Below, in pieces: positions 1 to 64,000 of a stretch of 64,000 bases of DNA (positions are counted from its first letter, which is position 1; every line of letters starts with the position of its first letter). Made by a program: the position numbers and the translations under genes. The stretch covers positions 436,883-500,882 of the forward strand of contig CAWDXE010000004.1 of the NCBI GenBank assembly GCA_963806185.1. Direction: 5' to 3'. The notes under the pieces were generated by a model. It searched no databases and was not told where the DNA came from. It saw only the letters and a list, made by a program, of their open reading frames with translations. The DNA is from an uncultured candidate division Zixibacteria bacterium (GTDB lineage: Bacteria > Zixibacteria > MSB-5A5 > GN15 > FEB-12).

Positions 1-2241
1 ATCGTATCGGCTGTCAAGCGTGTACGGATTGGGGTAGACATAGACGTCGAGATTCTCGCTTTCAACGACGTCCGACGGTGTTTGCGGGTATTCACGGATT
101 GAATTGTCGAGCGGGGGAGTTTCCAGCGGAGCCAGGCCGGCGATCGGTGAACCGAAATCGAAGACCGTGACTGAAGCTATGTAACTGATCGTCGGGAGCA
201 AATTGTCAGCCACGTATTCATATTCGTAGTACTTTGGTAACGGTTCGCCGTGTTCGGTGGTAATCTGGTCGGTCGTCCAGTTGGCCGGATCCCTTCCCTG
301 ATTGACGGCGTCAGGAAACGCGCGATGGATACCGTTGGGCGTCCGAAGATCGGATTGGTTAAACCCGTTCGGTTCGAAGTAGAAAGCCGAATCACCGACA
401 TAGAGGGGAGAGGAGCGAGGATAATCATCGGGGCTGAATGAATCTCCGTATATCTGCTTTAACGAGGTGAGGGTGAATGGGATGTTCAACAGCACCCATT
501 GCGGCGTGACGCCCGCTGATTGCTTCCAGTAGTACCGGTTGAAATTCTCATAATCGTACGACGTCAATAACGTGAAACTGGCGTCACGATCGTCCAGCGC
601 CAGGTACACGCGGTATCCCTCAAAGTCAATCAGGTTCAGGAAAGGATCGGGGGTATTTTCGCTGTAAAACCCGTTCCAGCGAATGTGCAACTTGCCGAGC
701 GACGGCACGACCTTCAGTTTCGGTGCCGGCGGTGGTCCCGCACCCTTGAAATCCGGGACGTTGTCACCTTCCGTCCAGAAAGTGTCCACCCCGTTCAGCA
801 GGCGAAATTTCCCCCGGTATCCGTCTCTGTCGGTGTCCACGCCCGGATTGTCGTAGATCCATGATGCCCATCGAGCGTTGAGAGCGAGGTTGGAGAAATC
901 GAGTTCGTTGTAAAAGGCTCGTGGATTGTTGGAGTCCCAATAGGTGGTGAAGTCCGACGGATTCACGTGCAAGTTCCGTCCGCCCACCCAGGCAAACGAC
1001 ACCGGAAGGTTCTGGCCGGGCTCAATGTCAAACGGCCCGAAACTCAATAGGTATCGCGTATCAAACCCGTCGGCAATAACGCTCGCCGTGCCTGGTGGTG
1101 ACATGAAGCCCTCGAACGAGTGATCCTGGGCGGTGAACAGGAGGTCATAGTCGAACTCCGGGTGGGACATCAGGTAGTACTTGTTGCGGTCGCCCTGAGG
1201 CGTTCCCAGTCCTGATCCGATCGCGCGAAAGGGTCGCTCGTTCGTTCCGCGCATCCGGGGACCGAAATCCAGCGCCGGATCAGAATAATTGGTTATCCAC
1301 CAGTTGAAGGAGTAGGTGAGCGAATCGGCAGGAGTCCGGACAACGCGTGTCGCCATGACGTCCCGACCGGACCGATAATCCCACGCCCCGCCCGTGGGGT
1401 CACCATCGTTGTCGGCGTGCCACGCCATGTTTACGGTATCGAGAAAGGCGGCATCCTCCGGCGACGGAAACGTGGATCGAAAACCAACGATATCGTCCTC
1501 CCAATGATCTGAGTCACGATTGCTGATGTGCCAGACATCACCATCGACCCAGATCCCGATATACACATCGTCCAATCGCTCGGAGCCGGAGTTGCGGATG
1601 CCGTAATCGAAGAGGACGAAATCATCGGCATAATCGTAGCTCCAGGCCATAGATCGCTGACTGATCTCGATGCCGAGCGGTCTGTGTGATCGACGATCCG
1701 TGTCGTCCTGCCCTACCAGTGTCGGGTCGGTGAAGGTATCGGTGTACATGCACGAGATGTCCTGCTCCGAATACGCCGCCGAGGAATAGAGGGGACTGTT
1801 CAAGTCGATTGATTGGTAGGTGAAGCCGGTGTCGGGCGACCAGAATTCTGCGGTGGCGTAGTAATCCTCTGAACCACACGAAACCAGCGTGTCCTTGCCG
1901 ACCACCGCCCCGATCCAGAAAGCGCCGACCCAGAGATAGACGATGTCACTGTTCTTGGGATAGCGGCAGGACCAGGCCGTCTGATTAGTTAGGGGATCGG
2001 TGATGCCGTCGCCGAACGTGCCAAAAGTACCGTTGTTGCCTACGACCAGTTCTACGTTGCCTCGGTTGTGGACGGCATACTTGAGGCGTGGCGGAGCAGC
2101 CGCCAGCCGTTGCGCCTGACGTACGGCGGCGAGCTGTTTGAAGTCGTCCGACGCTTCGCGGGCTTCAAGAGCAGAAAATCCAGTGGATACTAATAGGGCC
2201 GCTGTCAGCAATAGACAGCGGCCCGAATGGCAATAGTTCAT
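1..2241 (-). CDS. Secreted protein of unknown function, paralog 1 of the tandem array (3' end outside window)
   Basis: Absent from the ORF track because it has no stop in the window. Manual translation from ATG 2241 (MNYCHSGRCLLLTAALLVSTG...) stays open to base 1. It shares HNxG...NNGTFG, WIGAVVGKDTLVS, FVLFDY, TPQGDRNKY, DTRYLLSFGPFDIEPGQ, WIYDNPGVDTD, DFEGYRVY and DVYVYPNPY with 2245..4846 and 5221..7815. Confidence 0.9.
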   Translation of the reverse strand, partial: MNYCHSGRCLLLTAALLVSTGFSALEAREASDDFKQLAAVRQAQRLAAAPPRLKYAVHNRGNVELVVGNNGTFGTFGDGITDPLTNQTAWSCRYPKNSDIVYLWVGAFWIGAVVGKDTLVSCGSEDYYATAEFWSPDTGFTYQSIDLNSPLYSSAAYSEQDISCMYTDTFTDPTLVGQDDTDRRSHRPLGIEISQRSMAWSYDYADDFVLFDYGIRNSGSERLDDVYIGIWVDGDVWHISNRDSDHWEDDIVGFRSTFPSPEDAAFLDTVNMAWHADNDGDPTGGAWDYRSGRDVMATRVVRTPADSLTYSFNWWITNYSDPALDFGPRMRGTNERPFRAIGSGLGTPQGDRNKYYLMSHPEFDYDLLFTAQDHSFEGFMSPPGTASVIADGFDTRYLLSFGPFDIEPGQNLPVSFAWVGGRNLHVNPSDFTTYWDSNNPRAFYNELDFSNLALNARWASWIYDNPGVDTDRDGYRGKFRLLNGVDTFWTEGDNVPDFKGAGPPPAPKLKVVPSLGKLHIRWNGFYSENTPDPFLNLIDFEGYRVYLALDDRDASFTLLTSYDYENFNRYYWKQSAGVTPQWVLLNIPFTLTSLKQIYGDSFSPDDYPRSSPLYVGDSAFYFEPNGFNQSDLRTPNGIHRAFPDAVNQGRDPANWTTDQITTEHGEPLPKYYEYEYVADNLLPTISYIASVTVFDFGSPIAGLAPLETPPLDNSIREYPQTPSDVVESENLDVYVYPNPYTLDSRYD

Positions 2242-2244
2242 AGG

Positions 2245-4846
2245 TTACATGATGACGATCAGCTTACCAATCTGCGTACGCCCCTTGTCGTCTTCTACCG
2301 TCCAGAAGTATATCCCGGATACGATCAATTGTGTATTGCGGGTGATCAAATCCCACGTGTCGTGGTTGGCTTCGGGATTGTTGGGGTCGACGTCGTGAGT
2401 CACCTCGTCCACCAAGTCACCGTCGAGTGAGAAAATGCGAATAGTGCACTTGGGCGGGAGATTGGCGAAATGCACACGGCGCAGGCGGTCAGGTTCGACA
2501 GAACCAACACTGGCATCCTTTTCCCGGCCCTCATACCCTTCTTCGAGATAATTCCCGTCGATACGATACGGGTTGGGATAGACGTATACATCCAAATCCT
2601 TGCCGGCCAGCGATACTGACGATTCCAGAGCGTACGTGATGGACGGCTGGAAAGACACCTGGGTTTCCAGGCTCTTCAACCCCGACTGCGGGGAGCCAAA
2701 GTCAAAAGCCGTCACGTTGACGTAGTACTCAACGGTGGGCAGGAGATTCGGTATGGTATACTCATACATGAAGTACTTCAGGTACTTGGTACCGTTCTCC
2801 TCGTAAACCTCATCCGGACTGGCCACAGAATCCGGATTCAGAGAACTTGGATACGGTGGATAGAGGAAACATCTTCTCAATCCCCGTAGTAGGCTGGTCT
2901 TCGTTCGCAAAGCGGCTTCGATTGTAATCCTGCGGTTCAAAGTAGAAGGCAGAATCGCCCAGGCGATACGGACTAACCCGGCTGTACACCAGCGGATCCC
3001 ACGTCGTCTCCTCACCGTCAGGCGCATACAGGGCGCGCAACGAGTCGAGGGTAAACGGGATGTCCAGCAACACCCATTCGCCTGCGGTACCTGACGCGGG
3101 ATCGAAGATGAATTTGTTGAAATCCTCGCGATCGTACGACTGGGCCAGCGTGTAACTTGATGAGCGGTAGTCGCGACCGTAATACACGCGGTACCCTTCG
3201 AAATCAAGCTGGTGGGAGAAGGCGTCACGAGTCGCCTCTGACCGCGCACCATACCATCGGACGGTGATCCTTCCTACTTCCGGAACCACCCAGTGCGCCG
3301 GAGCCGGGGGCGGCGAAGCGCCCTTGAAATCCGGTACGCCATCACCCTTGTACCAAGTTGTATCCGCCCGGGTATAGACCCAATGGCCCTGATCATTCAA
3401 GATGGAATCCATGACGCAAATGTGGTATTCACCAGCATATCCGTTGGAGTCGGTATCGACTCCCGGATTATCATAAATCCACCCTGCCCAGGCGGCATTC
3501 AGGCCAAGATCGGTGAAGTGAAGGTTCGAATAGAAAGCCTGTGGATTGTACGTCTCGCACTCCAAGTTCTGGATATTGCTGACGTCGGTGTGCAGGCCGA
3601 ACCCCGCCAGGTAGGCCAGTGAAATCGGCAGACTCTGACCCGGCTCGATATCGAACGGCCCAAACGACAAGAGATACCGTGTGTCATACCCGTTGGACAA
3701 GTCGCACGCGACCTGCTGAGGCGGGTAAACCCACTGTGTATCCAGCGGTGAAATCTGAGCAGTATATGCCTGGTCAAAATCAAACTCACCATTGCGCATG
3801 TACCAGTATTTGTTGCGGTCGCCTTCCGGCGTCCCCTGTCCGCCGGTGCTCAAATCCCGAAATGTTTTCCGTCCTTGTGGACCAAAATCGCGTCGAGCAT
3901 CGGAATTTGAAATCCACCAGTTGAAAGAGACCTTCGGCGAATCGGCCGGCGTCCGCACAATGCGGGTTGCCGTTATGTGCGGCACCTGCATTGACGGCGA
4001 GAGACCGAGATCACCGTCGTTATCGGCGATCCAGGCTATGTCTACGATGTCGTTGAAAGGACATTGGGCCGGTGCGTATGACGCCGGCATGGAGCGGATG
4101 AAACCGCAAATGTCGTCCTGCGCTCCTTCATCCTGGTTGACCAGGGCGAACACGTCAGCGTCGACATACAATCCCATGTAGACGGCGTTGAGGCGTTCCG
4201 TCCCCATATTCCGGATTCGGAAGTCAAATAGTACAAAGTCCTCCGCATAGGAATACGACCAGGCATATGAATTCTGCGAGACTTCAACGAAGAGCGGCCT
4301 GTGTCCCCGGTGATCGATAACGTCCGGCCTCGTTCCGTTGCAAGCCGTGCAGGTATCAAAGAAGGTGGACACGTAGTCCTGTTCGGAGATGGCACCCTCG
4401 TACTCCGGCTTGGCCGGATCGGTAATTGAGCGATACTGCATGGCGCCGAGCGCTCCCGCTTCCGGATACAGCTCCGTGCTCTGAGTCCAGCCGTCTTCAG
4501 CCACCGACACGAGGGTATCCCGCCCGACCACAGCGCCGATCCATACGGCGCCCGCAAAGCAGTACTTGGTATTGGAGCCTTTGGGATATTCGCAGCTCTT
4601 CACCGTTTCGCCGGTGAATGCGTCCGAAGCGCCCGCGGCACCCTCAGTATATCCGTACGTGCCGTTATTCGATACGGCCATCACGATCCTGCCGACGTTG
4701 TGCTCCGCCACCATCAGGTTCGGCGCCAGTGCAGAACGATCTATCGGTCGGCCATCAGAATCCTTGGACAAGCGGCCAAACGCAGAAGCCGCCAGGAGCA
4801 AGACCAATCCAATGCGTAGCCCCACCTTACCAACTGACATATTCAC
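2245..4846 (-). pseudogene. Secreted protein, paralog 2, interrupted by a single frameshift near 2864 (true pseudogene or sequencing indel)
   Basis: ORF 2810..4846 aligns with paralog 3 up to EKMFP. The remainder (YPSSLNPDSVASPDEVYEENG...QIGKLIVIM) lies in ORF 2245..3252 in another frame. Removing one base from ATG TTT CCT C TAT CCA restores collinearity with MFPHAAFPSSL of paralog 3. Confidence 0.85.
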
Positions 4847-4964
4847 GAGACCCTCACTTCTTGAGACCCAAAACTTCCCAGTCCAGTGCGAACCATGTGG
4901 TCTGTTCGCTGTATGCGTATGCGTTACCCGCGGCCTTCACCTGCCGCGGCGAAAACCAATTCTA

Positions 4965-4993
4965 AACCTAAGAAAATGCGATAAACAGGGCAA
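4965..4993 (-). promoter_or_regulatory. Putative sigma70 promoter for paralogs 2-1
   Basis: TTGCCC-N17-TAGGTT on the minus strand, about 120 nt upstream of the start. Confidence 0.4.
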
Positions 4994-5159
4994 GCCTTTT
5001 CACCCCGTCCCCATCAATAGACGCTCCAGCGTCAAAGGATGTGGAGTCGATACACTCCCATTTCTTTGGCGTTAACAAGATCAAAATACTGCGCAAAATC
5101 ACCCATCAACGATGCCGAGTGAGATGTCCGAACTTTGGCTTAACCGAATGCCACACAAC

Positions 5160-5193
5160 AAAAAAGCCGCCGCCTGGACACAGGCGGCGGCTT
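5160..5193 (-). terminator. Rho-independent terminator of paralog 3
   Basis: AAGCCGCCGCCTG-TGTC-CAGGCGGCGGCTT hairpin followed by a T run on the minus strand. Confidence 0.85.
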
Positions 5194-5220
5194 CGAGTGG
5201 CGTCTCCACTCGGTTCTAAA

Positions 5221-7815
5221 TTACATGACGACTACCAGCTTACCGATCTGGGTGTTTCCCTTGTCGTCCTCGACGGTCCAATAATAAATGCCGGAGACGA
5301 TCAATTGTGTATTGCGGGTGATCAAATCCCAGGTGTCGTGGTTGGCTTCGGGATCGTTGGCATCGACATCATGAATCACTTCGTCCACCAGGTCGCCGTC
5401 CAGTGAAAAAATGCGAATGGTGCACTTGGGCGGAAGGTTGGCAAAGTGTACGCGACGCAGCCGGTCGCGCTCGGCCGTGCCCACGCCGGCATCACGTTCC
5501 CGACCCTCGAACCCTTCTTCCAGGTACTTCCCGTCGATGCGATACGGGTTGGGATAGACGTACACGTTCAGGTCTTTGCCGGCCAGCGCCGTGTTCGATT
5601 CCAAGGCGTAGGTGATGGAGGGGTTGAACGTCACCTGAGTCTCCAGACTCTTCAAGCCCGACTGCGGCGATCCGAAGTCAAAGGCGGTCACATTCACATA
5701 GTACTCCACTGTCGGCAGCAGATTGTCGATCGTATACTCATACATGAAGTACTTCAGATACTTCTTGCCGTTCTCTTCATACACTTCGTCCGGGCTGTCT
5801 ACCGAATCGACATCGAGTGAACTCGGAAAGGCCGCGTGCGGAAACATCTTGACAATTTCGGTGAGCGGCTGATCTTCGTTGCCGAAACGGCTCCGGTTGT
5901 AATCCTGCGGCTCGAAATAGAAGGCGGAATCGCCGAGACGATACGGATTGACCCGGCTGTACACCAGCGGATTCCAGGTCGTCTCCTCGCCGGGAGGCGC
6001 GTAGAGGGCGCGCAGAGAATCCAGGGTAAAAGGAATATCCAGCAGCACCCAGTCACCTGAGGTCCCCGCTGTGGGATCGAAGATGAACTTGTTGAAGTCT
6101 TCCCGGTCATACGACTGGCCCAGCGTGTAACTTGAGGCACGGTAGTCGCGACCATAATAGACACGGTATCCTTCGAAATCGAATTGTCGAGAAAACGCAT
6201 CTCGCGTCTCCTCAGAGCGCACACCATTCCAGCGAACCGTAATCTTACCCACCTCGGGAATCACCCAATGCTCGGGAGCGGGCGGTGGGGAGGCACCCCT
6301 GAAGTCCGGCACACCGTCTCCCCGATACCAAGTCGTGTCGGATCGGGTGATAATCCAGCCGCCTTCCGGGTTGGGGATAGAATCAAAATTACAGACATGG
6401 AAATCGCCGGCGTACCCATTCGAATCCGAATCTACTCCCGGATTGTCATAAATCCAACTGGCCCAGGCGGCGTTGAGACCCAGGTCGGTGAAATCCAAAT
6501 TCGCATAGTACTGTTGCGGGTTGTAATTGTCCTGAAGATTACCCAGATTGGTTTCATCGGTGTGGAGATTCATACCGCCGACGTAAGCCAGGGAGATTGG
6601 AAGGCTTTGACCCGGCTCGATGTCGAAAGGACCGAAGGAGAGCAGGTATCGCGTATCGTAACCGTCGGACAAATCCGGCGCCACCTGCTGGGGAGGATAT
6701 TGCCACTGCGTGTCAAGCGGGAGAATCTGTCGAGTAAACACTTGATCGTAATCAAACTCGCCGTTGCTCAGGAACCAGTACTTGTTGCGATCTCCTTCCG
6801 GCGTTCCCTGACCGCCGGTACCGAGGTCGCGGTATGTTTTCCGACCCTGCGGCCCGAAATCCCGTCGCGCATCACCGTTGGAAATCCACCAGTTGAAGGA
6901 GACTTTCAGAGATTCTGAGGGTGTTCTCACAATTCGTGTAGCAGTGACATTTGGCACCTGCAGCGAAGTTGTCTGCGTCAAATCGCCGTCATTGTCGGCG
7001 ATCCAGGCGATGTTCACGGTGTCGTTGAACGGGCACTGTGCCGGCGCGTAGGAGGCCGGCATGGAACGAATGAATCCGCACACGTCGTCATCATACCCTT
7101 CGGTGTTAATACGTGCGTGCACGTCGGCGTCCACATAGATGCCCATATAGACGTCATTCAGCCGCCGGGTATTGATATTCTGAACAGAGAAGTCGAAAAG
7201 AACAAAGTCCTCGGCATACGAATATGACCAGGCGTAGGAGTTCTGGGTCACCTTGAGGCCGATGGGCCGGTGGGGGCGATTGTCAACCTTGTCGGTGGAT
7301 ACCCCGGAGCAATTAATGCACGTGTCATAATAAACGGCGAGGTAGTCTTCTTCGGAAATTGCGCCCTCATACACGTCCGGCTTGGACGGATCGGTGATCG
7401 ATCGATATTGCAGGCCGACAATATCGTCCGGAAACAGCTCCTGGCCGCCAGTCCAGCCGTCTGCCGCCTGCGAAACAAGCGTATCGCGGCCCACTACGGC
7501 GCCAATCCAGACCGCCCCGACAAACAGGTATCTTGAGGGGGAGTCCTTGGGATAGGCACAGGATTGGATAATTTCGCCGGTGAAACAGTCATTGTTCGAA
7601 GGCGTATACCCATCGCCAAAGGTGCCGTTATTCACCACCATCAGTTCGATCTTGCCGACATTGTGGCCGGCCATACAAAGCGCAGGGGCAGCCATGCCGC
7701 TATGCTCGGCACGATAATCGTAAGTGGCAGCATACCGGGCCCAGCCGGAAGAGGCTGCAAGAGAGAGGCTTACGGCGGCAAGTAGGGGTACCGCAAGACT
7801 ACGTCGAATGTGCAC
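5221..7815 (-). CDS. Secreted protein of unknown function, paralog 3 (intact), with T9SS-like C-terminal domain
   Basis: 864 aa, signal peptide, GGAGG RBS before GTG. C-terminus VYVYPNPY...FANLPPKCTIRIFSLDGDLV...WDLITRN...SGIYYW...GKLVVVM resembles a type A sorting-like domain. Confidence 0.9.
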   Translation of the reverse strand: MHIRRSLAVPLLAAVSLSLAASSGWARYAATYDYRAEHSGMAAPALCMAGHNVGKIELMVVNNGTFGDGYTPSNNDCFTGEIIQSCAYPKDSPSRYLFVGAVWIGAVVGRDTLVSQAADGWTGGQELFPDDIVGLQYRSITDPSKPDVYEGAISEEDYLAVYYDTCINCSGVSTDKVDNRPHRPIGLKVTQNSYAWSYSYAEDFVLFDFSVQNINTRRLNDVYMGIYVDADVHARINTEGYDDDVCGFIRSMPASYAPAQCPFNDTVNIAWIADNDGDLTQTTSLQVPNVTATRIVRTPSESLKVSFNWWISNGDARRDFGPQGRKTYRDLGTGGQGTPEGDRNKYWFLSNGEFDYDQVFTRQILPLDTQWQYPPQQVAPDLSDGYDTRYLLSFGPFDIEPGQSLPISLAYVGGMNLHTDETNLGNLQDNYNPQQYYANLDFTDLGLNAAWASWIYDNPGVDSDSNGYAGDFHVCNFDSIPNPEGGWIITRSDTTWYRGDGVPDFRGASPPPAPEHWVIPEVGKITVRWNGVRSEETRDAFSRQFDFEGYRVYYGRDYRASSYTLGQSYDREDFNKFIFDPTAGTSGDWVLLDIPFTLDSLRALYAPPGEETTWNPLVYSRVNPYRLGDSAFYFEPQDYNRSRFGNEDQPLTEIVKMFPHAAFPSSLDVDSVDSPDEVYEENGKKYLKYFMYEYTIDNLLPTVEYYVNVTAFDFGSPQSGLKSLETQVTFNPSITYALESNTALAGKDLNVYVYPNPYRIDGKYLEEGFEGRERDAGVGTAERDRLRRVHFANLPPKCTIRIFSLDGDLVDEVIHDVDANDPEANHDTWDLITRNTQLIVSGIYYWTVEDDKGNTQIGKLVVVM

Positions 7816-7847
7816 TTAGGTCCTCCAATCTCTGTCTAAGCGTCGCC

Positions 7848-7876
7848 AGTATATAGCCTTAGGACGCACAAGTCAA
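7848..7876 (-). promoter_or_regulatory. sigma70 promoter for paralog 3
   Basis: TTGACT-N17-TATACT, near consensus. Confidence 0.7.
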
Positions 7877-7922
7877 GCTGACTGATTAAGCCCTGGTGAG
7901 AAATTTCCTCAATTTCCTGAAC

Positions 7923-7951
7923 AAAAAAGGGCCACCTTCTCAGGTGACCCT
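7923..7951 (-). terminator. Rho-independent terminator after M16 pair 1
   Basis: AGGGTCACCT-GAGA-AGGTGGCCCT hairpin followed by a T run. Confidence 0.75.
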
Positions 7952-7974
7952 CGTCTGAATCCCGCAAAAGAAGC

Positions 7975-10149
7975 TTACAGTTTGTCCGGTTTCTGGAAAG
8001 CCGTCGGACTCACCGGTGCGTTAATCTGGAAATCCGAATAGCTGATTGTGCCGACTTTCTGCCCGCCCATCGTACGACTCATAGTCATGGGGAGCTTGAG
8101 GCCCTGCACATCCTTGAGATCTGAATATACTTCCAGAATGGTTCCCTCACCCATGGGTGACTCACCGACAAAGCTCTTGCCGACCAGCAGATTGGTTTGA
8201 CTGTTGATCGCCAAACGGCACAGCTGCTTGCCGTTCTTGTCGACGATGGCCACGAAGTTGACGTCAACGCCGTCAAGATTGCCCACGCCGTCAAACACCG
8301 GCTGATAAACCGGCTTGTCGGCCTGCATGAACAGGTTGATCATGTTTCGGGCACTCTCCTCGTCATCCTTAGTCAGATCATCCTCAGTCTTAACAATCGG
8401 CTGCGGATTGCCCGGTTGGCTGCGCCAGCCGGATTTCTGGTCCCGAACGTCGTACATCTTCTGTCCCATCATTGAGACCACCTGCATGCTCAGGTTGGGG
8501 AGGATGCGCGACTCCTCGAAATCCAGCGGAAAGTCCCCCTGGGGAGTGCTCAGGACATACTTTCCTTTGCTGACGATCGACTTCACTTTCTTAAACGCGG
8601 CGACACCGCCGTGAGCTGCCGCCGATTTGGCGAGCAGTTCCTGGCCCTTGGCCAGATTCTCAGGCGTCATGGCCAATGCGCGTTGTTCCTCACCGGACGG
8701 TATGGTCACGTCGATGGTCTCGACATCGCCCAAGCCGAGTTGGTCGAGTGGCACGTCAAAATCCTTGGCATTCCCCACAATTAGCACTTGGAGAGCATCC
8801 GGGCGCAAGTGTGCCTTGGCTGCTGCCATGATGGATTGCGGCGATGTCTTCTCGATCTTGCTGCGGACCTGCAGATTGAAGTCCGCCGGCAGATTGTAGA
8901 AATCGTAATTGAGGAGACGATTAATCACTTCGGCCTTTGAGTCAAACTGGAAGACGAATGAGTTCAGGTATCCATCTTTCGCCATCCGCATCTCTTCCGG
9001 CGTGGGTGGATCTGTTTGCATGCTTTGGATCTGCTTGATAATTTCGCGAACTGCCTTGGCCGTGGTGGCCGATTTGGTCGAAGCGAAATTGTAGAAGATT
9101 CCGGGATACGCCACCTGGGCCGAGTAGACGCCGAAGACCGCATAGGCGAGGCCTTCCTTGGAACGCACGTTCTGGAACAACCGGGTCGCGAATGAGCCGG
9201 CGCCCAGAACGTTGTTCATCATGATCAGGTCCGCATAATCAGGGTCGGTCTGTCGACCGCCAATGTGACCGATATAGATCTTCGACTGATTGATGTCGGC
9301 CTTGTCCACGTATAGCACCCGTTTCGGGAACTTGTAATCGACGGTCGGCGGAGGGGGGACGGTGACATTGCCACGCTGCCAGCCACCGAAGTACTTTTTG
9401 ACCTTCTCAATTATGGTCGCTTTGTCGATGTCGCCCCAAATTGCCAACTGGACGTTTTCGGGGTGAAACCACTGGGCGTGATAATTGACCAGGTCATCAC
9501 GGGTAATTGCGGCGATGGTCTTGTACTCGGTGTGCCGCGCATAAACCGACGTCGGTCCGTAGATGGCCTTCGAGAATTCCCGGGCGCCAATATCCTCGGC
9601 ATCGTCGTTGCGACGGGAAATCGCTGATCGCTGTTCGATTTTGGCCAGATCCAGCTTATCCGGATCAAAAACCGGCCGTTGGAGGACATCCGCCAGTACC
9701 TCGAGACCAAGGTCGGTATAATCGGTCAGGACGAACATCGAGCCGCTGGCAAACAGCAGACCGATTGAAGTCTCGACGCTGGCGCCGACACTTTCGAGTT
9801 GCTTGTCGATTTCATCACCGGTCCACTTCTGCGTGCCGCCGGTGCGCATAACGGCTCCCGTTATACCCGCCAATCCGATCTTGTCGGCGGGATCCAGATA
9901 GGAACCGCAATTGATGCGGGCTGCTGCCTGGACAGTCGGGAGACTGTGATCCTCCAGCAGATACAGACGTATTCCGTTATCGAGCGTAACCTTCTGAACG
10001 TCCGGAATAACCGGCTGTTTCGCCGGGGGAAACTTGGCAATGATCTTGTCGACGTCCTGTGCGGAGGCAGTCGCGATAAATGCCGCAATGAGCAGCAATG
10101 CCACACTGCCAAGCCATAGCGATACTCGTTTCATAGCATCCTTTCTCAT
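7975..10149 (-). CDS. M16 (insulinase) family non-catalytic subunit with an extra ~230-aa C-terminal domain
   Basis: TLDNGIRLYLLEDH and RLFQNVRSKEGLAY motifs, no HxxEH, signal peptide. Start is either 10149 (TAATG overlap) or 10134 (AAAGGA RBS). Confidence 0.85.
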   Translation of the reverse strand: MRKDAMKRVSLWLGSVALLLIAAFIATASAQDVDKIIAKFPPAKQPVIPDVQKVTLDNGIRLYLLEDHSLPTVQAAARINCGSYLDPADKIGLAGITGAVMRTGGTQKWTGDEIDKQLESVGASVETSIGLLFASGSMFVLTDYTDLGLEVLADVLQRPVFDPDKLDLAKIEQRSAISRRNDDAEDIGAREFSKAIYGPTSVYARHTEYKTIAAITRDDLVNYHAQWFHPENVQLAIWGDIDKATIIEKVKKYFGGWQRGNVTVPPPPTVDYKFPKRVLYVDKADINQSKIYIGHIGGRQTDPDYADLIMMNNVLGAGSFATRLFQNVRSKEGLAYAVFGVYSAQVAYPGIFYNFASTKSATTAKAVREIIKQIQSMQTDPPTPEEMRMAKDGYLNSFVFQFDSKAEVINRLLNYDFYNLPADFNLQVRSKIEKTSPQSIMAAAKAHLRPDALQVLIVGNAKDFDVPLDQLGLGDVETIDVTIPSGEEQRALAMTPENLAKGQELLAKSAAAHGGVAAFKKVKSIVSKGKYVLSTPQGDFPLDFEESRILPNLSMQVVSMMGQKMYDVRDQKSGWRSQPGNPQPIVKTEDDLTKDDEESARNMINLFMQADKPVYQPVFDGVGNLDGVDVNFVAIVDKNGKQLCRLAINSQTNLLVGKSFVGESPMGEGTILEVYSDLKDVQGLKLPMTMSRTMGGQKVGTISYSDFQINAPVSPTAFQKPDKL

Positions 10150-11645
10150 TAGCTCTTGGCCGTGTTCATCATAATTACCACACGGTTCTTGTGGGTCAGG
10201 TACTCTTTGGCCACGCGTTGAATATCCTGCGGCGTGACCGCGTTAATACGATTGAGTTCGTTGAACATTTCCCGCCAGTCACCCCAATAGGTCTGGAAAA
10301 TGCCCAGCTGGAGAGCCAGACCCTGGTTGCCGCGAAGCTGGGCGATGAAGGACGCTTTGGCGCGCGCACGAATCTTCTCCACCTCTTCCATGGGCAGAAG
10401 TTCGTTCTGTGTCTTTTCGACAGCGGCGAAGATCTCCTTCTCACACTCTTCGTTTGTCTTGCCGGCAGCGGGAATTGCCAGAACGATTGTCATCGCGGGG
10501 TATTTGTCCCCCGGATAACCGTTAAAAGCACCAACCTGTACGGCCATCTTCTTTTCTTTCACCAGCGTGCTGTACAAAAGCGACGTGCGTCCACTGGCCA
10601 GGTAATCCGATAGCGCCTGCAAAGCGGGGCGGTCGGGATGGGTCACTTCGGGCGTGTGCCACCCAACCATATATACCGGTTGGGAGGGGTCTTCAAGCAT
10701 CGAACGCCGTTCCCCGGATTGGGGCGGTTCAACGGTGGCAATGCGCTCCGGTGCCGGGCGGTACGGAATGCGTCCGAAGTACTTCTCAGCCAGGGCAATG
10801 ATCTCAGTGGTGTTGACATCGCCCACTACGGCCACTACCAGATTTGAAGGACCATAATATTTGTCGAAGAACGTTTTGGCTTCGGCCCGGGAATAATACT
10901 GGATGTCCGACATATGTCCGACGCCGGAAATGCCGTAGGGATGGGCCGAAAAGGCGACCCCGTCGAATTCCTCGAACATCTTGCCGAACGGATTCGACTC
11001 CACGCGCATGCGACGCTCTTCGGCGACGACGTCCCGCTCCTTGTACATCTCCCGAAAGACCGGATTGAGGAAGCGCTCGGATTCCAGCGCCATCCACAGT
11101 TCCGCCTTATTGCTCGGAAGGCTGTAGAAATAGGCCGTGATGTCATTCGCGGTGAAAGCGTTCAGATCCTCGCCCCCTTCACGATCAATCACTTGCCCAA
11201 AGGCGTTTGGTTCGACCAACTGATACGACGCTTCCCGGGCGGCCTCGTACTTCTTCGTCAAGTCGGCAATTTTCGCGGAATCGGCAAAGCGGCCCCGGTT
11301 GCGCTCGGCTCGGAGCTGCATAAAAAGCGTGTCCTCAAACTCTATTGCCTTTTTTTCCTTTGGGTAATCTTTCGAACCCAGGGTCGTGGTGCCCTTGAAA
11401 GCCAGATGCTCAAACATATGGGCGAGGCCGGTGTAGCCCTTAGGGTCGTCGACCGATCCGACATTGGCAACGGTCACAAAAGACGCCACCGGAGCGTCAT
11501 GTTGCTCCAGTACCAGAACCGTCAGTCCGTTCTTCAGCCGGTGCTCAGTAACAGAGCTTTCAAGCTTCGTAAAATCGAAGCCATTGGCGACCGAGACACC
11601 CAGCACCGCAATTAGCGTCAGCAGGCGCAGTGTCCGCTTGATCAT
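10149..11645 (-). CDS. M16 family zinc peptidase, catalytic subunit
   Basis: GLAHMFEH inverted zinc motif, LNAFT, EERRMR, signal peptide, GGAGG RBS. Confidence 0.9.
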   Translation of the reverse strand: MIKRTLRLLTLIAVLGVSVANGFDFTKLESSVTEHRLKNGLTVLVLEQHDAPVASFVTVANVGSVDDPKGYTGLAHMFEHLAFKGTTTLGSKDYPKEKKAIEFEDTLFMQLRAERNRGRFADSAKIADLTKKYEAAREASYQLVEPNAFGQVIDREGGEDLNAFTANDITAYFYSLPSNKAELWMALESERFLNPVFREMYKERDVVAEERRMRVESNPFGKMFEEFDGVAFSAHPYGISGVGHMSDIQYYSRAEAKTFFDKYYGPSNLVVAVVGDVNTTEIIALAEKYFGRIPYRPAPERIATVEPPQSGERRSMLEDPSQPVYMVGWHTPEVTHPDRPALQALSDYLASGRTSLLYSTLVKEKKMAVQVGAFNGYPGDKYPAMTIVLAIPAAGKTNEECEKEIFAAVEKTQNELLPMEEVEKIRARAKASFIAQLRGNQGLALQLGIFQTYWGDWREMFNELNRINAVTPQDIQRVAKEYLTHKNRVVIMMNTAKS

Positions 11646-11817
11646 GAGTTACCTCCATGGTTTGTAAGATCTATTTAAATGGTCAACTGCCGCGAATTAA
11701 AGCTCTGCGGTGTCTAAAGTCAAGTGGGGCAAATACATTGAGCTTCACCGGGAAGAATGCTTCTGGAAATGGGTATTCAGAACAGGAAATAGAATCTCAA
11801 GGCTAAGGAGAACTGCT

Positions 11818-13827
11818 ATGAAACCCGTCCTGATCGCAACAGCAATGGCCCTCGCGAGCCTCGTGTTCGCGGCCGTCGTCTCGGCTAAAGTCGGGACAAT
11901 CCACGTATTTGTCACTGATGCCGTTTCCGGCTCCCCGTTGGAGAACGCCGTGGTGACGCTTGAAAACGCCCCCGGATCGGCCATCTCCGATGCTTCCGGT
12001 TTGGCCGTCCTCCACACGCCAAAAGCGGGGCGGTACGTCGTGCGTGTTACTCACGGCAACTATAAACTGAATGCAACCGCAACCGTCGAGCTCACGTTAG
12101 ATCGAATTGCCACCATACACGTGAAACTCACGCCGCTGAAGGACAAGAGCAACGGAAACTACGAGGACAAGCTGAACACTGCAAGTCATCAGGCGACCGG
12201 TGTGACGACGGATTCCCAAAGCACCTCCGAGTCCGTTCTGAAATCGGGCCAGTCCCTGCGCGATGCCCCGTCGGCCATATCATCCGACAATACCCCCGGC
12301 GTCCAAGCCGATTCGTATATCGATACTCGGATGGAGAAGCGAATTATGGCGGGGCAGTCCAACATGCCAATGCCGAGCCTCGATCGCTATAATCGACAAT
12401 ACAGCGAGCCAGAACTACCCCCCTTCGACATGTACTTCCGTGAATATGGTACTCACGGTTTCGTAGATCCGCGTCGTGACGCCCAGTCGACCTTTGGCCT
12501 GGATGTCGATGACGCCTCATACACCCTGGTGCGGCGTTATCTGACCGAGGGTAACATTCCGCCGGCTGAAGCCGTGCGCGTGGAAGAGTTCGTGAACCAC
12601 TTTGACTATGGGTACAACTCTCCCGATGATGGTACCTTTCGCATTTTTTCGGAACTCACTCCCTCACCATTCCGCGATGGCGTGTGGATGCTGAAACTTG
12701 GTATCAAGGCACGCGAGGTATCAGACTGGCAACGGAAGCCGGCGCGGCTGGTCGTCGTCATCGACGAATCCGGTTCGATGGGCTACGATACGCGCCTGCA
12801 GTTGGTCAAGCGGTCGGTGGAAATCCTGGCTCGTCAGCTTGATCGCGACGACAGGATTGCGATCGTGGCCTATCGGGACAACGCGCGAATTGTGCTGCGT
12901 TGGACCCGTGCCGATCGGATCAATGATGTTGTTTCGGCGATTGGGCGTATCCATCCGGGGGGATCGACGAATGTGGCCGCCGGGCTGGAGATCGCCTACC
13001 GGCTGGCTGGGGAGCAATATTCCGCCGAGGCCATCAACCGCATCGTTCTGTTCTCTGACGGCGTTGCCAATGTCGGCCCGACGTCAGCCGACGCTATTAT
13101 GCGGTGCGTCTCCGACCAGGCGCGGCGTGGAATCAATCTGTCGACTTTCGGGGTCGGCATGGGAAATTACAACGATGCGCTGTTGGAGCAATTGGCCATC
13201 AAGGGAAACGGCAGGTACGCCTACCTCAACAATTCCGACGAGGTAGAGAAGCAACTGGCCGATCAATTCACCAGCGCGCTGCAGGTGGTCGCGCGCGATG
13301 CGAAAATCCAGGTGACCTTCGACCCGAGCCAGGTCGCGGCCTATCGATTGATCGGCTACGAGAACCGCAACATCGCCGATGAAAAATTCCGAGATCGTCG
13401 CCAGGACGGTGGCGAAATCGGTGCCGGGCACGAAGTAACTGCGCTCTACGAACTGGTTGTCGACAAGCGCCACAAGGGACAGGTATTGGCCGATGTCTCC
13501 TTGCGGTGGAACGATGTTGACCGTCACGAAGTCATCGAAATCAATCGTGAGATTGCCTGGTCCGATGGAAGCAGAAGCTATCAGCAAAGTCGCCCTGAAC
13601 TGAAGCTGGCGATAGTCGTTGCCGAGTTTGCACTCGCGCTAAAGGGATCCGACTACAGTACGGTCAATTTCGAAGAAATCAGCCGTCAGGCGCAGGCGAT
13701 CGTGCGAGCGATGCCGAACGAGCAGACGCGCGAACTGGCCGACCTTGTCTCTCGTGCCGGCGCGATGTACGACTATCACGCCGACGACCGTGATGATGAT
13801 CGCCGGTACGGTGACTACAAACGGTAG
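11818..13827 (+). CDS. YfbK-like von Willebrand factor A protein with N-terminal carboxypeptidase-regulatory-like domain
   Basis: STFGLDVDDASY, VRVEEFVNHFDY, MIDAS DESGSM, YRLIGYENR and GAGHEVTALYE. ATG 11818 follows AAGGAG and gives a signal peptide. Confidence 0.88.
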   Translation: MKPVLIATAMALASLVFAAVVSAKVGTIHVFVTDAVSGSPLENAVVTLENAPGSAISDASGLAVLHTPKAGRYVVRVTHGNYKLNATATVELTLDRIATIHVKLTPLKDKSNGNYEDKLNTASHQATGVTTDSQSTSESVLKSGQSLRDAPSAISSDNTPGVQADSYIDTRMEKRIMAGQSNMPMPSLDRYNRQYSEPELPPFDMYFREYGTHGFVDPRRDAQSTFGLDVDDASYTLVRRYLTEGNIPPAEAVRVEEFVNHFDYGYNSPDDGTFRIFSELTPSPFRDGVWMLKLGIKAREVSDWQRKPARLVVVIDESGSMGYDTRLQLVKRSVEILARQLDRDDRIAIVAYRDNARIVLRWTRADRINDVVSAIGRIHPGGSTNVAAGLEIAYRLAGEQYSAEAINRIVLFSDGVANVGPTSADAIMRCVSDQARRGINLSTFGVGMGNYNDALLEQLAIKGNGRYAYLNNSDEVEKQLADQFTSALQVVARDAKIQVTFDPSQVAAYRLIGYENRNIADEKFRDRRQDGGEIGAGHEVTALYELVVDKRHKGQVLADVSLRWNDVDRHEVIEINREIAWSDGSRSYQQSRPELKLAIVVAEFALALKGSDYSTVNFEEISRQAQAIVRAMPNEQTRELADLVSRAGAMYDYHADDRDDDRRYGDYKR

Positions 13828-13856
13828 TTCCCTCTTAGACTCTCATTATATGCAAA

Positions 13857-13887
13857 GGGTCGGCGGACAGAGTGTCCGCCGACCCAC
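13857..13887. repeat. Perfect 13-bp palindrome between convergent genes (REP-like element or bidirectional terminator)
   Basis: GGGTCGGCGGACA-GAG-TGTCCGCCGACCC-AC. Its core resembles the hairpins at 63370..63443. Confidence 0.6.
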
Positions 13888-13912
13888 ATTTACATACCGT
13901 CGGTAGTTTAGA

Positions 13913-16483
13913 CTACCACCAGGTAATCAGTTTCGGTTTTTTCACGTGCAAGAGGCTTTCGTTTTTCGGAATGACGCGCGCCGTTATGCCGAATCGTCCG
14001 GATTCCTGACAAGTGACCTCGCCGGTGTAGCCGTAGATGCCGTCTTCGGCGTTACCCAGATGGCCATTGCTTCCGAATACCGTTCCTGCCCGCTCCGGAT
14101 CGAGCAATTGCTCCTGTGAATTGAGTCGACCGGAGATAATCTCGACGCGGACGTCGTCCGGTGTCAGCGAGCCAAGCTTTACCTTCATTGAAACCGGGAC
14201 TTTTTGGCCGACCTGCACGGTTGCACCCAGATCGGGCACATCCAGATCGGTTATGGCGATGCTGTTCCAGCTGTTGCTGACCCGGTCGAGCCAGCCGGAT
14301 ATCTTCTTATTGAGGTCATAGTCGTTTTCACGGAGGCGGACCGACTGCTTGATCGCCGGGATATAAAACGCGTTGGTGTAATCCATCAACATGCGTTGCG
14401 CGGAAAACCGCTGGCCGGCCATCTGAATGGATCCCTTCATCCGGGCGATCCAGCGCTCGGGCAGATCAATGTCGTTTCGTTCATAGAAGGCGGGGATGAC
14501 CTCGCGTTCCAGCGTATTGTAGAGATTCTCGGCGTCCAGTTGATTCTGGTACTGGACGTTGTCGTATTCCTCGCCGTTGCCGATCTTGAAGCCGTAGTCG
14601 TCATTGTAGGCTTCCGCCCACCAGCCGTCGAGTATCGACAAATTCAGCGCACCGTTGAGCGCCGCTTTCATGCCGGACGTCCCGGAGGCTTCTTCGGGTC
14701 GGCGGGGATTATTGAGCCAGACGTCAGCGCCCTGGACGAGATACCGCGCGACGTTGATATCGTAATCCTCAAGGAAGATGATCCGGTTGCGGAACCTCTT
14801 CTCGTTGGCGAAGCTCAACAACAACTTGATAATCTCTTTCCCGGGGTTGTCGAGCGGGTGCGCCTTGCCCGAGACGATCAGTTGCACCGGGCGCTGCTCA
14901 TCGTTGAGGATTCTATCGAGGCGGTCGATATCAGCAAAAATCAGCGCACCGCGCTTGTACGTGGAAAAGCGGCGTGCAAACCCGATCGTCAGTGTACCCG
15001 GATCGAGCACCGTATCAGCGCGCTGGACTTCCAATTGAGACGCCCCTCGCCGCAGGAGCTGGTTTTTGAGGCGTTTGCGGGCGAAGAAGACGAGTCGTTC
15101 CCGCCGCTTGTTATGTACGCGCCAGAGCTCGACATCCGGAATACGCTCGACTTTCTCCCACACTTCCGGGGCGCCGGGACGTTCCACGTAACGTGGGCCA
15201 AAATACGATTCGTACAGTTCATTGACATCATGCGAGATCCACGTCGCCGGATGCACACCATTGGTGATGGCTCGAATCGGCACTTCGTCCTTCGGCAAAT
15301 TCGGCCAGATATTGTGCCACATTTCGCGCGATACTTTTCCGTGCAATTCGGAAACACCGTTGCAAAGGGCGGCCGTCTTCAGCGCCGCCACCGTCATGCC
15401 GAACTGCTCGGTTTCATCGGTCGGATTGATGCGACCGATACCCAGGAATTCCTCCCAGGTGAGACCGAGCTGACGCACCATATCACCCAGATACCGGTGC
15501 ACCAGCACCGATTCGAACTTTTCATTTCCGGCCGGCACCGGCGTGTGGGTCGTGAAGATCGTGGTCGACCAGATGAAATGCACGGCCTCCTTGAATGATA
15601 ATCCGTGCTCCTGAGTCAGGATGCGCAGCCGCTCCAGATTGAGGAACCACGAGTGCCCTTCATTCGAGTGAAAGATCGCCGGTTTGATGCCCAGAGCCCG
15701 CAAAGCGCGTACGCCGCCTATGCCGAGGACGATCTCCTGGCGAATACGCATATCCTTGTCGCCGCCGTAAAGCACGGACGTAATCTCGCGTCCCTTGGAG
15801 GAATTTTCCGGAATATTGGTGTCCAGAAGGTAGAGCGGCGTCAGCCCGACGGTCACTTTCCAAATGGCGATCTGCACCGGGATATTGTCCAGTTGCACCA
15901 TGACCTTGATCGGTTCGCCTTTGTCATTGAGCGCCGGTTGTACCGGCATATGGTACCAGTCGTTTTCTTCGTAGCGCTCCTGCTGCCAGCCGTCGGGGGA
16001 GAGCATCTGGCGGAAATAGCCGTATCGGTACAGCAGCCCGACCGCCACCATCGGCAGGCCGAGATCGGAAGCGGATTTCAGCGTGTCACCCGACAACACG
16101 CCAAGCCCGCCGGAGTAGACGGGCAGACCCGTGTCCAGACCATATTCGAGAGAGAAATAGACGATGGGGCGATTCTCATACTCACCGTACTTGTAGTGAA
16201 ACCATTTCTTACGGTGCAAGTAATCCTGAAATCGGGTGTACACTTTGTCGAGAGCGTTCAGGAAAGCCTCGTCTTTGGAGGCCTTGAGCAGCAGATGCTG
16301 CGGTAGGCGGGAGAGCATTTCGACCGGATTCTGCCCCGATTTTTCCCACATGTCGGAATCAAGCCTTATGAACAATTTGACAATGTCCCAATTCCACGAA
16401 TACCAAAGATTGTTCGCCATTTCCTGAAGAGCTTTTATTCGCGGAGGGAGATTTGGCAGGACCAGCAATTGTTTGACGCGCAT
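13913..16483 (-). CDS. glgP: Alpha-glucan (glycogen/starch) phosphorylase
   Basis: YSGGLGVLSGD, FTTHTPVPAGNE, GFARRFSTYKR and the PLP-lysine motif EASGTSGMKA. Confidence 0.95.
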   Translation of the reverse strand: MRVKQLLVLPNLPPRIKALQEMANNLWYSWNWDIVKLFIRLDSDMWEKSGQNPVEMLSRLPQHLLLKASKDEAFLNALDKVYTRFQDYLHRKKWFHYKYGEYENRPIVYFSLEYGLDTGLPVYSGGLGVLSGDTLKSASDLGLPMVAVGLLYRYGYFRQMLSPDGWQQERYEENDWYHMPVQPALNDKGEPIKVMVQLDNIPVQIAIWKVTVGLTPLYLLDTNIPENSSKGREITSVLYGGDKDMRIRQEIVLGIGGVRALRALGIKPAIFHSNEGHSWFLNLERLRILTQEHGLSFKEAVHFIWSTTIFTTHTPVPAGNEKFESVLVHRYLGDMVRQLGLTWEEFLGIGRINPTDETEQFGMTVAALKTAALCNGVSELHGKVSREMWHNIWPNLPKDEVPIRAITNGVHPATWISHDVNELYESYFGPRYVERPGAPEVWEKVERIPDVELWRVHNKRRERLVFFARKRLKNQLLRRGASQLEVQRADTVLDPGTLTIGFARRFSTYKRGALIFADIDRLDRILNDEQRPVQLIVSGKAHPLDNPGKEIIKLLLSFANEKRFRNRIIFLEDYDINVARYLVQGADVWLNNPRRPEEASGTSGMKAALNGALNLSILDGWWAEAYNDDYGFKIGNGEEYDNVQYQNQLDAENLYNTLEREVIPAFYERNDIDLPERWIARMKGSIQMAGQRFSAQRMLMDYTNAFYIPAIKQSVRLRENDYDLNKKISGWLDRVSNSWNSIAITDLDVPDLGATVQVGQKVPVSMKVKLGSLTPDDVRVEIISGRLNSQEQLLDPERAGTVFGSNGHLGNAEDGIYGYTGEVTCQESGRFGITARVIPKNESLLHVKKPKLITWW

Positions 16484-16733
16484 ACGAAAATTACCCCGGT
16501 TTCTTCCTTGAACCCATAGAGAGCCCTGGTGTTCTCTCTATATCGACCGTGATCGCAAAGAGCTTATGTGGCCGGGCAAGTCAGTCCCTAAAAGGGGGCG
16601 GAATCTTTTTCCAATCTGCTTGTCCCGCTAAGCACGTTTCGGCTTTCGCCGATACCAGTGAAGGGTTCAGTATATACCGAGGGGCGACATTTTTGTACTA
16701 CAATTTTCAGACCTTTTAGCGTAAGATAGGGAT

Positions 16734-17894
16734 ATGCCAAAAACACGTAAGCGCGTAGGAATCCTGACCGGCGGTGGCGACTGTCCCGGTCTTAACGCGG
16801 TGATAAACGCCGTCGTCAAAGCAGCCACGATCGATTATGAGATGGAAGTGATCGGTTTCCTTGATGGTTACGAGGGACTCGTCGAGAATCGCTTCAAGGT
16901 GCTCGGTCTCGCTGATGTGTCGGGTATCCTGTCTCTTGGGGGCACCATTCTGGGTACCTCAAACCGTGCGGATCCATTCCACTACCCCGTCCTTCAAGGC
17001 GACGATTTCGTGTATATGGACCGCTCCTCGCAGGCCATACTCAACTACGAGGCCTTGGGGCTCGACGCTCTGATCGCGGTTGGCGGTGACGGTACCATGG
17101 CTGCATCAGCCCAGATGGCCGAGAAGGGCATTCCAATCGTAGGTGTGCCCAAGACCATCGATAATGACTTGTACGGTACGGACCAGACTTTTGGTTATGA
17201 TTCGGCGTTGGCGATAGCTACGGAGGCAGTTGATCGCATCCACACCACTGCTCAGGCCCATCACCGGGTGATGATTATAGAAGTAATGGGGCGGTACGCC
17301 GGTTGGCTGGCGCTTGGCGCCGGATTGGCCGGGGGAGGAGATATCATTCTGCTTCCGGAAATTCCGTATGACATCGATGCGGTCTGCGCCAAAGTGCGCG
17401 GTCGAACGGCGCGGGGAAAGACCTTCTCGATAATTGTCGTGGGCGAAGGGGCCAAGCCTATCGGCGGCAGTATGGTCGTTGCCCGCCGGGTGAAAAATTC
17501 GCCTGACGCTATCCGTTTGGGTGGCATTTCCAATGAGTTAGCCAAGCAACTTGAAGCAATACTTAATATCGAATGTCGGGTGACCATTCTCGGCCACCTT
17601 TTGCGCGGTGGATCTCCAACCGCTTATGATCGCATCCTCGCGACCCGTTTCGGCTACGAAGCAATAGGCCGTGTCGCATCCGGTGCATTCGGTCAGATGG
17701 TTGCGCTTCACGGAACTGAAATCGGCTCGGTACCAATTGCGTCGGTGGCCGGTAAATTCCGTCGCGTCACCCCAGACCATCCGTGGGTTAAGGTAGCCAA
17801 CGGTATCGGTCTGAGCTTGGGTGTGCCGGCCGAACATTCGCTGGATCAGTATTTCAACGAATCAATCTTTGGCACAGACAAGGCCAAGGCGTGA
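16734..17894 (+). CDS. pfkA: 6-phosphofructokinase (group III / mixed-substrate type)
   Basis: LTGGGDCPGLNA, GGDG, PKTIDND, EVMGR. Confidence 0.92.
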   Translation: MPKTRKRVGILTGGGDCPGLNAVINAVVKAATIDYEMEVIGFLDGYEGLVENRFKVLGLADVSGILSLGGTILGTSNRADPFHYPVLQGDDFVYMDRSSQAILNYEALGLDALIAVGGDGTMAASAQMAEKGIPIVGVPKTIDNDLYGTDQTFGYDSALAIATEAVDRIHTTAQAHHRVMIIEVMGRYAGWLALGAGLAGGGDIILLPEIPYDIDAVCAKVRGRTARGKTFSIIVVGEGAKPIGGSMVVARRVKNSPDAIRLGGISNELAKQLEAILNIECRVTILGHLLRGGSPTAYDRILATRFGYEAIGRVASGAFGQMVALHGTEIGSVPIASVAGKFRRVTPDHPWVKVANGIGLSLGVPAEHSLDQYFNESIFGTDKAKA

Positions 17895-17953
17895 TTGATC
17901 GTGGTGCGTTTCGACGTTCGGGCATCACTCATTACCATGGAAGGTAACCAACT

Positions 17954-19342
17954 GTGATTCAACTGGGGTTTCATGGGGCCGCCGGCACGGTAACGGGCTC
18001 CAAATATCTTATCGAGACCAACGGGCGCAGAGTTCTCATTGATTGCGGAATGTTCCAGGGATCGCGGGAGCTGCGCCAACTCAACTGGACCGATCCGCCG
18101 GTCAATCCGAAATTACTCAATGCCATTGTCCTGACTCACGCGCACATCGATCACATCGGCTATCTGCCGCGACTGGTGGCCCGCGGATATCAGGGACCGG
18201 TGTACGCAACTGCCCCCACGATTGATATCGCGGCCATTTCTCTGCTTGATACGGCCAATCTCCAGATGGAAGATGCTGAATATCGCAACAAGAAGAAATT
18301 GACCCGCCACGAAGTCGCCCTTCCGCTGTTCACCGACGACGACGCCGAGAGAGCCCTGAAGCTGTTCGAACCAGTGCCGTTTAACGAGTGGATCAGCATC
18401 GACGAGGCGATACGCTTTCGCTATCATATCGCCGGCCACATTCTTGGGGCAGCGGGGGTCGAAGTCGAACTGAATGACGAGGGTCGCACGCGAACGGTCT
18501 TTTTTTCCGGAGATGTCGGCAGGTATGGCAATCCGCTGACGGTCGATCCGTCGGAACCCCCAGCCTGCGATTATCTGGTATGTGAATCGACCTATGGGGG
18601 GAAGATTCATCCTCCGGAAGACCCGCACACCATCTTCGCCGACCTGATCAATCAGGTGATCCGGGAAAAGGGCGTGCTGCTGATACCGGCGTTTGCCATT
18701 GGGCGTACGCAGCAGGTGCTCTTTCTGATCCACGACCTGATCGAGCACAAGCGAATTCCACCCATCGACGTGCATGTTGATTCGCCGATGGCCGTTTCCG
18801 CTACTGATATCTACTGTAAGTACCACAACCTGCATTCCGTGGATCTGAATCGGCTGGGCGGGCCCAACTGCGTGTTGAACGGAAGTAACGTCCAGTTTCA
18901 CAAGACAAAGAAGTCGTCCCAGGAACTCAATGATCTTAAGGGGCCGGCCGTCATCATCTCCGCCAGCGGGATGTTGACAGGGGGAAGAATTCTTCACCAC
19001 TTGCTCAATCGCCTTGACGATGAGAAGACCACCGTGGCCCTGGTCGGTTTCCAGGCCCAGGGCACGCTCGGTCGCAAACTTCTGGATGGTGAGAAAGCGG
19101 TATATATTCACAAGACATTTAAGCCGGTCAATGCGCGGATTGTCTCATTGTCCGGCATGTCGGCCCACGCCGATTATCAGGAATTGCTGCATTGGCTGGA
19201 GCCCATTCAAACGCCGCCTCGCACAGTGTTCGTAACTCACGGCGAGCCGGATCAGTCGGAAGCTATGGTCGGACACCTGAGCCACGAGCGACAGTGGACC
19301 TGCTATCGGCCGCAATTGGGCGAAACGATCGAACTCAAATAG
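17954..19342 (+). CDS. Metallo-beta-lactamase / beta-CASP family nuclease
   Basis: LTHAHIDHIG, AGHILG, ESTYGG, PAFAIGRTQ, SAHAD, VTHGE. Confidence 0.92.
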   Translation: MIQLGFHGAAGTVTGSKYLIETNGRRVLIDCGMFQGSRELRQLNWTDPPVNPKLLNAIVLTHAHIDHIGYLPRLVARGYQGPVYATAPTIDIAAISLLDTANLQMEDAEYRNKKKLTRHEVALPLFTDDDAERALKLFEPVPFNEWISIDEAIRFRYHIAGHILGAAGVEVELNDEGRTRTVFFSGDVGRYGNPLTVDPSEPPACDYLVCESTYGGKIHPPEDPHTIFADLINQVIREKGVLLIPAFAIGRTQQVLFLIHDLIEHKRIPPIDVHVDSPMAVSATDIYCKYHNLHSVDLNRLGGPNCVLNGSNVQFHKTKKSSQELNDLKGPAVIISASGMLTGGRILHHLLNRLDDEKTTVALVGFQAQGTLGRKLLDGEKAVYIHKTFKPVNARIVSLSGMSAHADYQELLHWLEPIQTPPRTVFVTHGEPDQSEAMVGHLSHERQWTCYRPQLGETIELK

Positions 19343-19351
19343 GAACCAGAC

Positions 19352-20230
19352 ATGGTCAAACCGGCCAAGCGCCTCAATAAGAAGAAAATGATCCAGCGAC
19401 TCAAGGAGTCGCCCGCATATCGAATCGCATACAAGGACCTCGATTTCATGGCGCTCGAGGATCTGCGTCCGGCGCGCGTTCACCTTGAGTTGATGAAACC
19501 GGAATTGCATTTGCGGGCGCAAAACATCGGCTCCACCATCGTGGTCTTTGGCGGCACTCGTATTCGGGAACCTCGCGAAGCCCAGGCCACGGTGCGCTCC
19601 CTCAAGACAAAACTGCGCCGGAACCCTCACGACGAAGAAGTTCGACGCGAACTCGCTACCGCTCAGAGTGTGCTCGAGAAGTCGCGTTACTACGATGAGG
19701 CCCGTCGGTTCGGTCAGATTGTGTCGTCGGAGACACAGAAACAGGGCAGGCCGGAATATGTAATCGTGACGGGCGGCGGTCCCGGTATCATGGAGGCCGC
19801 CAATCGCGGCGCCTGGGATGTCAATGCAAAATCAATCGGCCTGAACATCACCCTGCCGCACGAACAGGAGCCGAACCCGTACATCTCTCCGGAGCTCTGC
19901 CTGCAATTCCATTACTTTGCTCTGCGCAAATTCCACTTCATGCTTCGAGCCAAGGCGCTCGTCGCTTTCCCCGGCGGGTATGGTACCCTCGATGAACTAT
20001 TCGAGGCGTTAACCCTGGTGCAGACGGGCAAAGTCCCACCTCTGCCGATCGTCCTGTTCGGCGAATCATACTGGCGCAAAGCCGTCAACTTCGACTTTCT
20101 GGTGAAAGAAGGGACGATCAACCCCGAGGACATCAAGCTTTTTGTCTTTGCCGATCGGGCAGAAGACGCCTGGAATTACATTAAATACTTCTACAAAGCC
20201 GGCACCAACGGCACGAACCAATCGAAATAG
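19352..20230 (+). CDS. LOG family (Rossmann-fold nucleotide monophosphate nucleosidase) protein
   Basis: TGGGPGIMEAANRGA and PGGYGTLDE. Confidence 0.9.
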   Translation: MVKPAKRLNKKKMIQRLKESPAYRIAYKDLDFMALEDLRPARVHLELMKPELHLRAQNIGSTIVVFGGTRIREPREAQATVRSLKTKLRRNPHDEEVRRELATAQSVLEKSRYYDEARRFGQIVSSETQKQGRPEYVIVTGGGPGIMEAANRGAWDVNAKSIGLNITLPHEQEPNPYISPELCLQFHYFALRKFHFMLRAKALVAFPGGYGTLDELFEALTLVQTGKVPPLPIVLFGESYWRKAVNFDFLVKEGTINPEDIKLFVFADRAEDAWNYIKYFYKAGTNGTNQSK

Positions 20231-20234
20231 CCGG

Positions 20235-21011
20235 TTACTTCAGCATGAAGCCGCGCTTCTGCAGGAATTCCTTCATGTGTGCTCGAATTGTCGACGGCGT
20301 GTCGTCCGCCATGCGGCGAGCGGTATGCTCCGACCATGAATAAGTGCCGGTGAATTCGGGGTACAACTCCGGCCTCACCGGTCGTCCGGCCAAGTGACCG
20401 CCCTCGGCGATGGTCCGATCATACTCGCCAATTGCTTCGGCAAATCTGTCGGTACAATATTTCTCCCGGCACCAGACCGCCTCGAGGGGAAGCCGTGGCT
20501 TTGTCTTGCCCGGCTTGAGGGGGTGCCCGATTGACATACCCATCACCGGATAAACGAGTTCCGGTGCCGCAGTCAATCTGCAGACCTCGTCGGGCCGGTT
20601 GCGAATTGACCCAACCATGACTCCGCCCAAGCCGATCGCCTGCGCCGCTTGCAGCGCCCGCCCGGCGGCAAGTGCCGTGTCTACCGTGGCTATGATCATC
20701 GCCTCCGTCCAACCACCTTCAAACGGATACCCGCGCCGCTCATTGAGTCCCTTCAACCGAAACAAATCGGCGCAGAAGATGAGGAAGAGGGGACAATCGA
20801 TCACATGTTGCTGGTTCCCGCACCATTCGGCTATACGTGCTTTTGATTGCTGATTCCGCACAGCGATTACCGAGTACGCCTGCATATTCGACGAGGTCGG
20901 CGACCGCTGGCCGGTGGAAACGATTAATCGCTCCTGTTCTTCAGTGACCGGCTCATCGGTAAATTGGCGTACGGAGACGTGACTCCTGAGAAATTCAAGT
21001 ATGTGACTCAT
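20235..21011 (-). CDS. NfrA/NfsA-like NADPH-dependent nitroreductase / flavin oxidoreductase
   Basis: HVSVRQF, SPTSSNMQAYSVI, GSIRN, KPRLP. Confidence 0.88.
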   Translation of the reverse strand: MSHILEFLRSHVSVRQFTDEPVTEEQERLIVSTGQRSPTSSNMQAYSVIAVRNQQSKARIAEWCGNQQHVIDCPLFLIFCADLFRLKGLNERRGYPFEGGWTEAMIIATVDTALAAGRALQAAQAIGLGGVMVGSIRNRPDEVCRLTAAPELVYPVMGMSIGHPLKPGKTKPRLPLEAVWCREKYCTDRFAEAIGEYDRTIAEGGHLAGRPVRPELYPEFTGTYSWSEHTARRMADDTPSTIRAHMKEFLQKRGFMLK

Positions 21012-21020
21012 TGGTCCCTC

Positions 21021-21058
21021 AAAAAAAGAAGCCGATTCACTTGTTCATGAATCGGCTT
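21021..21058 (-). terminator. Rho-independent terminator after the metalloprotease gene
   Basis: AAGCCGATTCA-N8-TGAATCGGCTT followed by C and T7. Confidence 0.75.
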
Positions 21059-21093
21059 GAATATACGGCCGCACAGCGGCATGTCAATCCGGG

Positions 21094-23772
21094 CTACTGA
21101 TCGGAGTAGCTTTTCGGAGCTCTTTTGGCAGCCTGAATCTGGCGGACCACTTCTTTGAAATGTGCCTGGCTCATGCCATCAACGCCGGCAGTAGCCGCTT
21201 TTGATGCCGCTTGCTCAATGAGGTCGAGATCGTTTGCCGCGAGCGTACGAGCGTCAAACGGATATACGCCCGGCGCGCTGAGGTAGATGTCAATCAGCCG
21301 CTGGAGATGAATCAACTGGAGCGGACGGCGATAATCGTTGACGTTTGCAGGAGTGAAAGCTTCACCCCAGATCGCTTTCCGCAAATCCGTGAACATGTCA
21401 AACATGGTGAACTTCTCTTCGCCCGGCTTGAATTTTTCCAGATTGTTCACCAAACGACCGGTGACCTGGGGACTGTACAGGCGGGAGATCGCGAGGTACT
21501 GAAAATTAGCCACGATCTGATGCATGGGATAATCGAGCGACGGGACATTGTAATACGCACCGTCGAAATCGGGCATCCGTTCCGGCTGAAGTTTGTTCAG
21601 CAGATTGGTGGGCAGATCATACGCATTGGCCGCGAAGAGATTGGTTTTCAGAAATTCAATCGCCCGGCGCTGATCGGCCGCCGCGACGACTTCGAACGGC
21701 ATGGCTGCGTCTTTGTCGCCGATGTGACTTCGACTTTGGTAGATACCACCGACGTATTTCGAGGCCGTCAGGGCGCCTTCGTTAAATGAGCGCCAGCCGG
21801 ATTGGAACACCTGGAACAGCTTGCGATACGAATTGCCCGGAACATCAAACTTCTTGATTGATTCGGACCACAACTGGCGGGTGAGATTTACTTTGTGTTC
21901 GGCGTATTTGAGAGGATCACTGCCCAGGTCGTGAAGGTTGGCCAGCGGGTCAATAGCCTTAGTTCCCCAGCCAAACGTGTCCTCGTCGGTGAGATAGCGC
22001 AATCCGGTCTCTCCGGAGCGAGAGGCAATCTCCTGTAATTTCGGCAATTCCTCTTCGGATGTCTTGGCACCGAAATCGGAATAGGCGTATTCGACGATCC
22101 AATCGTCGCACGGCCCGGGGGTCGACGCATAAAATTCGCCCTGCGTCTTGCCGTGATCCGCGATGTTCGGTCCCGAGTAATCCATCACGGTGCCGATAGT
22201 CCCATTCTTCTTCGTGAACTCCCGATCCGACAACTGTTCCAGCGTGTAAATCGTCGAGGCCTTGAAGTTGTGACGGAATCCAAGCGTATGACCAACTTCG
22301 TGCGCCACCAATTCCACGATATAGGCGTGCACGTATTCCTTCGTCAGCGAATCCTTGTTGATGTAGTCTCCGGTCGCCTCAAGGTAGGCCAGCCCGAAGC
22401 CGGCATCGGCCGCTCCTTCTTCACCATAACTGCAAAAGTGCGGGTCGCGCCGCGCTCGCTCCAGCAGGTCGCCGGGATCGGTCGGATCATCCGCCTTGCC
22501 GTCGAATGCGATTGGACGAATGAAATTGCTGGAGGTGTTATACATGAAACGGATGAAGTCTGCGGAAACGCGGATGTCCGCGTCATAAATCTGCCCGGTA
22601 AACGGATTGGTGCGGTCGGGGCCGACAGCGTAGCCGCCGCCCGGTTGGATGATCCAATTGACCGTGTTGTACCGAACGTCGGCCGGATCCCAGGTGGCGG
22701 TATCGGGCATCTGCTTCGCCACGACGGCGTTCCGAAAACCGATCTTCTCGAAGGACGGATTCCAGAACTCAATGCCCTCGGCGAAGGCGTCGCGGTACTC
22801 CGGCGGAACGGTGTTGCTCACCCAGTAGACGATCGGCTCAACCGGTTCCGAAATGCGTGCATCCGGGTTTTTCTTCTTCAGATTCCAGCGTTCCACATAG
22901 TACTTGTAGGGCGTGGGCTGGTCATTCGTCGAGTAATCTTCAAACATGGTGACAAAGTGCCCCACCCGATCATCGGCCAGCCGGGGAACGTAATCTGTCT
23001 GCGGAAGGCTGGAGAGCGAATAATGCAGTCCATGGTAGAAGCTGTAGGAGTTCTGAAACGTACTGCCGTCTTGTGGTTTGTTGCTCCGGAAATGCAGGCG
23101 GACGTCGATCTCGGAATTTTGCGGGAACGATTTGATAACGTCAAAGTAGCTGTTCGAGCGATCAAAATTTATTCCCGTTTGCCCTTGTTGACCGAGGAAG
23201 AAACCGAGATTCTCGGCGTCGCTGATGAATATTGCCGAAGCGTCGATGAGTACCGCCTTGTTCGAATCGTCAGGCTTGGACATCACTTTGGTCGACGCCA
23301 CGAGGCCATCCGAAATTGCGTTCGCCAGGGCCTTCCGAAGCGATGACGTGGAGTCTACTCTGAAGCGGAGGTTCTTTTCCATCATCATGATGGTTTTCCC
23401 GACGCGCTTGAAATAGAACGGATATGTCTCACCCATGCTGGCGTTGTCGGTATATGACCCGTCGCCCGCCACACGCGTCTCGCCACAGAGGAAAATCGGC
23501 CCGAATTGATCAGGTTTGATCGCCATCAGGACGCTGTTGTCGAGAGTGTCACGATAAAACGTAAAGAGCCCTTGAACGGCGACCTTGTCTTTGATCAGAT
23601 CCTTAAACGGCTTTTCGTCGTCCTTGCCGGATGGAGGTTTTCTGTCCTGAGCTGTGGTGCTGCCCTGGATGCCTTTGGGGCCGTATTTCAATCGGCCGGC
23701 GTTGGCATTGCCGCCTATAGTGACCAACGCGGCCAGCAGCGGAACGGCAATGCGATAAATAACGGGTTGCAT
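21094..23772 (-). CDS. Secreted zinc metalloprotease, EcxA-like metzincin (DUF5117/DUF4953 architecture)
   Basis: HEVGHTLGFRHNF, Met-turn TVMDY, PRLADDRVGHF, NPFTGQIYDAD. ATG 23772 follows AGAGGAG. Confidence 0.88.
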   Translation of the reverse strand: MQPVIYRIAVPLLAALVTIGGNANAGRLKYGPKGIQGSTTAQDRKPPSGKDDEKPFKDLIKDKVAVQGLFTFYRDTLDNSVLMAIKPDQFGPIFLCGETRVAGDGSYTDNASMGETYPFYFKRVGKTIMMMEKNLRFRVDSTSSLRKALANAISDGLVASTKVMSKPDDSNKAVLIDASAIFISDAENLGFFLGQQGQTGINFDRSNSYFDVIKSFPQNSEIDVRLHFRSNKPQDGSTFQNSYSFYHGLHYSLSSLPQTDYVPRLADDRVGHFVTMFEDYSTNDQPTPYKYYVERWNLKKKNPDARISEPVEPIVYWVSNTVPPEYRDAFAEGIEFWNPSFEKIGFRNAVVAKQMPDTATWDPADVRYNTVNWIIQPGGGYAVGPDRTNPFTGQIYDADIRVSADFIRFMYNTSSNFIRPIAFDGKADDPTDPGDLLERARRDPHFCSYGEEGAADAGFGLAYLEATGDYINKDSLTKEYVHAYIVELVAHEVGHTLGFRHNFKASTIYTLEQLSDREFTKKNGTIGTVMDYSGPNIADHGKTQGEFYASTPGPCDDWIVEYAYSDFGAKTSEEELPKLQEIASRSGETGLRYLTDEDTFGWGTKAIDPLANLHDLGSDPLKYAEHKVNLTRQLWSESIKKFDVPGNSYRKLFQVFQSGWRSFNEGALTASKYVGGIYQSRSHIGDKDAAMPFEVVAAADQRRAIEFLKTNLFAANAYDLPTNLLNKLQPERMPDFDGAYYNVPSLDYPMHQIVANFQYLAISRLYSPQVTGRLVNNLEKFKPGEEKFTMFDMFTDLRKAIWGEAFTPANVNDYRRPLQLIHLQRLIDIYLSAPGVYPFDARTLAANDLDLIEQAASKAATAGVDGMSQAHFKEVVRQIQAAKRAPKSYSDQ

Positions 23773-24096
23773 AAGTACTCCTCTATTCACGATTCGATGA
23801 TTGGTATTTCGGAAAAAGCCATGACAGGGCGAAGCGCCCGAAGGAAAAGCGTCGGGGAGAGGCCCAAGTGCTTCGGATCATGTCGGTATAGACGTTTGTC
23901 AAAACGATTTTGTTGCAGAAATGTGAATCTCTTCGGCAGTGCAGACTCAGCGGCAGCAACCCGCCCCGACTCGTTCGGTGCCCCGCACCCGCGGGGGCTA
24001 ATTGTCGGCGCCATACCGGCGGCCAACATACCAGTCGAGGGGCTGAAAGTCAAAAGGTTATTGCTTACCGATCTTGAATCTGGTTGGACCGGGAGA

Positions 24097-24768
24097 TTAC
24101 GAGCCCTGTATGGAGCCGCGCATCGGCACAAAGCGGACTTGGTACAGCGACTCTCTTTTCAATTCGTGAGGCGTTTTATTTACGACGACGAGTTCCTGAA
24201 GCTCGGTTCCGGGTACCAGGATTGGCGCGATCATACGCCCGTTAACAGCCAACTGCTCGATGAGCGCAGGTGGCAACCGGGGAGCGGCGGCCGTCAACAT
24301 GATAGCATCGAAGGGAGCTTGATCGGGCCAACCCAAGTTGCCGTCACCGTTCATGAAGACGATATTGGAATAACCATGTGCGGCAAGAACGCGCTTCGCC
24401 GCCGACTGTAGATCGCTAACCACCTCGATGGTAAAGACTTTAGCCGCGAATTCGGCCAACACTGCCGTTTGATATCCGCACCCGGTTCCGATCTCCAGAA
24501 CCCGATCCGAAGACCTTAACTTCAAATGCTCGGTCATCGACGCGACGATGTACGGTTGTGAGATTGTCTGACCGTGCCCGATCGGCAGGGGATAGTCTTC
24601 GTAGGCGTGTGCTCGCTCCTCGGGCGGCACGAATTCATGTCTTGGGATGCGGCGCATTGCCTCCAGGACGCCTCGATCCCGGACATCGCGACCGAAAATC
24701 TGCACATCCACCATGCGGGCCCGCTTGGCAGCGTAGTCGCTTTCAGGCGGGCGGCTGTGCTCACCCAC
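24097..24768 (-). CDS. pcm: Protein-L-isoaspartate O-methyltransferase
   Basis: GQTISQPYIVA, VLEIGTGCGYQTA, APFDAI, VRFVPM. Confidence 0.93.
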   Translation of the reverse strand: MGEHSRPPESDYAAKRARMVDVQIFGRDVRDRGVLEAMRRIPRHEFVPPEERAHAYEDYPLPIGHGQTISQPYIVASMTEHLKLRSSDRVLEIGTGCGYQTAVLAEFAAKVFTIEVVSDLQSAAKRVLAAHGYSNIVFMNGDGNLGWPDQAPFDAIMLTAAAPRLPPALIEQLAVNGRMIAPILVPGTELQELVVVNKTPHELKRESLYQVRFVPMRGSIQGS

Positions 24769-24798
24769 TGGCTCGTCTCCAATCAGCCCGTCGCCCCG

Positions 24799-27700
24799 TT
24801 ACTGGCAGCATGGGTCGGGGCCGAGAAGGAATAGGTACGAAATCATCCAGGTCAGATCGGATATATCAACCGAGTGATCGCAATCTATCGCCCCCGCCAG
24901 CAGGGGCTGCGTCAGCGTTCCGCCGAGAAACATGAAAGTGATCATCGACGTGAGATCGCCAATGTCAACGGTATGTGTACCGTCCAGATCACCGCAGGTG
25001 AAATTGTACCAGGTGAATGTCTGAGTCGGCGAATATGCCGACTCGAAGCCGGCCGAATCACTTGCCTTTACCCGCCAGTAGTACAGTCTGCCGCTGGCCA
25101 ATTCCGTCGTGGCCAGAGTCGCGGAATCCGTGAAAACGTCCTGAAGGAACGTTGTGAAATCGGTGAAATTCGAATTCTTCGACACATGAACGTGGTAGTA
25201 TTCGGGTGCACTCTCGATACTTGATGATACGGCCGCAGACCAGTCCAGGACAATGGCGGCGCCACCGAGTTCTGTGCCGTTAGTCGGCGCCAACGGTACC
25301 GGCGTGGCCGGCACTTCCGTATCGAGGACAAAGGTCGCCCGTGTCGACCAGGCGCTGGCATTTCCCGCCTTGTCGGATCGACGCGCCTGCCAGTACCAGC
25401 GACCATCGGGCAATATCTGAGGAGTGCCGAACTGCAAGGGGACGATTGAGTCAAAGACAATCGGGTCCCCTGCGAAGGTCGAATCCGGCGACAATTGTAC
25501 GGTCACGAATTCGGGCGCCACCTTCGGCGTTGTTCCGTTACTCACCAACGACATCTGGAACGGCTTTATCGTGACATAACCGCCGGTGGGAGAGTCCGGC
25601 GTCACTCCCTTCGGAGCGATATTGTCCACACCGATCTTGCGAATGACGCGCGGGAGGGCAGATGAATCGGCACCGACATACGCCCGTACCGCCCAATAAT
25701 AGACGCCGTCGCTTAGGGAATCCACCAAAGGCATGGCGAATGTCGTACCCTGGATACCGCCATATGTGCGCACGAGGGTGGTCATCGCCGCGTCGGTGGC
25801 AATCTGCACGCTGAACGAATCGCCAATACCCTGCCACTCGAATGAATAGATGCGGGAAGGAGCATACACAATCGTGTCCGGCGACAACAGCGTTGGAGTG
25901 GGCGATGAATTGGCGACATAAATGTTAACCGTGTCGCCGACTTCGAGGCCACCGGTACTGTGAGCCTTGACTTCTACCCGACTGGTCGAACCAGACGGCA
26001 CCTCGCTAGGAATCGAGATGGTGACCGAGAAAGTTGAGTCAAGACCCGGTCCGAGGGGCATGAAATAGGTCACTGGCGATATGGTCCAGGCTGAATCGCT
26101 GGCGACATTGACGATCACGTTATCCGTCGAATTGCCGAGATTTGCAATTGTCACCGGTATTGTCAGACTGGATGGCGAATCCACCGTATCTTCGTCAACG
26201 CTATTTACCGCGAGACCGTACAGTCGCTTCGTCAATACGCGTGAAGTGGCCGAACTTGCGAAGATGCTGTCGGTCATACTGGTAATTCGACAGGTAATCG
26301 CCTCACTCTGCCCGTACGTTGAATTCGACGGCACAGTAACGACCGCGTTGATCATTGCGGAGTCATTGGACGACAGGAGCACAACGGTATCCGCCACGAT
26401 CCCCATCCAACCGACCGAATCCGTCAGCCTGACCCTAATTGAATCCGGCGAGCCGAGATTTTTCACCCAGAAGGGAACGAGTATGATCTCCCCCGGCATC
26501 ACAGTGGTGTCGGGGAGGTCGGTAACTGCCAGCGCGTGATACTGGCCCGGCGTGTGGATACCGTCCGGCGTGAAGACCAGGGAAAACCGTTGCGGGCCCT
26601 GGGGAACATTGTAACCCGTCACTTTGGCCCGCCAGAGCCCGGCGGTCGGGCTATTCAGCTCCACCGTTTCAACATTGTTCAGATGGTCGGCGGTTCGAGT
26701 CGCCGGCAGCGCCGGCGCCGCGGCGCTCATTACCCACGGCGACCATTCGACGCCGTTGGGATCGATCAAGCGCAAATCAAGATCGTTGACCAGCGTCACG
26801 CCTGAAAAGGAAGTGGCTCCCGGATCGTCCCACGCCAGAGTGACTCGAATTCTGGTTGCCCCTGAAGGCACCGTCAGATCGTAGAAAGTCGCCGAGCCGG
26901 TTGCCATCGAGCCTTTAACATACGAGGGCTCACCGGCTGACACTTTCGTCACGGCCGCTAGGGCGTCGACCCGGCCGTAACCATACTGGAAGTCCGGTCC
27001 GATATTTCCCAGATCAGTAGCCGAGTTGATAAGCAGCGCCTTGACTGTAGAAGGGAGAAGCGTGTCATTTGGGAACAGTTGATCGTGTCGTTGCATGACC
27101 AATGCGATCACGCCGGACACGGCAGGCGCCGACATCGACGTCCCGCACATCACGGTATATCCTGAAACTTGCTTACAGCTGGTGACGCCGAAGTCGCTTG
27201 AACTCTGACAACCGGGGCCGACCACATCCGGCTTGAGACGACCGTCGTCTGTCGGACCCCAGGACGAGAATGATGTCATCGAACTGTTGTTGGAGTTGAC
27301 CGCCCCTACCGTGATTACGTTTTTAGCCGAAGCCAGCGGATCCGTTGTGTTATAGCTCCAGCCGAGCGAACCGCAATACGAAGAGCTGTTACCGCGTTGG
27401 TTCCCGGCCGACCAGACGGCGACAATCGGTGCACCGGCGTCGCCTCTGACGATATTGTCAATGGTCCCGCTGATCGCCCAGTAATTCCCCATGACCGATT
27501 CGCACGACGATTGGCTGGCAGGATCGCCTGGGCCGTAACCCCATGAATTCTGAGACACCCGGGCAGCATAACCGGCAATCGCGTTCTGGTAATCGTTGAA
27601 GGCCTCGGAGCCGGAACCGAACCATTGCTTAGTGAGCATTTGTGCGCCGGGCGCCATCCCCCGATAGGTACCCGAGGAGCCGGCCCCTGACCCCATGACG

Positions 27701-28548
27701 GTTCCGGCCACGTGGGTCGCGTGCGTGGAGAGCGCAGACGCATCAGTCTGAATCAGTCGCCCGCCGAAATCACCGTGCGTGGCGTCGGCACGGCCGCCAT
27801 CCCACTGGGCCAGCATCACTCCGCTGCCATCAAGGTTGTACGGTGCCGCTTGGACCGCGTCGGCGTTGATATTCTGTCGACTTGAATTGTTATCCTCAAT
27901 CGGCTCCGGCAGAGCCGGCTCCACGAAGAAGACTTGTTCAAGTTGAGGTAATTCAGCCACCTGGCCGATCGGGACGACTACGTCGATTGAGTGGGTCGTC
28001 GGTTCTACGCCGATTACCCGGGCCTGATGTGAGCCTTCCATCAGCTTGACGGCGGCACTCAGCGGCTCGTCACGGTGAAAGGCGACGGTCAATTGAATGC
28101 TGTCACCTGCCCGCGCCGCCCAGGGCGCATCACTTGGATCCCGCAAAACAGGCGAGAGCTTGTAGTCCGGCTGAATAAAATCCACCCAGCGGATACCGTG
28201 GCGCCGCATGACTTCGGTAGAAAGTCCGCTGGTGGCTCGGACTGTGTAGGCATAATTGGGTACGTATTGCAGCAATTCAATGCCGTCGTCGGCAAGTTGC
28301 GATTTCTGATCGTCCGACAACGGTCCGTCAAACTGCACAAGGAAGTGCTTGTTGTCGGTAGCAGCGGCGGCCATTGGCAAGGCGCGCATGATGCCAGTGC
28401 GAATCGTCCCACTGCTGAGATACAGAGAGTAGTCTGGTTGTGCCTGCGATGGCAATGAGCACAGCATCATTGCGACAATAGTAAGCGAGCAAATTCGTAT
28501 ATTACGCATACACGTGCGAGCCCTGAAGTAGTAGGTTGACATGGTCAC
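24799..28548 (-). CDS. Secreted S8 subtilase with Ig-like/FN3 repeats and C-terminal dockerin-like domain
   Basis: Catalytic triad WDGG / HATHVAGT / GTSMSAP. C-terminus CGDLDGTHTVDIGDLT...DISDLT...CCQ. Exact start uncertain (28548, 28542 or 28509). Confidence 0.9.
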   Translation of the reverse strand: MTMSTYYFRARTCMRNIRICSLTIVAMMLCSLPSQAQPDYSLYLSSGTIRTGIMRALPMAAAATDNKHFLVQFDGPLSDDQKSQLADDGIELLQYVPNYAYTVRATSGLSTEVMRRHGIRWVDFIQPDYKLSPVLRDPSDAPWAARAGDSIQLTVAFHRDEPLSAAVKLMEGSHQARVIGVEPTTHSIDVVVPIGQVAELPQLEQVFFVEPALPEPIEDNNSSRQNINADAVQAAPYNLDGSGVMLAQWDGGRADATHGDFGGRLIQTDASALSTHATHVAGTVMGSGAGSSGTYRGMAPGAQMLTKQWFGSGSEAFNDYQNAIAGYAARVSQNSWGYGPGDPASQSSCESVMGNYWAISGTIDNIVRGDAGAPIVAVWSAGNQRGNSSSYCGSLGWSYNTTDPLASAKNVITVGAVNSNNSSMTSFSSWGPTDDGRLKPDVVGPGCQSSSDFGVTSCKQVSGYTVMCGTSMSAPAVSGVIALVMQRHDQLFPNDTLLPSTVKALLINSATDLGNIGPDFQYGYGRVDALAAVTKVSAGEPSYVKGSMATGSATFYDLTVPSGATRIRVTLAWDDPGATSFSGVTLVNDLDLRLIDPNGVEWSPWVMSAAAPALPATRTADHLNNVETVELNSPTAGLWRAKVTGYNVPQGPQRFSLVFTPDGIHTPGQYHALAVTDLPDTTVMPGEIILVPFWVKNLGSPDSIRVRLTDSVGWMGIVADTVVLLSSNDSAMINAVVTVPSNSTYGQSEAITCRITSMTDSIFASSATSRVLTKRLYGLAVNSVDEDTVDSPSSLTIPVTIANLGNSTDNVIVNVASDSAWTISPVTYFMPLGPGLDSTFSVTISIPSEVPSGSTSRVEVKAHSTGGLEVGDTVNIYVANSSPTPTLLSPDTIVYAPSRIYSFEWQGIGDSFSVQIATDAAMTTLVRTYGGIQGTTFAMPLVDSLSDGVYYWAVRAYVGADSSALPRVIRKIGVDNIAPKGVTPDSPTGGYVTIKPFQMSLVSNGTTPKVAPEFVTVQLSPDSTFAGDPIVFDSIVPLQFGTPQILPDGRWYWQARRSDKAGNASAWSTRATFVLDTEVPATPVPLAPTNGTELGGAAIVLDWSAAVSSSIESAPEYYHVHVSKNSNFTDFTTFLQDVFTDSATLATTELASGRLYYWRVKASDSAGFESAYSPTQTFTWYNFTCGDLDGTHTVDIGDLTSMITFMFLGGTLTQPLLAGAIDCDHSVDISDLTWMISYLFLLGPDPCCQ

Positions 28549-28699
28549 CGAGTCTTTGCCCTAAGATAATGGACACAAACGACCTGTCAATTCTTATCTT
28601 GTTGTGCCCAAAAGAATTATGTCTACTTAACCGAACCAATACCTGTCCCTTTCCGTCAATTATTGCTATTATCGGGTAAAGGTAGGAAGCTTTGATTGT

Positions 28700-29173
28700 A
28701 TGCCCAGGAATTTCTGGCTTTTCAAGACTGAACCAAGTGTCTATTCAATTGACCACCTCCGCGCTTTGCCGGGTCAATCAACCGCCTGGGAGGGGGTGAG
28801 GAACTACCAGGCACGAAATCTCATTCGCGATAAGGTCCATGTCGGTGACGGGGTTCTGTTCTACCATAGTAGTGCGGCCGTGCTTGGCGTTGCCGGAACC
28901 TGTACTGTTGTCCGGAATGCCTATCCCGACCTGTCGGCGAGCCAACCTCAGAGTCCGTACTTCGACCCGAAGCATACCGATGAGCGGCCGATATGGTATG
29001 TCGTCGACGTACAATTGGTCGAGCGATTCGACAGAATTCTCACCTTAGCGGAACTGAAGTCGACCCGCGGTCTGGAAGAGATGATGGTCTGCCGGCGAGG
29101 TGCCAGGTTATCAATTCAGCCTGTTCGCCCCGAGGAGTGGAAGCTCATCCTAAGACTAGCCGGGAAGAGGTGA
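28700..29173 (+). CDS. EVE domain protein
   Basis: WLFKTEP, WEGVRNYQARN, FYHS, RLSIQPV. Confidence 0.92.
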   Translation: MPRNFWLFKTEPSVYSIDHLRALPGQSTAWEGVRNYQARNLIRDKVHVGDGVLFYHSSAAVLGVAGTCTVVRNAYPDLSASQPQSPYFDPKHTDERPIWYVVDVQLVERFDRILTLAELKSTRGLEEMMVCRRGARLSIQPVRPEEWKLILRLAGKR

Positions 29174-29178
29174 AAACA

Positions 29179-31758
29179 CTACCTGACCAGGAGCATTTTT
29201 CTCGAAAGCGTTCCTGAGTCTGCGGTGAGCTGGTAGAGGTAGATGCCGCTGGACACCTGCTGACCGAAATCATCTCGTCCGTCCCACGTGATCGCACAGG
29301 GCCCGGCCGGCCGGGTCGACTCTATGAGTTGACGAACCCGCTGACCTCGCGCATTAAATACGGCCAGACGAACTGAACTCTTTGTCGGCAGCTCAAAAGT
29401 GATGACGGTAGACGGATTGAACGGATTTGGATAGTTCTGGTTCAGTTCAAGCCGGGTGGGGAGATGCTCACCGCCCGTTTCTTCAGCGCTTGTAGCGCTC
29501 TCGACAATCTGGTTGGCGGAGAATTCCGAGCTGTTGCCGTTCAGGTCAGTGGCAACCGCAGTCAGAGTATCGCCTTCTACAACGTTAGTGAGCGTTACCG
29601 AATAGGCGCCTGTGTTATCCGCATATGTCGAGGCTACCCATAACCTGCCCTCACCTTTGCCGCCCGGGTCGGGGGAGGCGAGATATACGTCGATCAACGC
29701 CATCGGCGCCGAAGTCCCGCGCGCTTCGGTTGCGGTTGTGCTGGCAATAGTGGGGGCCGGCATGCTGCGCTGTGCCCTGTCCCGTGTGACAATACCCAGC
29801 GAATCATTCCCGAGAATCTCATTGTAACGGATCAGCACGGCATAGCTCTCGGCTCCGGAGACCACTATGCCGTGCCCGCGATTGAACGCAATGCGATTTC
29901 CGCACTCGGCCCGGTCGCCGCCGATACTACAATTGCGCGCACCGTCTGTCACGCAAATACCAATTCCCCTATTCGGAATCTTGAGATTGCCGTCGTAACC
30001 GACTCCGACATAATTGCCCTGGATGATATTGTCGCTCGTTCCCGCGCCGAACAGGTGAATTCCTCTGCCAAACTCGGCCACGACCGTATCAGTGCCGTTT
30101 CCGGAAATAACATTCCGTTCCGGTGCCGTGGTGCCGCCGATCAAATTGTGACGGGCCCCGTTTCCGATCGCGACACCGGTCGATTGATTCCTCATGCGTG
30201 CGCTGGCCGTCACGTCGAGTCCGATAACATTTCCGCTGACTCGATTATAAGTCGTCCCTTCATCAGAGATGAAGACACCGACCCCAAGCGGAAACACGTC
30301 GTCGCGATTGCCCGAGATTGTGTTGCCGCTCCCCGCGAGGCTTCCACCGATCAGATTGTGAGAAGCACCGTTGAAAATTCCCACGCCGGCGGCATTCGAA
30401 ATCGGCGAGGCTCCATTCATCGAGGGTCCAATCATATTTCCAGAAACTGCATTGTCATCGGTGCCGGGATCGGTCAACCGGACGCCGTATCCTGCATTGC
30501 CGCTGATGACGTTCATCTCACTGGAGGCGGTCCCGCCGATCTGTGTATGTGACGCCCCGTTGCTGACCGTAATCCCGTCACCCTCAATCCAGCCATTGTA
30601 TCGGTAGCCGAAACCCGTTCGATCGCTGCCGACATAGTTGTTCGTAATCGTCGTGAACATCGTGCCCGAACCGCTGACAAGAATGCCGGACAGCCCGTTG
30701 CCGGATACAATGTTGCGGGACGATGGCTCAGCCGTCCCCACCTGGGTATATTGAGCGCCGTTGGTGATGACAATGCCGTGCCCCATGTTGGGTGCGAGCA
30801 GATTTCCCGAGGCCTGCAATCCGATAATGTTGCCCAGGAGCTGAGTCGAATCGGTTCCCGATCCTTCGATGACGATGCCATCTCCGGAATTATACGAGAC
30901 GACATTGCCTTCGCCGGTATTCGGCCCGCCAATAATCGTACCGCGCGCCCCGGCAACTATGTGGATTCCCCCGAGTAGATTCCCAGGTCCATTCGTACCG
31001 CTCAAATCCGGACCGATACGATTGCCGGCGACAGTGTTGGCGTTTCCGCGATCGATCTCGACCCCCCATGTGAGATTACCGCTGATCAGATTCGGTTTGC
31101 CTGAACCGCCAATGTTATTGTGATGCGCCCCTTCCGAAACTCGAACTCCAATCTGATTTCCGTCGACAAATGTCCCCGGTACTCCGATGCCGATCCAGTT
31201 GTTCGTGAGAGCGTTGCCCGACGCCCCCTGGCCGGTAATCAGAATCGCCCCGCCGTCCGATACCTCCGTGCCGTTTTTCAGGAAGATACAACTATCGATC
31301 ACGTTGTCCCGGCCGGTGATCACAATGCCGTACCGTCGAGCTCGATGCACCGAAAATCCCGTGATGCCGTTGTCATCCCCGGCGAGGCCGATCGCAGACT
31401 CATACATTGCCAGTTCCAGCGCATCGATCACCGTCCCTTCACCGTGGATCGTCGTGCTGTCGCCGACTACGGTGAGCCTGCCGAGGGTGAGCTTGATCGT
31501 CGCGATATCCGCCCGACAGTAGATTGTATCTACAGCGGGGTTGGCATCGGCCTCCTCGATGGCTGCGCGAAGAGTACAATGTCCCGCCGCGTCTTCACAC
31601 ACGCCGTCCCCGACGACATCATCATGAGTGTCATCGCTGGAATTTATCTCGAAACGCGCCGACCGTGCGGAATCGGCGAAAATGGTCGCGCAAACGAGCA
31701 GCCATGCACAGTAACGGAGAACCGCGCAGGTGAGGAATTGGCGGCGAGGAGTTGTCAT
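29179..31758 (-). CDS. CSLREA-domain parallel beta-helix surface protein with T9SS-like/FlgD C-terminal domain
   Basis: CTLRAAIEEA, repeated N.IGG....N.ISGN units, C-terminus QNYPNPFNPSTVI...WDGRD...SSGIYLY...RKMLLVR. Confidence 0.85.
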   Translation of the reverse strand: MTTPRRQFLTCAVLRYCAWLLVCATIFADSARSARFEINSSDDTHDDVVGDGVCEDAAGHCTLRAAIEEADANPAVDTIYCRADIATIKLTLGRLTVVGDSTTIHGEGTVIDALELAMYESAIGLAGDDNGITGFSVHRARRYGIVITGRDNVIDSCIFLKNGTEVSDGGAILITGQGASGNALTNNWIGIGVPGTFVDGNQIGVRVSEGAHHNNIGGSGKPNLISGNLTWGVEIDRGNANTVAGNRIGPDLSGTNGPGNLLGGIHIVAGARGTIIGGPNTGEGNVVSYNSGDGIVIEGSGTDSTQLLGNIIGLQASGNLLAPNMGHGIVITNGAQYTQVGTAEPSSRNIVSGNGLSGILVSGSGTMFTTITNNYVGSDRTGFGYRYNGWIEGDGITVSNGASHTQIGGTASSEMNVISGNAGYGVRLTDPGTDDNAVSGNMIGPSMNGASPISNAAGVGIFNGASHNLIGGSLAGSGNTISGNRDDVFPLGVGVFISDEGTTYNRVSGNVIGLDVTASARMRNQSTGVAIGNGARHNLIGGTTAPERNVISGNGTDTVVAEFGRGIHLFGAGTSDNIIQGNYVGVGYDGNLKIPNRGIGICVTDGARNCSIGGDRAECGNRIAFNRGHGIVVSGAESYAVLIRYNEILGNDSLGIVTRDRAQRSMPAPTIASTTATEARGTSAPMALIDVYLASPDPGGKGEGRLWVASTYADNTGAYSVTLTNVVEGDTLTAVATDLNGNSSEFSANQIVESATSAEETGGEHLPTRLELNQNYPNPFNPSTVITFELPTKSSVRLAVFNARGQRVRQLIESTRPAGPCAITWDGRDDFGQQVSSGIYLYQLTADSGTLSRKMLLVR

Positions 31759-33905
31759 TTCAACAAAAGCATCTTTCGCGTAACCGCCTGGCCCCCAGAT
31801 TCCAGGCGATAGAAATATATGCCGGTCGCAACCGGACGTGAGAACTGATCCATACCATGCCAGAAAGAAGTGTGAGCCCCGGCCGTCTGCGGTCCGTCAA
31901 CCAATCGCGCCACCTCCTGCCCCAACAGGTTCAGGATCGACAGCGACACGGTACCGTCTGAAGGAAGAACGTAGTCGATGGTCGTCGAGGGGTTGAACGG
32001 ATTTGGATAGTTCGGAGCCAACACGATTTGAGACGGGAGGGATGACGAATGATCATTCGTCTCCGTCGGGATGCGCAGATCATAAACGTTGAGGGTGTGA
32101 CCACCCGAAGTAAAGAGAAGGTCATTCACGGCCACCAACATTGTGCCGGCCCGACCACCTCTATCGAGCAATAGCGGTAGCTGGTCGTCCCCGGGGGCGG
32201 GACGTTCAAAGATGCCGATACCCTCGTCGCCGATGCTGTACATCCGGTCCGATCCGAAGGCCACCTGACGGATATCGAGCGGAGGAAGTTCTGTGTGTAT
32301 CGGTACGTCCGCAGCCGAGAGATCCACAGTAGCCACGCGATCGCCCGAAAGCGCATAAAGGTACTTGGTGACATCGTCGTAGACGAGTGAAGTAACATTG
32401 CGCGCCACTCCCCAGGTCGCCTTGTTTTCCAGCCCATCGTTTGAGTTCCGGCGGTAGATGTACAGCTGACCCTTGTTGGTGGCCACCGCCACCCACTCTC
32501 GGGCACACACCGCGGCCGTGATGATTCCTTGCACAATGATGTTCGCCAATGGCTCGATCAACAAGGTATCCGATAACGAATACAGCGTGGCTCGAGTCCC
32601 GCCCCAGGTGAGCACAGTGTACTTGTCGTTGACGGAAAACTGATTTGCGGCGAACCCTTTCACCTTGGTTGTGTCGACGTCCAGATAGTTATCCAGGAAC
32701 AGCGAATCGAATTGATACCGGGAGAGGAAGATGGCCCCAACCGTGGGGAAGAAGCACAAAAGTCGCCCCATACTGTTGTCAAGTGAGGTGGCGCTTTTAA
32801 GCGGGACAAATAGTGACGTGTCCAGTTCCGGTTCACCGGTTGGGCCGACCGCGTAGATTTCAACCGGCCGACCGATCTGGCTCACATACAAACGATTATC
32901 AAAAAACTCGAGGTCTGTAATCGTCTGCGGCCCGGCATACGCCGGCTTCGGAGTGGTCGAAATATAAATCTGGTCCAGAGCCAGGTGTTGCAGGAAACCG
33001 CGATAATCGGAATAGAGCAGAACAATCGAGGTACCGGCCGCGAACATGTCCGGTTGGCCGCTGGCGTTGAAGGAGCTCTCCACCGGCGCGTGTGTAACAT
33101 GTCGATCCTTGCGACTCACGATGTCCATTACCGGAGCGGCCGGATCAATCGCCACAACAAGCGAATCAATAGTCAGAATCACTCTGGGGGCGATCGACAA
33201 CGCTATCGTATCGGCGGAAAAGTCAGGTCGGACAAGCAACAACTCTTTTCTTGCGGCCAGTCCGATGAGAATAGTCGTGTCGGTGATACAGAAGCGCGAT
33301 GCTTGAAAGGGGATCCAGACGACATCGCGCAATTCACCGAAATCCGCACCGGACACATCATAACGAAGTATGCCGTTATAATCGTCCAATACATACAGCG
33401 TATCAGCTCGACACTCGACTTGAATTGCATGGATAGCGGAAAAGTCGGAGTCGGCCGCTTGCGGGTGGGCATATTGCGTGAGCCGATAACGCCGCACGCC
33501 CTCGAAGCCCATGGCGCAGTAAAGACTCTGGCCGTGAAGCGCAAAATCCGTGTAGGGAACGCCGATATCTATCTGCCCGGCCAGCGTCAGAGTCGGCAAA
33601 TCACCGATGTTGATGACATACAGCACGTCACTTTTTGTCCGCACCATCAACATATTCCCGAACCGCTTCAATTGAGTTGGCGCAGAATTGAGAAATAAGT
33701 GATCTATCTGGGCATACTGACCAGTGGTCGGATCGGCCAGGGCGAGTGCCAATCCATCGTCGGTCGTTCCGATGAGAAAGGAATCCACGACCAGCACACA
33801 GCGGAATGATCCCCAGAGCAGGCTGTAATCCGGATCCGTTGGCACGGCACCCTGAGAGCCGCTCACCGCACAGAGGCTGATCAATATGGCGACCAGGCCT
33901 TTCAT
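31755..33905 (-). CDS. Secreted beta-propeller-like protein with T9SS-like/FlgD C-terminal domain
   Basis: Signal peptide, LVIVD-like beta repeats, C-terminus PNYPNPFNPSTTI...ATGIYFY...RKMLLLK. ATGA overlaps with both neighbours. Confidence 0.8.
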   Translation of the reverse strand: MKGLVAILISLCAVSGSQGAVPTDPDYSLLWGSFRCVLVVDSFLIGTTDDGLALALADPTTGQYAQIDHLFLNSAPTQLKRFGNMLMVRTKSDVLYVINIGDLPTLTLAGQIDIGVPYTDFALHGQSLYCAMGFEGVRRYRLTQYAHPQAADSDFSAIHAIQVECRADTLYVLDDYNGILRYDVSGADFGELRDVVWIPFQASRFCITDTTILIGLAARKELLLVRPDFSADTIALSIAPRVILTIDSLVVAIDPAAPVMDIVSRKDRHVTHAPVESSFNASGQPDMFAAGTSIVLLYSDYRGFLQHLALDQIYISTTPKPAYAGPQTITDLEFFDNRLYVSQIGRPVEIYAVGPTGEPELDTSLFVPLKSATSLDNSMGRLLCFFPTVGAIFLSRYQFDSLFLDNYLDVDTTKVKGFAANQFSVNDKYTVLTWGGTRATLYSLSDTLLIEPLANIIVQGIITAAVCAREWVAVATNKGQLYIYRRNSNDGLENKATWGVARNVTSLVYDDVTKYLYALSGDRVATVDLSAADVPIHTELPPLDIRQVAFGSDRMYSIGDEGIGIFERPAPGDDQLPLLLDRGGRAGTMLVAVNDLLFTSGGHTLNVYDLRIPTETNDHSSSLPSQIVLAPNYPNPFNPSTTIDYVLPSDGTVSLSILNLLGQEVARLVDGPQTAGAHTSFWHGMDQFSRPVATGIYFYRLESGGQAVTRKMLLLK

Positions 33906-36900
33906 TTGACCAGCACCATCTTTCGTGCCGACGTGTAGCTGCCCGCCTGAAGTTGATAAAAGTATACACCGGAGGCGATAGACGACCCGTCGAGGGTCAC
34001 CGTATAACTACCCGCGCTCCGTTCCTCATTGACAAGGCACTTCACCTGTTGTCCGAGGATGTTGAAGACGTCGAGCTTCACCATGGTTCGTCTCGGTACG
34101 GAAAAAGAAATGGCGGTCGTCGGGTTGAACGGATTGGGATAGTTCTGCTCCAGTGCAAAGGCAGCGGGGAGTGCGTCTCCGGGGTCGGGAGTGTCGGTGG
34201 GGATGGCCGGGTCAACGTATTGGAGGCTGTTGCGCGTATCCATGAACAGCCGAGCGGCGTTCTTGCCGCCGTGTGACGGAGCATTGAAATTCCAGACGTA
34301 CACCACACCGGATTCGCTGACCAGGACAAGTTCTACGAGCCCGTCGCCATCCATATCGTCAACGAGCGGCGTATACGGAGTCGAAAATACTCCCCTGGTT
34401 TCCGCGGGAGTCGCCACCGGCCACCCCGGCAGCAGGTTCATCTGGTGATCGAAAATGAAGATCTTTTCGGTGCCGGTGCCGGGCAGAATGTAACCCGACC
34501 GCATGATGAGTTCCGGTCGCCCATCGCCAGTGAGGTCGGCCGCGATCGGCGAACTCAGCGTCACACCAACGCGAATCGCCTCCCCAAATGGCCGGCCGCC
34601 TTTCACGACATATGGCGATCCGTCCGCTCTGAATATGTACACCACTCCGACATCGTACTCAAAGAAGCTGCAGATGACCTCTGGCGACCCATCTCCATCC
34701 AGGTCCGCCGCGGTAGGATAATTTCCTCTCCAACCGCCGACCTCCGGCAACTGGATCGGGAATCCGGGAACGGCGAACCGTCCCAGCGTCTTTGCCCAGA
34801 TGGTTCGGACGCCAAGGGAGTCATAACCGGTGGTAACAATCTCAGGCAATTGGTCCTGCGTCAAGTCGACCAGGACGGTGCCGTAAACTCCGGAAGCTTC
34901 AATCTGTATCGGACTGGCCGCCTTGAAAGCCGGCTGCCCAGTGCGCGAATCATAGATCCCCACACCGCCGCGCGGGATGAGCGACGAATAGCTGGCGATG
35001 ACTTCGTTGTAACCGTCGCCATTGAGATCCGCTGAGACGACGTTGTTTCCGCCCCAGAAGTATGATGGTGTCTCATACGGATTGATCGCCGCAAACCATC
35101 CCTCGAGTGAGTAAAAGTATGGCTGCCCGTTAAACTGATAGGCACACACATTTCCGCTTCCATCCATGCACATAACCACCGAATCGGCCGTCGGGCTGAG
35201 ACGTCCCACCGACACAGTGGCGTTTCCAAGGCCGCTGGATCCCATTTCCCGCATGATAGGCCAGCCCGCCGCCGAACTGCCGTCATACTTGATCGCCTCT
35301 ATGGTCGCATCGGTGGCAACGAGGATCTCATCGAGTCCGTCGTGATCCACATCATATATCGCCGCAACACCGCGACAGTCCAGGTCAAATAAGGTCGGAA
35401 ACCCGGTGACCGGACTACCGTCGCCGTGAAATACATTGATACCCTGCACCGTGCCGACAATAATCTCCTTAACGCCGTCGTGATCCAGATCGGCCACAAC
35501 CGGACTAAGACATCCGCGCCCGGTCAAGGGCTGTGGCCATCCCGACGCAAAGGCGCTGTTGATGTGCACAACCACAGTGTCGGCCAGCGTCTCCGCGCCG
35601 TAGTAACCGGTCAGAACTATGTCATAGTCTCCGCTGTCCAGTCCCGATGCTTCCCATGAAAAGGCCAGCGAATCGAAGTATTCCCCCGTGGACTGCATCA
35701 GCGTTGATTGCGTTGACGACGCCGTGAAGTAGGATAACGTCGTCGAATCGATATCCGGACCATAGGCGGTAATGTATATCGGTATGTGGAAATTGAATTC
35801 CTGGCCACTGGTCGGTGCAACAATGAGCAACTGTCTGTTGGGCACATAGGTAAACGTTACCGTCGAATAGTTGCCCAGCGCATCCGTGACACGCAGAGTC
35901 ACGTGGCCGGCTAGTTCAGGTTTCTCAAAAACTGTCGCCAACGAATCGACGGGCAGCGCCGCTCCCTCGGCGAGCGGCAACCAGGTTTCAGGAGCCGCGG
36001 CCGTCGAATATTCCAGCTTCCAGTAGCCCGCATATCCGTGAATTGCCGCCAGGCGGACTTGAGTCGCGCTGCCGTGACGGGATTGTTTGGTCGGCGAGAC
36101 AATGGAAATCCCCCCGTCCTGCAGGAGATCCAAAGAACGGGCAATATTGAGATAGCCGCTGCCGGAAATCGTGTCGGGTCCCGGAAGATAGGAGCTGTCG
36201 TCGCGCGGATCGATCATGTCGGTAGCGCCCGCCTTCAGCACCGACTCCAGTCGACTGATGGACAGGTCGGGCCGGATTCCCAACACCAAGGCAGCAGCTC
36301 CGCATACAGTCGGTGCGGCCATCGACGTGCCATCTGACAGGTAATACAGCGAATCCGCTCCGATAATCCGCACGCCCGGTTCACCAGCTGCGGCGTACAT
36401 GTCGGTCCCGGCGGCCCGCAGCGACAGGATGTCAAGTCCCGGCGCCACAATGTCAATGTGTGCTCCGAAAGTTGAGAAACTGGTCATAAATCCGCGCGAA
36501 TCGCCGGCTCCAACTGTGAAGACACTCGGAATCGCCGCCGGATACCAGCGCGTATTGTCGCCGGTATTTCCGGCCGCTACGACTACCATGACGCCGTTGA
36601 TCCGGGCAAACTCGACGGCATCGGACAGTATGACCGACTCGTACGGAGTGCCCCAGCTGATATTGATGATCTGAGCTCCGGCATTCACCGCGTAGACGAT
36701 TCCGGCCGCCCCCACTGCGGTGGTAGCATTGGGTCGAATCTTGACGGCCATGATGCAGGCTTCCGGCGCCACGCCGACGATTCCCCGGCCGTTGGCCGCC
36801 GCGGCAATGATGCCCGCGATATGCGTTCCGTGACCCGATATATCGGACGGATCATTGTCGCCAACAATATTGGTGATGGACGAAGTGTTGCCGGAGACGT

Positions 36901-37588
36901 CGTACCCCAGAGTATCGTCGACATAACCGTTGCGATCGTCGTCGATGCCGTTGCGCGGAATCTCGTCGGGATTCGACCAGAATTGACCTTGCAGCTCCGG
37001 ATGGGTAGGGTCGACGCCGGTGTCAATATCGGCCACGACGACTCTGGTCGAAGCGGCCGGCGCTGATCCATAAAGCGGATACCGGCCGAGATCCATGCCG
37101 GCGACACCTGTTTTGAGAATGAGCTTATCGTTATTCGTGCCCGGTTTTCGGTCGATGCCGAGATACTCCTGACCGCTGTTATGAAGATACCACTGATTCG
37201 TAAACAGCGAGTCGGTCGGCACATCGAAGAACTCGAGCCAGTACTCCGGCTCTACTACTTCCACGTTCGCCGGCCCCAGTCGGGTTCGCAGTTGCTCGGC
37301 AGTGAGGGAAGTGTCGGTCGAAACAAACCGATAGTATCGTTCCCAAATCTGACCGCCCAGCTTGGCATCGGTGACCGCCGTCGAGACTCGCTCCAGACTC
37401 TGGTTCGCCGTCAGGGATTGGGTCACCACCTCGGCCCGAACACCTTCTACTAAACGCACCAAGTAGACCCCGGGGAGTCGTCCGCTTTGCGCCTGAGTTG
37501 GACCGTATAGAAGTGCGCCGAGTAGCACCAGAGAGAAGATAGGTATCATCGAATGAATTTGCTCGGCCGGCTTGCGTTTTTGCTGCAT
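33902..37588 (-). CDS. Secreted S8 subtilase with FG-GAP/VCBS repeats and T9SS-like C-terminal domain
   Basis: Triad DIDTG / HGTHIAG / GTSMAAP, repeated ADLDxDGxxE units, C-terminus QNYPNPFNPTT...RKMVLVK. Confidence 0.9.
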   Translation of the reverse strand: MQQKRKPAEQIHSMIPIFSLVLLGALLYGPTQAQSGRLPGVYLVRLVEGVRAEVVTQSLTANQSLERVSTAVTDAKLGGQIWERYYRFVSTDTSLTAEQLRTRLGPANVEVVEPEYWLEFFDVPTDSLFTNQWYLHNSGQEYLGIDRKPGTNNDKLILKTGVAGMDLGRYPLYGSAPAASTRVVVADIDTGVDPTHPELQGQFWSNPDEIPRNGIDDDRNGYVDDTLGYDVSGNTSSITNIVGDNDPSDISGHGTHIAGIIAAAANGRGIVGVAPEACIMAVKIRPNATTAVGAAGIVYAVNAGAQIINISWGTPYESVILSDAVEFARINGVMVVVAAGNTGDNTRWYPAAIPSVFTVGAGDSRGFMTSFSTFGAHIDIVAPGLDILSLRAAGTDMYAAAGEPGVRIIGADSLYYLSDGTSMAAPTVCGAAALVLGIRPDLSISRLESVLKAGATDMIDPRDDSSYLPGPDTISGSGYLNIARSLDLLQDGGISIVSPTKQSRHGSATQVRLAAIHGYAGYWKLEYSTAAAPETWLPLAEGAALPVDSLATVFEKPELAGHVTLRVTDALGNYSTVTFTYVPNRQLLIVAPTSGQEFNFHIPIYITAYGPDIDSTTLSYFTASSTQSTLMQSTGEYFDSLAFSWEASGLDSGDYDIVLTGYYGAETLADTVVVHINSAFASGWPQPLTGRGCLSPVVADLDHDGVKEIIVGTVQGINVFHGDGSPVTGFPTLFDLDCRGVAAIYDVDHDGLDEILVATDATIEAIKYDGSSAAGWPIMREMGSSGLGNATVSVGRLSPTADSVVMCMDGSGNVCAYQFNGQPYFYSLEGWFAAINPYETPSYFWGGNNVVSADLNGDGYNEVIASYSSLIPRGGVGIYDSRTGQPAFKAASPIQIEASGVYGTVLVDLTQDQLPEIVTTGYDSLGVRTIWAKTLGRFAVPGFPIQLPEVGGWRGNYPTAADLDGDGSPEVICSFFEYDVGVVYIFRADGSPYVVKGGRPFGEAIRVGVTLSSPIAADLTGDGRPELIMRSGYILPGTGTEKIFIFDHQMNLLPGWPVATPAETRGVFSTPYTPLVDDMDGDGLVELVLVSESGVVYVWNFNAPSHGGKNAARLFMDTRNSLQYVDPAIPTDTPDPGDALPAAFALEQNYPNPFNPTTAISFSVPRRTMVKLDVFNILGQQVKCLVNEERSAGSYTVTLDGSSIASGVYFYQLQAGSYTSARKMVLVK

Positions 37589-37755
37589 ACGCCCTTCCAG
37601 TGTCTATGTCTGATCATAGACGCGGCAACAGGGCCATTTGTCCAAGCTCGTCTTGGCCTGAAATTTGGACCAAATCGCCAAATGCAATCGGCGTGGGGAA
37701 TCTATTTCCGTCCGGATCAGGCGGGTAACCCAACAGGGATACCCGCCGATCACAC

Positions 37756-39651
37756 TTATCCGCAGGTCAACAGCGATCCACCGAGGAACATGTAGGCGAT
37801 CAGCACAGTCAGATCGCCGATATCAAGGCTACCGACTCCATCCACGTTTGCCGAGGCTTCATTGGGAGGTGTCGGGCCGTTCAGGAAAAGAAAGGACACA
37901 AGATACGTCAGATCACTGATATCGGGGCCTATTCCGTTGTTGTCTACGTCGCCCGGGCGACACGTAATCACGTAGCCGTCCACCAGTGTCGGCAAATACT
38001 CTCCGGCATGTGTCCAATGCGTGGGGAAAAACCCGCTGAAGCTAGTCACCTTAACCTCGTTAGTGACCCCCTTAGGGGCGCTCGACGGAACCTTCAGGAA
38101 AAACTTGAGTACGGGTCCGCTCCCCGGAGGTAGCGCTCCACCTGGGCCGGTCGTGAAATCGTAGGTGTACGTATACCGTTTGTTCCCGACATCCAGACCG
38201 GAAAGCACCTTTGCATAGCCGCTGGTGCGAAGACCGGCATCGGAAACTGAATCCAAGGTCATATTCAGTGGGCCCGCGAAGGTGAATGGCAGCATCAACC
38301 CGGTCAACGGCAAGTGGTTGTCGGCAGTTATGGAAATCTGCACATGCTGTCCCGGAGTTGCCTGCACATGGGACGTGATCAACGTATCCATGTACGCTGA
38401 CACGGCGCCATCCTTTTGCGTAGAGAAGGGACCGTCAGTCGTCTGAGCCGTGCAGGTGACGGTGTAATATCCAGGCGCAATGTATTCGTGGGTCGGATTC
38501 TGATCTGTGGAAGTGCCGCCGTCGCCAAAATCCCAGAGCCAACCCGTTGCCGTGCGCGGCGTGCTGCCGGCAAAACTGACCGTGATCGGTACGGGGCCAA
38601 ACGCGTTGGCGGCAGTAAACGTCACGCCGTACATCCAACTCTGAAGTTCAGTATTCGTCCAACAGTGCATGCGACCGGATTGCTGAGCCGAAAATTCGGA
38701 ATAGCATGATGACGGAGCATAACCCATGTAATTCTGCGGGTCAGTGGGACCCCAGAGTTGACCGCTGCACGGATCGGTTCCCCCCGGCCCGCCACAGCTG
38801 TAATTGGTGGGCGTCGGATCGGTATCAGAGCACCAGTCCCAGACCGCGTCGCGATTGGAAGCGCCCGGTGATTCGTAACACGATCCACACTGGGTGGCTT
38901 CGCTTACGCCCGCCTGCGTGTGCAGAAGGCCGAGACAATGGCCGGTCTCGTGCGTGAGCGTGCCAAAATCGTAAGGGGCGAACATGACCCGGGCCATGAC
39001 AATACCGCCGGTGCTCAACAGAGCGTCGACGTCCCACGGGAAGTTTCCGTACGAATAGGTCACCGTCTGCCCGTTTATTACGTCGGTATTGCTGTACACT
39101 ACATACACGTTCATTTGCGAATCAGGCTTCACGGCGAGATTGGCCTTCATCGACTCACCTTCATTCCGCGACGTGATCACTCGGAAATTCGTTGAGTTGT
39201 CGTACTTCCAGGAGTACTCGAACTGGATTCGATACGGAAGGTAATCGGCATTCATCGTATCCATGGCATTCGCCAGATCAGCCGGTGTACACGCCGCACC
39301 GCTGCCGTCATCATTTCGCAGGATGTGGAAGAACACCCGAAAGTAGGTGATCGGATCCGACGGACCCGGGATGTACGAATCGCGCATCGCCGCACCGTCG
39401 CATGGTCCCTCGGGAGCGCAAGCGGCCGCATCAGTCGCTCCATGCGGGGCCATCATGCGATCAGCCAGCCAGAATTCTTCCGTTCGGCACCAACTTGACC
39501 CGCGGGCCGGTATGGAATCCGACTGCGCGCGTACCGTCTCGCCAACAACAATTAGTAACGCCGCTGAAAGCACCGTGACGGCAACTACTTTTGGCAAGCT
39601 ATTGATCAGCTTCCCCAATAGTGTGCTCTCTCTCATGTCCGTCCTTTCCAA
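37756..39651 (-). CDS. M43 (pappalysin/ulilysin-like) metalloprotease with PKD, cohesin-like and dockerin-like domains
   Basis: HETGHCLGLLH, NYMGY Met-turn, PKD WDFGDG...NPTHEY, cohesin-like PGQHVQISI...LPPGSGPVLKFF, dockerin GDVDNNGIGPDISDLT. Start may be 39636. Confidence 0.85.
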   Translation of the reverse strand: MERTDMRESTLLGKLINSLPKVVAVTVLSAALLIVVGETVRAQSDSIPARGSSWCRTEEFWLADRMMAPHGATDAAACAPEGPCDGAAMRDSYIPGPSDPITYFRVFFHILRNDDGSGAACTPADLANAMDTMNADYLPYRIQFEYSWKYDNSTNFRVITSRNEGESMKANLAVKPDSQMNVYVVYSNTDVINGQTVTYSYGNFPWDVDALLSTGGIVMARVMFAPYDFGTLTHETGHCLGLLHTQAGVSEATQCGSCYESPGASNRDAVWDWCSDTDPTPTNYSCGGPGGTDPCSGQLWGPTDPQNYMGYAPSSCYSEFSAQQSGRMHCWTNTELQSWMYGVTFTAANAFGPVPITVSFAGSTPRTATGWLWDFGDGGTSTDQNPTHEYIAPGYYTVTCTAQTTDGPFSTQKDGAVSAYMDTLITSHVQATPGQHVQISITADNHLPLTGLMLPFTFAGPLNMTLDSVSDAGLRTSGYAKVLSGLDVGNKRYTYTYDFTTGPGGALPPGSGPVLKFFLKVPSSAPKGVTNEVKVTSFSGFFPTHWTHAGEYLPTLVDGYVITCRPGDVDNNGIGPDISDLTYLVSFLFLNGPTPPNEASANVDGVGSLDIGDLTVLIAYMFLGGSLLTCG

Positions 39652-39893
39652 TTTTCTGAATTTCAGAATTTGCAGTCAATGGCAAGTCAAGGGTGAGGGT
39701 ACTCCAGTTCAAATATATGGAACTATGCAAAAAAGGCAAGGCAAAATTCGGGATAATTGCTTGTCCCCCAAATCGTAAGCCCTCCTCGATGGTGTTTTTT
39801 TGCTTTACATGGACGCCCACCCGCCGCTCTATTGTCGGCGATTACTTAGAACGGCAAGAAGATACATTTGCATTCACTTATGGAGGGCTCCAA

Positions 39894-40649
39894 ATGATCG
39901 ATTTGAGCGCAAAAACTGCGATTATCACCGGTGGATCGCGGGGCATTGGCGCGGCCACCGCTCGCCTTTTCGCCCAGTTCGGATGCCGAGTCCTCATCGA
40001 CTACCATACCAACGAGGCGGCAGCAGCGGAAACCGTGCGCCAAATACGACAGCTTGGTCAGACGGCCGAGACTTTTCGTGCCGACGTATCAAATCTAGTT
40101 CAGTGTCAAGCCTTGGCCAAACGCTGCATTAAACTTTGGGGTCAGATAGATATCCTGGTCAACAACGCCGGCATCTGGGAAGAGGCCCGGATCGAGACCT
40201 TGACGGAGGTACAGCTTCGCAAAATGGTTGACTGCAATCTGTTCGGCCTGTTCTTCCCAACCATGGCGGTTGTGCCGCACATGATAAAGAGGCAATCAGG
40301 AATCATCGTCAACATTTCGTCCACCGCCGGACAGAGGGGAGAGACAAATCATTCTCATTACGCGGCCACCAAAGGAGCAGTGATCAGCGCCACAAAATCC
40401 TGGGCGACAGAATTGATCGACGACAACATACGGGTGAATTGCGTTGCCCCGGGATGGGTGGATACCGAAATGAGCGAAGAGGCACTTAACTCTCCCGATC
40501 GAGACCGCCATCTGCGTCTCATACCTCTGGGCCGCCCCGCCACCCCTGACGAAATAGCCAATGCGGTGCTCTATCTTGCTTCGGACGCTTCTTCTTTCGT
40601 CGTTGGCGAGATTCTCAATGTCAATGGCGGCGCGGTTCTCTGCGGATGA
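39894..40649 (+). CDS. Short-chain dehydrogenase/reductase (FabG-like)
   Basis: TGGSRGIG, NNAG, YAATK. ATG 39894 follows GGAGG. Confidence 0.92.
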   Translation: MIDLSAKTAIITGGSRGIGAATARLFAQFGCRVLIDYHTNEAAAAETVRQIRQLGQTAETFRADVSNLVQCQALAKRCIKLWGQIDILVNNAGIWEEARIETLTEVQLRKMVDCNLFGLFFPTMAVVPHMIKRQSGIIVNISSTAGQRGETNHSHYAATKGAVISATKSWATELIDDNIRVNCVAPGWVDTEMSEEALNSPDRDRHLRLIPLGRPATPDEIANAVLYLASDASSFVVGEILNVNGGAVLCG

Positions 40650-40662
40650 TGCACATAATGAT

Positions 40663-40690
40663 AACCCCCGCGCCATGCCGCGTGGGGGTT
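40663..40690. terminator. Hairpin between convergent genes (possible bidirectional terminator)
   Basis: AACCCCCGCGC-CATGCC-GCGTGGGGGTT. Confidence 0.5.
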
Positions 40691-40746
40691 AACCAATTCG
40701 AATACGTCCGGCGGAACTGCGCCTTCCTATCCCTCCGTTTGAAGAC

Positions 40747-42201
40747 TCAATTCAGATCGGGGTCTTTGAGCTCAATCGATGTGATCGGTCCAAAATCATC
40801 GAGCGGCTTCTCGAACTCAGACGGTTTTCCGACTACCACGTAGGTCATCGCCGAAGGCGTAAGGTATTTCTGCGCGGCCACCTTGATGTCGTCCTGCGTG
40901 ACTTTCCGATAGTTGTCCAGGTATGAGGCGTAAAAGTCAGGTGGCCAGCCATCATATTCCAGGGCCATCAGATTGCGCACAATTTTGCCGGCATTATCGA
41001 AGTTGAATACCAGCCGGTTGGTCGCTGCATCCCTGGCCTCCTGCAGTTCCTGATCCGTCACACCCTGATCATGTATCTTGGCGATTTCTTCGGAAATGAT
41101 CGCAATCGCTTTGTGCGCGGTTGCCGCCTTGGTCTGACAGAACGCGTTGAAGGTGCCGAAGTCGCGCTGATCAACATCGAATTGTGATCCCGTCCGATAG
41201 GCCAGCCCTTCATCCGATCGAACTCGCGACGTAAGTCTCGACGTAAACGACCCGCCGCCGAGTATATAATTGAGCAACTGGATGGCATAGCGATCCGGAT
41301 TATCACGCTTGATGCCCAATTGTCCAATCATGATATAGGCCTGATTGATCTCTTTGGGCACTAGGTAAACGCCCGGATGCTGGGCAACCTGCACCGGGGG
41401 AGTAACCATAGGGGCCGCGGCTGATCTCGGCCAATCTCCGAAAACCTGCTTTAGCTGCGCGAGGACATCCGCTTTGGAGAAGTCACCGGAGATACCCAGC
41501 ATGATGTTGTTCGGGTGGAAGTAACGGGCGTGATAGTCATTCAGGTCCTGAACCGTCACCGCCTTGATCGTCGACCAATCCATAACCCGGCCGTACGGAT
41601 GATCGCCATACAGGATATTGGAGAACGTTCGTCCCACCACGCCATTCGGCTCGTCATTGCGCCGCTTGATCATGTTTTTGACGTCGTTCTTCGCCAGATC
41701 GAGCTTGTCCTGCGGAAAGGCTGGATGTCGAAGCAGGTCGGCGAGCAGCGTCAGACCGATCACCCGATCCTTTGCCATTACGCCCAGCGTCGCCGAACCG
41801 CTTTCCATCCCGATTCGAGTTTCAAGGGTGCCGCCCATGAATTCCATGAGATTGTTGAGCGAGTCGCCTGATACGGTCGTCGTCCCGCCGGTACGCATCA
41901 CCGTCCCGACCAGGTCCGAAAGTCCCGTCTTTTCAGACGCGTCGGCGATGGCACCGCAGCGAATCATGGCCTGGACATTGAATACCGGCAGGCGATGATC
42001 TTCGTACAGGTAGATCACCATCCCGTTGTCCAGCACGATCCGCTCGACATCTTTTCCGACCTGCGGAATGGTCAGGGAGATGGGGGAGGCGGACAACTTG
42101 GTGATGATCTTCGAGCCCGGCGATTTGGCAACATCGCCCTGGGCCGCGGTCGATATCGCCAGCGCGGTGATGATACCCATTGTTACTATGTATTTTTTCA
42201 T
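40747..42201 (-). CDS. M16 family non-catalytic subunit (pair 2)
   Basis: VLDNGMVIYLYEDH, SRLTSRVRSDEGLAY, no HxxEH. ATG 42201 (MKKYIV) follows AGGGAG. Confidence 0.88.
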   Translation of the reverse strand: MKKYIVTMGIITALAISTAAQGDVAKSPGSKIITKLSASPISLTIPQVGKDVERIVLDNGMVIYLYEDHRLPVFNVQAMIRCGAIADASEKTGLSDLVGTVMRTGGTTTVSGDSLNNLMEFMGGTLETRIGMESGSATLGVMAKDRVIGLTLLADLLRHPAFPQDKLDLAKNDVKNMIKRRNDEPNGVVGRTFSNILYGDHPYGRVMDWSTIKAVTVQDLNDYHARYFHPNNIMLGISGDFSKADVLAQLKQVFGDWPRSAAAPMVTPPVQVAQHPGVYLVPKEINQAYIMIGQLGIKRDNPDRYAIQLLNYILGGGSFTSRLTSRVRSDEGLAYRTGSQFDVDQRDFGTFNAFCQTKAATAHKAIAIISEEIAKIHDQGVTDQELQEARDAATNRLVFNFDNAGKIVRNLMALEYDGWPPDFYASYLDNYRKVTQDDIKVAAQKYLTPSAMTYVVVGKPSEFEKPLDDFGPITSIELKDPDLN

Positions 42202-42218
42202 GTTTCTTTTCTCCCTGC

Positions 42219-43766
42219 TCAATTGGGGCGTCCCACGGGTGCGGAGGCGGGCTGCTCGGCGACCCGTTCCTTTGTCCCGGCCGTCTTGACAATGTACGCT
42301 ACCGTACGATTACGCTTCACCAGATACTGGGTGACCACGCGCTTCACATCGTCCGCAGTGACTCTCTTCACCGCCTCATTCCGGTCGATGAACGTGCGCC
42401 AGTTACCCGATGCGCTCTCACTTGATGCCAGGCGCATGGCCAGGCCATTGTTCGATTCCAGTGATCGGGTGAACTGTGCGTCAATCTGATTGCGGACCTT
42501 CTGCAGTTCCCACTCTGTCACCGGTTCAGTCTTCAACCGTTCAATTTCGGCGTAGATTGCCTCTTCAAGCTCGCCCACAGTATGAGTACCGTAGGGAGTG
42601 AGCTGGCAATAAAACGTACTAGGATAACGGGCGTAGTCGACGTCGGCCGACGCATTGCCAAGTTTCTTTTCCCGAATATTGTGATAGAATCGGCTGGTGC
42701 GACCGTTGGACAACAAAGCGGCCGCAACCTGTAGGGCCGGAAGATCCGGATGTCCCATAGCCGGCGTTGCCCAGGTAACGAAGGCCATGGGATTGGCGTC
42801 GTATTCGACTTCGATGCGACGTTCTCCCATGTGCGGGGCGTCGACGGTGACCACGGGCTTGGGCAGAGGTTGAGGGGGGATGGCGGCAAAGTACCGGTCG
42901 CAGAGTTTGAACACTTCCTCAGCATTGACATCTCCGACAATCGCCGCGACGGCATTTGAGGGCGAATAGTGGGAGCGAAAATAATCTTCGACGTCCTCAC
43001 GCAGGACGGTGTGTAGATCGCTCATCCAACCGACAACCGGCCATTTATACGGTGAGGCCCAGAAAGTCGCTGCCGACACGGCCTCGTCCAGTCGACCGCG
43101 CGCCTGATTCTCCACGCTCAGTCGTCGCTCTTCCATGACGACATCGCGCTCGGAATAGAACTCGCGCAGAACGAGATTGGCCAGGCGGTCGCTTTCCAGA
43201 AATGCCCACAGCTCCAGCCGATTTTTGGGCAACGACACGTAGTATTGTGTGCCGTCATTTCCGGTCGACGCGTTTAGGCCCGTGCCGCCGTTTTGCAGGT
43301 ACGTCGACCAAAGCTCATCTTTGATCACGTACTTCTTCTCCTCTGCCTGGACGTCAGCAATCTTCTGCCGAAGCGCTTTGTAGTTCGTCGAATCGGGCGC
43401 TCCCTGATTGGCCGCCAGAAATGCCTGTTCGGCGTACATCAGGTGCGCGAGCGAATCTATCCGCTTCATTAACGGCACCTCGGCCGTGTAATCGCTCGTG
43501 CCAATGATTTTGGTCCCCTTGAACAGCATATGCTCAAGCAGATGAGACGTGCCGGTGATGCCGGGGTGCTCGTCCACCGATCCGGTGTTGAATCGAATGA
43601 TGGACGAAAAGACAGGCGCCGAATGGTTTTCCAGCACCAAAATGCGCATGCCGTTCTTCAATGTGTGCTTCTTGACATCGAGCTGCACGGAGCCGGTTTG
43701 AGCCGCCGCACCGGTGATCAGAAGGAACAACACGCTGAACGTGATTCCCAATGGCTGCAGTCGCAC
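42219..43766 (-). CDS. M16 family zinc peptidase, catalytic subunit (pair 2)
   Basis: SHLLEHMLFKGT, LNAST, EERRL. GTG 43766 follows AAAGGAG and gives a signal peptide. Confidence 0.9.
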   Translation of the reverse strand: MRLQPLGITFSVLFLLITGAAAQTGSVQLDVKKHTLKNGMRILVLENHSAPVFSSIIRFNTGSVDEHPGITGTSHLLEHMLFKGTKIIGTSDYTAEVPLMKRIDSLAHLMYAEQAFLAANQGAPDSTNYKALRQKIADVQAEEKKYVIKDELWSTYLQNGGTGLNASTGNDGTQYYVSLPKNRLELWAFLESDRLANLVLREFYSERDVVMEERRLSVENQARGRLDEAVSAATFWASPYKWPVVGWMSDLHTVLREDVEDYFRSHYSPSNAVAAIVGDVNAEEVFKLCDRYFAAIPPQPLPKPVVTVDAPHMGERRIEVEYDANPMAFVTWATPAMGHPDLPALQVAAALLSNGRTSRFYHNIREKKLGNASADVDYARYPSTFYCQLTPYGTHTVGELEEAIYAEIERLKTEPVTEWELQKVRNQIDAQFTRSLESNNGLAMRLASSESASGNWRTFIDRNEAVKRVTADDVKRVVTQYLVKRNRTVAYIVKTAGTKERVAEQPASAPVGRPN

Positions 43767-44024
43767 AGATTCTCTCCTTTTCTGTGATGGTAGGTCAACC
43801 ACGATATGTGACGAGGCTTTGGTCATCTTGTTTCTGTCGCCCAATATCACTCGTCCTGGGCCGACTCGCAAGTGACTATTGCGAACCGCCCGAACATTCA
43901 GTGGCGCTCGCTCGTTGAATCCGAAGGCGGGTTGCGCGATGCGATCACAAACGGAGATTGCAAAATGGCCCCGCAGGTCATATATTGCATTGTCCAATAT
44001 GCAAATATCATCGAAGTGTGCTCG

Positions 44025-46544
44025 ATGGCATTCGGCAAATCGATAAGCGCTGCCATCTTTTGGGTTGCGTTCGGCGTCACTGGTGCCTGGTCCGCCGACG
44101 ATCTCTCAACCATTGCCCGCGAGCCTGATCAATTGCCCTACGAGCTTAACTGCCGCCGCTACGAGACGCAACCGCTGGGCTGGCACGAATGTGCGGACGT
44201 CGATGGAGACGGTCAGCGCGAATACCTTTGCGGGTACTCCCGTCCCGGCGACAACTGCTCTTTCTCGAGTGCCGTCCTCTGCTATACGTCGCTTTACAAA
44301 GTTGAATTCAGATCCCAGTACAACGGACCGTTCATGACTTCCAAGATCTGGAACCACTTCTTGATGGATTTGGACGGAATTCCGGGTGATGAGGTCATCC
44401 TGATCAAGACCCAGCGCGACTCGATCATCATGGAAATTCTCTCCTACGGGAAAGATCTTGAGGTGAGAGATACAACCCTTGTCATCGCCGCTGTCGGGCG
44501 GAATCTTCCCTCGCCCGGCGCATGGCAGGCAGTCCATTGCACCCCCCTGGCGAGCATCGATCTTAACCATGATGGCTTCCCGGACCTGCTCTACAGTCGA
44601 ACAGCAAAGCCGGATAGCGCCTTTGAGCGCGCCGTTGTCGCGTATGATCTGAAGAACCAACGTCCGCTCTGGAATTTCAGCCTTGGCGATCAGACCAACC
44701 GCGATCAGTTCCATGTGCTCCCAGTTCGCGGTGGAGATACGCTGCTCGTGTTCGGTGTCCTGTCGACCGGCAACAGGTACAAGTCATTTAATGGCTTCGA
44801 CAGTCGCATCTCGTATCTGGTGGCGCTCGACCGGACCGGCAGAGAGCGATGGCGGAAGGAAGTAGGCGGGATATTCTTCTATACTGAGTGTGAAGCGGCC
44901 GACTTGAATCGCGACGGCTGGTCGGACATTATAGCCACCGTCCAGCCCCTGGGTGATTCGGTGCCGATGATTACTCTTCAGGCGTACGATGCGCTGAGTG
45001 GCGATCTAATCGCAAAGTCACAAGCCATCCCGGCTGTTCGAGCACAACTCTTCGTCCGGGAAGACTCATCGACGCGCCCCCTTCTGATTGGCAACTTCTG
45101 TGACGGCACCGTTACCACGGTGTTTCGGTTCAACTCCAATATAAGTTTCAATGCGGCCTGCCGTGGCGCGTCCGCCTTTGCCGTCGACGACATGAACGCC
45201 GACGGCGAGATCGACATCGCCGCATTCGCCGAGGCCGGCCGAATCGCCGTGCTCAACGAGGCGCTCCACGTCGTCGCCTTTGGACCCGTCGACGTTCGCT
45301 ACGATCCGCCGCAGTCTCGGCCGGTAAAGCCCTTTCTGTTGTACAGCAAGAACTACCTGCTCATGCAAGTCGAGATGACAAAGCGACCACTGCTCGTTGT
45401 TCTGTGGGCTAAATATGAGTGGCTGGTCATCGGGTTCCTCTGCCTGTCGTTTGTTCTGGCTGTGGTATTCCGGGTCCAGTTGCGCCGCATGTATCTTGAT
45501 GTCGCCGGCGTCCCCGGACTGGATCGCGTCGATTCACTCGTATTAGTTATCAGCCGTACGGGTAACCTGCTTTACTGCAATCATCACGCTTTGAAGGATA
45601 GACTCATTGGATCCGATAATTCCACGCACCGACCACTTGCCGCGTCTGGCCTGATTGATTTCCCCGGACTGCTGGAATTGTTGGATCGGTCTCTCGACCC
45701 GCTCTTTACGCCGGTCACCGAGCAGCTAAGCGTACAATCGTCTGACGGGCCGCTGCGGCTCAGTGTGGCCATCTATCCACGACTGGATCGCAGCCGGAAG
45801 TACGACGGCAAGATTGTTGTTATCGAGAATATCACCAATAAAGCCGACTGGCAGAGGAAGGTTGTCCTGGGTGATGCCGCTCAACGATGGATGCACAAGC
45901 TCAAAGGCAACCTGGCTACGGCCCGCATACAGCTGGACAATCTCCGCGAAGACAAGCGACTGGCCGCCATATCAGGTGATCCTGTACTCGACGGCTATCT
46001 CAAACAGATCAGCGAGAACCTGGAACAAACCGCACAGACGGCCCGCAAGGTTCTTCGGTTCACGTCGATCGGCCCACCAATCCGCACGGCCGTAGATCTG
46101 AACGTACTGGTGTGTGAGGCCCTTTCAATCTTTGAGATATGCCACCAACAGCGCATCGCTGTCGTCAAATCACTACAGGCCGATCTGCCGACCGTACGGG
46201 TGGACGCCTCTCAATTCGGCGAGGTTCTGGATAACTTGTTGTCCAATGCCGCCTTGGCCATCCAAGGTCAAGGAAGCGTCATGGTCTCAACTCAATTGGC
46301 AAGTAACTTGCCAAGCGGTAAGAAGAGATCAGCCGTGGAACTGTGGGTGGCCGATACAGGCGTGGGCGTCGGGGCTGACGATATCACCAGAATCTTCACT
46401 CCCGGTTTCAGCAGGCGAAACAGCACTGGTGTCGGATTGGCCCTGGTAAAAGAGGTGGTTGAGAGTCATGGCGGCTCTATCACAGTCGAAAGTGAACTCG
46501 GAAAGGGAACTCGCTTCCGAATCCGTGTTCCCCTGGAGGATTGA
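44025..46544 (+). CDS. Sensor histidine kinase with extracellular FG-GAP/beta-propeller domain
   Basis: Signal peptide, DxDGDG repeats, one TM helix, H-box WMHKLKGNL, N-box NLLSNA, DTGVG, GVGLALVK, G2 GKGTRF. Start approximate. Confidence 0.88.
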   Translation: MAFGKSISAAIFWVAFGVTGAWSADDLSTIAREPDQLPYELNCRRYETQPLGWHECADVDGDGQREYLCGYSRPGDNCSFSSAVLCYTSLYKVEFRSQYNGPFMTSKIWNHFLMDLDGIPGDEVILIKTQRDSIIMEILSYGKDLEVRDTTLVIAAVGRNLPSPGAWQAVHCTPLASIDLNHDGFPDLLYSRTAKPDSAFERAVVAYDLKNQRPLWNFSLGDQTNRDQFHVLPVRGGDTLLVFGVLSTGNRYKSFNGFDSRISYLVALDRTGRERWRKEVGGIFFYTECEAADLNRDGWSDIIATVQPLGDSVPMITLQAYDALSGDLIAKSQAIPAVRAQLFVREDSSTRPLLIGNFCDGTVTTVFRFNSNISFNAACRGASAFAVDDMNADGEIDIAAFAEAGRIAVLNEALHVVAFGPVDVRYDPPQSRPVKPFLLYSKNYLLMQVEMTKRPLLVVLWAKYEWLVIGFLCLSFVLAVVFRVQLRRMYLDVAGVPGLDRVDSLVLVISRTGNLLYCNHHALKDRLIGSDNSTHRPLAASGLIDFPGLLELLDRSLDPLFTPVTEQLSVQSSDGPLRLSVAIYPRLDRSRKYDGKIVVIENITNKADWQRKVVLGDAAQRWMHKLKGNLATARIQLDNLREDKRLAAISGDPVLDGYLKQISENLEQTAQTARKVLRFTSIGPPIRTAVDLNVLVCEALSIFEICHQQRIAVVKSLQADLPTVRVDASQFGEVLDNLLSNAALAIQGQGSVMVSTQLASNLPSGKKRSAVELWVADTGVGVGADDITRIFTPGFSRRNSTGVGLALVKEVVESHGGSITVESELGKGTRFRIRVPLED

Positions 46545-46548
46545 TCGC

Positions 46549-47922
46549 ATGCACGAACCCGACACAGAAAAACCCACCGTCCTGGTGGCGGATAACGACG
46601 CTTCGTTCGCGCAGGCATTCGCTCAAATGCTCCAGCTCCGAGGGTATGTCACTCGGATCATCACCGATGCCGGTGAGGTTGTCGACCGGGTAAATTCGGA
46701 AACGTATGACCTCCTGACTCTGGACCTGGACTGGGGGCGCGACGACCTGAACGGATTGGACTTGTTGCGTAGTGTGCTGTCTGTCGACCCATTGTTACCG
46801 ATCATTGTGCTCACCGAACACGCCTCGATCGGGTCAGCGGTCGAAGCTACACGAGGTGGCGCGTTTGATTACCTGGAGAAAATCGGGGATCGGGAGAAGA
46901 CTTTATTGACGGTCCGCAATGCGATTGATTCGGGACGACTTCGTCGGGAGAATCGTACCTTTCTGAGGGAAATAAAGAACAAGTATGAACTGGTCGGATG
47001 CAGTGCGGCCATGGCGGAAGTCAAGGAGCAGATACGCAAAGTAGCTCCCACTAGTTCTGCGGTCCTGATTTGCGGTGAGAGCGGCACAGGCAAAGAACTT
47101 GTCGCCCGTCAGATTCACTACGCCAGCACGAGGCGAGAACGAAATTTCGTGACTTTCGATGCCGGTAAGACGACCGATGAACTTGTTGACAGCGAACTCT
47201 TCGGACACTGCCGCGGCGCGTTTACCGGCGCGCTACAGGATCGGCAGGGTTTGATCAGTGACGCCGAAGGGGGAACCCTGTTCCTCGATGAGATTTCCAA
47301 CGCCTCGCTTGAGCTGCAGAAGAAGCTGCTGCGCGTCCTGCAGGAGAGGGAGTATCGCAGAGTAGGGGAGAACCCGTGGCGCAAATGCAACATTCGTCTC
47401 ATCGTCGCCAGCAATCGCAATCTCCCGGAGCTGGTCGCTCAAGGCAACTTCCGCGAAGATCTCTACTATCGACTCAAAGTCTTCGAGATAACCGTACCAC
47501 CGCTGCGGACACGAAAAGACGACATTGCCCCCTTGGTGAAGCACTTCACGGCAATGAAGTCAGTTCACGAATTCGGCAGAGAACTGCAACTCCCCGCTGA
47601 CGCAATAAACCTGTTCCTTGACGGAAACTGGCCGGGCAACGTGCGAGAACTGGCCAACACCATCGAAAAAATCATCGTGCTTTCAGGTGGAGGACAGATC
47701 GGGGTGGCCGACGTTAGTGAAGCACTTGGTGCGAAGCCAGTCCAGCAGGAGAACGAACTGACGTCCCTTAACGACATGACCCGGGAGTTCAAACGTCAAT
47801 GTCTGATCAAAGCGATAAACCTGGCTGACGGCAAGGTTGCGAAAGCGGCCGATATTCTCCAAATAGACCGCACTCACCTGTATAAGCTGCTTCACGAGTA
47901 TCATCTCAAGGAATTCATCTGA
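46549..47922 (+). CDS. sigma54-dependent response regulator (NtrC family: REC-AAA-Fis HTH)
   Basis: GESGTGKELVA, GAFTGA, LFLDEI, FREDLYYRL, WPGNVREL, C-terminal HTH. Confidence 0.95.
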   Translation: MHEPDTEKPTVLVADNDASFAQAFAQMLQLRGYVTRIITDAGEVVDRVNSETYDLLTLDLDWGRDDLNGLDLLRSVLSVDPLLPIIVLTEHASIGSAVEATRGGAFDYLEKIGDREKTLLTVRNAIDSGRLRRENRTFLREIKNKYELVGCSAAMAEVKEQIRKVAPTSSAVLICGESGTGKELVARQIHYASTRRERNFVTFDAGKTTDELVDSELFGHCRGAFTGALQDRQGLISDAEGGTLFLDEISNASLELQKKLLRVLQEREYRRVGENPWRKCNIRLIVASNRNLPELVAQGNFREDLYYRLKVFEITVPPLRTRKDDIAPLVKHFTAMKSVHEFGRELQLPADAINLFLDGNWPGNVRELANTIEKIIVLSGGGQIGVADVSEALGAKPVQQENELTSLNDMTREFKRQCLIKAINLADGKVAKAADILQIDRTHLYKLLHEYHLKEFI

Positions 47923-47937
47923 ACGGCGGGCCCATGA

Positions 47938-47987
47938 TGTTGCTACAGCGCAACATGCCACCCAGCAGCGGTTGCCAAATGGAAACA
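47938..47987. promoter_or_regulatory. Putative tandem binding sites (UAS) for the sigma54 activator
   Basis: TGTTGCTACAGCGCAACA (47938-47955) and GGTTGCCAAATGGAAACA (47970-47987). TGT-N12-ACA type, 32 bp apart. Confidence 0.45.
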
Positions 47988-48051
47988 GGCGACCTCCTCG
48001 CCGGCGCGCCGCCTGTTCGTTGATTCCTGGTTCAGAGGCTTCTCACCAGCC

Positions 48052-50433
48052 CTATTGACAGGCGGGCAGAGCCTGGAAGCTGATAAACAGATTGTCGATT
48101 AGGTTCGTCAGGTCGCCGATGTCGACCTGGTTGCCTGCGTCCCCGTCGCAATTAGCTTCTTCCTTGCAGCACAACGGCGTGAAACTGATGAACAGATTGT
48201 CGATCAGCACCGTCAGGTCGCCGATATCGACGCCATCACCTGCCCCACAGTCAACATTTCCGGTCAGGCCAACACAGCAGCCGGCACCGGCCACTGCGAC
48301 GTCATCGACGTACCACCCTTCCTCCACCGTGGCGCCGTCGGAGGCAAACCGGAAGGCGACTTGCACCACTCCACTATGGCCGGCCAGATCAAACGTCTCC
48401 AGTGTCCACGCCTGTTGGTTTGAAAAACACGGAGTCAGGGGCGCGAAATTGCCGTCCGTCACATCAACCACGCGATATGGGTATCCGCCATCGGGGGTCA
48501 ATTGCGTCCAGTTGTAACCATCGGAGGAGATCATCACCACGCCGCCGTCCCAGGCTGTCGTGTCATCGAATATTTCGGCGGCCATCCAGTGCCACATCTT
48601 CAGTTGCGGATCGCTCGGCAGGAGAAATGGAGGAGAGATGAGCCAGGCGTCCACCATGTTTGCATACGAGCCGCTACCGGCGCCGCCCATTTTCCAGCTC
48701 TGCGTGCCTCCGTGGACCCGATTGGTCTCGAGATGCCACTGATCGATGAAGGCCGGTGTTGGCGTCTGGTGTGACCAGTACCCCTGCCCGCTTTCTGCAT
48801 CCTCAGTCAACCCGGCGGTATTGCCGGCAAACAGCAGGATAGTGTCGGCCGAAGAGTACCCTCCAGCCGCCACGATGTTGAGCGCCACCAGCGCTGTATG
48901 CGGATCCGGACATCCTGGAGCAAATTGCAGCCTGAAGGGAGTCAGCGATGTCCCTTCACCCCGCCAGGGGATATCATTGTAATTTGCTGTAGGATTAATA
49001 ACGGTAACATACGGGTCGGACGACGTCACCGAAACTGAGATACCCGTAGCATCGAGGCCCGTATTACCCAGTGTGACGGTCAGGTCGACAGTTTCGCCGG
49101 CCTCAGCGTGCCCATCCCCATTTCCGTTGAATTCGGTCAACGTGCTGGCATGACGCTCCAAGTAGGGTGTGTTGAGAGGGTGCAGGTGAGTCGTCATAGA
49201 TTCGATATCCGCCGGACAATGATTGTTCGGCTCCCAGTAACAATACAGGCTGTCGAGCACGTACCACGCTGTCGCGGTGCCTCCCCATCCATAGTTCATG
49301 TGAAATTCAGGCTTGCCATTGCTGTCGCGCCAGCCGTCGCACACAATTGCGTGTCGGCTGATAGTATACAGAATGACCCGGCTGGCATTGATTTCCTCCT
49401 GAATAAGGGAGAACCACCCGGACAAGTCGTGCAGACTGCGGTATTCCTTGCGTGCGTCAGGTGCGTATCTGAAGTAGTTCGTGTATACCTCTGGTGCGAT
49501 ACTCGTATACGCCCCGGAGGCGCAACTTCCGTAATCCATATCAAACGCCACCCCCACTTCGTATGACAACTCAGCCAGCGCCGCCTGCTGTACCGTCGTG
49601 CAGCCACCGGGACAGGAATCCGGCATATTGGCCCAGTCATACGGATCGGAGAAATCAGCGGTCAAATCCTGGCTTGGCGTCGAGCCGCCGCAGGAATTGT
49701 CGCCTGCCCAGGTGTAGGTGTGACTGCCGACACCCGTCGTCGGCCAATTCCAGTATTTCATGATTTGCGCCGCCGCCGTAGCCACACAGCCGACGACCGT
49801 CGTTTTGCCGCTGTCACCCACTGGACACAGGTTATTATAAGGTGCCCGTTGTTTCCAGCCGGTAGTCGTAAGTGGGCCTACTGATGCGAACGGCATCTTC
49901 TTGGCGAACATGCGCGCCTTGAATTGGTCATTGCTGATCAGAAGTTCGTCCCAGTGTGCCCGGTGCTGTCTACTGAATACCGCGTCACCGGCAGGCGGTT
50001 GCGGCGCCTCGAGACTGCCAAACTGCCGGACATAATCGCCATAAAGGAGCGAGAAGGACTCGCTGATCATGGCAATCACGCCTCCCTCCTGTAAGCTGTC
50101 CAGATTCGTCTCGTCCGAATACATCTTCACCGGCGACATTTCCTTGAGGACCGGTACAAGAACAAACCCCCGAGGTGCGATGTCAAACCATCTCGCCACC
50201 ACCGTGTCGCCCGAGTATATGTCATTGGACGTGATTATTTGCGGATTTGACTCTCCGGCCCAAGCTCCGGTGAATGCCACCTGTTGGGTGAGCCAGTTCT
50301 GACAAACCTGCTGCATTTCCTCCTGGGAGGCAACCTCGCCTTTGACACCTGACACTGCTACAAAGGCCAGTGCCAGAAACGCGATCGTTGTCGGCAGGGC
50401 ATAACTACGGAGAAGTGTGCGCCCGAACTTCAT
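48052..50433 (-). CDS. C10 (streptopain-like) cysteine peptidase with propeptide, accessory beta domains and Cys-rich dockerin
   Basis: VVGCVATAAAQIMKYW, HAIVCDG, HMNYGWGG. ATG 50433 follows GGAGGA. C-terminus CCVGLTGNVDC...LPACQ. Confidence 0.9.
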   Translation of the reverse strand: MKFGRTLLRSYALPTTIAFLALAFVAVSGVKGEVASQEEMQQVCQNWLTQQVAFTGAWAGESNPQIITSNDIYSGDTVVARWFDIAPRGFVLVPVLKEMSPVKMYSDETNLDSLQEGGVIAMISESFSLLYGDYVRQFGSLEAPQPPAGDAVFSRQHRAHWDELLISNDQFKARMFAKKMPFASVGPLTTTGWKQRAPYNNLCPVGDSGKTTVVGCVATAAAQIMKYWNWPTTGVGSHTYTWAGDNSCGGSTPSQDLTADFSDPYDWANMPDSCPGGCTTVQQAALAELSYEVGVAFDMDYGSCASGAYTSIAPEVYTNYFRYAPDARKEYRSLHDLSGWFSLIQEEINASRVILYTISRHAIVCDGWRDSNGKPEFHMNYGWGGTATAWYVLDSLYCYWEPNNHCPADIESMTTHLHPLNTPYLERHASTLTEFNGNGDGHAEAGETVDLTVTLGNTGLDATGISVSVTSSDPYVTVINPTANYNDIPWRGEGTSLTPFRLQFAPGCPDPHTALVALNIVAAGGYSSADTILLFAGNTAGLTEDAESGQGYWSHQTPTPAFIDQWHLETNRVHGGTQSWKMGGAGSGSYANMVDAWLISPPFLLPSDPQLKMWHWMAAEIFDDTTAWDGGVVMISSDGYNWTQLTPDGGYPYRVVDVTDGNFAPLTPCFSNQQAWTLETFDLAGHSGVVQVAFRFASDGATVEEGWYVDDVAVAGAGCCVGLTGNVDCGAGDGVDIGDLTVLIDNLFISFTPLCCKEEANCDGDAGNQVDIGDLTNLIDNLFISFQALPACQ

Positions 50434-50796
50434 GTATCCTCCACGTGACCGTTTGGTAAGTACTAATATCAAAGTATAGTGAGCACAGAATATGTCAATT
50501 ACTCTTCGTGATAACGAATACCGGCAGGCCCATTTTTTTGGATAGATATCAGGAGTGCTTTTGTATGGCTTCGGTCTTGGCTCCTCTAACAAATGGAGGG
50601 TCGTCACAGGCGGCTGTATAGCAAAAAGGGGCTCATTATTGCTTGCCTGTAAGAATTCCAGATTCGACTTGATCTTTGCGGACCCAACAGGTAGCCTTTA
50701 GCACTTAGCCGACGCAAGGTTACCGGAAAATCCGGTGGTCGTTTACCAATCTCGTAAAACATCAAGGCTCGCGCTTGGGCGAACATGGAGGTTATC

Positions 50797-51861
50797 ATGA
50801 AAATCACATCGGTTCTGGCGATCACCGCCGCGCTGTTCTGCATAGCATTGCCGGCCATCGCCGATACGACGGTCAAATCGACGGTCGAGAACAAGGGAAT
50901 GGGTGGCGTCATGGATATGCAGGGGACTCACGAGCTTCTGATCTCCGGCGACAAATCCAAGACTGTCTCGGAAATGAAGATGACCAACAAGGTCATGAAG
51001 TTGATGGGGGGCGGGAAGCTTCAACGAACGGCCGAGATCACCCGTCTCGACAAAGAGTTGTTCTGGGATATCGACTTCAAGGAAAAGGAATACACAGAAC
51101 TGACTTTTGCCGACATGAAAGCCATGTTCGCGAAGGGCGCGCAGGAGGTGCAAAAGGAGAAGGCCAAGCAGGGTAAGAGCGATGCCGACTCTGTCAAGTT
51201 TACCACCGAAGTGAAAATCGACAAGACCGGTAAGGTCAAGACTATCGCCGGATATTCTGCCAGTGAGGTGATTGTAACTATGTTGTTTACGGGCACGGAT
51301 ACAACTTCAGGCAAGTCGGAGACGATGAAGATGGAAATGGATCTCTGGCTGGCTAAAGATGTGCCCGGTTATCAGGAATATCAGAACTACCAGCGTTCGC
51401 TCGGCGAGAAACTCGGTATGAACAATCAGCAGAAGGGTGGGATGGAACAGGCCCTGAAGGGCTTCGGAGTCGATCCGAAGGTCGTCTACGAGAAGACGAA
51501 AGACATCGAGGGTATGCCGCTTTTGAGCATCGTCACAATCCAGCCGGAAGGTCTTGACTCTGTTTTCGCACAGATGGAGGATTCGCTGAAAAAGGCGGAG
51601 GCTGAAGACAAAGCGCAGGCGAAAGAAGCGGAAAAACCATCGAACCCAACTGATCTCAAGGGGAAGGGATTGAAGAAGCTGGGTGGGCTATTTGGCAAGA
51701 AGAAGGATGCGAAGAAGGAAGAGGCCGCGCCGGCAGAGGGAGACGGTGGTAAATCACCTTATCTGTTCCATATGACGACGACGGTAACTTCGATCACGGC
51801 GGATCCGATCCCATCGGCCGAGTTCGAAGTTCCTCAGGGTTTCAGGAAGGCAACGAAGTAG
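50797..51861 (+). CDS. Secreted hypothetical protein (DUF4412-like)
   Basis: ATG follows GGAGG, signal peptide, KTGKVKTIAGY...DLWLAKDVPG...FEVPQGF pattern. Confidence 0.65.
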   Translation: MKITSVLAITAALFCIALPAIADTTVKSTVENKGMGGVMDMQGTHELLISGDKSKTVSEMKMTNKVMKLMGGGKLQRTAEITRLDKELFWDIDFKEKEYTELTFADMKAMFAKGAQEVQKEKAKQGKSDADSVKFTTEVKIDKTGKVKTIAGYSASEVIVTMLFTGTDTTSGKSETMKMEMDLWLAKDVPGYQEYQNYQRSLGEKLGMNNQQKGGMEQALKGFGVDPKVVYEKTKDIEGMPLLSIVTIQPEGLDSVFAQMEDSLKKAEAEDKAQAKEAEKPSNPTDLKGKGLKKLGGLFGKKKDAKKEEAAPAEGDGGKSPYLFHMTTTVTSITADPIPSAEFEVPQGFRKATK

Positions 51862-52070
51862 GGAAACGGTCAAAATGCGGTCAGAGAGCAGTTCGTGCGC
51901 CAATCGCGTGCCCGGCGCTCGGATTGCGTGAGCGCGATGAGAAGGATATTGTCATTCAGGCAAACCGGCCGGGTCTTTTCTTGAGGGAAACCATAACGGG
52001 AAAGGCCATTCGCACTGCGTGAATGGCGGGAATACTGATTTGGCCTTCTGGTGGATGACAATGAAAGAAA

Positions 52071-52144
52071 TACCGGGGGGCAGGTTCGAACTGCCGACTT
52101 CCAGTTCCACAGACTGGCGCTCTAACCAGCTGAGCTACCCCGGC
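52071..52144 (-). tRNA. tRNA-His (GTG), no encoded G-1, G1:U72, A73, CCA not encoded
   Basis: Cloverleaf GCCGGGG TA GCTC AGCTGGTTA GAGC G CCAGT CT-GTG-GA ACTGG AAGTC GGCAG TTCGAAC CTGCC CCCCGGT A. Confidence 0.95.
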
Positions 52145-52156
52145 ATCGCGACCGGC

Positions 52157-52184
52157 AAAATACCCGTTTGCTTCAGAGTGTCAA
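52157..52184 (-). promoter_or_regulatory. Putative sigma70 promoter of tRNA-His
   Basis: TTGACA-N16-TATTTT followed by a GC-rich discriminator, 12 nt before G1. Confidence 0.55.
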
Positions 52185-52260
52185 GGCTTTTGACTGCGTC
52201 GTCGCCGCCCGCGTGCACGGCTAGGTCAATTGGGCAGAACCAGCTTAACGACTACGGTTC

Positions 52261-52596
52261 TCAGGTGCAACTGCTGCAACCACCACCGGTCCCGCAATTG
52301 CCCGATGGCTTACCGGCTGATATCACATAGCCGCTGCCAAACTCTCGGGTGACATAGTCGATATTGATATCCCCCAACTGCGTAATGTACTCATTTACCC
52401 GGGGATCAATCCAGGCAATAACCCCGTTCGACTCCAACTTCTCCAAACCGTCGATTGACTCTTCCAGAGCCATTCCCAGCGAGGGGCCGCTTCACCCGAA
52501 ACCCTGGAAGAAAATGATGAGATTGTTCTTCTTATTGGGTTCGAAATCAAAAACCTTCTTCAATTCTTCACTGGCGCTATCAGTAATGACGAGCAT
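52261..52596 (-). CDS. HesB/IscA-like selenoprotein (Sec35)
   Basis: ATG 52596 follows AAAGGA. MLVITDSASEELKK...FFQGFG-TGA(52492-52494)-SGPSLGMALEE continues in frame into ORF 52261..52473, which ends NCGTGGGCSSCT. Confidence 0.85.
52456..52472 (-). promoter_or_regulatory. Candidate bacterial SECIS hairpin
   Basis: UGGCUCU-GGA-AGAGUCA. The G-starting apical loop begins 27 nt after the in-frame UGA. Confidence 0.6.
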
Positions 52597-52682
52597 GCGT
52601 TATCATCCTTTCTGTCCCTGCCCTGAATATAACAACTTAGATCGCTGACTCGACAAAAAGATTCACCCCAAAACGTGTCATC

Positions 52683-52720
52683 AAAAATGACCCCTGCCGG
52701 CAATTCCGGCCGACAGGGGC
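52683..52720 (-). terminator. Rho-independent terminator
   Basis: CCCCTGTCGGC...GCCGGCAGGGG hairpin followed by TCATTTTT. Confidence 0.6.
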
Positions 52721-52743
52721 TAAGCTGTTACTCGACTTGAGAT

Positions 52744-53811
52744 TTATTGGCAGGAGGGGAGGGGCGTGAAGTTCAAGAAAAGGTTGTCAATCAAAGCCGT
52801 GAGATCGCCGATATCGATGTTATTCCCGGCATCGCCGTCGCAGTTTGCCTCCCCCGGGCAGGCAAGCGGCGTGAAGGTGAGAAACAGATTATCGATTAGA
52901 GCAGTCAGATCGCCGATATCAACAGCGTCCGAAGAGTCGAAATCCACGTTGCCGACTGTTGCAATACAGCAACTGCCGTCTGTCACCGTGACCTTCACGA
53001 TTTCGTCATCACTCAAAGCGCCATCCGAGGCCGAAAAAGTAATGAAGAACTCGCCAACCTGGCTGCCGTCCGGAGTGAACGTGAAGTCGCCGGTGCCATC
53101 GCCATTATCGGTGAAACCCGCGTTCGCCGGCAATGGGGCCGCCACCAGATTCGGAATGGTACCATCCTGATCACTCGCAGTTATCGTGAATTGAAGTGTA
53201 TTGCCAATGATCACACTTTTTGAGCCGATTGACGCCAGGACGGGCGGGTGGGGGACGATCACCTCCGTCATTGTGACGCTGGTCGTATAGATGAAATCGC
53301 CGGTGTTAAACCCGTTATTGTTGGCGGCGTTGCCGGCCGCATAAAAGGTTATAGCTCCGCTTCCTGCCGTCAACGGGGCCGCCCATTTGACTATCCAGCC
53401 GGGCGCCTGATTCGCGACACCGGGATTAGTCCCCGCCGCGGTGTGCTTCACATATTTGCGCCCACTCGGCGGCAAAGATATCTGCGTGCGGAGCGGATCC
53501 GCGTTGATCCAATTTCCGACCGGATTATTAGCGGCATCCAGCACGGTCATCTCGAAGCCCCAGCGACTTTGACCGGTTCTGGCGAGATCAATGGTAATAT
53601 CCACCGTATCTCCGGCCGTATACGTCAACGGCCCGCCTAATGACATTGACCCGCCCGGCGCATTTGCGGGATTGGTAAGGTGGCAATTGGTGCACAACCC
53701 TTCTCCGGGTCCTCCTGTCACGGCGTCCGGCGGACCACCAGAAAAAGCCCACGCGACTGTTCCCGTGACGAACACCACAAGGCCGACCGTCGTTACAATT
53801 TTGGCTTTCAT
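52744..53811 (-). CDS. Secreted Reeler/choice-of-anchor V-like protein with CxxCH, Ig-like repeat and Cys-rich dockerin
   Basis: ATG 53811 follows AAGGAGAGG. Motifs SGGPPDAVTGGPGEGLCTNCH and WAAP...ITFYAAGNAANNNG...GDFIY. C-terminus CCIATVGNVD...LPSCQ. Confidence 0.8.
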   Translation of the reverse strand: MKAKIVTTVGLVVFVTGTVAWAFSGGPPDAVTGGPGEGLCTNCHLTNPANAPGGSMSLGGPLTYTAGDTVDITIDLARTGQSRWGFEMTVLDAANNPVGNWINADPLRTQISLPPSGRKYVKHTAAGTNPGVANQAPGWIVKWAAPLTAGSGAITFYAAGNAANNNGFNTGDFIYTTSVTMTEVIVPHPPVLASIGSKSVIIGNTLQFTITASDQDGTIPNLVAAPLPANAGFTDNGDGTGDFTFTPDGSQVGEFFITFSASDGALSDDEIVKVTVTDGSCCIATVGNVDFDSSDAVDIGDLTALIDNLFLTFTPLACPGEANCDGDAGNNIDIGDLTALIDNLFLNFTPLPSCQ

Positions 53812-53978
53812 CGAGCCTCTCCTTTTGGTCTTGATGGCTGTCGCCCGACGAGAGGCGAAGGCCACCACAGGTTAATTTCGGCCCGTGTGCGGCGTCACGG
53901 CGAGTATTTGGCAGTAGTCTGGTGATTAGGTCCCTGTTACAGAGAGTGCCTGACCGCTCAATCCGTGCGGCCGGTAAC

Positions 53979-54011
53979 AAAAAAAACCGGTCGACTCTCG
54001 GTCAACCGGTT
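53979..54011 (-). terminator. Rho-independent terminator
   Basis: AACCGGTTGAC-CGAGA-GTCGACCGGTT followed by a T run. Confidence 0.8.
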
Positions 54012-54040
54012 CTCAAAATTTCATCGCACCAAGCAGGAGA

Positions 54041-54694
54041 TTACTGACAGCTCGGCAAAGGCGCAAAAGTAATAAACAGATTGTTGATCAGCGCCGTCAG
54101 ATCGCCGATGTCGACGTTGTTGCCGGGATCACCGTCGCAATTGGCCTCACTCGCGCAGCAAAGCGGGGCAAACGTGATGAAAAGATTGTTGATGAGCGAG
54201 GTCAGGTCGCCGATATCCACCGCGTCGAGCGGCGAACAGTCGACATTGCCAACCGTCGCTATGCAGCACCCGGAGCCGAAGTTCTGCCAGTAACCCGCAT
54301 TCACTTTGTAACTTGTGGAGGCACTCAATCCGGCCGCCGTCTGGCCGACCGTCGCATTGAGTACGTAGTTCGTCGACGTGCCGCGGTTGCCGCCGGCCGA
54401 GATAACCTGCCACTTAATCTGTTCACCGCTGAGAGGGGTACTGACCGCCTCTGCCTCGGGCGGCGCTGCCGTGACCTCCGGCAGAACCGGTTGCTGGTCA
54501 GGAGCGAGCGTTTGCCCGGCGGGCGTCGGTAGGACTCCTGACGCTGCAGGCGCAGAAGACGTTGTCGCGGATTTCGGCGTGATTGCCCGGGGGACGGCAT
54601 TCATGCGCTCGCCCTTCTCCCTGGCGTCAACCATGTTTCCGCCAATCAGGATGGCGACGGCGACAATCGCGACAATGCGTGAGGAGTTGTTCAT
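54041..54694 (-). CDS. Small secreted protein: Pro/Ala linker, short beta-rich module, Cys-rich dockerin
   Basis: ATG 54694 follows GGAGAG. Signal peptide, WQVISAGG...YVLNATVGQ...AGYWQ, then CCIATVGNVDC...LPSCQ. Confidence 0.8.
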   Translation of the reverse strand: MNNSSRIVAIVAVAILIGGNMVDAREKGERMNAVPRAITPKSATTSSAPAASGVLPTPAGQTLAPDQQPVLPEVTAAPPEAEAVSTPLSGEQIKWQVISAGGNRGTSTNYVLNATVGQTAAGLSASTSYKVNAGYWQNFGSGCCIATVGNVDCSPLDAVDIGDLTSLINNLFITFAPLCCASEANCDGDPGNNVDIGDLTALINNLFITFAPLPSCQ

Positions 54695-55249
54695 AGCAAT
54701 TTGACTCTCCTGGTGATCGTTCGGACTCACGAACCTTAAGCAGGCAAAGCCGGCGTGCCCGGATCGCGTGTCAGTATATGTAGCGCTTCTCTTCAATTGT
54801 CTGAACAGTGCTGCCCGGCATCAGTAAGAAATTCACGTGAGTACAGCGGTCGGGCGCACTTGGCGTAGACCTGATAGAATATCGTAAATGGATCAATCTT
54901 GTCAAGGATAATATGGAGGCGAGCGGCGCGATAGGGCGGGGAAGAGGCGGCGGTCCAGCTCGGTCGTTGGCATTTGACCTTTTCAGGGGCACCAGCCGGG
55001 GGATCAGGAGCGGCCGACAGGGTGTGGGCAGGCGAGATTCCCGCATTAGATATTGTGCCTACATAAATAGAGACAACGAACGGTGGGCTCGATCCAATGT
55101 TCGGTTGCGGCCGGCGCACGTGAGCCGTAATCTGTTGTGTGACAATTGGTAATGAGTGAAGTGTGGTCTGCGGAAGGGCATTGGGGTCAGCCGGCCACTA
55201 CCCGGCACATAATATTCACGCAAAGTGCAGAAAATATGCGAACGGGGAC

Positions 55250-55278
55250 TTGACATGTTCGGGCTAAAGGCGTAGCTT
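55250..55278 (+). promoter_or_regulatory. rrn upstream promoter (P1-like)
   Basis: TTGACA-N17-TAGCTT. Confidence 0.6.
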
Positions 55279-55424
55279 TGAAATCCCGACAGAAAGACAA
55301 CGCTCAGTATTCCGGAACCATTTGGTATCGAGAGCGTTGGAAAGAGCCGGGGAGTCGTCAGGGGTGACCCGGGCGACGGAAGTGGCTGAAGAAATAAAAT
55401 GATAGCAGCCCAGAGAAAAAAGAC

Positions 55425-55453
55425 TTGACAGAGGCGAATCGCCAGGTTAGAAT
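55425..55453 (+). promoter_or_regulatory. rrn promoter (P2-like)
   Basis: A-rich UP region, TTGACA-N17-TAGAAT, GC-rich discriminator ACGCGCC. Confidence 0.8.
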
Positions 55454-55503
55454 ACGCGCCTGCCGATAAGCAATGTCGGCAGGTTTTTTTTCGACCAGAC
55501 ACG

Positions 55504-55516
55504 GATCTTTGACAAC
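55504..55516 (+). promoter_or_regulatory. boxA antitermination element (leader)
   Basis: GATCTTTGACAAC, repeated as GTTCTTTGACAAC in the 16S-23S spacer. Confidence 0.7.
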
Positions 55517-55667
55517 TAAATAGCCACGCTGAAGACAAGTGTGGACTTGTCTTTATGTCGCGGGTCCAATGTCGTCGCAAGACGACCTTGTGATCTTTTC
55601 AGTAAATTGAATGACGTGTTTATTCATGTCAGAATAAGTAAATGAGCTAAAGAACGAATCTGTAATA

Positions 55668-57224
<1,557 letters not shown>

Positions 57225-57372
57225 TAAGGAGCTACGGTGTGATCTCGTCACGCCTTACGGATTGAGGACCTTCCGAGGTCGAGCGACACATTGACGAATT
57301 TCCCTTGTCTTCAGTTGGCTATTTACATAAATATATTCGCGCCATCAGGCGAGCATCGGCTCGGTGGCCATT

Positions 57373-57446
57373 GGGCCTATAGCTCAGTTGGTTAGAGCGC
57401 GCGCCTGATAAGCGCGAGGTCAGTGGTTCAACTCCACTTAGGCCCA
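57373..57446 (+). tRNA. tRNA-Ile (GAT)
   Basis: GGGCCTA...CGCGC CT-GAT-AA GCGCG...TAGGCCC A. Confidence 0.97.
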
Positions 57447-57462
57447 TTTGAAAAATGGGTGC

Positions 57463-57535
57463 GGGGATGTAGCTCAGTTGGGAGAGCGGTGGCTTTGCAA
57501 GCCACAGGTCACCGGTTCGATCCCGGTCATCTCCA
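57463..57535 (+). tRNA. tRNA-Ala (TGC)
   Basis: GGGGATG...GTGGC TT-TGC-AA GCCAC...CATCTCC A, with G3:U70. Confidence 0.97.
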
Positions 57536-57600
57536 GAATATGGACTCCTCGACGCTTGAGGCGGACAGAAAATTTCGTTCCGCTCCGAGCGGAACCAGCT

Positions 57601-57613
57601 GTTCTTTGACAAC
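57601..57613 (+). promoter_or_regulatory. boxA (spacer)
   Basis: GTTCTTTGACAAC. Confidence 0.7.
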
Positions 57614-57715
57614 TTCATAGTTGGCTTATGTAAAGAAATACGTCACGGGTATCTTCCAACAGGCTGCGCAGACAGCGCAGCAGTGAAGATGCTCTATTTA
57701 GGTAATGTAGGTTTT

Positions 57716-60729
<3,014 letters not shown>

Positions 60730-60835
60730 TATAAATTTCTACCTAAGATGATCTCGCTGGAATCGCACCTGTGCAGCCGGTGAGCATGACAGCGGAACGA
60801 TCCTGATGTTCTTATCAGCTGACCTATGACAAATA

Positions 60836-60954
<119 letters not shown>

Positions 60955-60959
60955 TAAAT

Positions 60960-60998
60960 AAACCCCTCGATCAGAAATGGTTGAGGGGTTTTTTGTTG
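60960..60998 (+). terminator. rrn terminator (probably bidirectional)
   Basis: AAACCCCTCGATCA-GAAA-TGGTTGAGGGGTTT followed by TTTGTT. Confidence 0.85.
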
Positions 60999-61004
60999 AA
61001 AACT

Positions 61005-61874
61005 CTACGGTCGGCCGAAAACGGAAAATCCTGGGTTGGCGCATTCCCATTGCGCAATTTCGCGGGCGAGCCGAGTGGAGTCAAATTCGGATGTCTCGAA
61101 GGAAGCGCCCAGCACGCGTGATACGATTGGCGGAGCGACCTCCTGATGCCTGTGATTTCCCATCGAGCCTGTAAGCCCATTCGATAATATCGCCACCAGG
61201 TCATGTCCGCAAGACATACTTGCATGGGATCCCACTTCAGAGCTTTCAAAGACATGATTTCGCTCAATACCGTTGCTGCGTTCAACAAAGGCTTCTGTGG
61301 ACTTAGTTCTTTCAAGTGTTCAATCATTGCTGATACGTCGCACGCGGGTATTGCCCAATTCGAAAAAATGAGAGACTTCCATTTTATCGAAGTCCAAATT
61401 GATCTTGTCGCGAAGTGAAAGGTAGCGCATCAGTCCGATCGGATATGCGAGATCGTACAGCACTGCAGCGATACGTTTTTTTGCCCTAGATTCAATTTGC
61501 AGGATCTTGTCGAGGCTGCCAAAGTGATTGAGAGTTTTGAGTACTGCACGAGAGCTGAAAAAAAGACCCTCAAGGTCGTGGCCATCCGTATAGATGAGGT
61601 TCGGGAGTGAAATCAAAGAGCCATCCAACCTTGAGAAATCGGCATCGGCGATCCCTAATACACCGCGTACATTGCGTTTCTTGATCTCGATAAGAGCAAG
61701 AACTAGGTCATTCCTACCCTCTGATGCGAAGATGGATCGCCGCTGGACATGGCAATGGTCACTGAGAACCCTCTTGTCATCTGCGCCTTCTACTAACAAG
61801 ATGGCGCCCGTCATCGAGCGCCGACTAGTCATTATTTCATTCGCGAGGTAACTTGGAGTAAGGAATTTGCTCAC
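61005..61874 (-). pseudogene. DUF4435/TOPRIM nuclease (PARIS AriB-like), two apparent frameshifts (~61365 and ~61215)
   Basis: LLVEGADD, IADADF and YTDGHDLE lie in ORF 61320..61874. The middle part is in 60971..61327. The C-terminal CGHDLVAIL...IAQWECAN is in 61005..61235. Confidence 0.75.
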
Positions 61875-63214
61875 TGGTTGGTCCCTGAAGTTCTACCGCG
61901 AGGTCAAATCGGTCATCAATGATCGATGGAAAATGTGTCGCAATGAGGACGCAGAATTGCGAAAGTTTGGTGATCTTTTCGAGATCCGCTAGAAATTGTC
62001 TCTGCCAAGTTACATGCAAGGAAATCTCTGGCTCGTCGATTAGAACCAGCGAATCCTGCTTAGCACGAAATAGAAATTCATATAGCATGACCAATTCGTG
62101 TTGTTCTCCTGAGGAGAGCTGATGCGCAGATAGCGCCTCCCCGGTATCAAGCTTAAATGAAAACCCTTCCTTACGATTAACATACATTGTCTTGTATAGG
62201 AATCGAGAGTTGATACTGTTTAAGAAGGCATCAATCTGCCCCCATAGCCTATTGAAAACGCGGAGCTTAAGCTCCGCATCCTGCGCAAAAACGTCGAGCA
62301 CGCGAAGTTCTGGGGAGGCGATTTGGCTCAACTCAGGAAGCAGGACCTCCTGTTCCTTGTCAAGCAGTCCCGCCTCAATTAGCTGGGCCCGACGCTCTTC
62401 ATTCTGGCGCAATCGGAGTAGAATATCTCTTGGCTGTGTCTCCATGTTCCGGTGACTCAGAAGCCGCGTGGGAAAGCTTCGGTCAAGTTTGGCTGAAAAT
62501 GACGCATATTCAGTCAAAGTGTCCTGAATTTTTTGAGCAAGTTCTCGCGCGTACAACTCTACTGCTAGTTCATCGCTCCTAGATTCGGTGTGAGCAGTGG
62601 GCGTCGAAGGCGGCTCTTGCGGTACGCTTAATCGTTGTGTACGGATCATCCTCACGGTTAGAGATTGAGAAAACAACTGAATCCAATCCGGGTAATGGAG
62701 GAATCGCGGCCGCGAGCTCGAGTGTTGAAGGACTCGCTCGATCATCTCAAACGTGCTGTATGTTCTCTAGATCGAAGGCTCTGCCAACTTTCTGGTCCTG
62801 TACGCCGAATTCCCGGAAACCGTCTTGAAATAGCTCTGTCTAGCTCGTGACGGTTCTCGCCGAAATTTGTTACAAGCCACTCGGACTCGCGGAATTGTTG
62901 CGTATTGTTTGAAAATGTGAGGAATTTAGCGTGTTCACGCTCATCTCCTAAGTCAATTTTTGGCGGTCCGTATTGCTCTTTCGCAATTTGCAAAAAACTA
63001 CCGTCAGAGAATTCAATGCGAAACTTCTCGAAGGGTACTCGGCGAAGGAAATCCATATCTCCGTTGAACAGCCCGTCTATCATCTTTAAGATTGTTGTTT
63101 TGCCATAACCATTCGGCGCAAATATCAAGGTGATCCGTTGGCCCTTGGGTATCCTAATTTCGTGATCGAATTTCCCAAAAAGGCCACTTTTACAAACAAT
63201 CTCGTAATAAGCAC
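61837..63214 (-). pseudogene. ABC/AAA_21-type ATPase (PARIS AriA-like), two apparent frameshifts (~63190 and ~62765)
   Basis: GTG 63214 follows GAGGAG and gives MLITRLFV, then shifts frame to GLFGKFDH...APNGYGKT (Walker A). LSSGEQH and LIDEPEISLH are in ORF 61837..62745. Confidence 0.8.
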
Positions 63215-63298
63215 TTTGTTACTCCTCACGCTGGCAAATTGACCGACGGATCTTCTTGTAACGTGAAACGGCGGTCGCCTTCCTCAAAGTTACCGCTA

Positions 63299-63327
63299 AG
63301 ACTAACTCTCTAGCATTCAACCGTCAA
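63299..63327 (-). promoter_or_regulatory. Putative sigma70 promoter of the ATPase/DUF4435 pair
   Basis: TTGACG-N17-TAGTCT. Confidence 0.5.
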
Positions 63328-63369
63328 ACAAAATCTATCTTGTGTGATGGAGACTCAACCAAGATTTAA

Positions 63370-63443
63370 GTGCGTGGCATACACCCTCGTATGCCACGAA
63401 TGGGCTTTTCCTTACTTGGCGGACGAGGGCGTCCGCCACGCAC
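63370..63443. repeat. Inverted doublet of 29-bp palindromic REP-like units
   Basis: GTGCGTGGCATACACCCTCGTATGCCACG (+, 63370-63398) and GTGCGTGGCGGACGCCCTCGTCCGCCAAG (-, 63415-63443), 16 bp apart. Confidence 0.7.
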
Positions 63444-63501
63444 AAACGAGGAACACCATCAAGCAGGAGCGCAGGCGCTGCTGCAATATGGTGTACACCT
63501 G

Positions 63502-64000
63502 CTAGCGATTCCAATCCGACTTCAGCAGGGACATCAAGAAATGGTCATAGAATGTGCCATTCAAACAAAAGTAATCCCGAAGAATGCCTTCCTTCTGAAA
63601 CCCCAGCCTCTGAAGCAATTTCTCCGAACGAACGTTTTCAGTATAGACTAAACCCTCAATTCGATTCAATCCCATCGCCTCGAAACCGTTTCTAATGACA
63701 ACCTCGAGCGCCTCGGTCATGATATGCTGCCCCCAGAAGCTGGGATCCAGGTCACAGCCGATCTCTGCGCGGAAATACCGCTTATCCCATTTGTGGAAGC
63801 CACAAGTGCCAATTAACTGCGAGTCACTCTTTAGTTCTATGCCCCATCGATTGCGGGTTTTTGATTCCGGATCTCTATAGAAATCAATAATCTCCTGAGC
63901 TTGTGAAAGCACAGTTAGAGGCGGCTCATCCATTAGGTATTTGGTAACGCTGGGATCACTCAAGTGGCGAAACACAAAAGCAGCGTCATTCGATGTTAGT
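63502..64000 (-). CDS. RimJ/RimL-family GNAT acetyltransferase (5' end outside window)
   Basis: LIGTCGF, AEIG.DL...FWGQ.IMTEAL, ENVRSEKLLQRLGFQKEG. The frame is open to the window edge (LTSNDAAFVF...). Confidence 0.88.
   Translation of the reverse strand, partial: LTSNDAAFVFRHLSDPSVTKYLMDEPPLTVLSQAQEIIDFYRDPESKTRNRWGIELKSDSQLIGTCGFHKWDKRYFRAEIGCDLDPSFWGQHIMTEALEVVIRNGFEAMGLNRIEGLVYTENVRSEKLLQRLGFQKEGILRDYFCLNGTFYDHFLMSLLKSDWNR

Follow-up and report, generated by a model that had tools for sequence, protein, structure and literature searches.

Five proteins encoded in one stretch of a Zixibacteria genome, three of them proteases of different catalytic classes, end in the same duplicated module. 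What is this module, and to what would it attach such different proteins? The initial annotation of the 64,000-nucleotide stretch of DNA analysed here (the window) proposed a cellulosome-like assembly of peptidases and, as an alternative, a lineage-specific surface-anchoring tag.

Dockerin-tailed proteins of the window

The five minus-strand open reading frames are present at the positions first assigned to them, and each of their products ends, as described, in two copies of a loop that closes with D-I-(G/S)-D-L and is followed by a helix. The S8 subtilase (24799–28548; Pfam S8, E = 6e-41), in the sequence of which the catalytic-site motifs have been located, contains PPC and Ig/FN3-like domains ahead of a C-terminal dockerin (24802–25002). 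The M43 metallopeptidase with an HETGH motif (37756–39651; M43, E = 2e-6) has PKD and putative cohesin-like domains and a C-terminal dockerin (37759–37962). The C10 cysteine peptidase (48052–50607; C10, E = 1.6e-51), which likely starts at Met59, includes a MAM-like domain and a C-terminal dockerin (48055–48270) that is found at the end of 111 of its 120 best homologs, the query counted. The choice-of-anchor V protein (52744–53868; NCBIfam, E = 7e-29) has one CxxCH motif, a weak Reeler-like match (E = 0.006), an Ig/cadherin-like domain and a C-terminal dockerin (52747–52962). The fifth protein (54041–54694) is small and matches no family; its open reading frame spans positions 54041–54796, and the deposited 217-residue version starts at 54694. 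It is composed of a hydrophobic N-terminus, a low-complexity linker, a conserved domain of about 55 residues, and a C-terminal dockerin (54044–54259) that is present in 15 of 15 homologs, the query counted.

The five tails are dockerins, as is evident from both their fold and their profile homology to dockerins of known structure. The AlphaFold model of the C10 tail (pLDDT of 95) has helices at residues 16–28 and 51–63, and superimposes onto clostridial dockerin structures with TM scores of 0.77–0.82 and an rmsd of 1.7 Å; the Foldseek E-value of this 72-residue domain is only 0.011. A profile of 95 tails matches dockerins from the PDB with a best E-value of 2.4e-7, and the tail HMM gave zero matches in shuffled open reading frames. 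At E ≤ 0.01, none of the five window tails is matched by the Pfam model Dockerin_1 (PF00404), which does recognize further tails of this family. Most of the dockerins are rich in cysteine (89 of 95 have two to five such residues), and in most of them the last loop aspartate is preceded by an I-G pair.

Cargo of the dockerin proteins

The genome encodes 90 dockerin proteins. The module lies at most 15 residues from the C-terminus in 85 of them, 72 pass a crude test of N-terminal hydrophobicity, and only two also have a T9SS-like tail, which leaves 88 without one. According to the first proposal, a scaffold brings together, through their dockerins, proteases from several catalytic classes, and the resulting complex, an analogue of the cellulosome, is devoted to protein degradation. 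The recognized hydrolases agree with this, because all of them are peptidases: they account for 15 of the 48 proteins that have a Pfam family besides dockerin and belong to eight families (S8, C10, M1, M6, M12, M28, M43, and M64). Furthermore, the absence of glycoside hydrolases noted for the window extends to the whole cargo, with Pfam glycoside hydrolase families in 0 of 90 proteins. However, at least 80% of the cargo is not recognizably peptidase, and the genome-wide set is not enriched in peptidases over proteins with T9SS tails. Pfam identifies peptidases in 15 of 90 dockerin proteins and 7 of 63 T9SS-tailed proteins (Fisher p = 0.36); when HExxH-motif proteins are included, the numbers are 18 of 90 and 10 of 63 (p = 0.67). 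The comparison class includes three neighbours from the window (29179–37588, minus strand) with type A T9SS tails, one of which is an S8 peptidase. The three peptidases among the five window proteins are a mild local over-sample (p = 0.03–0.05). Since 42 of the 90 proteins have no Pfam family besides dockerin, it is possible that the cargo contains hidden enzymes.

The remainder of the cargo is diverse and includes a five-CxxCH cytochrome, a 3033-residue protein of Ig/cadherin repeats, and, next to M12 metallopeptidases, lamin-tail domains. Pfam matches of the 3033-residue protein to DUF807 and HrpB4 were rejected as repeat noise, and no stretch passed.

Cohesin proteins

The genome contains about 30 cohesins (28–31) on 25 proteins, a census in which some genes are split by frameshifts, the genome is 82% complete, and very divergent cohesins may escape. 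With about 97–100 dockerins, the ratio of dockerins to cohesins is about three to one. The multi-cohesin scaffoldin that a peptidase complex calls for was sought genome-wide; no long scaffoldin was found, and no single reading frame for a non-catalytic scaffold had more than two cohesins detected in it. The maximum of three cohesins occurs on an S8 peptidase that also carries four dockerins and a T9SS tail. This single protein speaks for a protein-degrading complex; however, the mixed cargo and the failure to find a scaffold make it distinctly improbable that such a complex is the purpose of the dockerins.

T9SS tails were detected by a purpose-built HMM on 12 of the 25 cohesin proteins, and TIGR04183 (type A sorting domain) scores above its cut-off on two cohesin proteins. 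One conserved cohesin protein has 286 residues and consists of a signal, a cohesin, and a T9SS tail. Its homologs are 37–76% identical to it, and both modules, cohesin and tail, recur in 119 of the 120 homologs listed. The cohesin of this anchor scores above the cut-off of PF00963 and has a Foldseek E-value of 5e-10 and a TM score to the target of 0.84. The profile of an alignment (A2) of the genome's cohesins matches PDB cohesins with E = 2.2e-5, and it is this profile that links the wider set, beyond the 286-residue anchor, to cohesins of known structure. Sequence identity to PDB cohesins is 12–22%. A predicted complex of the anchor cohesin with the C10 dockerin and two calcium ions scored 0.10 relative to a mark of 0.32; this value, for one of many possible pairs and without folded controls, weighs neither for nor against docking.

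The window itself contains a putative cohesin (37918–38394, minus strand), positioned just ahead of the dockerin in the M43 peptidase and overlooked in the initial annotation. It was found using an HMM that was seeded with six Pfam-cohesin regions from other parts of the genome and then iterated, and is a member of the A2 alignment.

Eight of the 25 cohesin proteins have a dockerin of their own, and internal pairing of the two modules is possible. Alternatively, such proteins could polymerize head to tail into a mesh tethered by the T9SS-tailed cohesins, with single-dockerin cargo decorating and capping the chains. The arrangement of modules is suitable for this: there are cohesin–dockerin, dockerin–cohesin–dockerin, and triple-repeat layouts, the proteins with both modules include the M43 peptidase of the window and a 256-residue cohesin–dockerin protein, and the 3033-residue repeat protein belongs to the cargo. 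However, the threefold excess of dockerins implies that most chains would be capped, and such a network is quite improbable.

T9SS machinery and exchange of tails

Homologs of the SprA translocon, PorV carrier, and PorU sortase score above the NCBIfam cut-offs (TIGR04189, NF033709, and NF033707, respectively), and about 63 proteins of the genome have T9SS tails. A search of the 82% complete genome for the motor ring protein GldN/PorN, using one model and no positive control, produced no match. GspK of the type II system was sought in 46 genomes: there is none in this genome, and 27 weak matches elsewhere, mostly in frames of 500–1200 residues, look off-target.

Dockerins and T9SS tails are nearly mutually exclusive and interchange on homologous bodies. 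Within the genome, the bodies of the clearest pairs carrying one or the other tag are 33–64% identical. In the window, a protein with a T9SS-like tail (5221–7815, minus strand) has a body that is 37–41% identical over about 700 residues to those of two paralogs that are encoded at other places in the genome and end in a dockerin. Tails are also exchanged between genomes, and four of five homologs of the choice-of-anchor V protein (13 distant genomes) have a T9SS tail in place of the dockerin. The swapping is occasional, because the C10 peptidase and the small protein keep the dockerin in nearly all close homologs.

Distribution in the phylum

The dockerin profile matches 147 of 150 other genomes of the phylum. 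The cohesin profile matches 42 of 45 genomes and is without matches in the same three as the dockerin profile; the Pfam cohesin model is also without matches in two of these three, while in the third the Pfam models for cohesin and dockerin match a few times. All three retain SprA, and their T9SS tails number from 115 to at least 150. Cohesin and dockerin densities are correlated (rho = 0.62, 19 families). Both the correlation and the co-absence may be inflated by phylogenetic distance, because the two profiles were built from this genome.

An apparent trade-off between dockerins and T9SS tails in 37 genomes (initial rho = −0.68) mostly disappeared after the counting of a second dockerin subtype, which occurs in 38–90 copies in two families (f9 and f14) and had been undercounted by the first profile. 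The corrected rho is −0.38, with a family-level p of 0.12, and the effect vanishes without the three dockerin-less genomes; the profile of the second subtype was run on 20 genomes, and some counts are lower bounds (at least 150, at least 111).

The distribution also bears on the possibility that there is no docking at the surface. The dockerin could be a C-terminal module stabilized by calcium and disulfides, or a tag for retention in the periplasm, and the cohesin folds could be Ig-like spacers. The distant similarity of the cohesins to those in the PDB is consistent with this, as is the lack of an identified export route for the dockerin cargo, and the five-CxxCH cytochrome would suit the periplasm. 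By contrast, cohesins and dockerins co-occur and are co-absent, a conserved protein contains little beyond a cohesin and a T9SS tail, and the dockerin swaps with that tail. The absence of docking at the surface is rather unlikely.

Dockerin as a probable surface-display tag

The dockerin is probably a general surface-display tag that would dock varied secreted proteins onto cohesins, which are predicted to be exported by a type IX-like system and located at the surface. The alternative of an anchoring tag in the initial annotation is the best fit to the phylum-wide spread, mixed cargo, T9SS-tailed cohesins, and exchange of tails; the tag appears general rather than part of a dedicated protein-digesting machine, because only about a fifth of the cargo is protease-like. 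After Sec export, the cysteine-rich dockerin with its calcium loops would fold outside the cytoplasm. The cohesin proteins would be exported through SprA, and by analogy to Bacteroidota, PorU may cut their tails and attach them to the outer membrane, a step extrapolated from Porphyromonas as described in PMC11205867. Calcium-dependent docking would then place mostly one or two cargo proteins on each anchor, with the proteins that have both modules acting as branch points. The displayed set would include peptidases, adhesin-like Ig/cadherin repeats, lectin and beta-propeller proteins, and redox proteins.

The tail-less cargo may cross the outer membrane as the passenger of a cohesin protein, or a separate secretin system may carry it across; the question of how it crosses is testable. 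It is conceivable, although unlikely, that the dockerin is a second T9SS export address, with tail-less proteins binding a carrier composed of cohesin and tail in the periplasm and passing SprA as a complex. In that case, about 90 different proteins would depend on one small conserved carrier for both export and anchoring across Zixibacteria.

Zixibacteria appear to route more secreted proteins through dockerins (90 in this genome) than through T9SS tails (63). If the binding is real, it would represent phylum-wide, non-cellulolytic cohesin–dockerin docking in a bacterium with an outer membrane. Designer enzyme assemblies could then make use of an anchor that is small, conserved, and easy to express, and of a dockerin specificity that is new and cysteine-rich.

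Comparison with known systems

No published cohesin–dockerin system for Zixibacteria was found in print; similar ones have been proposed for Cloacimonadota and Planctomycetes. The idea of a protease complex is neither new nor favoured by the data. It was already in print as the "Planctosome" of freshwater Planctomycetes (Nemodlikiaceae), proposed as a cohesin–dockerin complex that degrades polypeptides (Andrei et al. 2019, PMC6461901). According to that description, the Planctosome shares M12 metallopeptidases and lamin-tail domains with the cargo of this genome; however, its proposed anchor is a lamin-tail protein and not a T9SS substrate.

For Ca. Stygibacter (Cloacimonadota), a cellulosome-like complex was predicted from genomes only (Williams et al. 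2021, PMC8542988). As reported there, it resembles the system described here in its dockerin-tailed peptidases (S8 and C25) and in a cohesin protein whose C-terminal domain was proposed as its means of surface attachment. It differs in having a single 3,755-residue, CBM-bearing scaffoldin of tandem cohesins and GH18 and GH57 cargo, whereas the Zixibacteria genome has about 90 cargo proteins, no glycoside hydrolase, and dispersed proteins with one to three cohesins in a phylum-wide system. ANME archaea, in the account of Chadwick et al. (2022, PMC9012536), likewise have many dockerin proteins and non-cellulolytic cargo. However, their envelope is archaeal, their typical cargo are ABC-transporter binding proteins, and their scaffoldin-like proteins have up to five cohesins.

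The T9SS substrates known so far need a C-terminal domain of their own, according to the cited accounts (PMC11205867, PMC10994853, PMC9251779). By contrast, 88 of the 90 dockerin proteins are without a tail in a genome with SprA, PorV, and PorU homologs and about 63 tailed proteins.

A cellulosome has a non-catalytic scaffoldin of many cohesins and glycoside hydrolases as its main cargo; neither was found in this genome. Unlike in clostridial cellulosomes, the host has an outer membrane, most dockerins are cysteine-rich, and anchors end in a T9SS tail, where cellulosomes are described as using S-layer homology or a sortase signal (PMC9012536). Nevertheless, the dockerin and cohesin folds are those of clostridial type I pairs (PDB 4fl4, 3ul4, 4dh2, and 6kgc), there are likewise many dockerin proteins and fewer cohesins, and the single-cohesin anchors resemble OlpA and OlpC of C. 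thermocellum.

Dockerin-tailed proteins of the window

All five dockerin-tailed genes claimed in the initial annotation are found on the minus strand. They encode S8 (24799-28548), M43 (37756-39651), and C10 (48052-50607) peptidases, a 374-residue protein (52744-53868), and a small protein (54041-54694). The three protease classes are confirmed by Pfam, with E-values of 6e-41 for S8, 2e-6 for M43, and 1.6e-51 for C10. The 374-residue protein matches Reeler weakly in Pfam, and its first domain is choice-of-anchor V according to NCBIfam. The 251-residue frame of the small protein (54041-54796) has no family match in Pfam. Immediately upstream of the gene for the small dockerin protein is a complete rRNA operon (16S, two tRNAs, 23S, and 5S; 55668-60954, plus strand). 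Recognized from their translations, sensor-kinase-like and sigma-54 response-regulator-like genes (43872-47922, plus strand) run convergently towards the C10 gene. A Met-zincin gene (21094-23790) raises the protease density of the window, and two separate pairs of neighboring M16 peptidase-family genes (7975-11645 and 40747-43997, both minus strand) have neither a dockerin nor a C-terminal sorting domain of type IX secretion (T9SS tail).

The duplicated module described previously is present at the C-terminal end of all five proteins as two loop-plus-helix repeats. Because the Pfam dockerin model does not match the five tails at E ≤ 0.01, their fold was tested by other means. A profile of 95 tails matches solved dockerins with a best E-value of 2.4e-7. 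AlphaFold models the C10 tail with a pLDDT of 95, and in Foldseek the best-ranking matches of this model are dockerins throughout (TM 0.77–0.82, rmsd 1.7 Å), with weak E-values of 0.011 and higher for this short domain. Both lines of evidence support the dockerin fold proposed initially. Shuffled ORFs, used as a control, give zero matches to the tail HMM. Two to five cysteines per domain are present in 89 of the 95 aligned dockerin domains. Judged from sequence profiles and the structure model of the C10 tail, the five tails are real dockerins, with predicted calcium binding and docking.

Dockerin cargo of the genome

The genome-wide listing of cargo proposed in the initial annotation was carried out with an HMM of the five tails, which identifies 88 proteins of the window's genome in the first pass and converges at 90 proteins with 97 domains. 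The dockerin is located within 15 residues of the C-terminus in 85 of the 90, and 72 pass a crude test of N-terminal hydrophobicity that involves no signal-peptide predictor. A Pfam scan of all 90 proteins, at thresholds of 0.01, 1e-4, and 1e-5, identifies 15 peptidases with matches below 1e-5: seven S8, two M6, and one each of C10, M1, M12, M28, M43, and M64. Three further proteins contain an HExxH motif, and one of these matches a putative metalloprotease model. No glycoside hydrolase had been noticed among the cargo of the window, and none is present by Pfam family in any of the 90 proteins. Since peptidases are the only recognized hydrolases, the displayed enzyme set leans towards protein. 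Among the remaining cargo are propellers of the FG-GAP and SBBP types, three C-type lectin/beta-helix proteins, FN3 proteins, lamin-tail proteins, a 3033-residue Ig/cadherin repeat protein, and a CAP protein; in 42 of the 90 proteins the dockerin is the sole family found. A five-CxxCH, cytochrome c7-like protein (L068:17946-19331, minus strand), a cupredoxin-like protein (locus L025), and a GSDH-family dehydrogenase (locus L067) also end in dockerins and are possible surface redox proteins.

The initial annotation linked a dockerin-assembled protein-degrading complex, or peptidase-some, to cargo enriched in peptidases. The control class was the T9SS-tailed proteins, the other outward-bound proteins of the genome. 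An iterated HMM identifies 66 proteins with T9SS-like tails, reduced to 63 by removal of flagellar FlgD and two dockerin-bearing proteins; 62 of the 63 were scanned with Pfam and all 63 for HExxH. Seven are peptidases by Pfam, including PorU itself, and ten when motifs are counted. There is no enrichment of the dockerin cargo over this control, either for Pfam peptidases (15/90 versus 7/63; Fisher p = 0.36) or with HExxH motifs added (18/90 versus 10/63; p = 0.67), an outcome that the initial annotation had named as refuting its proposal. The three peptidases among five proteins in the window are a mild local excess (p = 0.03–0.05). By the tests at hand, the dockerin system is not a peptidase-some.

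Predicted cohesin partners

Pfam identifies seven cohesin matches in the genome, three of them above the cut-off, and an iterated search identifies 25 proteins, with 28 domains on stop-to-stop frames when E ≤ 1e-4 is required and 31 when the limit is relaxed to E ≤ 0.01. The profile of these domains matches cohesins in the PDB (E = 2.2e-5). Twelve of the 25 proteins have a T9SS tail, eight have a dockerin (one has both), and six have neither, several of which are fragments of frameshifted genes. The M43 peptidase of the window has its own cohesin-like domain, placed before its dockerin. The cohesins are real predicted partners of the dockerins and are linked to T9SS.

The suggested search for multi-cohesin scaffoldins reveals no long scaffoldin in the 82% complete genome. 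The maximum per frame is three cohesins, in a protein (L069:1-4863, plus strand) composed of an S8 peptidase, alternating dockerin (four) and cohesin-like (three) domains, and a T9SS tail, which combines cargo and scaffold in a single chain. A 1648-residue tailed protein contains two cohesins. Broken frames that adjoin one another at C7:619805-621218 and at C6:191450-193969 may represent further genes with two or three cohesins. The former (locus L063) includes two cohesin frames and a T9SS tail, apparently the pieces of a single gene broken by a frameshift, on the opposite strand within an apparent flagellar gene cluster whose members were recognized by eye. A cluster of cohesin and T9SS-tail genes (L049 and L050; G000:C6:174174-198766), several apparently frameshifted, lies directly upstream of the gene for the 3033-residue repeat protein. 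The simplest candidate anchor is a 286-residue signal-cohesin-tail protein, with a model pLDDT of 91 and matches to cohesins at E = 5e-10. Both modules are present in 119 of its best 120 homologs, itself included, and the others are 37–76% identical to it.

Two tags on homologous bodies

Only two of the 90 dockerin proteins also contain a T9SS-like tail. After masking of the tags, the bodies of dockerin proteins were compared with T9SS-tailed paralogs from the same genome. Three neighbors on contig C3 match tailed paralogs at 44–47% over about 400 residues and 55% over about 210 residues, an FN3 protein at 64% over 225 residues, and two metallopeptidase pairs at 32–33%. The tailed product of window gene 5221-7815 matches two dockerin-tailed proteins at 37–41% over about 700 residues. 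A run of paralogous proteins of about 850 residues, whose T9SS-like tails belong to a long variant, is encoded at 1-7815 (minus strand), one of them apparently split (frames 2810-4846 and 2245-3252). The family, which has no Pfam or NCBIfam assignment, includes eight T9SS-like-tailed and three dockerin-tailed members genome-wide.

Of 13 distant genomes, four contain the choice-of-anchor V domain, in five copies altogether, of which four have a T9SS tail and one has a divergent dockerin. The C10 body is found in three, with a T9SS tail in two and a hydrophobic-plus-basic tail in one. The S8 body is found in two, one with a divergent dockerin and one with neither tag (L096:1243-3801, plus strand); the end of the latter gives the impression of an outer-membrane barrel end. 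Retention of the dockerin speaks against easy tag swapping: among the top 120 C10 homologs, 111 keep it, three have a T9SS tail, and six have neither tag, and the small protein's homologs keep it in 15 of 15 cases.

Distribution across the phylum

The dockerin profile has matches in 147 of 150 other sampled genomes of the phylum. The cohesin profile has matches in 42 of 45 genomes, a sample chosen to take in the three dockerin-negative and the low-count genomes, and its three misses are the same three. By these profiles, the dockerin system is phylum-wide. In two of the dockerin-negative genomes, Pfam likewise detects no cohesin and no more than a single doubtful dockerin; the third has Pfam matches to three cohesins and two dockerins, one pair about 600 bases apart. 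SprA is retained in all three, and their T9SS tails number 115, 128, and at least 150, versus 41 in the window's genome with the same model. They come from only two families and therefore represent few independent events.

A wide trade-off between dockerins and T9SS tails appeared strong at first; however, it is largely an artefact, because genomes of families f9 and f14 each contain 38–90 copies of a second dockerin subtype, which differs in its helix residues (loci L090, L095, and L097–L116). The corrected family-level trend is not significant. The sequence of the second subtype indicates that it likely has a separate binding specificity. Dockerin and cohesin densities still correlate across 19 families (rho = 0.62); a caveat here is that both profiles were built from the window's genome.

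Proposed export and display

SprA, PorU, and PorV-family proteins are present, each above the NCBIfam cut-off, and the PorU gene adjoins a PorV-family gene. The PorV family has seven matches at six or so loci on contigs C3, C4, and C5 of the genome; several lie directly beside T9SS-tail-like genes, which suggests dedicated carrier-cargo pairs. One search of the genome for GldN, run without a positive control, gave no match.

Folds, gene content, tag swaps, and distribution together lead us to favor, by a modest degree, the dockerin as a general display tag, with predicted localization, attachment, and binding. Cargo would leave the cytoplasm by Sec, and calcium, and probably disulfides, would take part in the folding of its dockerin. 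Cohesin proteins would pass through SprA and, by analogy with Porphyromonas, be attached by PorU, and cargo would dock onto them. Published work describes PorU-mediated attachment in Porphyromonas (PMC11205867) and T9SS substrates that are moved folded and depend on a C-terminal domain that is itself folded (PMC9251779, PMC10994853). Because of this requirement, tail-less cargo needs a carrier or another gate. Export of the cargo while bound to a cohesin-tail protein as carrier is conceivable but rather unlikely. Alternatively, dockerin cargo may use a type II-like route. The genome has two secretins, one within a PilMNOPQ-like run and one in a separate cluster (L079:10523-18534, minus strand) with an ATPase, a platform, two pilin-like genes, and a PilM-like gene. 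Neither the ATPase, the platform, nor either pilin-like gene reaches the cut-off of the type II model or that of the type IV pilus model. This second cluster, which makes a type II-like route conceivable, scores between the models for type II secretion and for the type IV pilus, and about 2 kb from it lies a dockerin gene.

Relation to known systems

No publication on dockerins in Zixibacteria was found in literature consisting mostly of non-subscription papers, and titles and abstract openings reveal none on T9SS hitchhiking or a Zixibacteria dockerin system. Among the papers listed for cohesins, dockerins, and type IX secretion, Williams 2021 alone deals with a system of this kind. Non-cellulosomal cohesin/dockerin modules are described in ANME archaea (Chadwick 2022, PMC9012536), and the planctosome is a proposed peptide-degrading complex (Andrei 2019, PMC6461901). 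For Cloacimonadota, the proposal is a cohesin scaffold whose C-terminal domain serves for surface attachment, together with dockerin peptidases and glycosidases (Williams 2021, PMC8542988).

Follow-up and report, generated by a model that had tools for sequence, protein, structure and literature searches.

The tRNA-His gene at positions 52071-52144 of the window (the whole stretch of 64,000 nt of Zixibacteria DNA analysed here) is a real tRNA-His with U-1, a G1:U72 wobble and discriminator A73 in place of the G-1:C73 pair. We consider it very probable that this G-1-less tRNA is the housekeeping tRNA-His of the organism and that it is served by a single histidyl-tRNA synthetase (HisRS) of the Caulobacter type, and likely that the two genes share a history as a cassette. 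The biochemistry of such a system is already known; its range over phyla and its likely mobility go beyond the literature consulted.

A tRNA-His gene without the G-1:C73 pair

Both ARAGORN and Rfam (67.8 bits) call a minus-strand tRNA-His(GUG) of 74 nt, including U20a. CCA is not encoded, and A73 is followed by TTT. The features of the gene, and of the synthetase gene elsewhere in the same assembly (G000), are as follows.

52071..52144, minus strand: tRNA-His(GUG), positions 1-73, G-1-less type (ARAGORN, Rfam, base reading, public contig)
52145, minus strand: position -1, T and not G (base reading)
52144, 52143, 52124 and 52110-52108, minus strand: G1, C2, U20a and GUG (base reading)
52071..52073, minus strand: G71 at 52073, U72 at 52072 (G1:U72 wobble) and discriminator A73 at 52071 (base reading)
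52106..52110, minus strand: anticodon GUG with G37 and A38 (base reading)
52123..52131, minus strand: 9-nt D loop with U20a (base reading)
52157..52184, minus strand: sigma-70-like promoter TTGACA-16-TATTTT, 12 nt upstream of the tRNA (consensus match only)
G000:C4:371000-372329: hisS, sole copy, with a one-base frameshift; 117 kb from tRNA-His, outside the window

A sequence-only reading of this DNA had described the gene as a tRNA-His lacking G-1:C73 and carrying U-1, G1:U72 and A73, and base reading at 52071-52145 agrees. The T that it pointed to at position -1 is indeed present at 52145, but it is uninformative because T-1 is common among the tRNA genes of this genome (24 of 45; opposite A73 in 21 of 45); U-1 is thereby ruled out as a special feature. 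What marks this tRNA out is U72, A73 and the absent G-1:C73 pair. The 9-nt D loop with U20a is not diagnostic within Zixibacteria either, since canonical tRNA-His genes of the phylum also have D loops of 9-10 nt.

The promoter search upstream of the gene returned one site, against a mean of 0.3 in shuffled sequences; such a sigma-70-like promoter would yield a stand-alone tRNA-His transcript with a short leader. Minimum-energy folding of the tRNA with its leader gave an uninformative z of -0.9. The hexamer TGCCGG after the -10 box (52152-52157, minus strand) is the same as the start of the tRNA (-1 to +5; 52140-52145, minus strand); this repeat, which pairs with the 3' acceptor strand in the folding model, is probably due to chance.

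A short Cys-tailed ORF (52261-52473 and upstream, minus strand) ends about 115 nt upstream of the tRNA; it presumably resembles HesB/IscA-like proteins. The window also contains a full rRNA operon (55668-60954; 16S, tRNA-Ile, tRNA-Ala, 23S, 5S), and upstream of it lie genes for many secreted peptidases (S8, M16, M43, C10) and for proteins with Cys-rich C-terminal tails. We take these dockerin-like tails of secreted proteins to be typical of Zixibacteria. Elsewhere, the genome encodes a tRNA-Sec (C7:74419-74514).

Across all 8 contigs of the assembly (3.65 Mb, 82% complete), this gene is the only real tRNA-His; a second ARAGORN call, His(ATG) on contig C5, lacks a T-loop and does not represent a tRNA. 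A second, canonical tRNA-His with a canonical HisRS, which the sequence-only reading had named as evidence against its claim, was sought, and neither these genes nor a canonical remnant was found in the 82%-complete assembly. At that completeness, the claim of a sole tRNA-His and a sole HisRS leans on relatives. Reads with G at -1 and C73 were the other result that would have told against the claim. Among the three public runs compared, one short contig alone spans the tRNA: this 151-nt contig of run X1 corresponds to 52069-52188 without a single differing letter and so has U-1, U72 and A73. This identity and the same tRNA ends across relatives exclude a sequencing error.

Those relatives were surveyed at several depths. 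A similarity search supplied 30 loci (the window's own and 29 from relatives), a set biased toward the query; each of them has a non-G at -1, G1:U72 and A73. A neutral pattern for the G71-U72-A73 ending hit 119 of the 131 genomes from the order and matched once in the control. The C72-C73 ending occurred in 2 of the 131, once as a chance non-tRNA match and once in the bin G630 (8% contamination), which has a canonical tRNA-His besides a U72-A73 tRNA about 1.5 kb from its hisS. Near-complete relatives have the U72 type only.

Across the phylum, 85 tRNA-His genes, one per genome, comprise 49 with non-G/U72/A73, 34 with G-1/C72/C73, 1 with C-1/U72/G73 (G087) and 1 with G-1/U72/U73 (G163). Position -1 is not G in 50 of the 51 U72-type genes; among those with U72/A73 it is T in 45 of 49 and A or C in 4 of 49. 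In rows with a 9-nt D loop, A38 is present in 41/41 U72-type tRNAs versus C38 in 22/22 canonical ones. Some tRNAs paired with a HisRS of the G-1-less type do carry G at -1 (G163, G365, G462, G481). The base at -1 in 120 metagenome tRNA matches is T in 97, G in 12, A in 7 and C in 4. With G-1 accompanying U72/A73 in these 12 of 120 matches and in 3 of 12 tRNAs of Acidobacteriota and Planctomycetota, position -1 is unconstrained. The two variant ends occur with the same HisRS type, G-1/G1:U72/U73 in G163 (L137:524-598) and C-1/G1:U72/G73 in G087 (L072); in both, CCA is encoded and the base at -1 can pair with that at 73. They are possibly intermediates, or position 73 may be loosely read.

A Caulobacter-type HisRS and the probable route to charging

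The sole hisS of the genome is split by its frameshift. Proteins of a closed relative served to test 110 conserved genes, and 10 of these genes are split by frameshifts in this assembly, among them hisS, one lysS-like and one IF2-like gene (names by inspection); a smaller sample of 13 gene regions, too small a sample for this purpose, showed no split besides hisS. With indels this frequent (about 1 in 11 conserved genes frameshifted), broken genes in G000 are doubtful, and we read the hisS split as an assembly error; a truly broken or recoded hisS is rejected on the same count. For identity comparisons, hisS was read through with X at the frameshift.

The HisRS is 69% identical to that of a family relative, 38-45% to alphaproteobacterial G-1-less enzymes (36% for one) and 24-26% to the E. 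coli and canonical Zixibacteria enzymes. In an alignment of 97 rows, with two mis-extracted rows skipped, its motif-2 loop, DKPGPGR, places Lys-Pro-Gly-Pro opposite E. coli Arg116-Pro-Gln118-Lys. The Gln118 position is Gly in this enzyme and in 30/30 alphaproteobacterial rows; Gly, Asp or Ala in 28/28 Zixibacteria and 18/18 other rows of the G-1-less type; and Gln in 15/15 G-1-type rows. The motif-2 comparison suggested by the sequence-only reading thus returns the Caulobacter-type Gly, not the E. coli-type Gln. The Fig. S1 legend of PMC3937112 describes the motif-2 Gly as unique to the RRCH clade. At the G-1 pocket, Asp-Asp occupies the columns aligned to E. coli Asn74-Gly75, an assignment made by alignment in a column that varies in canonical enzymes too; the accessible part of PMC4357726 reports that two aspartates block this pocket in Caulobacter HisRS (Gly-Gly elsewhere).

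The anticodon domain carries an insert of 18 residues, compared with 16-20 in 30/30 alphaproteobacterial rows and 0 in 15/15 G-1-type rows. In a structure model of a related Zixibacteria enzyme, rather than of this one, the insert forms two short helices. It is absent from 3/3 SAR11-like enzymes and thus cannot be the sole anticodon reader; a role in anticodon reading was proposed for it in the accessible part of PMC3064791. Solved structures matched by the related-enzyme model are human (best, TM 0.72), Nostoc and Elizabethkingia HisRS, at about 30% identity, and no structure of a G-1-less-type HisRS was found among solved structures. A search of HisRS clusters at 50% returned 28 of 150 with a G/D/A-type loop by a rough pattern, a figure not usable as a count.

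By analogy with Caulobacter, RNase P would cut the tRNA-His precursor at +1, so that the T at -1 leaves with the leader; CCA would be added after transcription, and no G-1 would be. The single Caulobacter-type HisRS would then charge the tRNA by reading G1:U72, A73 and GUG instead of G-1:C73. The genome has a type A RNase P RNA, and CCA is encoded in only 3 of its 45 tRNA genes. All four tRNA-Arg of the genome have G1:U72, C2:G71 and A73, the same as tRNA-His. The anticodon or an anti-determinant must therefore separate His from Arg, and anticodon reading is likely essential here. For one alphaproteobacterial HisRS, the available text of PMC7590224 reports that G1:U72/A73 mattered more than the anticodon. 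An origin of this tRNA-His from a tRNA-Arg, with which it shares the acceptor end, is not supported by mean identities computed without the anticodon (Thr 72-73%, Lys 70%, Arg 62-67%, canonical His 64%).

Three other accounts of the tRNA were weighed. RNase P might cut one base upstream, so that a retained U-1:A73 pair gives an 8-bp acceptor stem that replaces G-1:C73. The prevalence of T-1 among U72/A73 genes of Zixibacteria (45/49) and the ability of the C-1/G73 and G-1/U73 genomes to form such a pair fit this idea, yet T-1 opposite A73 is ordinary in this genome, 4 of the 49 genes combine A73 with an A or C at -1, and the metagenome matches include all four bases there; we judge it very unlikely. 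Slightly less likely still is that G-1 is added opposite A73 by Thg1 or an unknown guanylyltransferase and then read by HisRS. A73 is the eukaryotic discriminator, and human HisRS is the best fold match of the related Zixibacteria model (TM 0.72, 30%), with Elizabethkingia and Nostoc nearly equal. However, Asp-Asp stands where the accessible part of PMC4357726 puts the block of the G-1 pocket, and addition of G-1 lowered the efficiency of Caulobacter HisRS 5-fold, as given in the accessible part of PMC3064791. A search for Thg1 (PF04446) gave nothing in this genome and hits in 0 of 201 genomes of the phylum, with a positive Methanosarcina control; this leaves the Thg1 route, and with it the Thg1-type editing that the sequence-only reading had entertained, without support. 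Finally, the gene could have arisen in assembly, or it could be a surplus copy that is not charged, with the canonical pair lying in sequence that the assembly misses. Completeness of 82% and the rate of frameshifts leave some room for this; an independent contig that is identical over the gene, near-complete relatives with this type only and the lack of any trace of a canonical hisS make it the least credible of the three. A housekeeping G-1-less tRNA-His charged by the single Caulobacter-type HisRS remains the reading that we adopt.

Pairing, linkage and probable replacement of the two genes

In 45 Zixibacteria with both genes read, the tRNA type equals the HisRS type in 44, as 27 pairs of a U72 tRNA with a non-Gln enzyme and 17 of a G-1/C73 tRNA with a Gln enzyme; the exception is G630. 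No test statistic is attached to this pairing because kin are not independent. The U72-type tRNA lies directly upstream of hisS in 23 of the 27 and within 184 nt in 22. The four unlinked cases all come from the family of this genome, where six same-contig cases are 42-239 kb apart. In G010, of the same family, tRNA-His and hisS are still adjacent, and the two genes likely moved apart later in this family.

Some cassettes have a histidine ammonia-lyase-like gene (PF00221) right after hisS (L408:10912-12585 in G163; L079 in G037); its homologue in the present genome lies elsewhere, on C7. Four metagenome contigs (L244, L250, L281, L314), which we take to be SAR11-like, also place a G-1-less tRNA-His immediately ahead of hisS; in the three of their enzymes that were aligned, the C-terminal insert is missing. 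In the acidobacterial locus L233 (G385), an integrase-like ORF follows the G-1-less tRNA-His and hisS is elsewhere; insertion of an element may be one way of splitting the cassette. A third HisRS type, the Bacteroidetes type, occurs with canonical G-1:C73 tRNA-His in families f6 (L069, G086) and f10 (L071, G111), and Zixibacteria thus have at least three HisRS types.

A swap within one genus is recorded in G082 (100% complete, 1% contaminated): its single tRNA-His and single hisS belong to the G-1-less type and are separated by 25 nt. The tRNA-His of the congeners G075, G078 and G091 is canonical. G075 and G078 keep the canonical hisS in front of aspS; G082 matches them on both flanks of this site, but its gap measures 0.8 kb against 2.0 kb and contains no hisS. 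A Pro(UGG)-Arg(UCU) tRNA cluster has tRNA-His after it in G075 and none after it in G082, where the cluster is on the contig with the cassette. Since G082 is without canonical hisS and tRNA-His at the sites that its congeners keep, the direction was likely from canonical to G-1-less.

Outside the phylum, we searched for the U72-R73 type of tRNA-His, not the canonical type, and found it in 7/201 Acidobacteriota and 5/201 Planctomycetota genomes, counts that include the centre genome chosen for the enzyme. In six of the seven Acidobacteriota, the gene immediately precedes a hisS of the G-1-less type; in the seventh, and in the four planctomycetes besides the centre genome, a hisS of that type is present at another place. 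The phyla with this HisRS type are at least those named here, and the genome-wide HisRS matches listed were mostly from Alphaproteobacteria. One HisRS of this type carries the name Ca. Uabimicrobium amorphum, which may offer a cultured host. As to phages as a vehicle, viral contigs yielded 55 HisRS-like loci, five of them at 44-47% identity to the query, and none of the 17 tRNA-His matches on viral contigs had a hisS just downstream. Three viral contigs (L360, L366, L368; 28-251 kb) have one common G-1-less tRNA-His with CCA encoded.

Probable history of the cassette and relation to known systems

For a careful HisRS tree, 40 rows were picked from the 97 for speed, with Bacteroidetes-type and Vescimonas enzymes as outgroups and without cellular eukaryotic, spirochaete or cyanobacterial enzymes. 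All 36 G-1-less-type enzymes form one clade (support 96/97; 98 with other outgroups). The HisRS of this genome branches with the enzymes of its own order and of two further Zixibacteria families (100/99; f1, f4 and f3 together). Nine alphaproteobacterial rows form a clade (100/99) inside a 19-row clade (100/100) that also holds Planctomycetota, Acidobacteriota, Calditrichota-named and other Zixibacteria enzymes, and this nesting was kept in a quick tree with canonical and giant-virus outgroups. Zixibacteria enzymes are spread over at least four distinct subclades, interspersed with those of other phyla. Grouping the 27 non-alphaproteobacterial rows together was rejected (p-AU 1e-13), as was monophyly of the 16 Zixibacteria rows within the clade (p-AU 1e-51), values that overstate the case because both groups were named after the quick tree had been seen. 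Although G017 (L065) is of the same family as this genome, its HisRS belongs to another G-1-less subclade and is sister to the G082 enzyme, which suggests that one cassette was replaced by another.

The evidence bears out the sequence-only reading that a G-1-independent pair exists in a non-proteobacterial lineage, identified as Zixibacteria by the source names of family-level homologues (the HisRS of a same-family genome matches proteins named Zixibacteria at 69-82% identity). Of the two origins that it had offered, horizontal acquisition is backed by the tree, the rejected monophyly and the G082 swap, and an independent origin is not supported, given the single supported clade with alphaproteobacterial enzymes and the signatures in common with them. 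The U72-type tRNA-His of Zixibacteria show 79% identity with their counterparts in Acidobacteriota and Planctomycetota, 71% with those of Alphaproteobacteria and 67% with canonical tRNA-His of their own phylum; these values, though noisy as 74-nt identities, fit co-transfer of the tRNA, not remodelling of the host gene.

The same charging mechanism could belong to an ancient system that was inherited vertically and lost differentially. Near this genome, the enzyme does follow family and order kinship (f1-f4-f3), and the tRNA type extends over the whole order. Against this stand the dispersal of Zixibacteria enzymes over at least four subclades among other phyla, the rarity of matches in Acidobacteriota (7/201) and Planctomycetota (5/201), and the scars of a recent swap in G082; we regard vertical descent as improbable. 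It is likely, rather, that Zixibacteria acquired tRNA-His and hisS together on several occasions, as a cassette of two genes that took the place of the canonical pair. Going further, we favour, with moderate confidence, a G-1-less code that is not of alphaproteobacterial origin: a mobile cassette, at its most diverse in uncultured phyla such as Zixibacteria, by which the canonical pair was replaced wholesale time and again, with G082 as a case within one genus and the ancestor of Caulobacter and Rhizobiales as just one recipient, served by a non-proteobacterial donor.

As described in the accessible parts of PMC3064791 and PMC3937112, the Caulobacter/RRCH/SAR11 system shares with the present tRNA the lack of an encoded G-1, G1:U72, G71, A73, a 9-nt D loop and G37. 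The enzymes share the motif-2 Gly in place of Gln, the acidic G-1 pocket, the anticodon-domain insert and membership of one clade. Because every testable defining feature is present, we equate the Zixibacteria case with this known G-1-less system. It differs in phylum, in an enzyme with only about 40% identity that branches outside the subclade of the alphaproteobacterial enzymes, and in a tRNA-His without encoded CCA. In addition, the tRNA stands directly before hisS in most Zixibacteria lineages with the G-1-less system, whereas none of the alphaproteobacterial hisS loci among the matches listed has a tRNA-His within 2.5 kb.

The canonical G-1:C73 system (E. coli; T. thermophilus, 4RDX; 34/85 Zixibacteria) has in common with the present one the GUG anticodon, the class IIa HisRS fold and RNase P RNA. 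In contrast to it, the present system has no G-1, U72/A73 rather than C72/C73, and a HisRS that is 24-26% identical and is without the Arg and Gln residues of motif 2. Eukaryotic tRNA-His, whether Thg1-dependent or of the Thg1-less kind of Acanthamoeba and Trypanosoma, resembles it, in the sources as far as accessible, in A73 and the lack of an encoded G-1; however, the phylum sample has no Thg1, and giant-virus HisRS, used as eukaryote-type stand-ins, fall outside the clade. The transfer of archaeal-type TyrRS and TrpRS into CPR bacteria, in the accessible text of PMC5370408, is a parallel in that a tRNA identity rule apparently crossed lineages with its synthetase. It concerns other amino acids; here, the exchange is among bacterial phyla, the tRNA-synthetase pair is linked and the old pair is deleted.

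The accessible text of PMC3245924 places the unusual HisRS only in these alphaproteobacteria, and the accessible portions of PMC9976931, PMC5370408 and PMC5389517 draw the same limit. In the literature consulted, mostly freely accessible papers without their supplements, we found no report of the system outside Alphaproteobacteria and their phages. An order-wide system, linked pairs elsewhere, a within-genus swap and a nested tree would weaken the G-1-less trait as a marker. They also offer a bacterial donor for the alphaproteobacterial trait in place of the debated eukaryotic donor. The many natural HisRS/tRNA-His variants, about 40% identical to that of Caulobacter and including U72-G73 and G-1/U72/U73 ends, would serve for mapping how the anticodon is read, and, by analogy, their use as orthogonal pairs is plausible.
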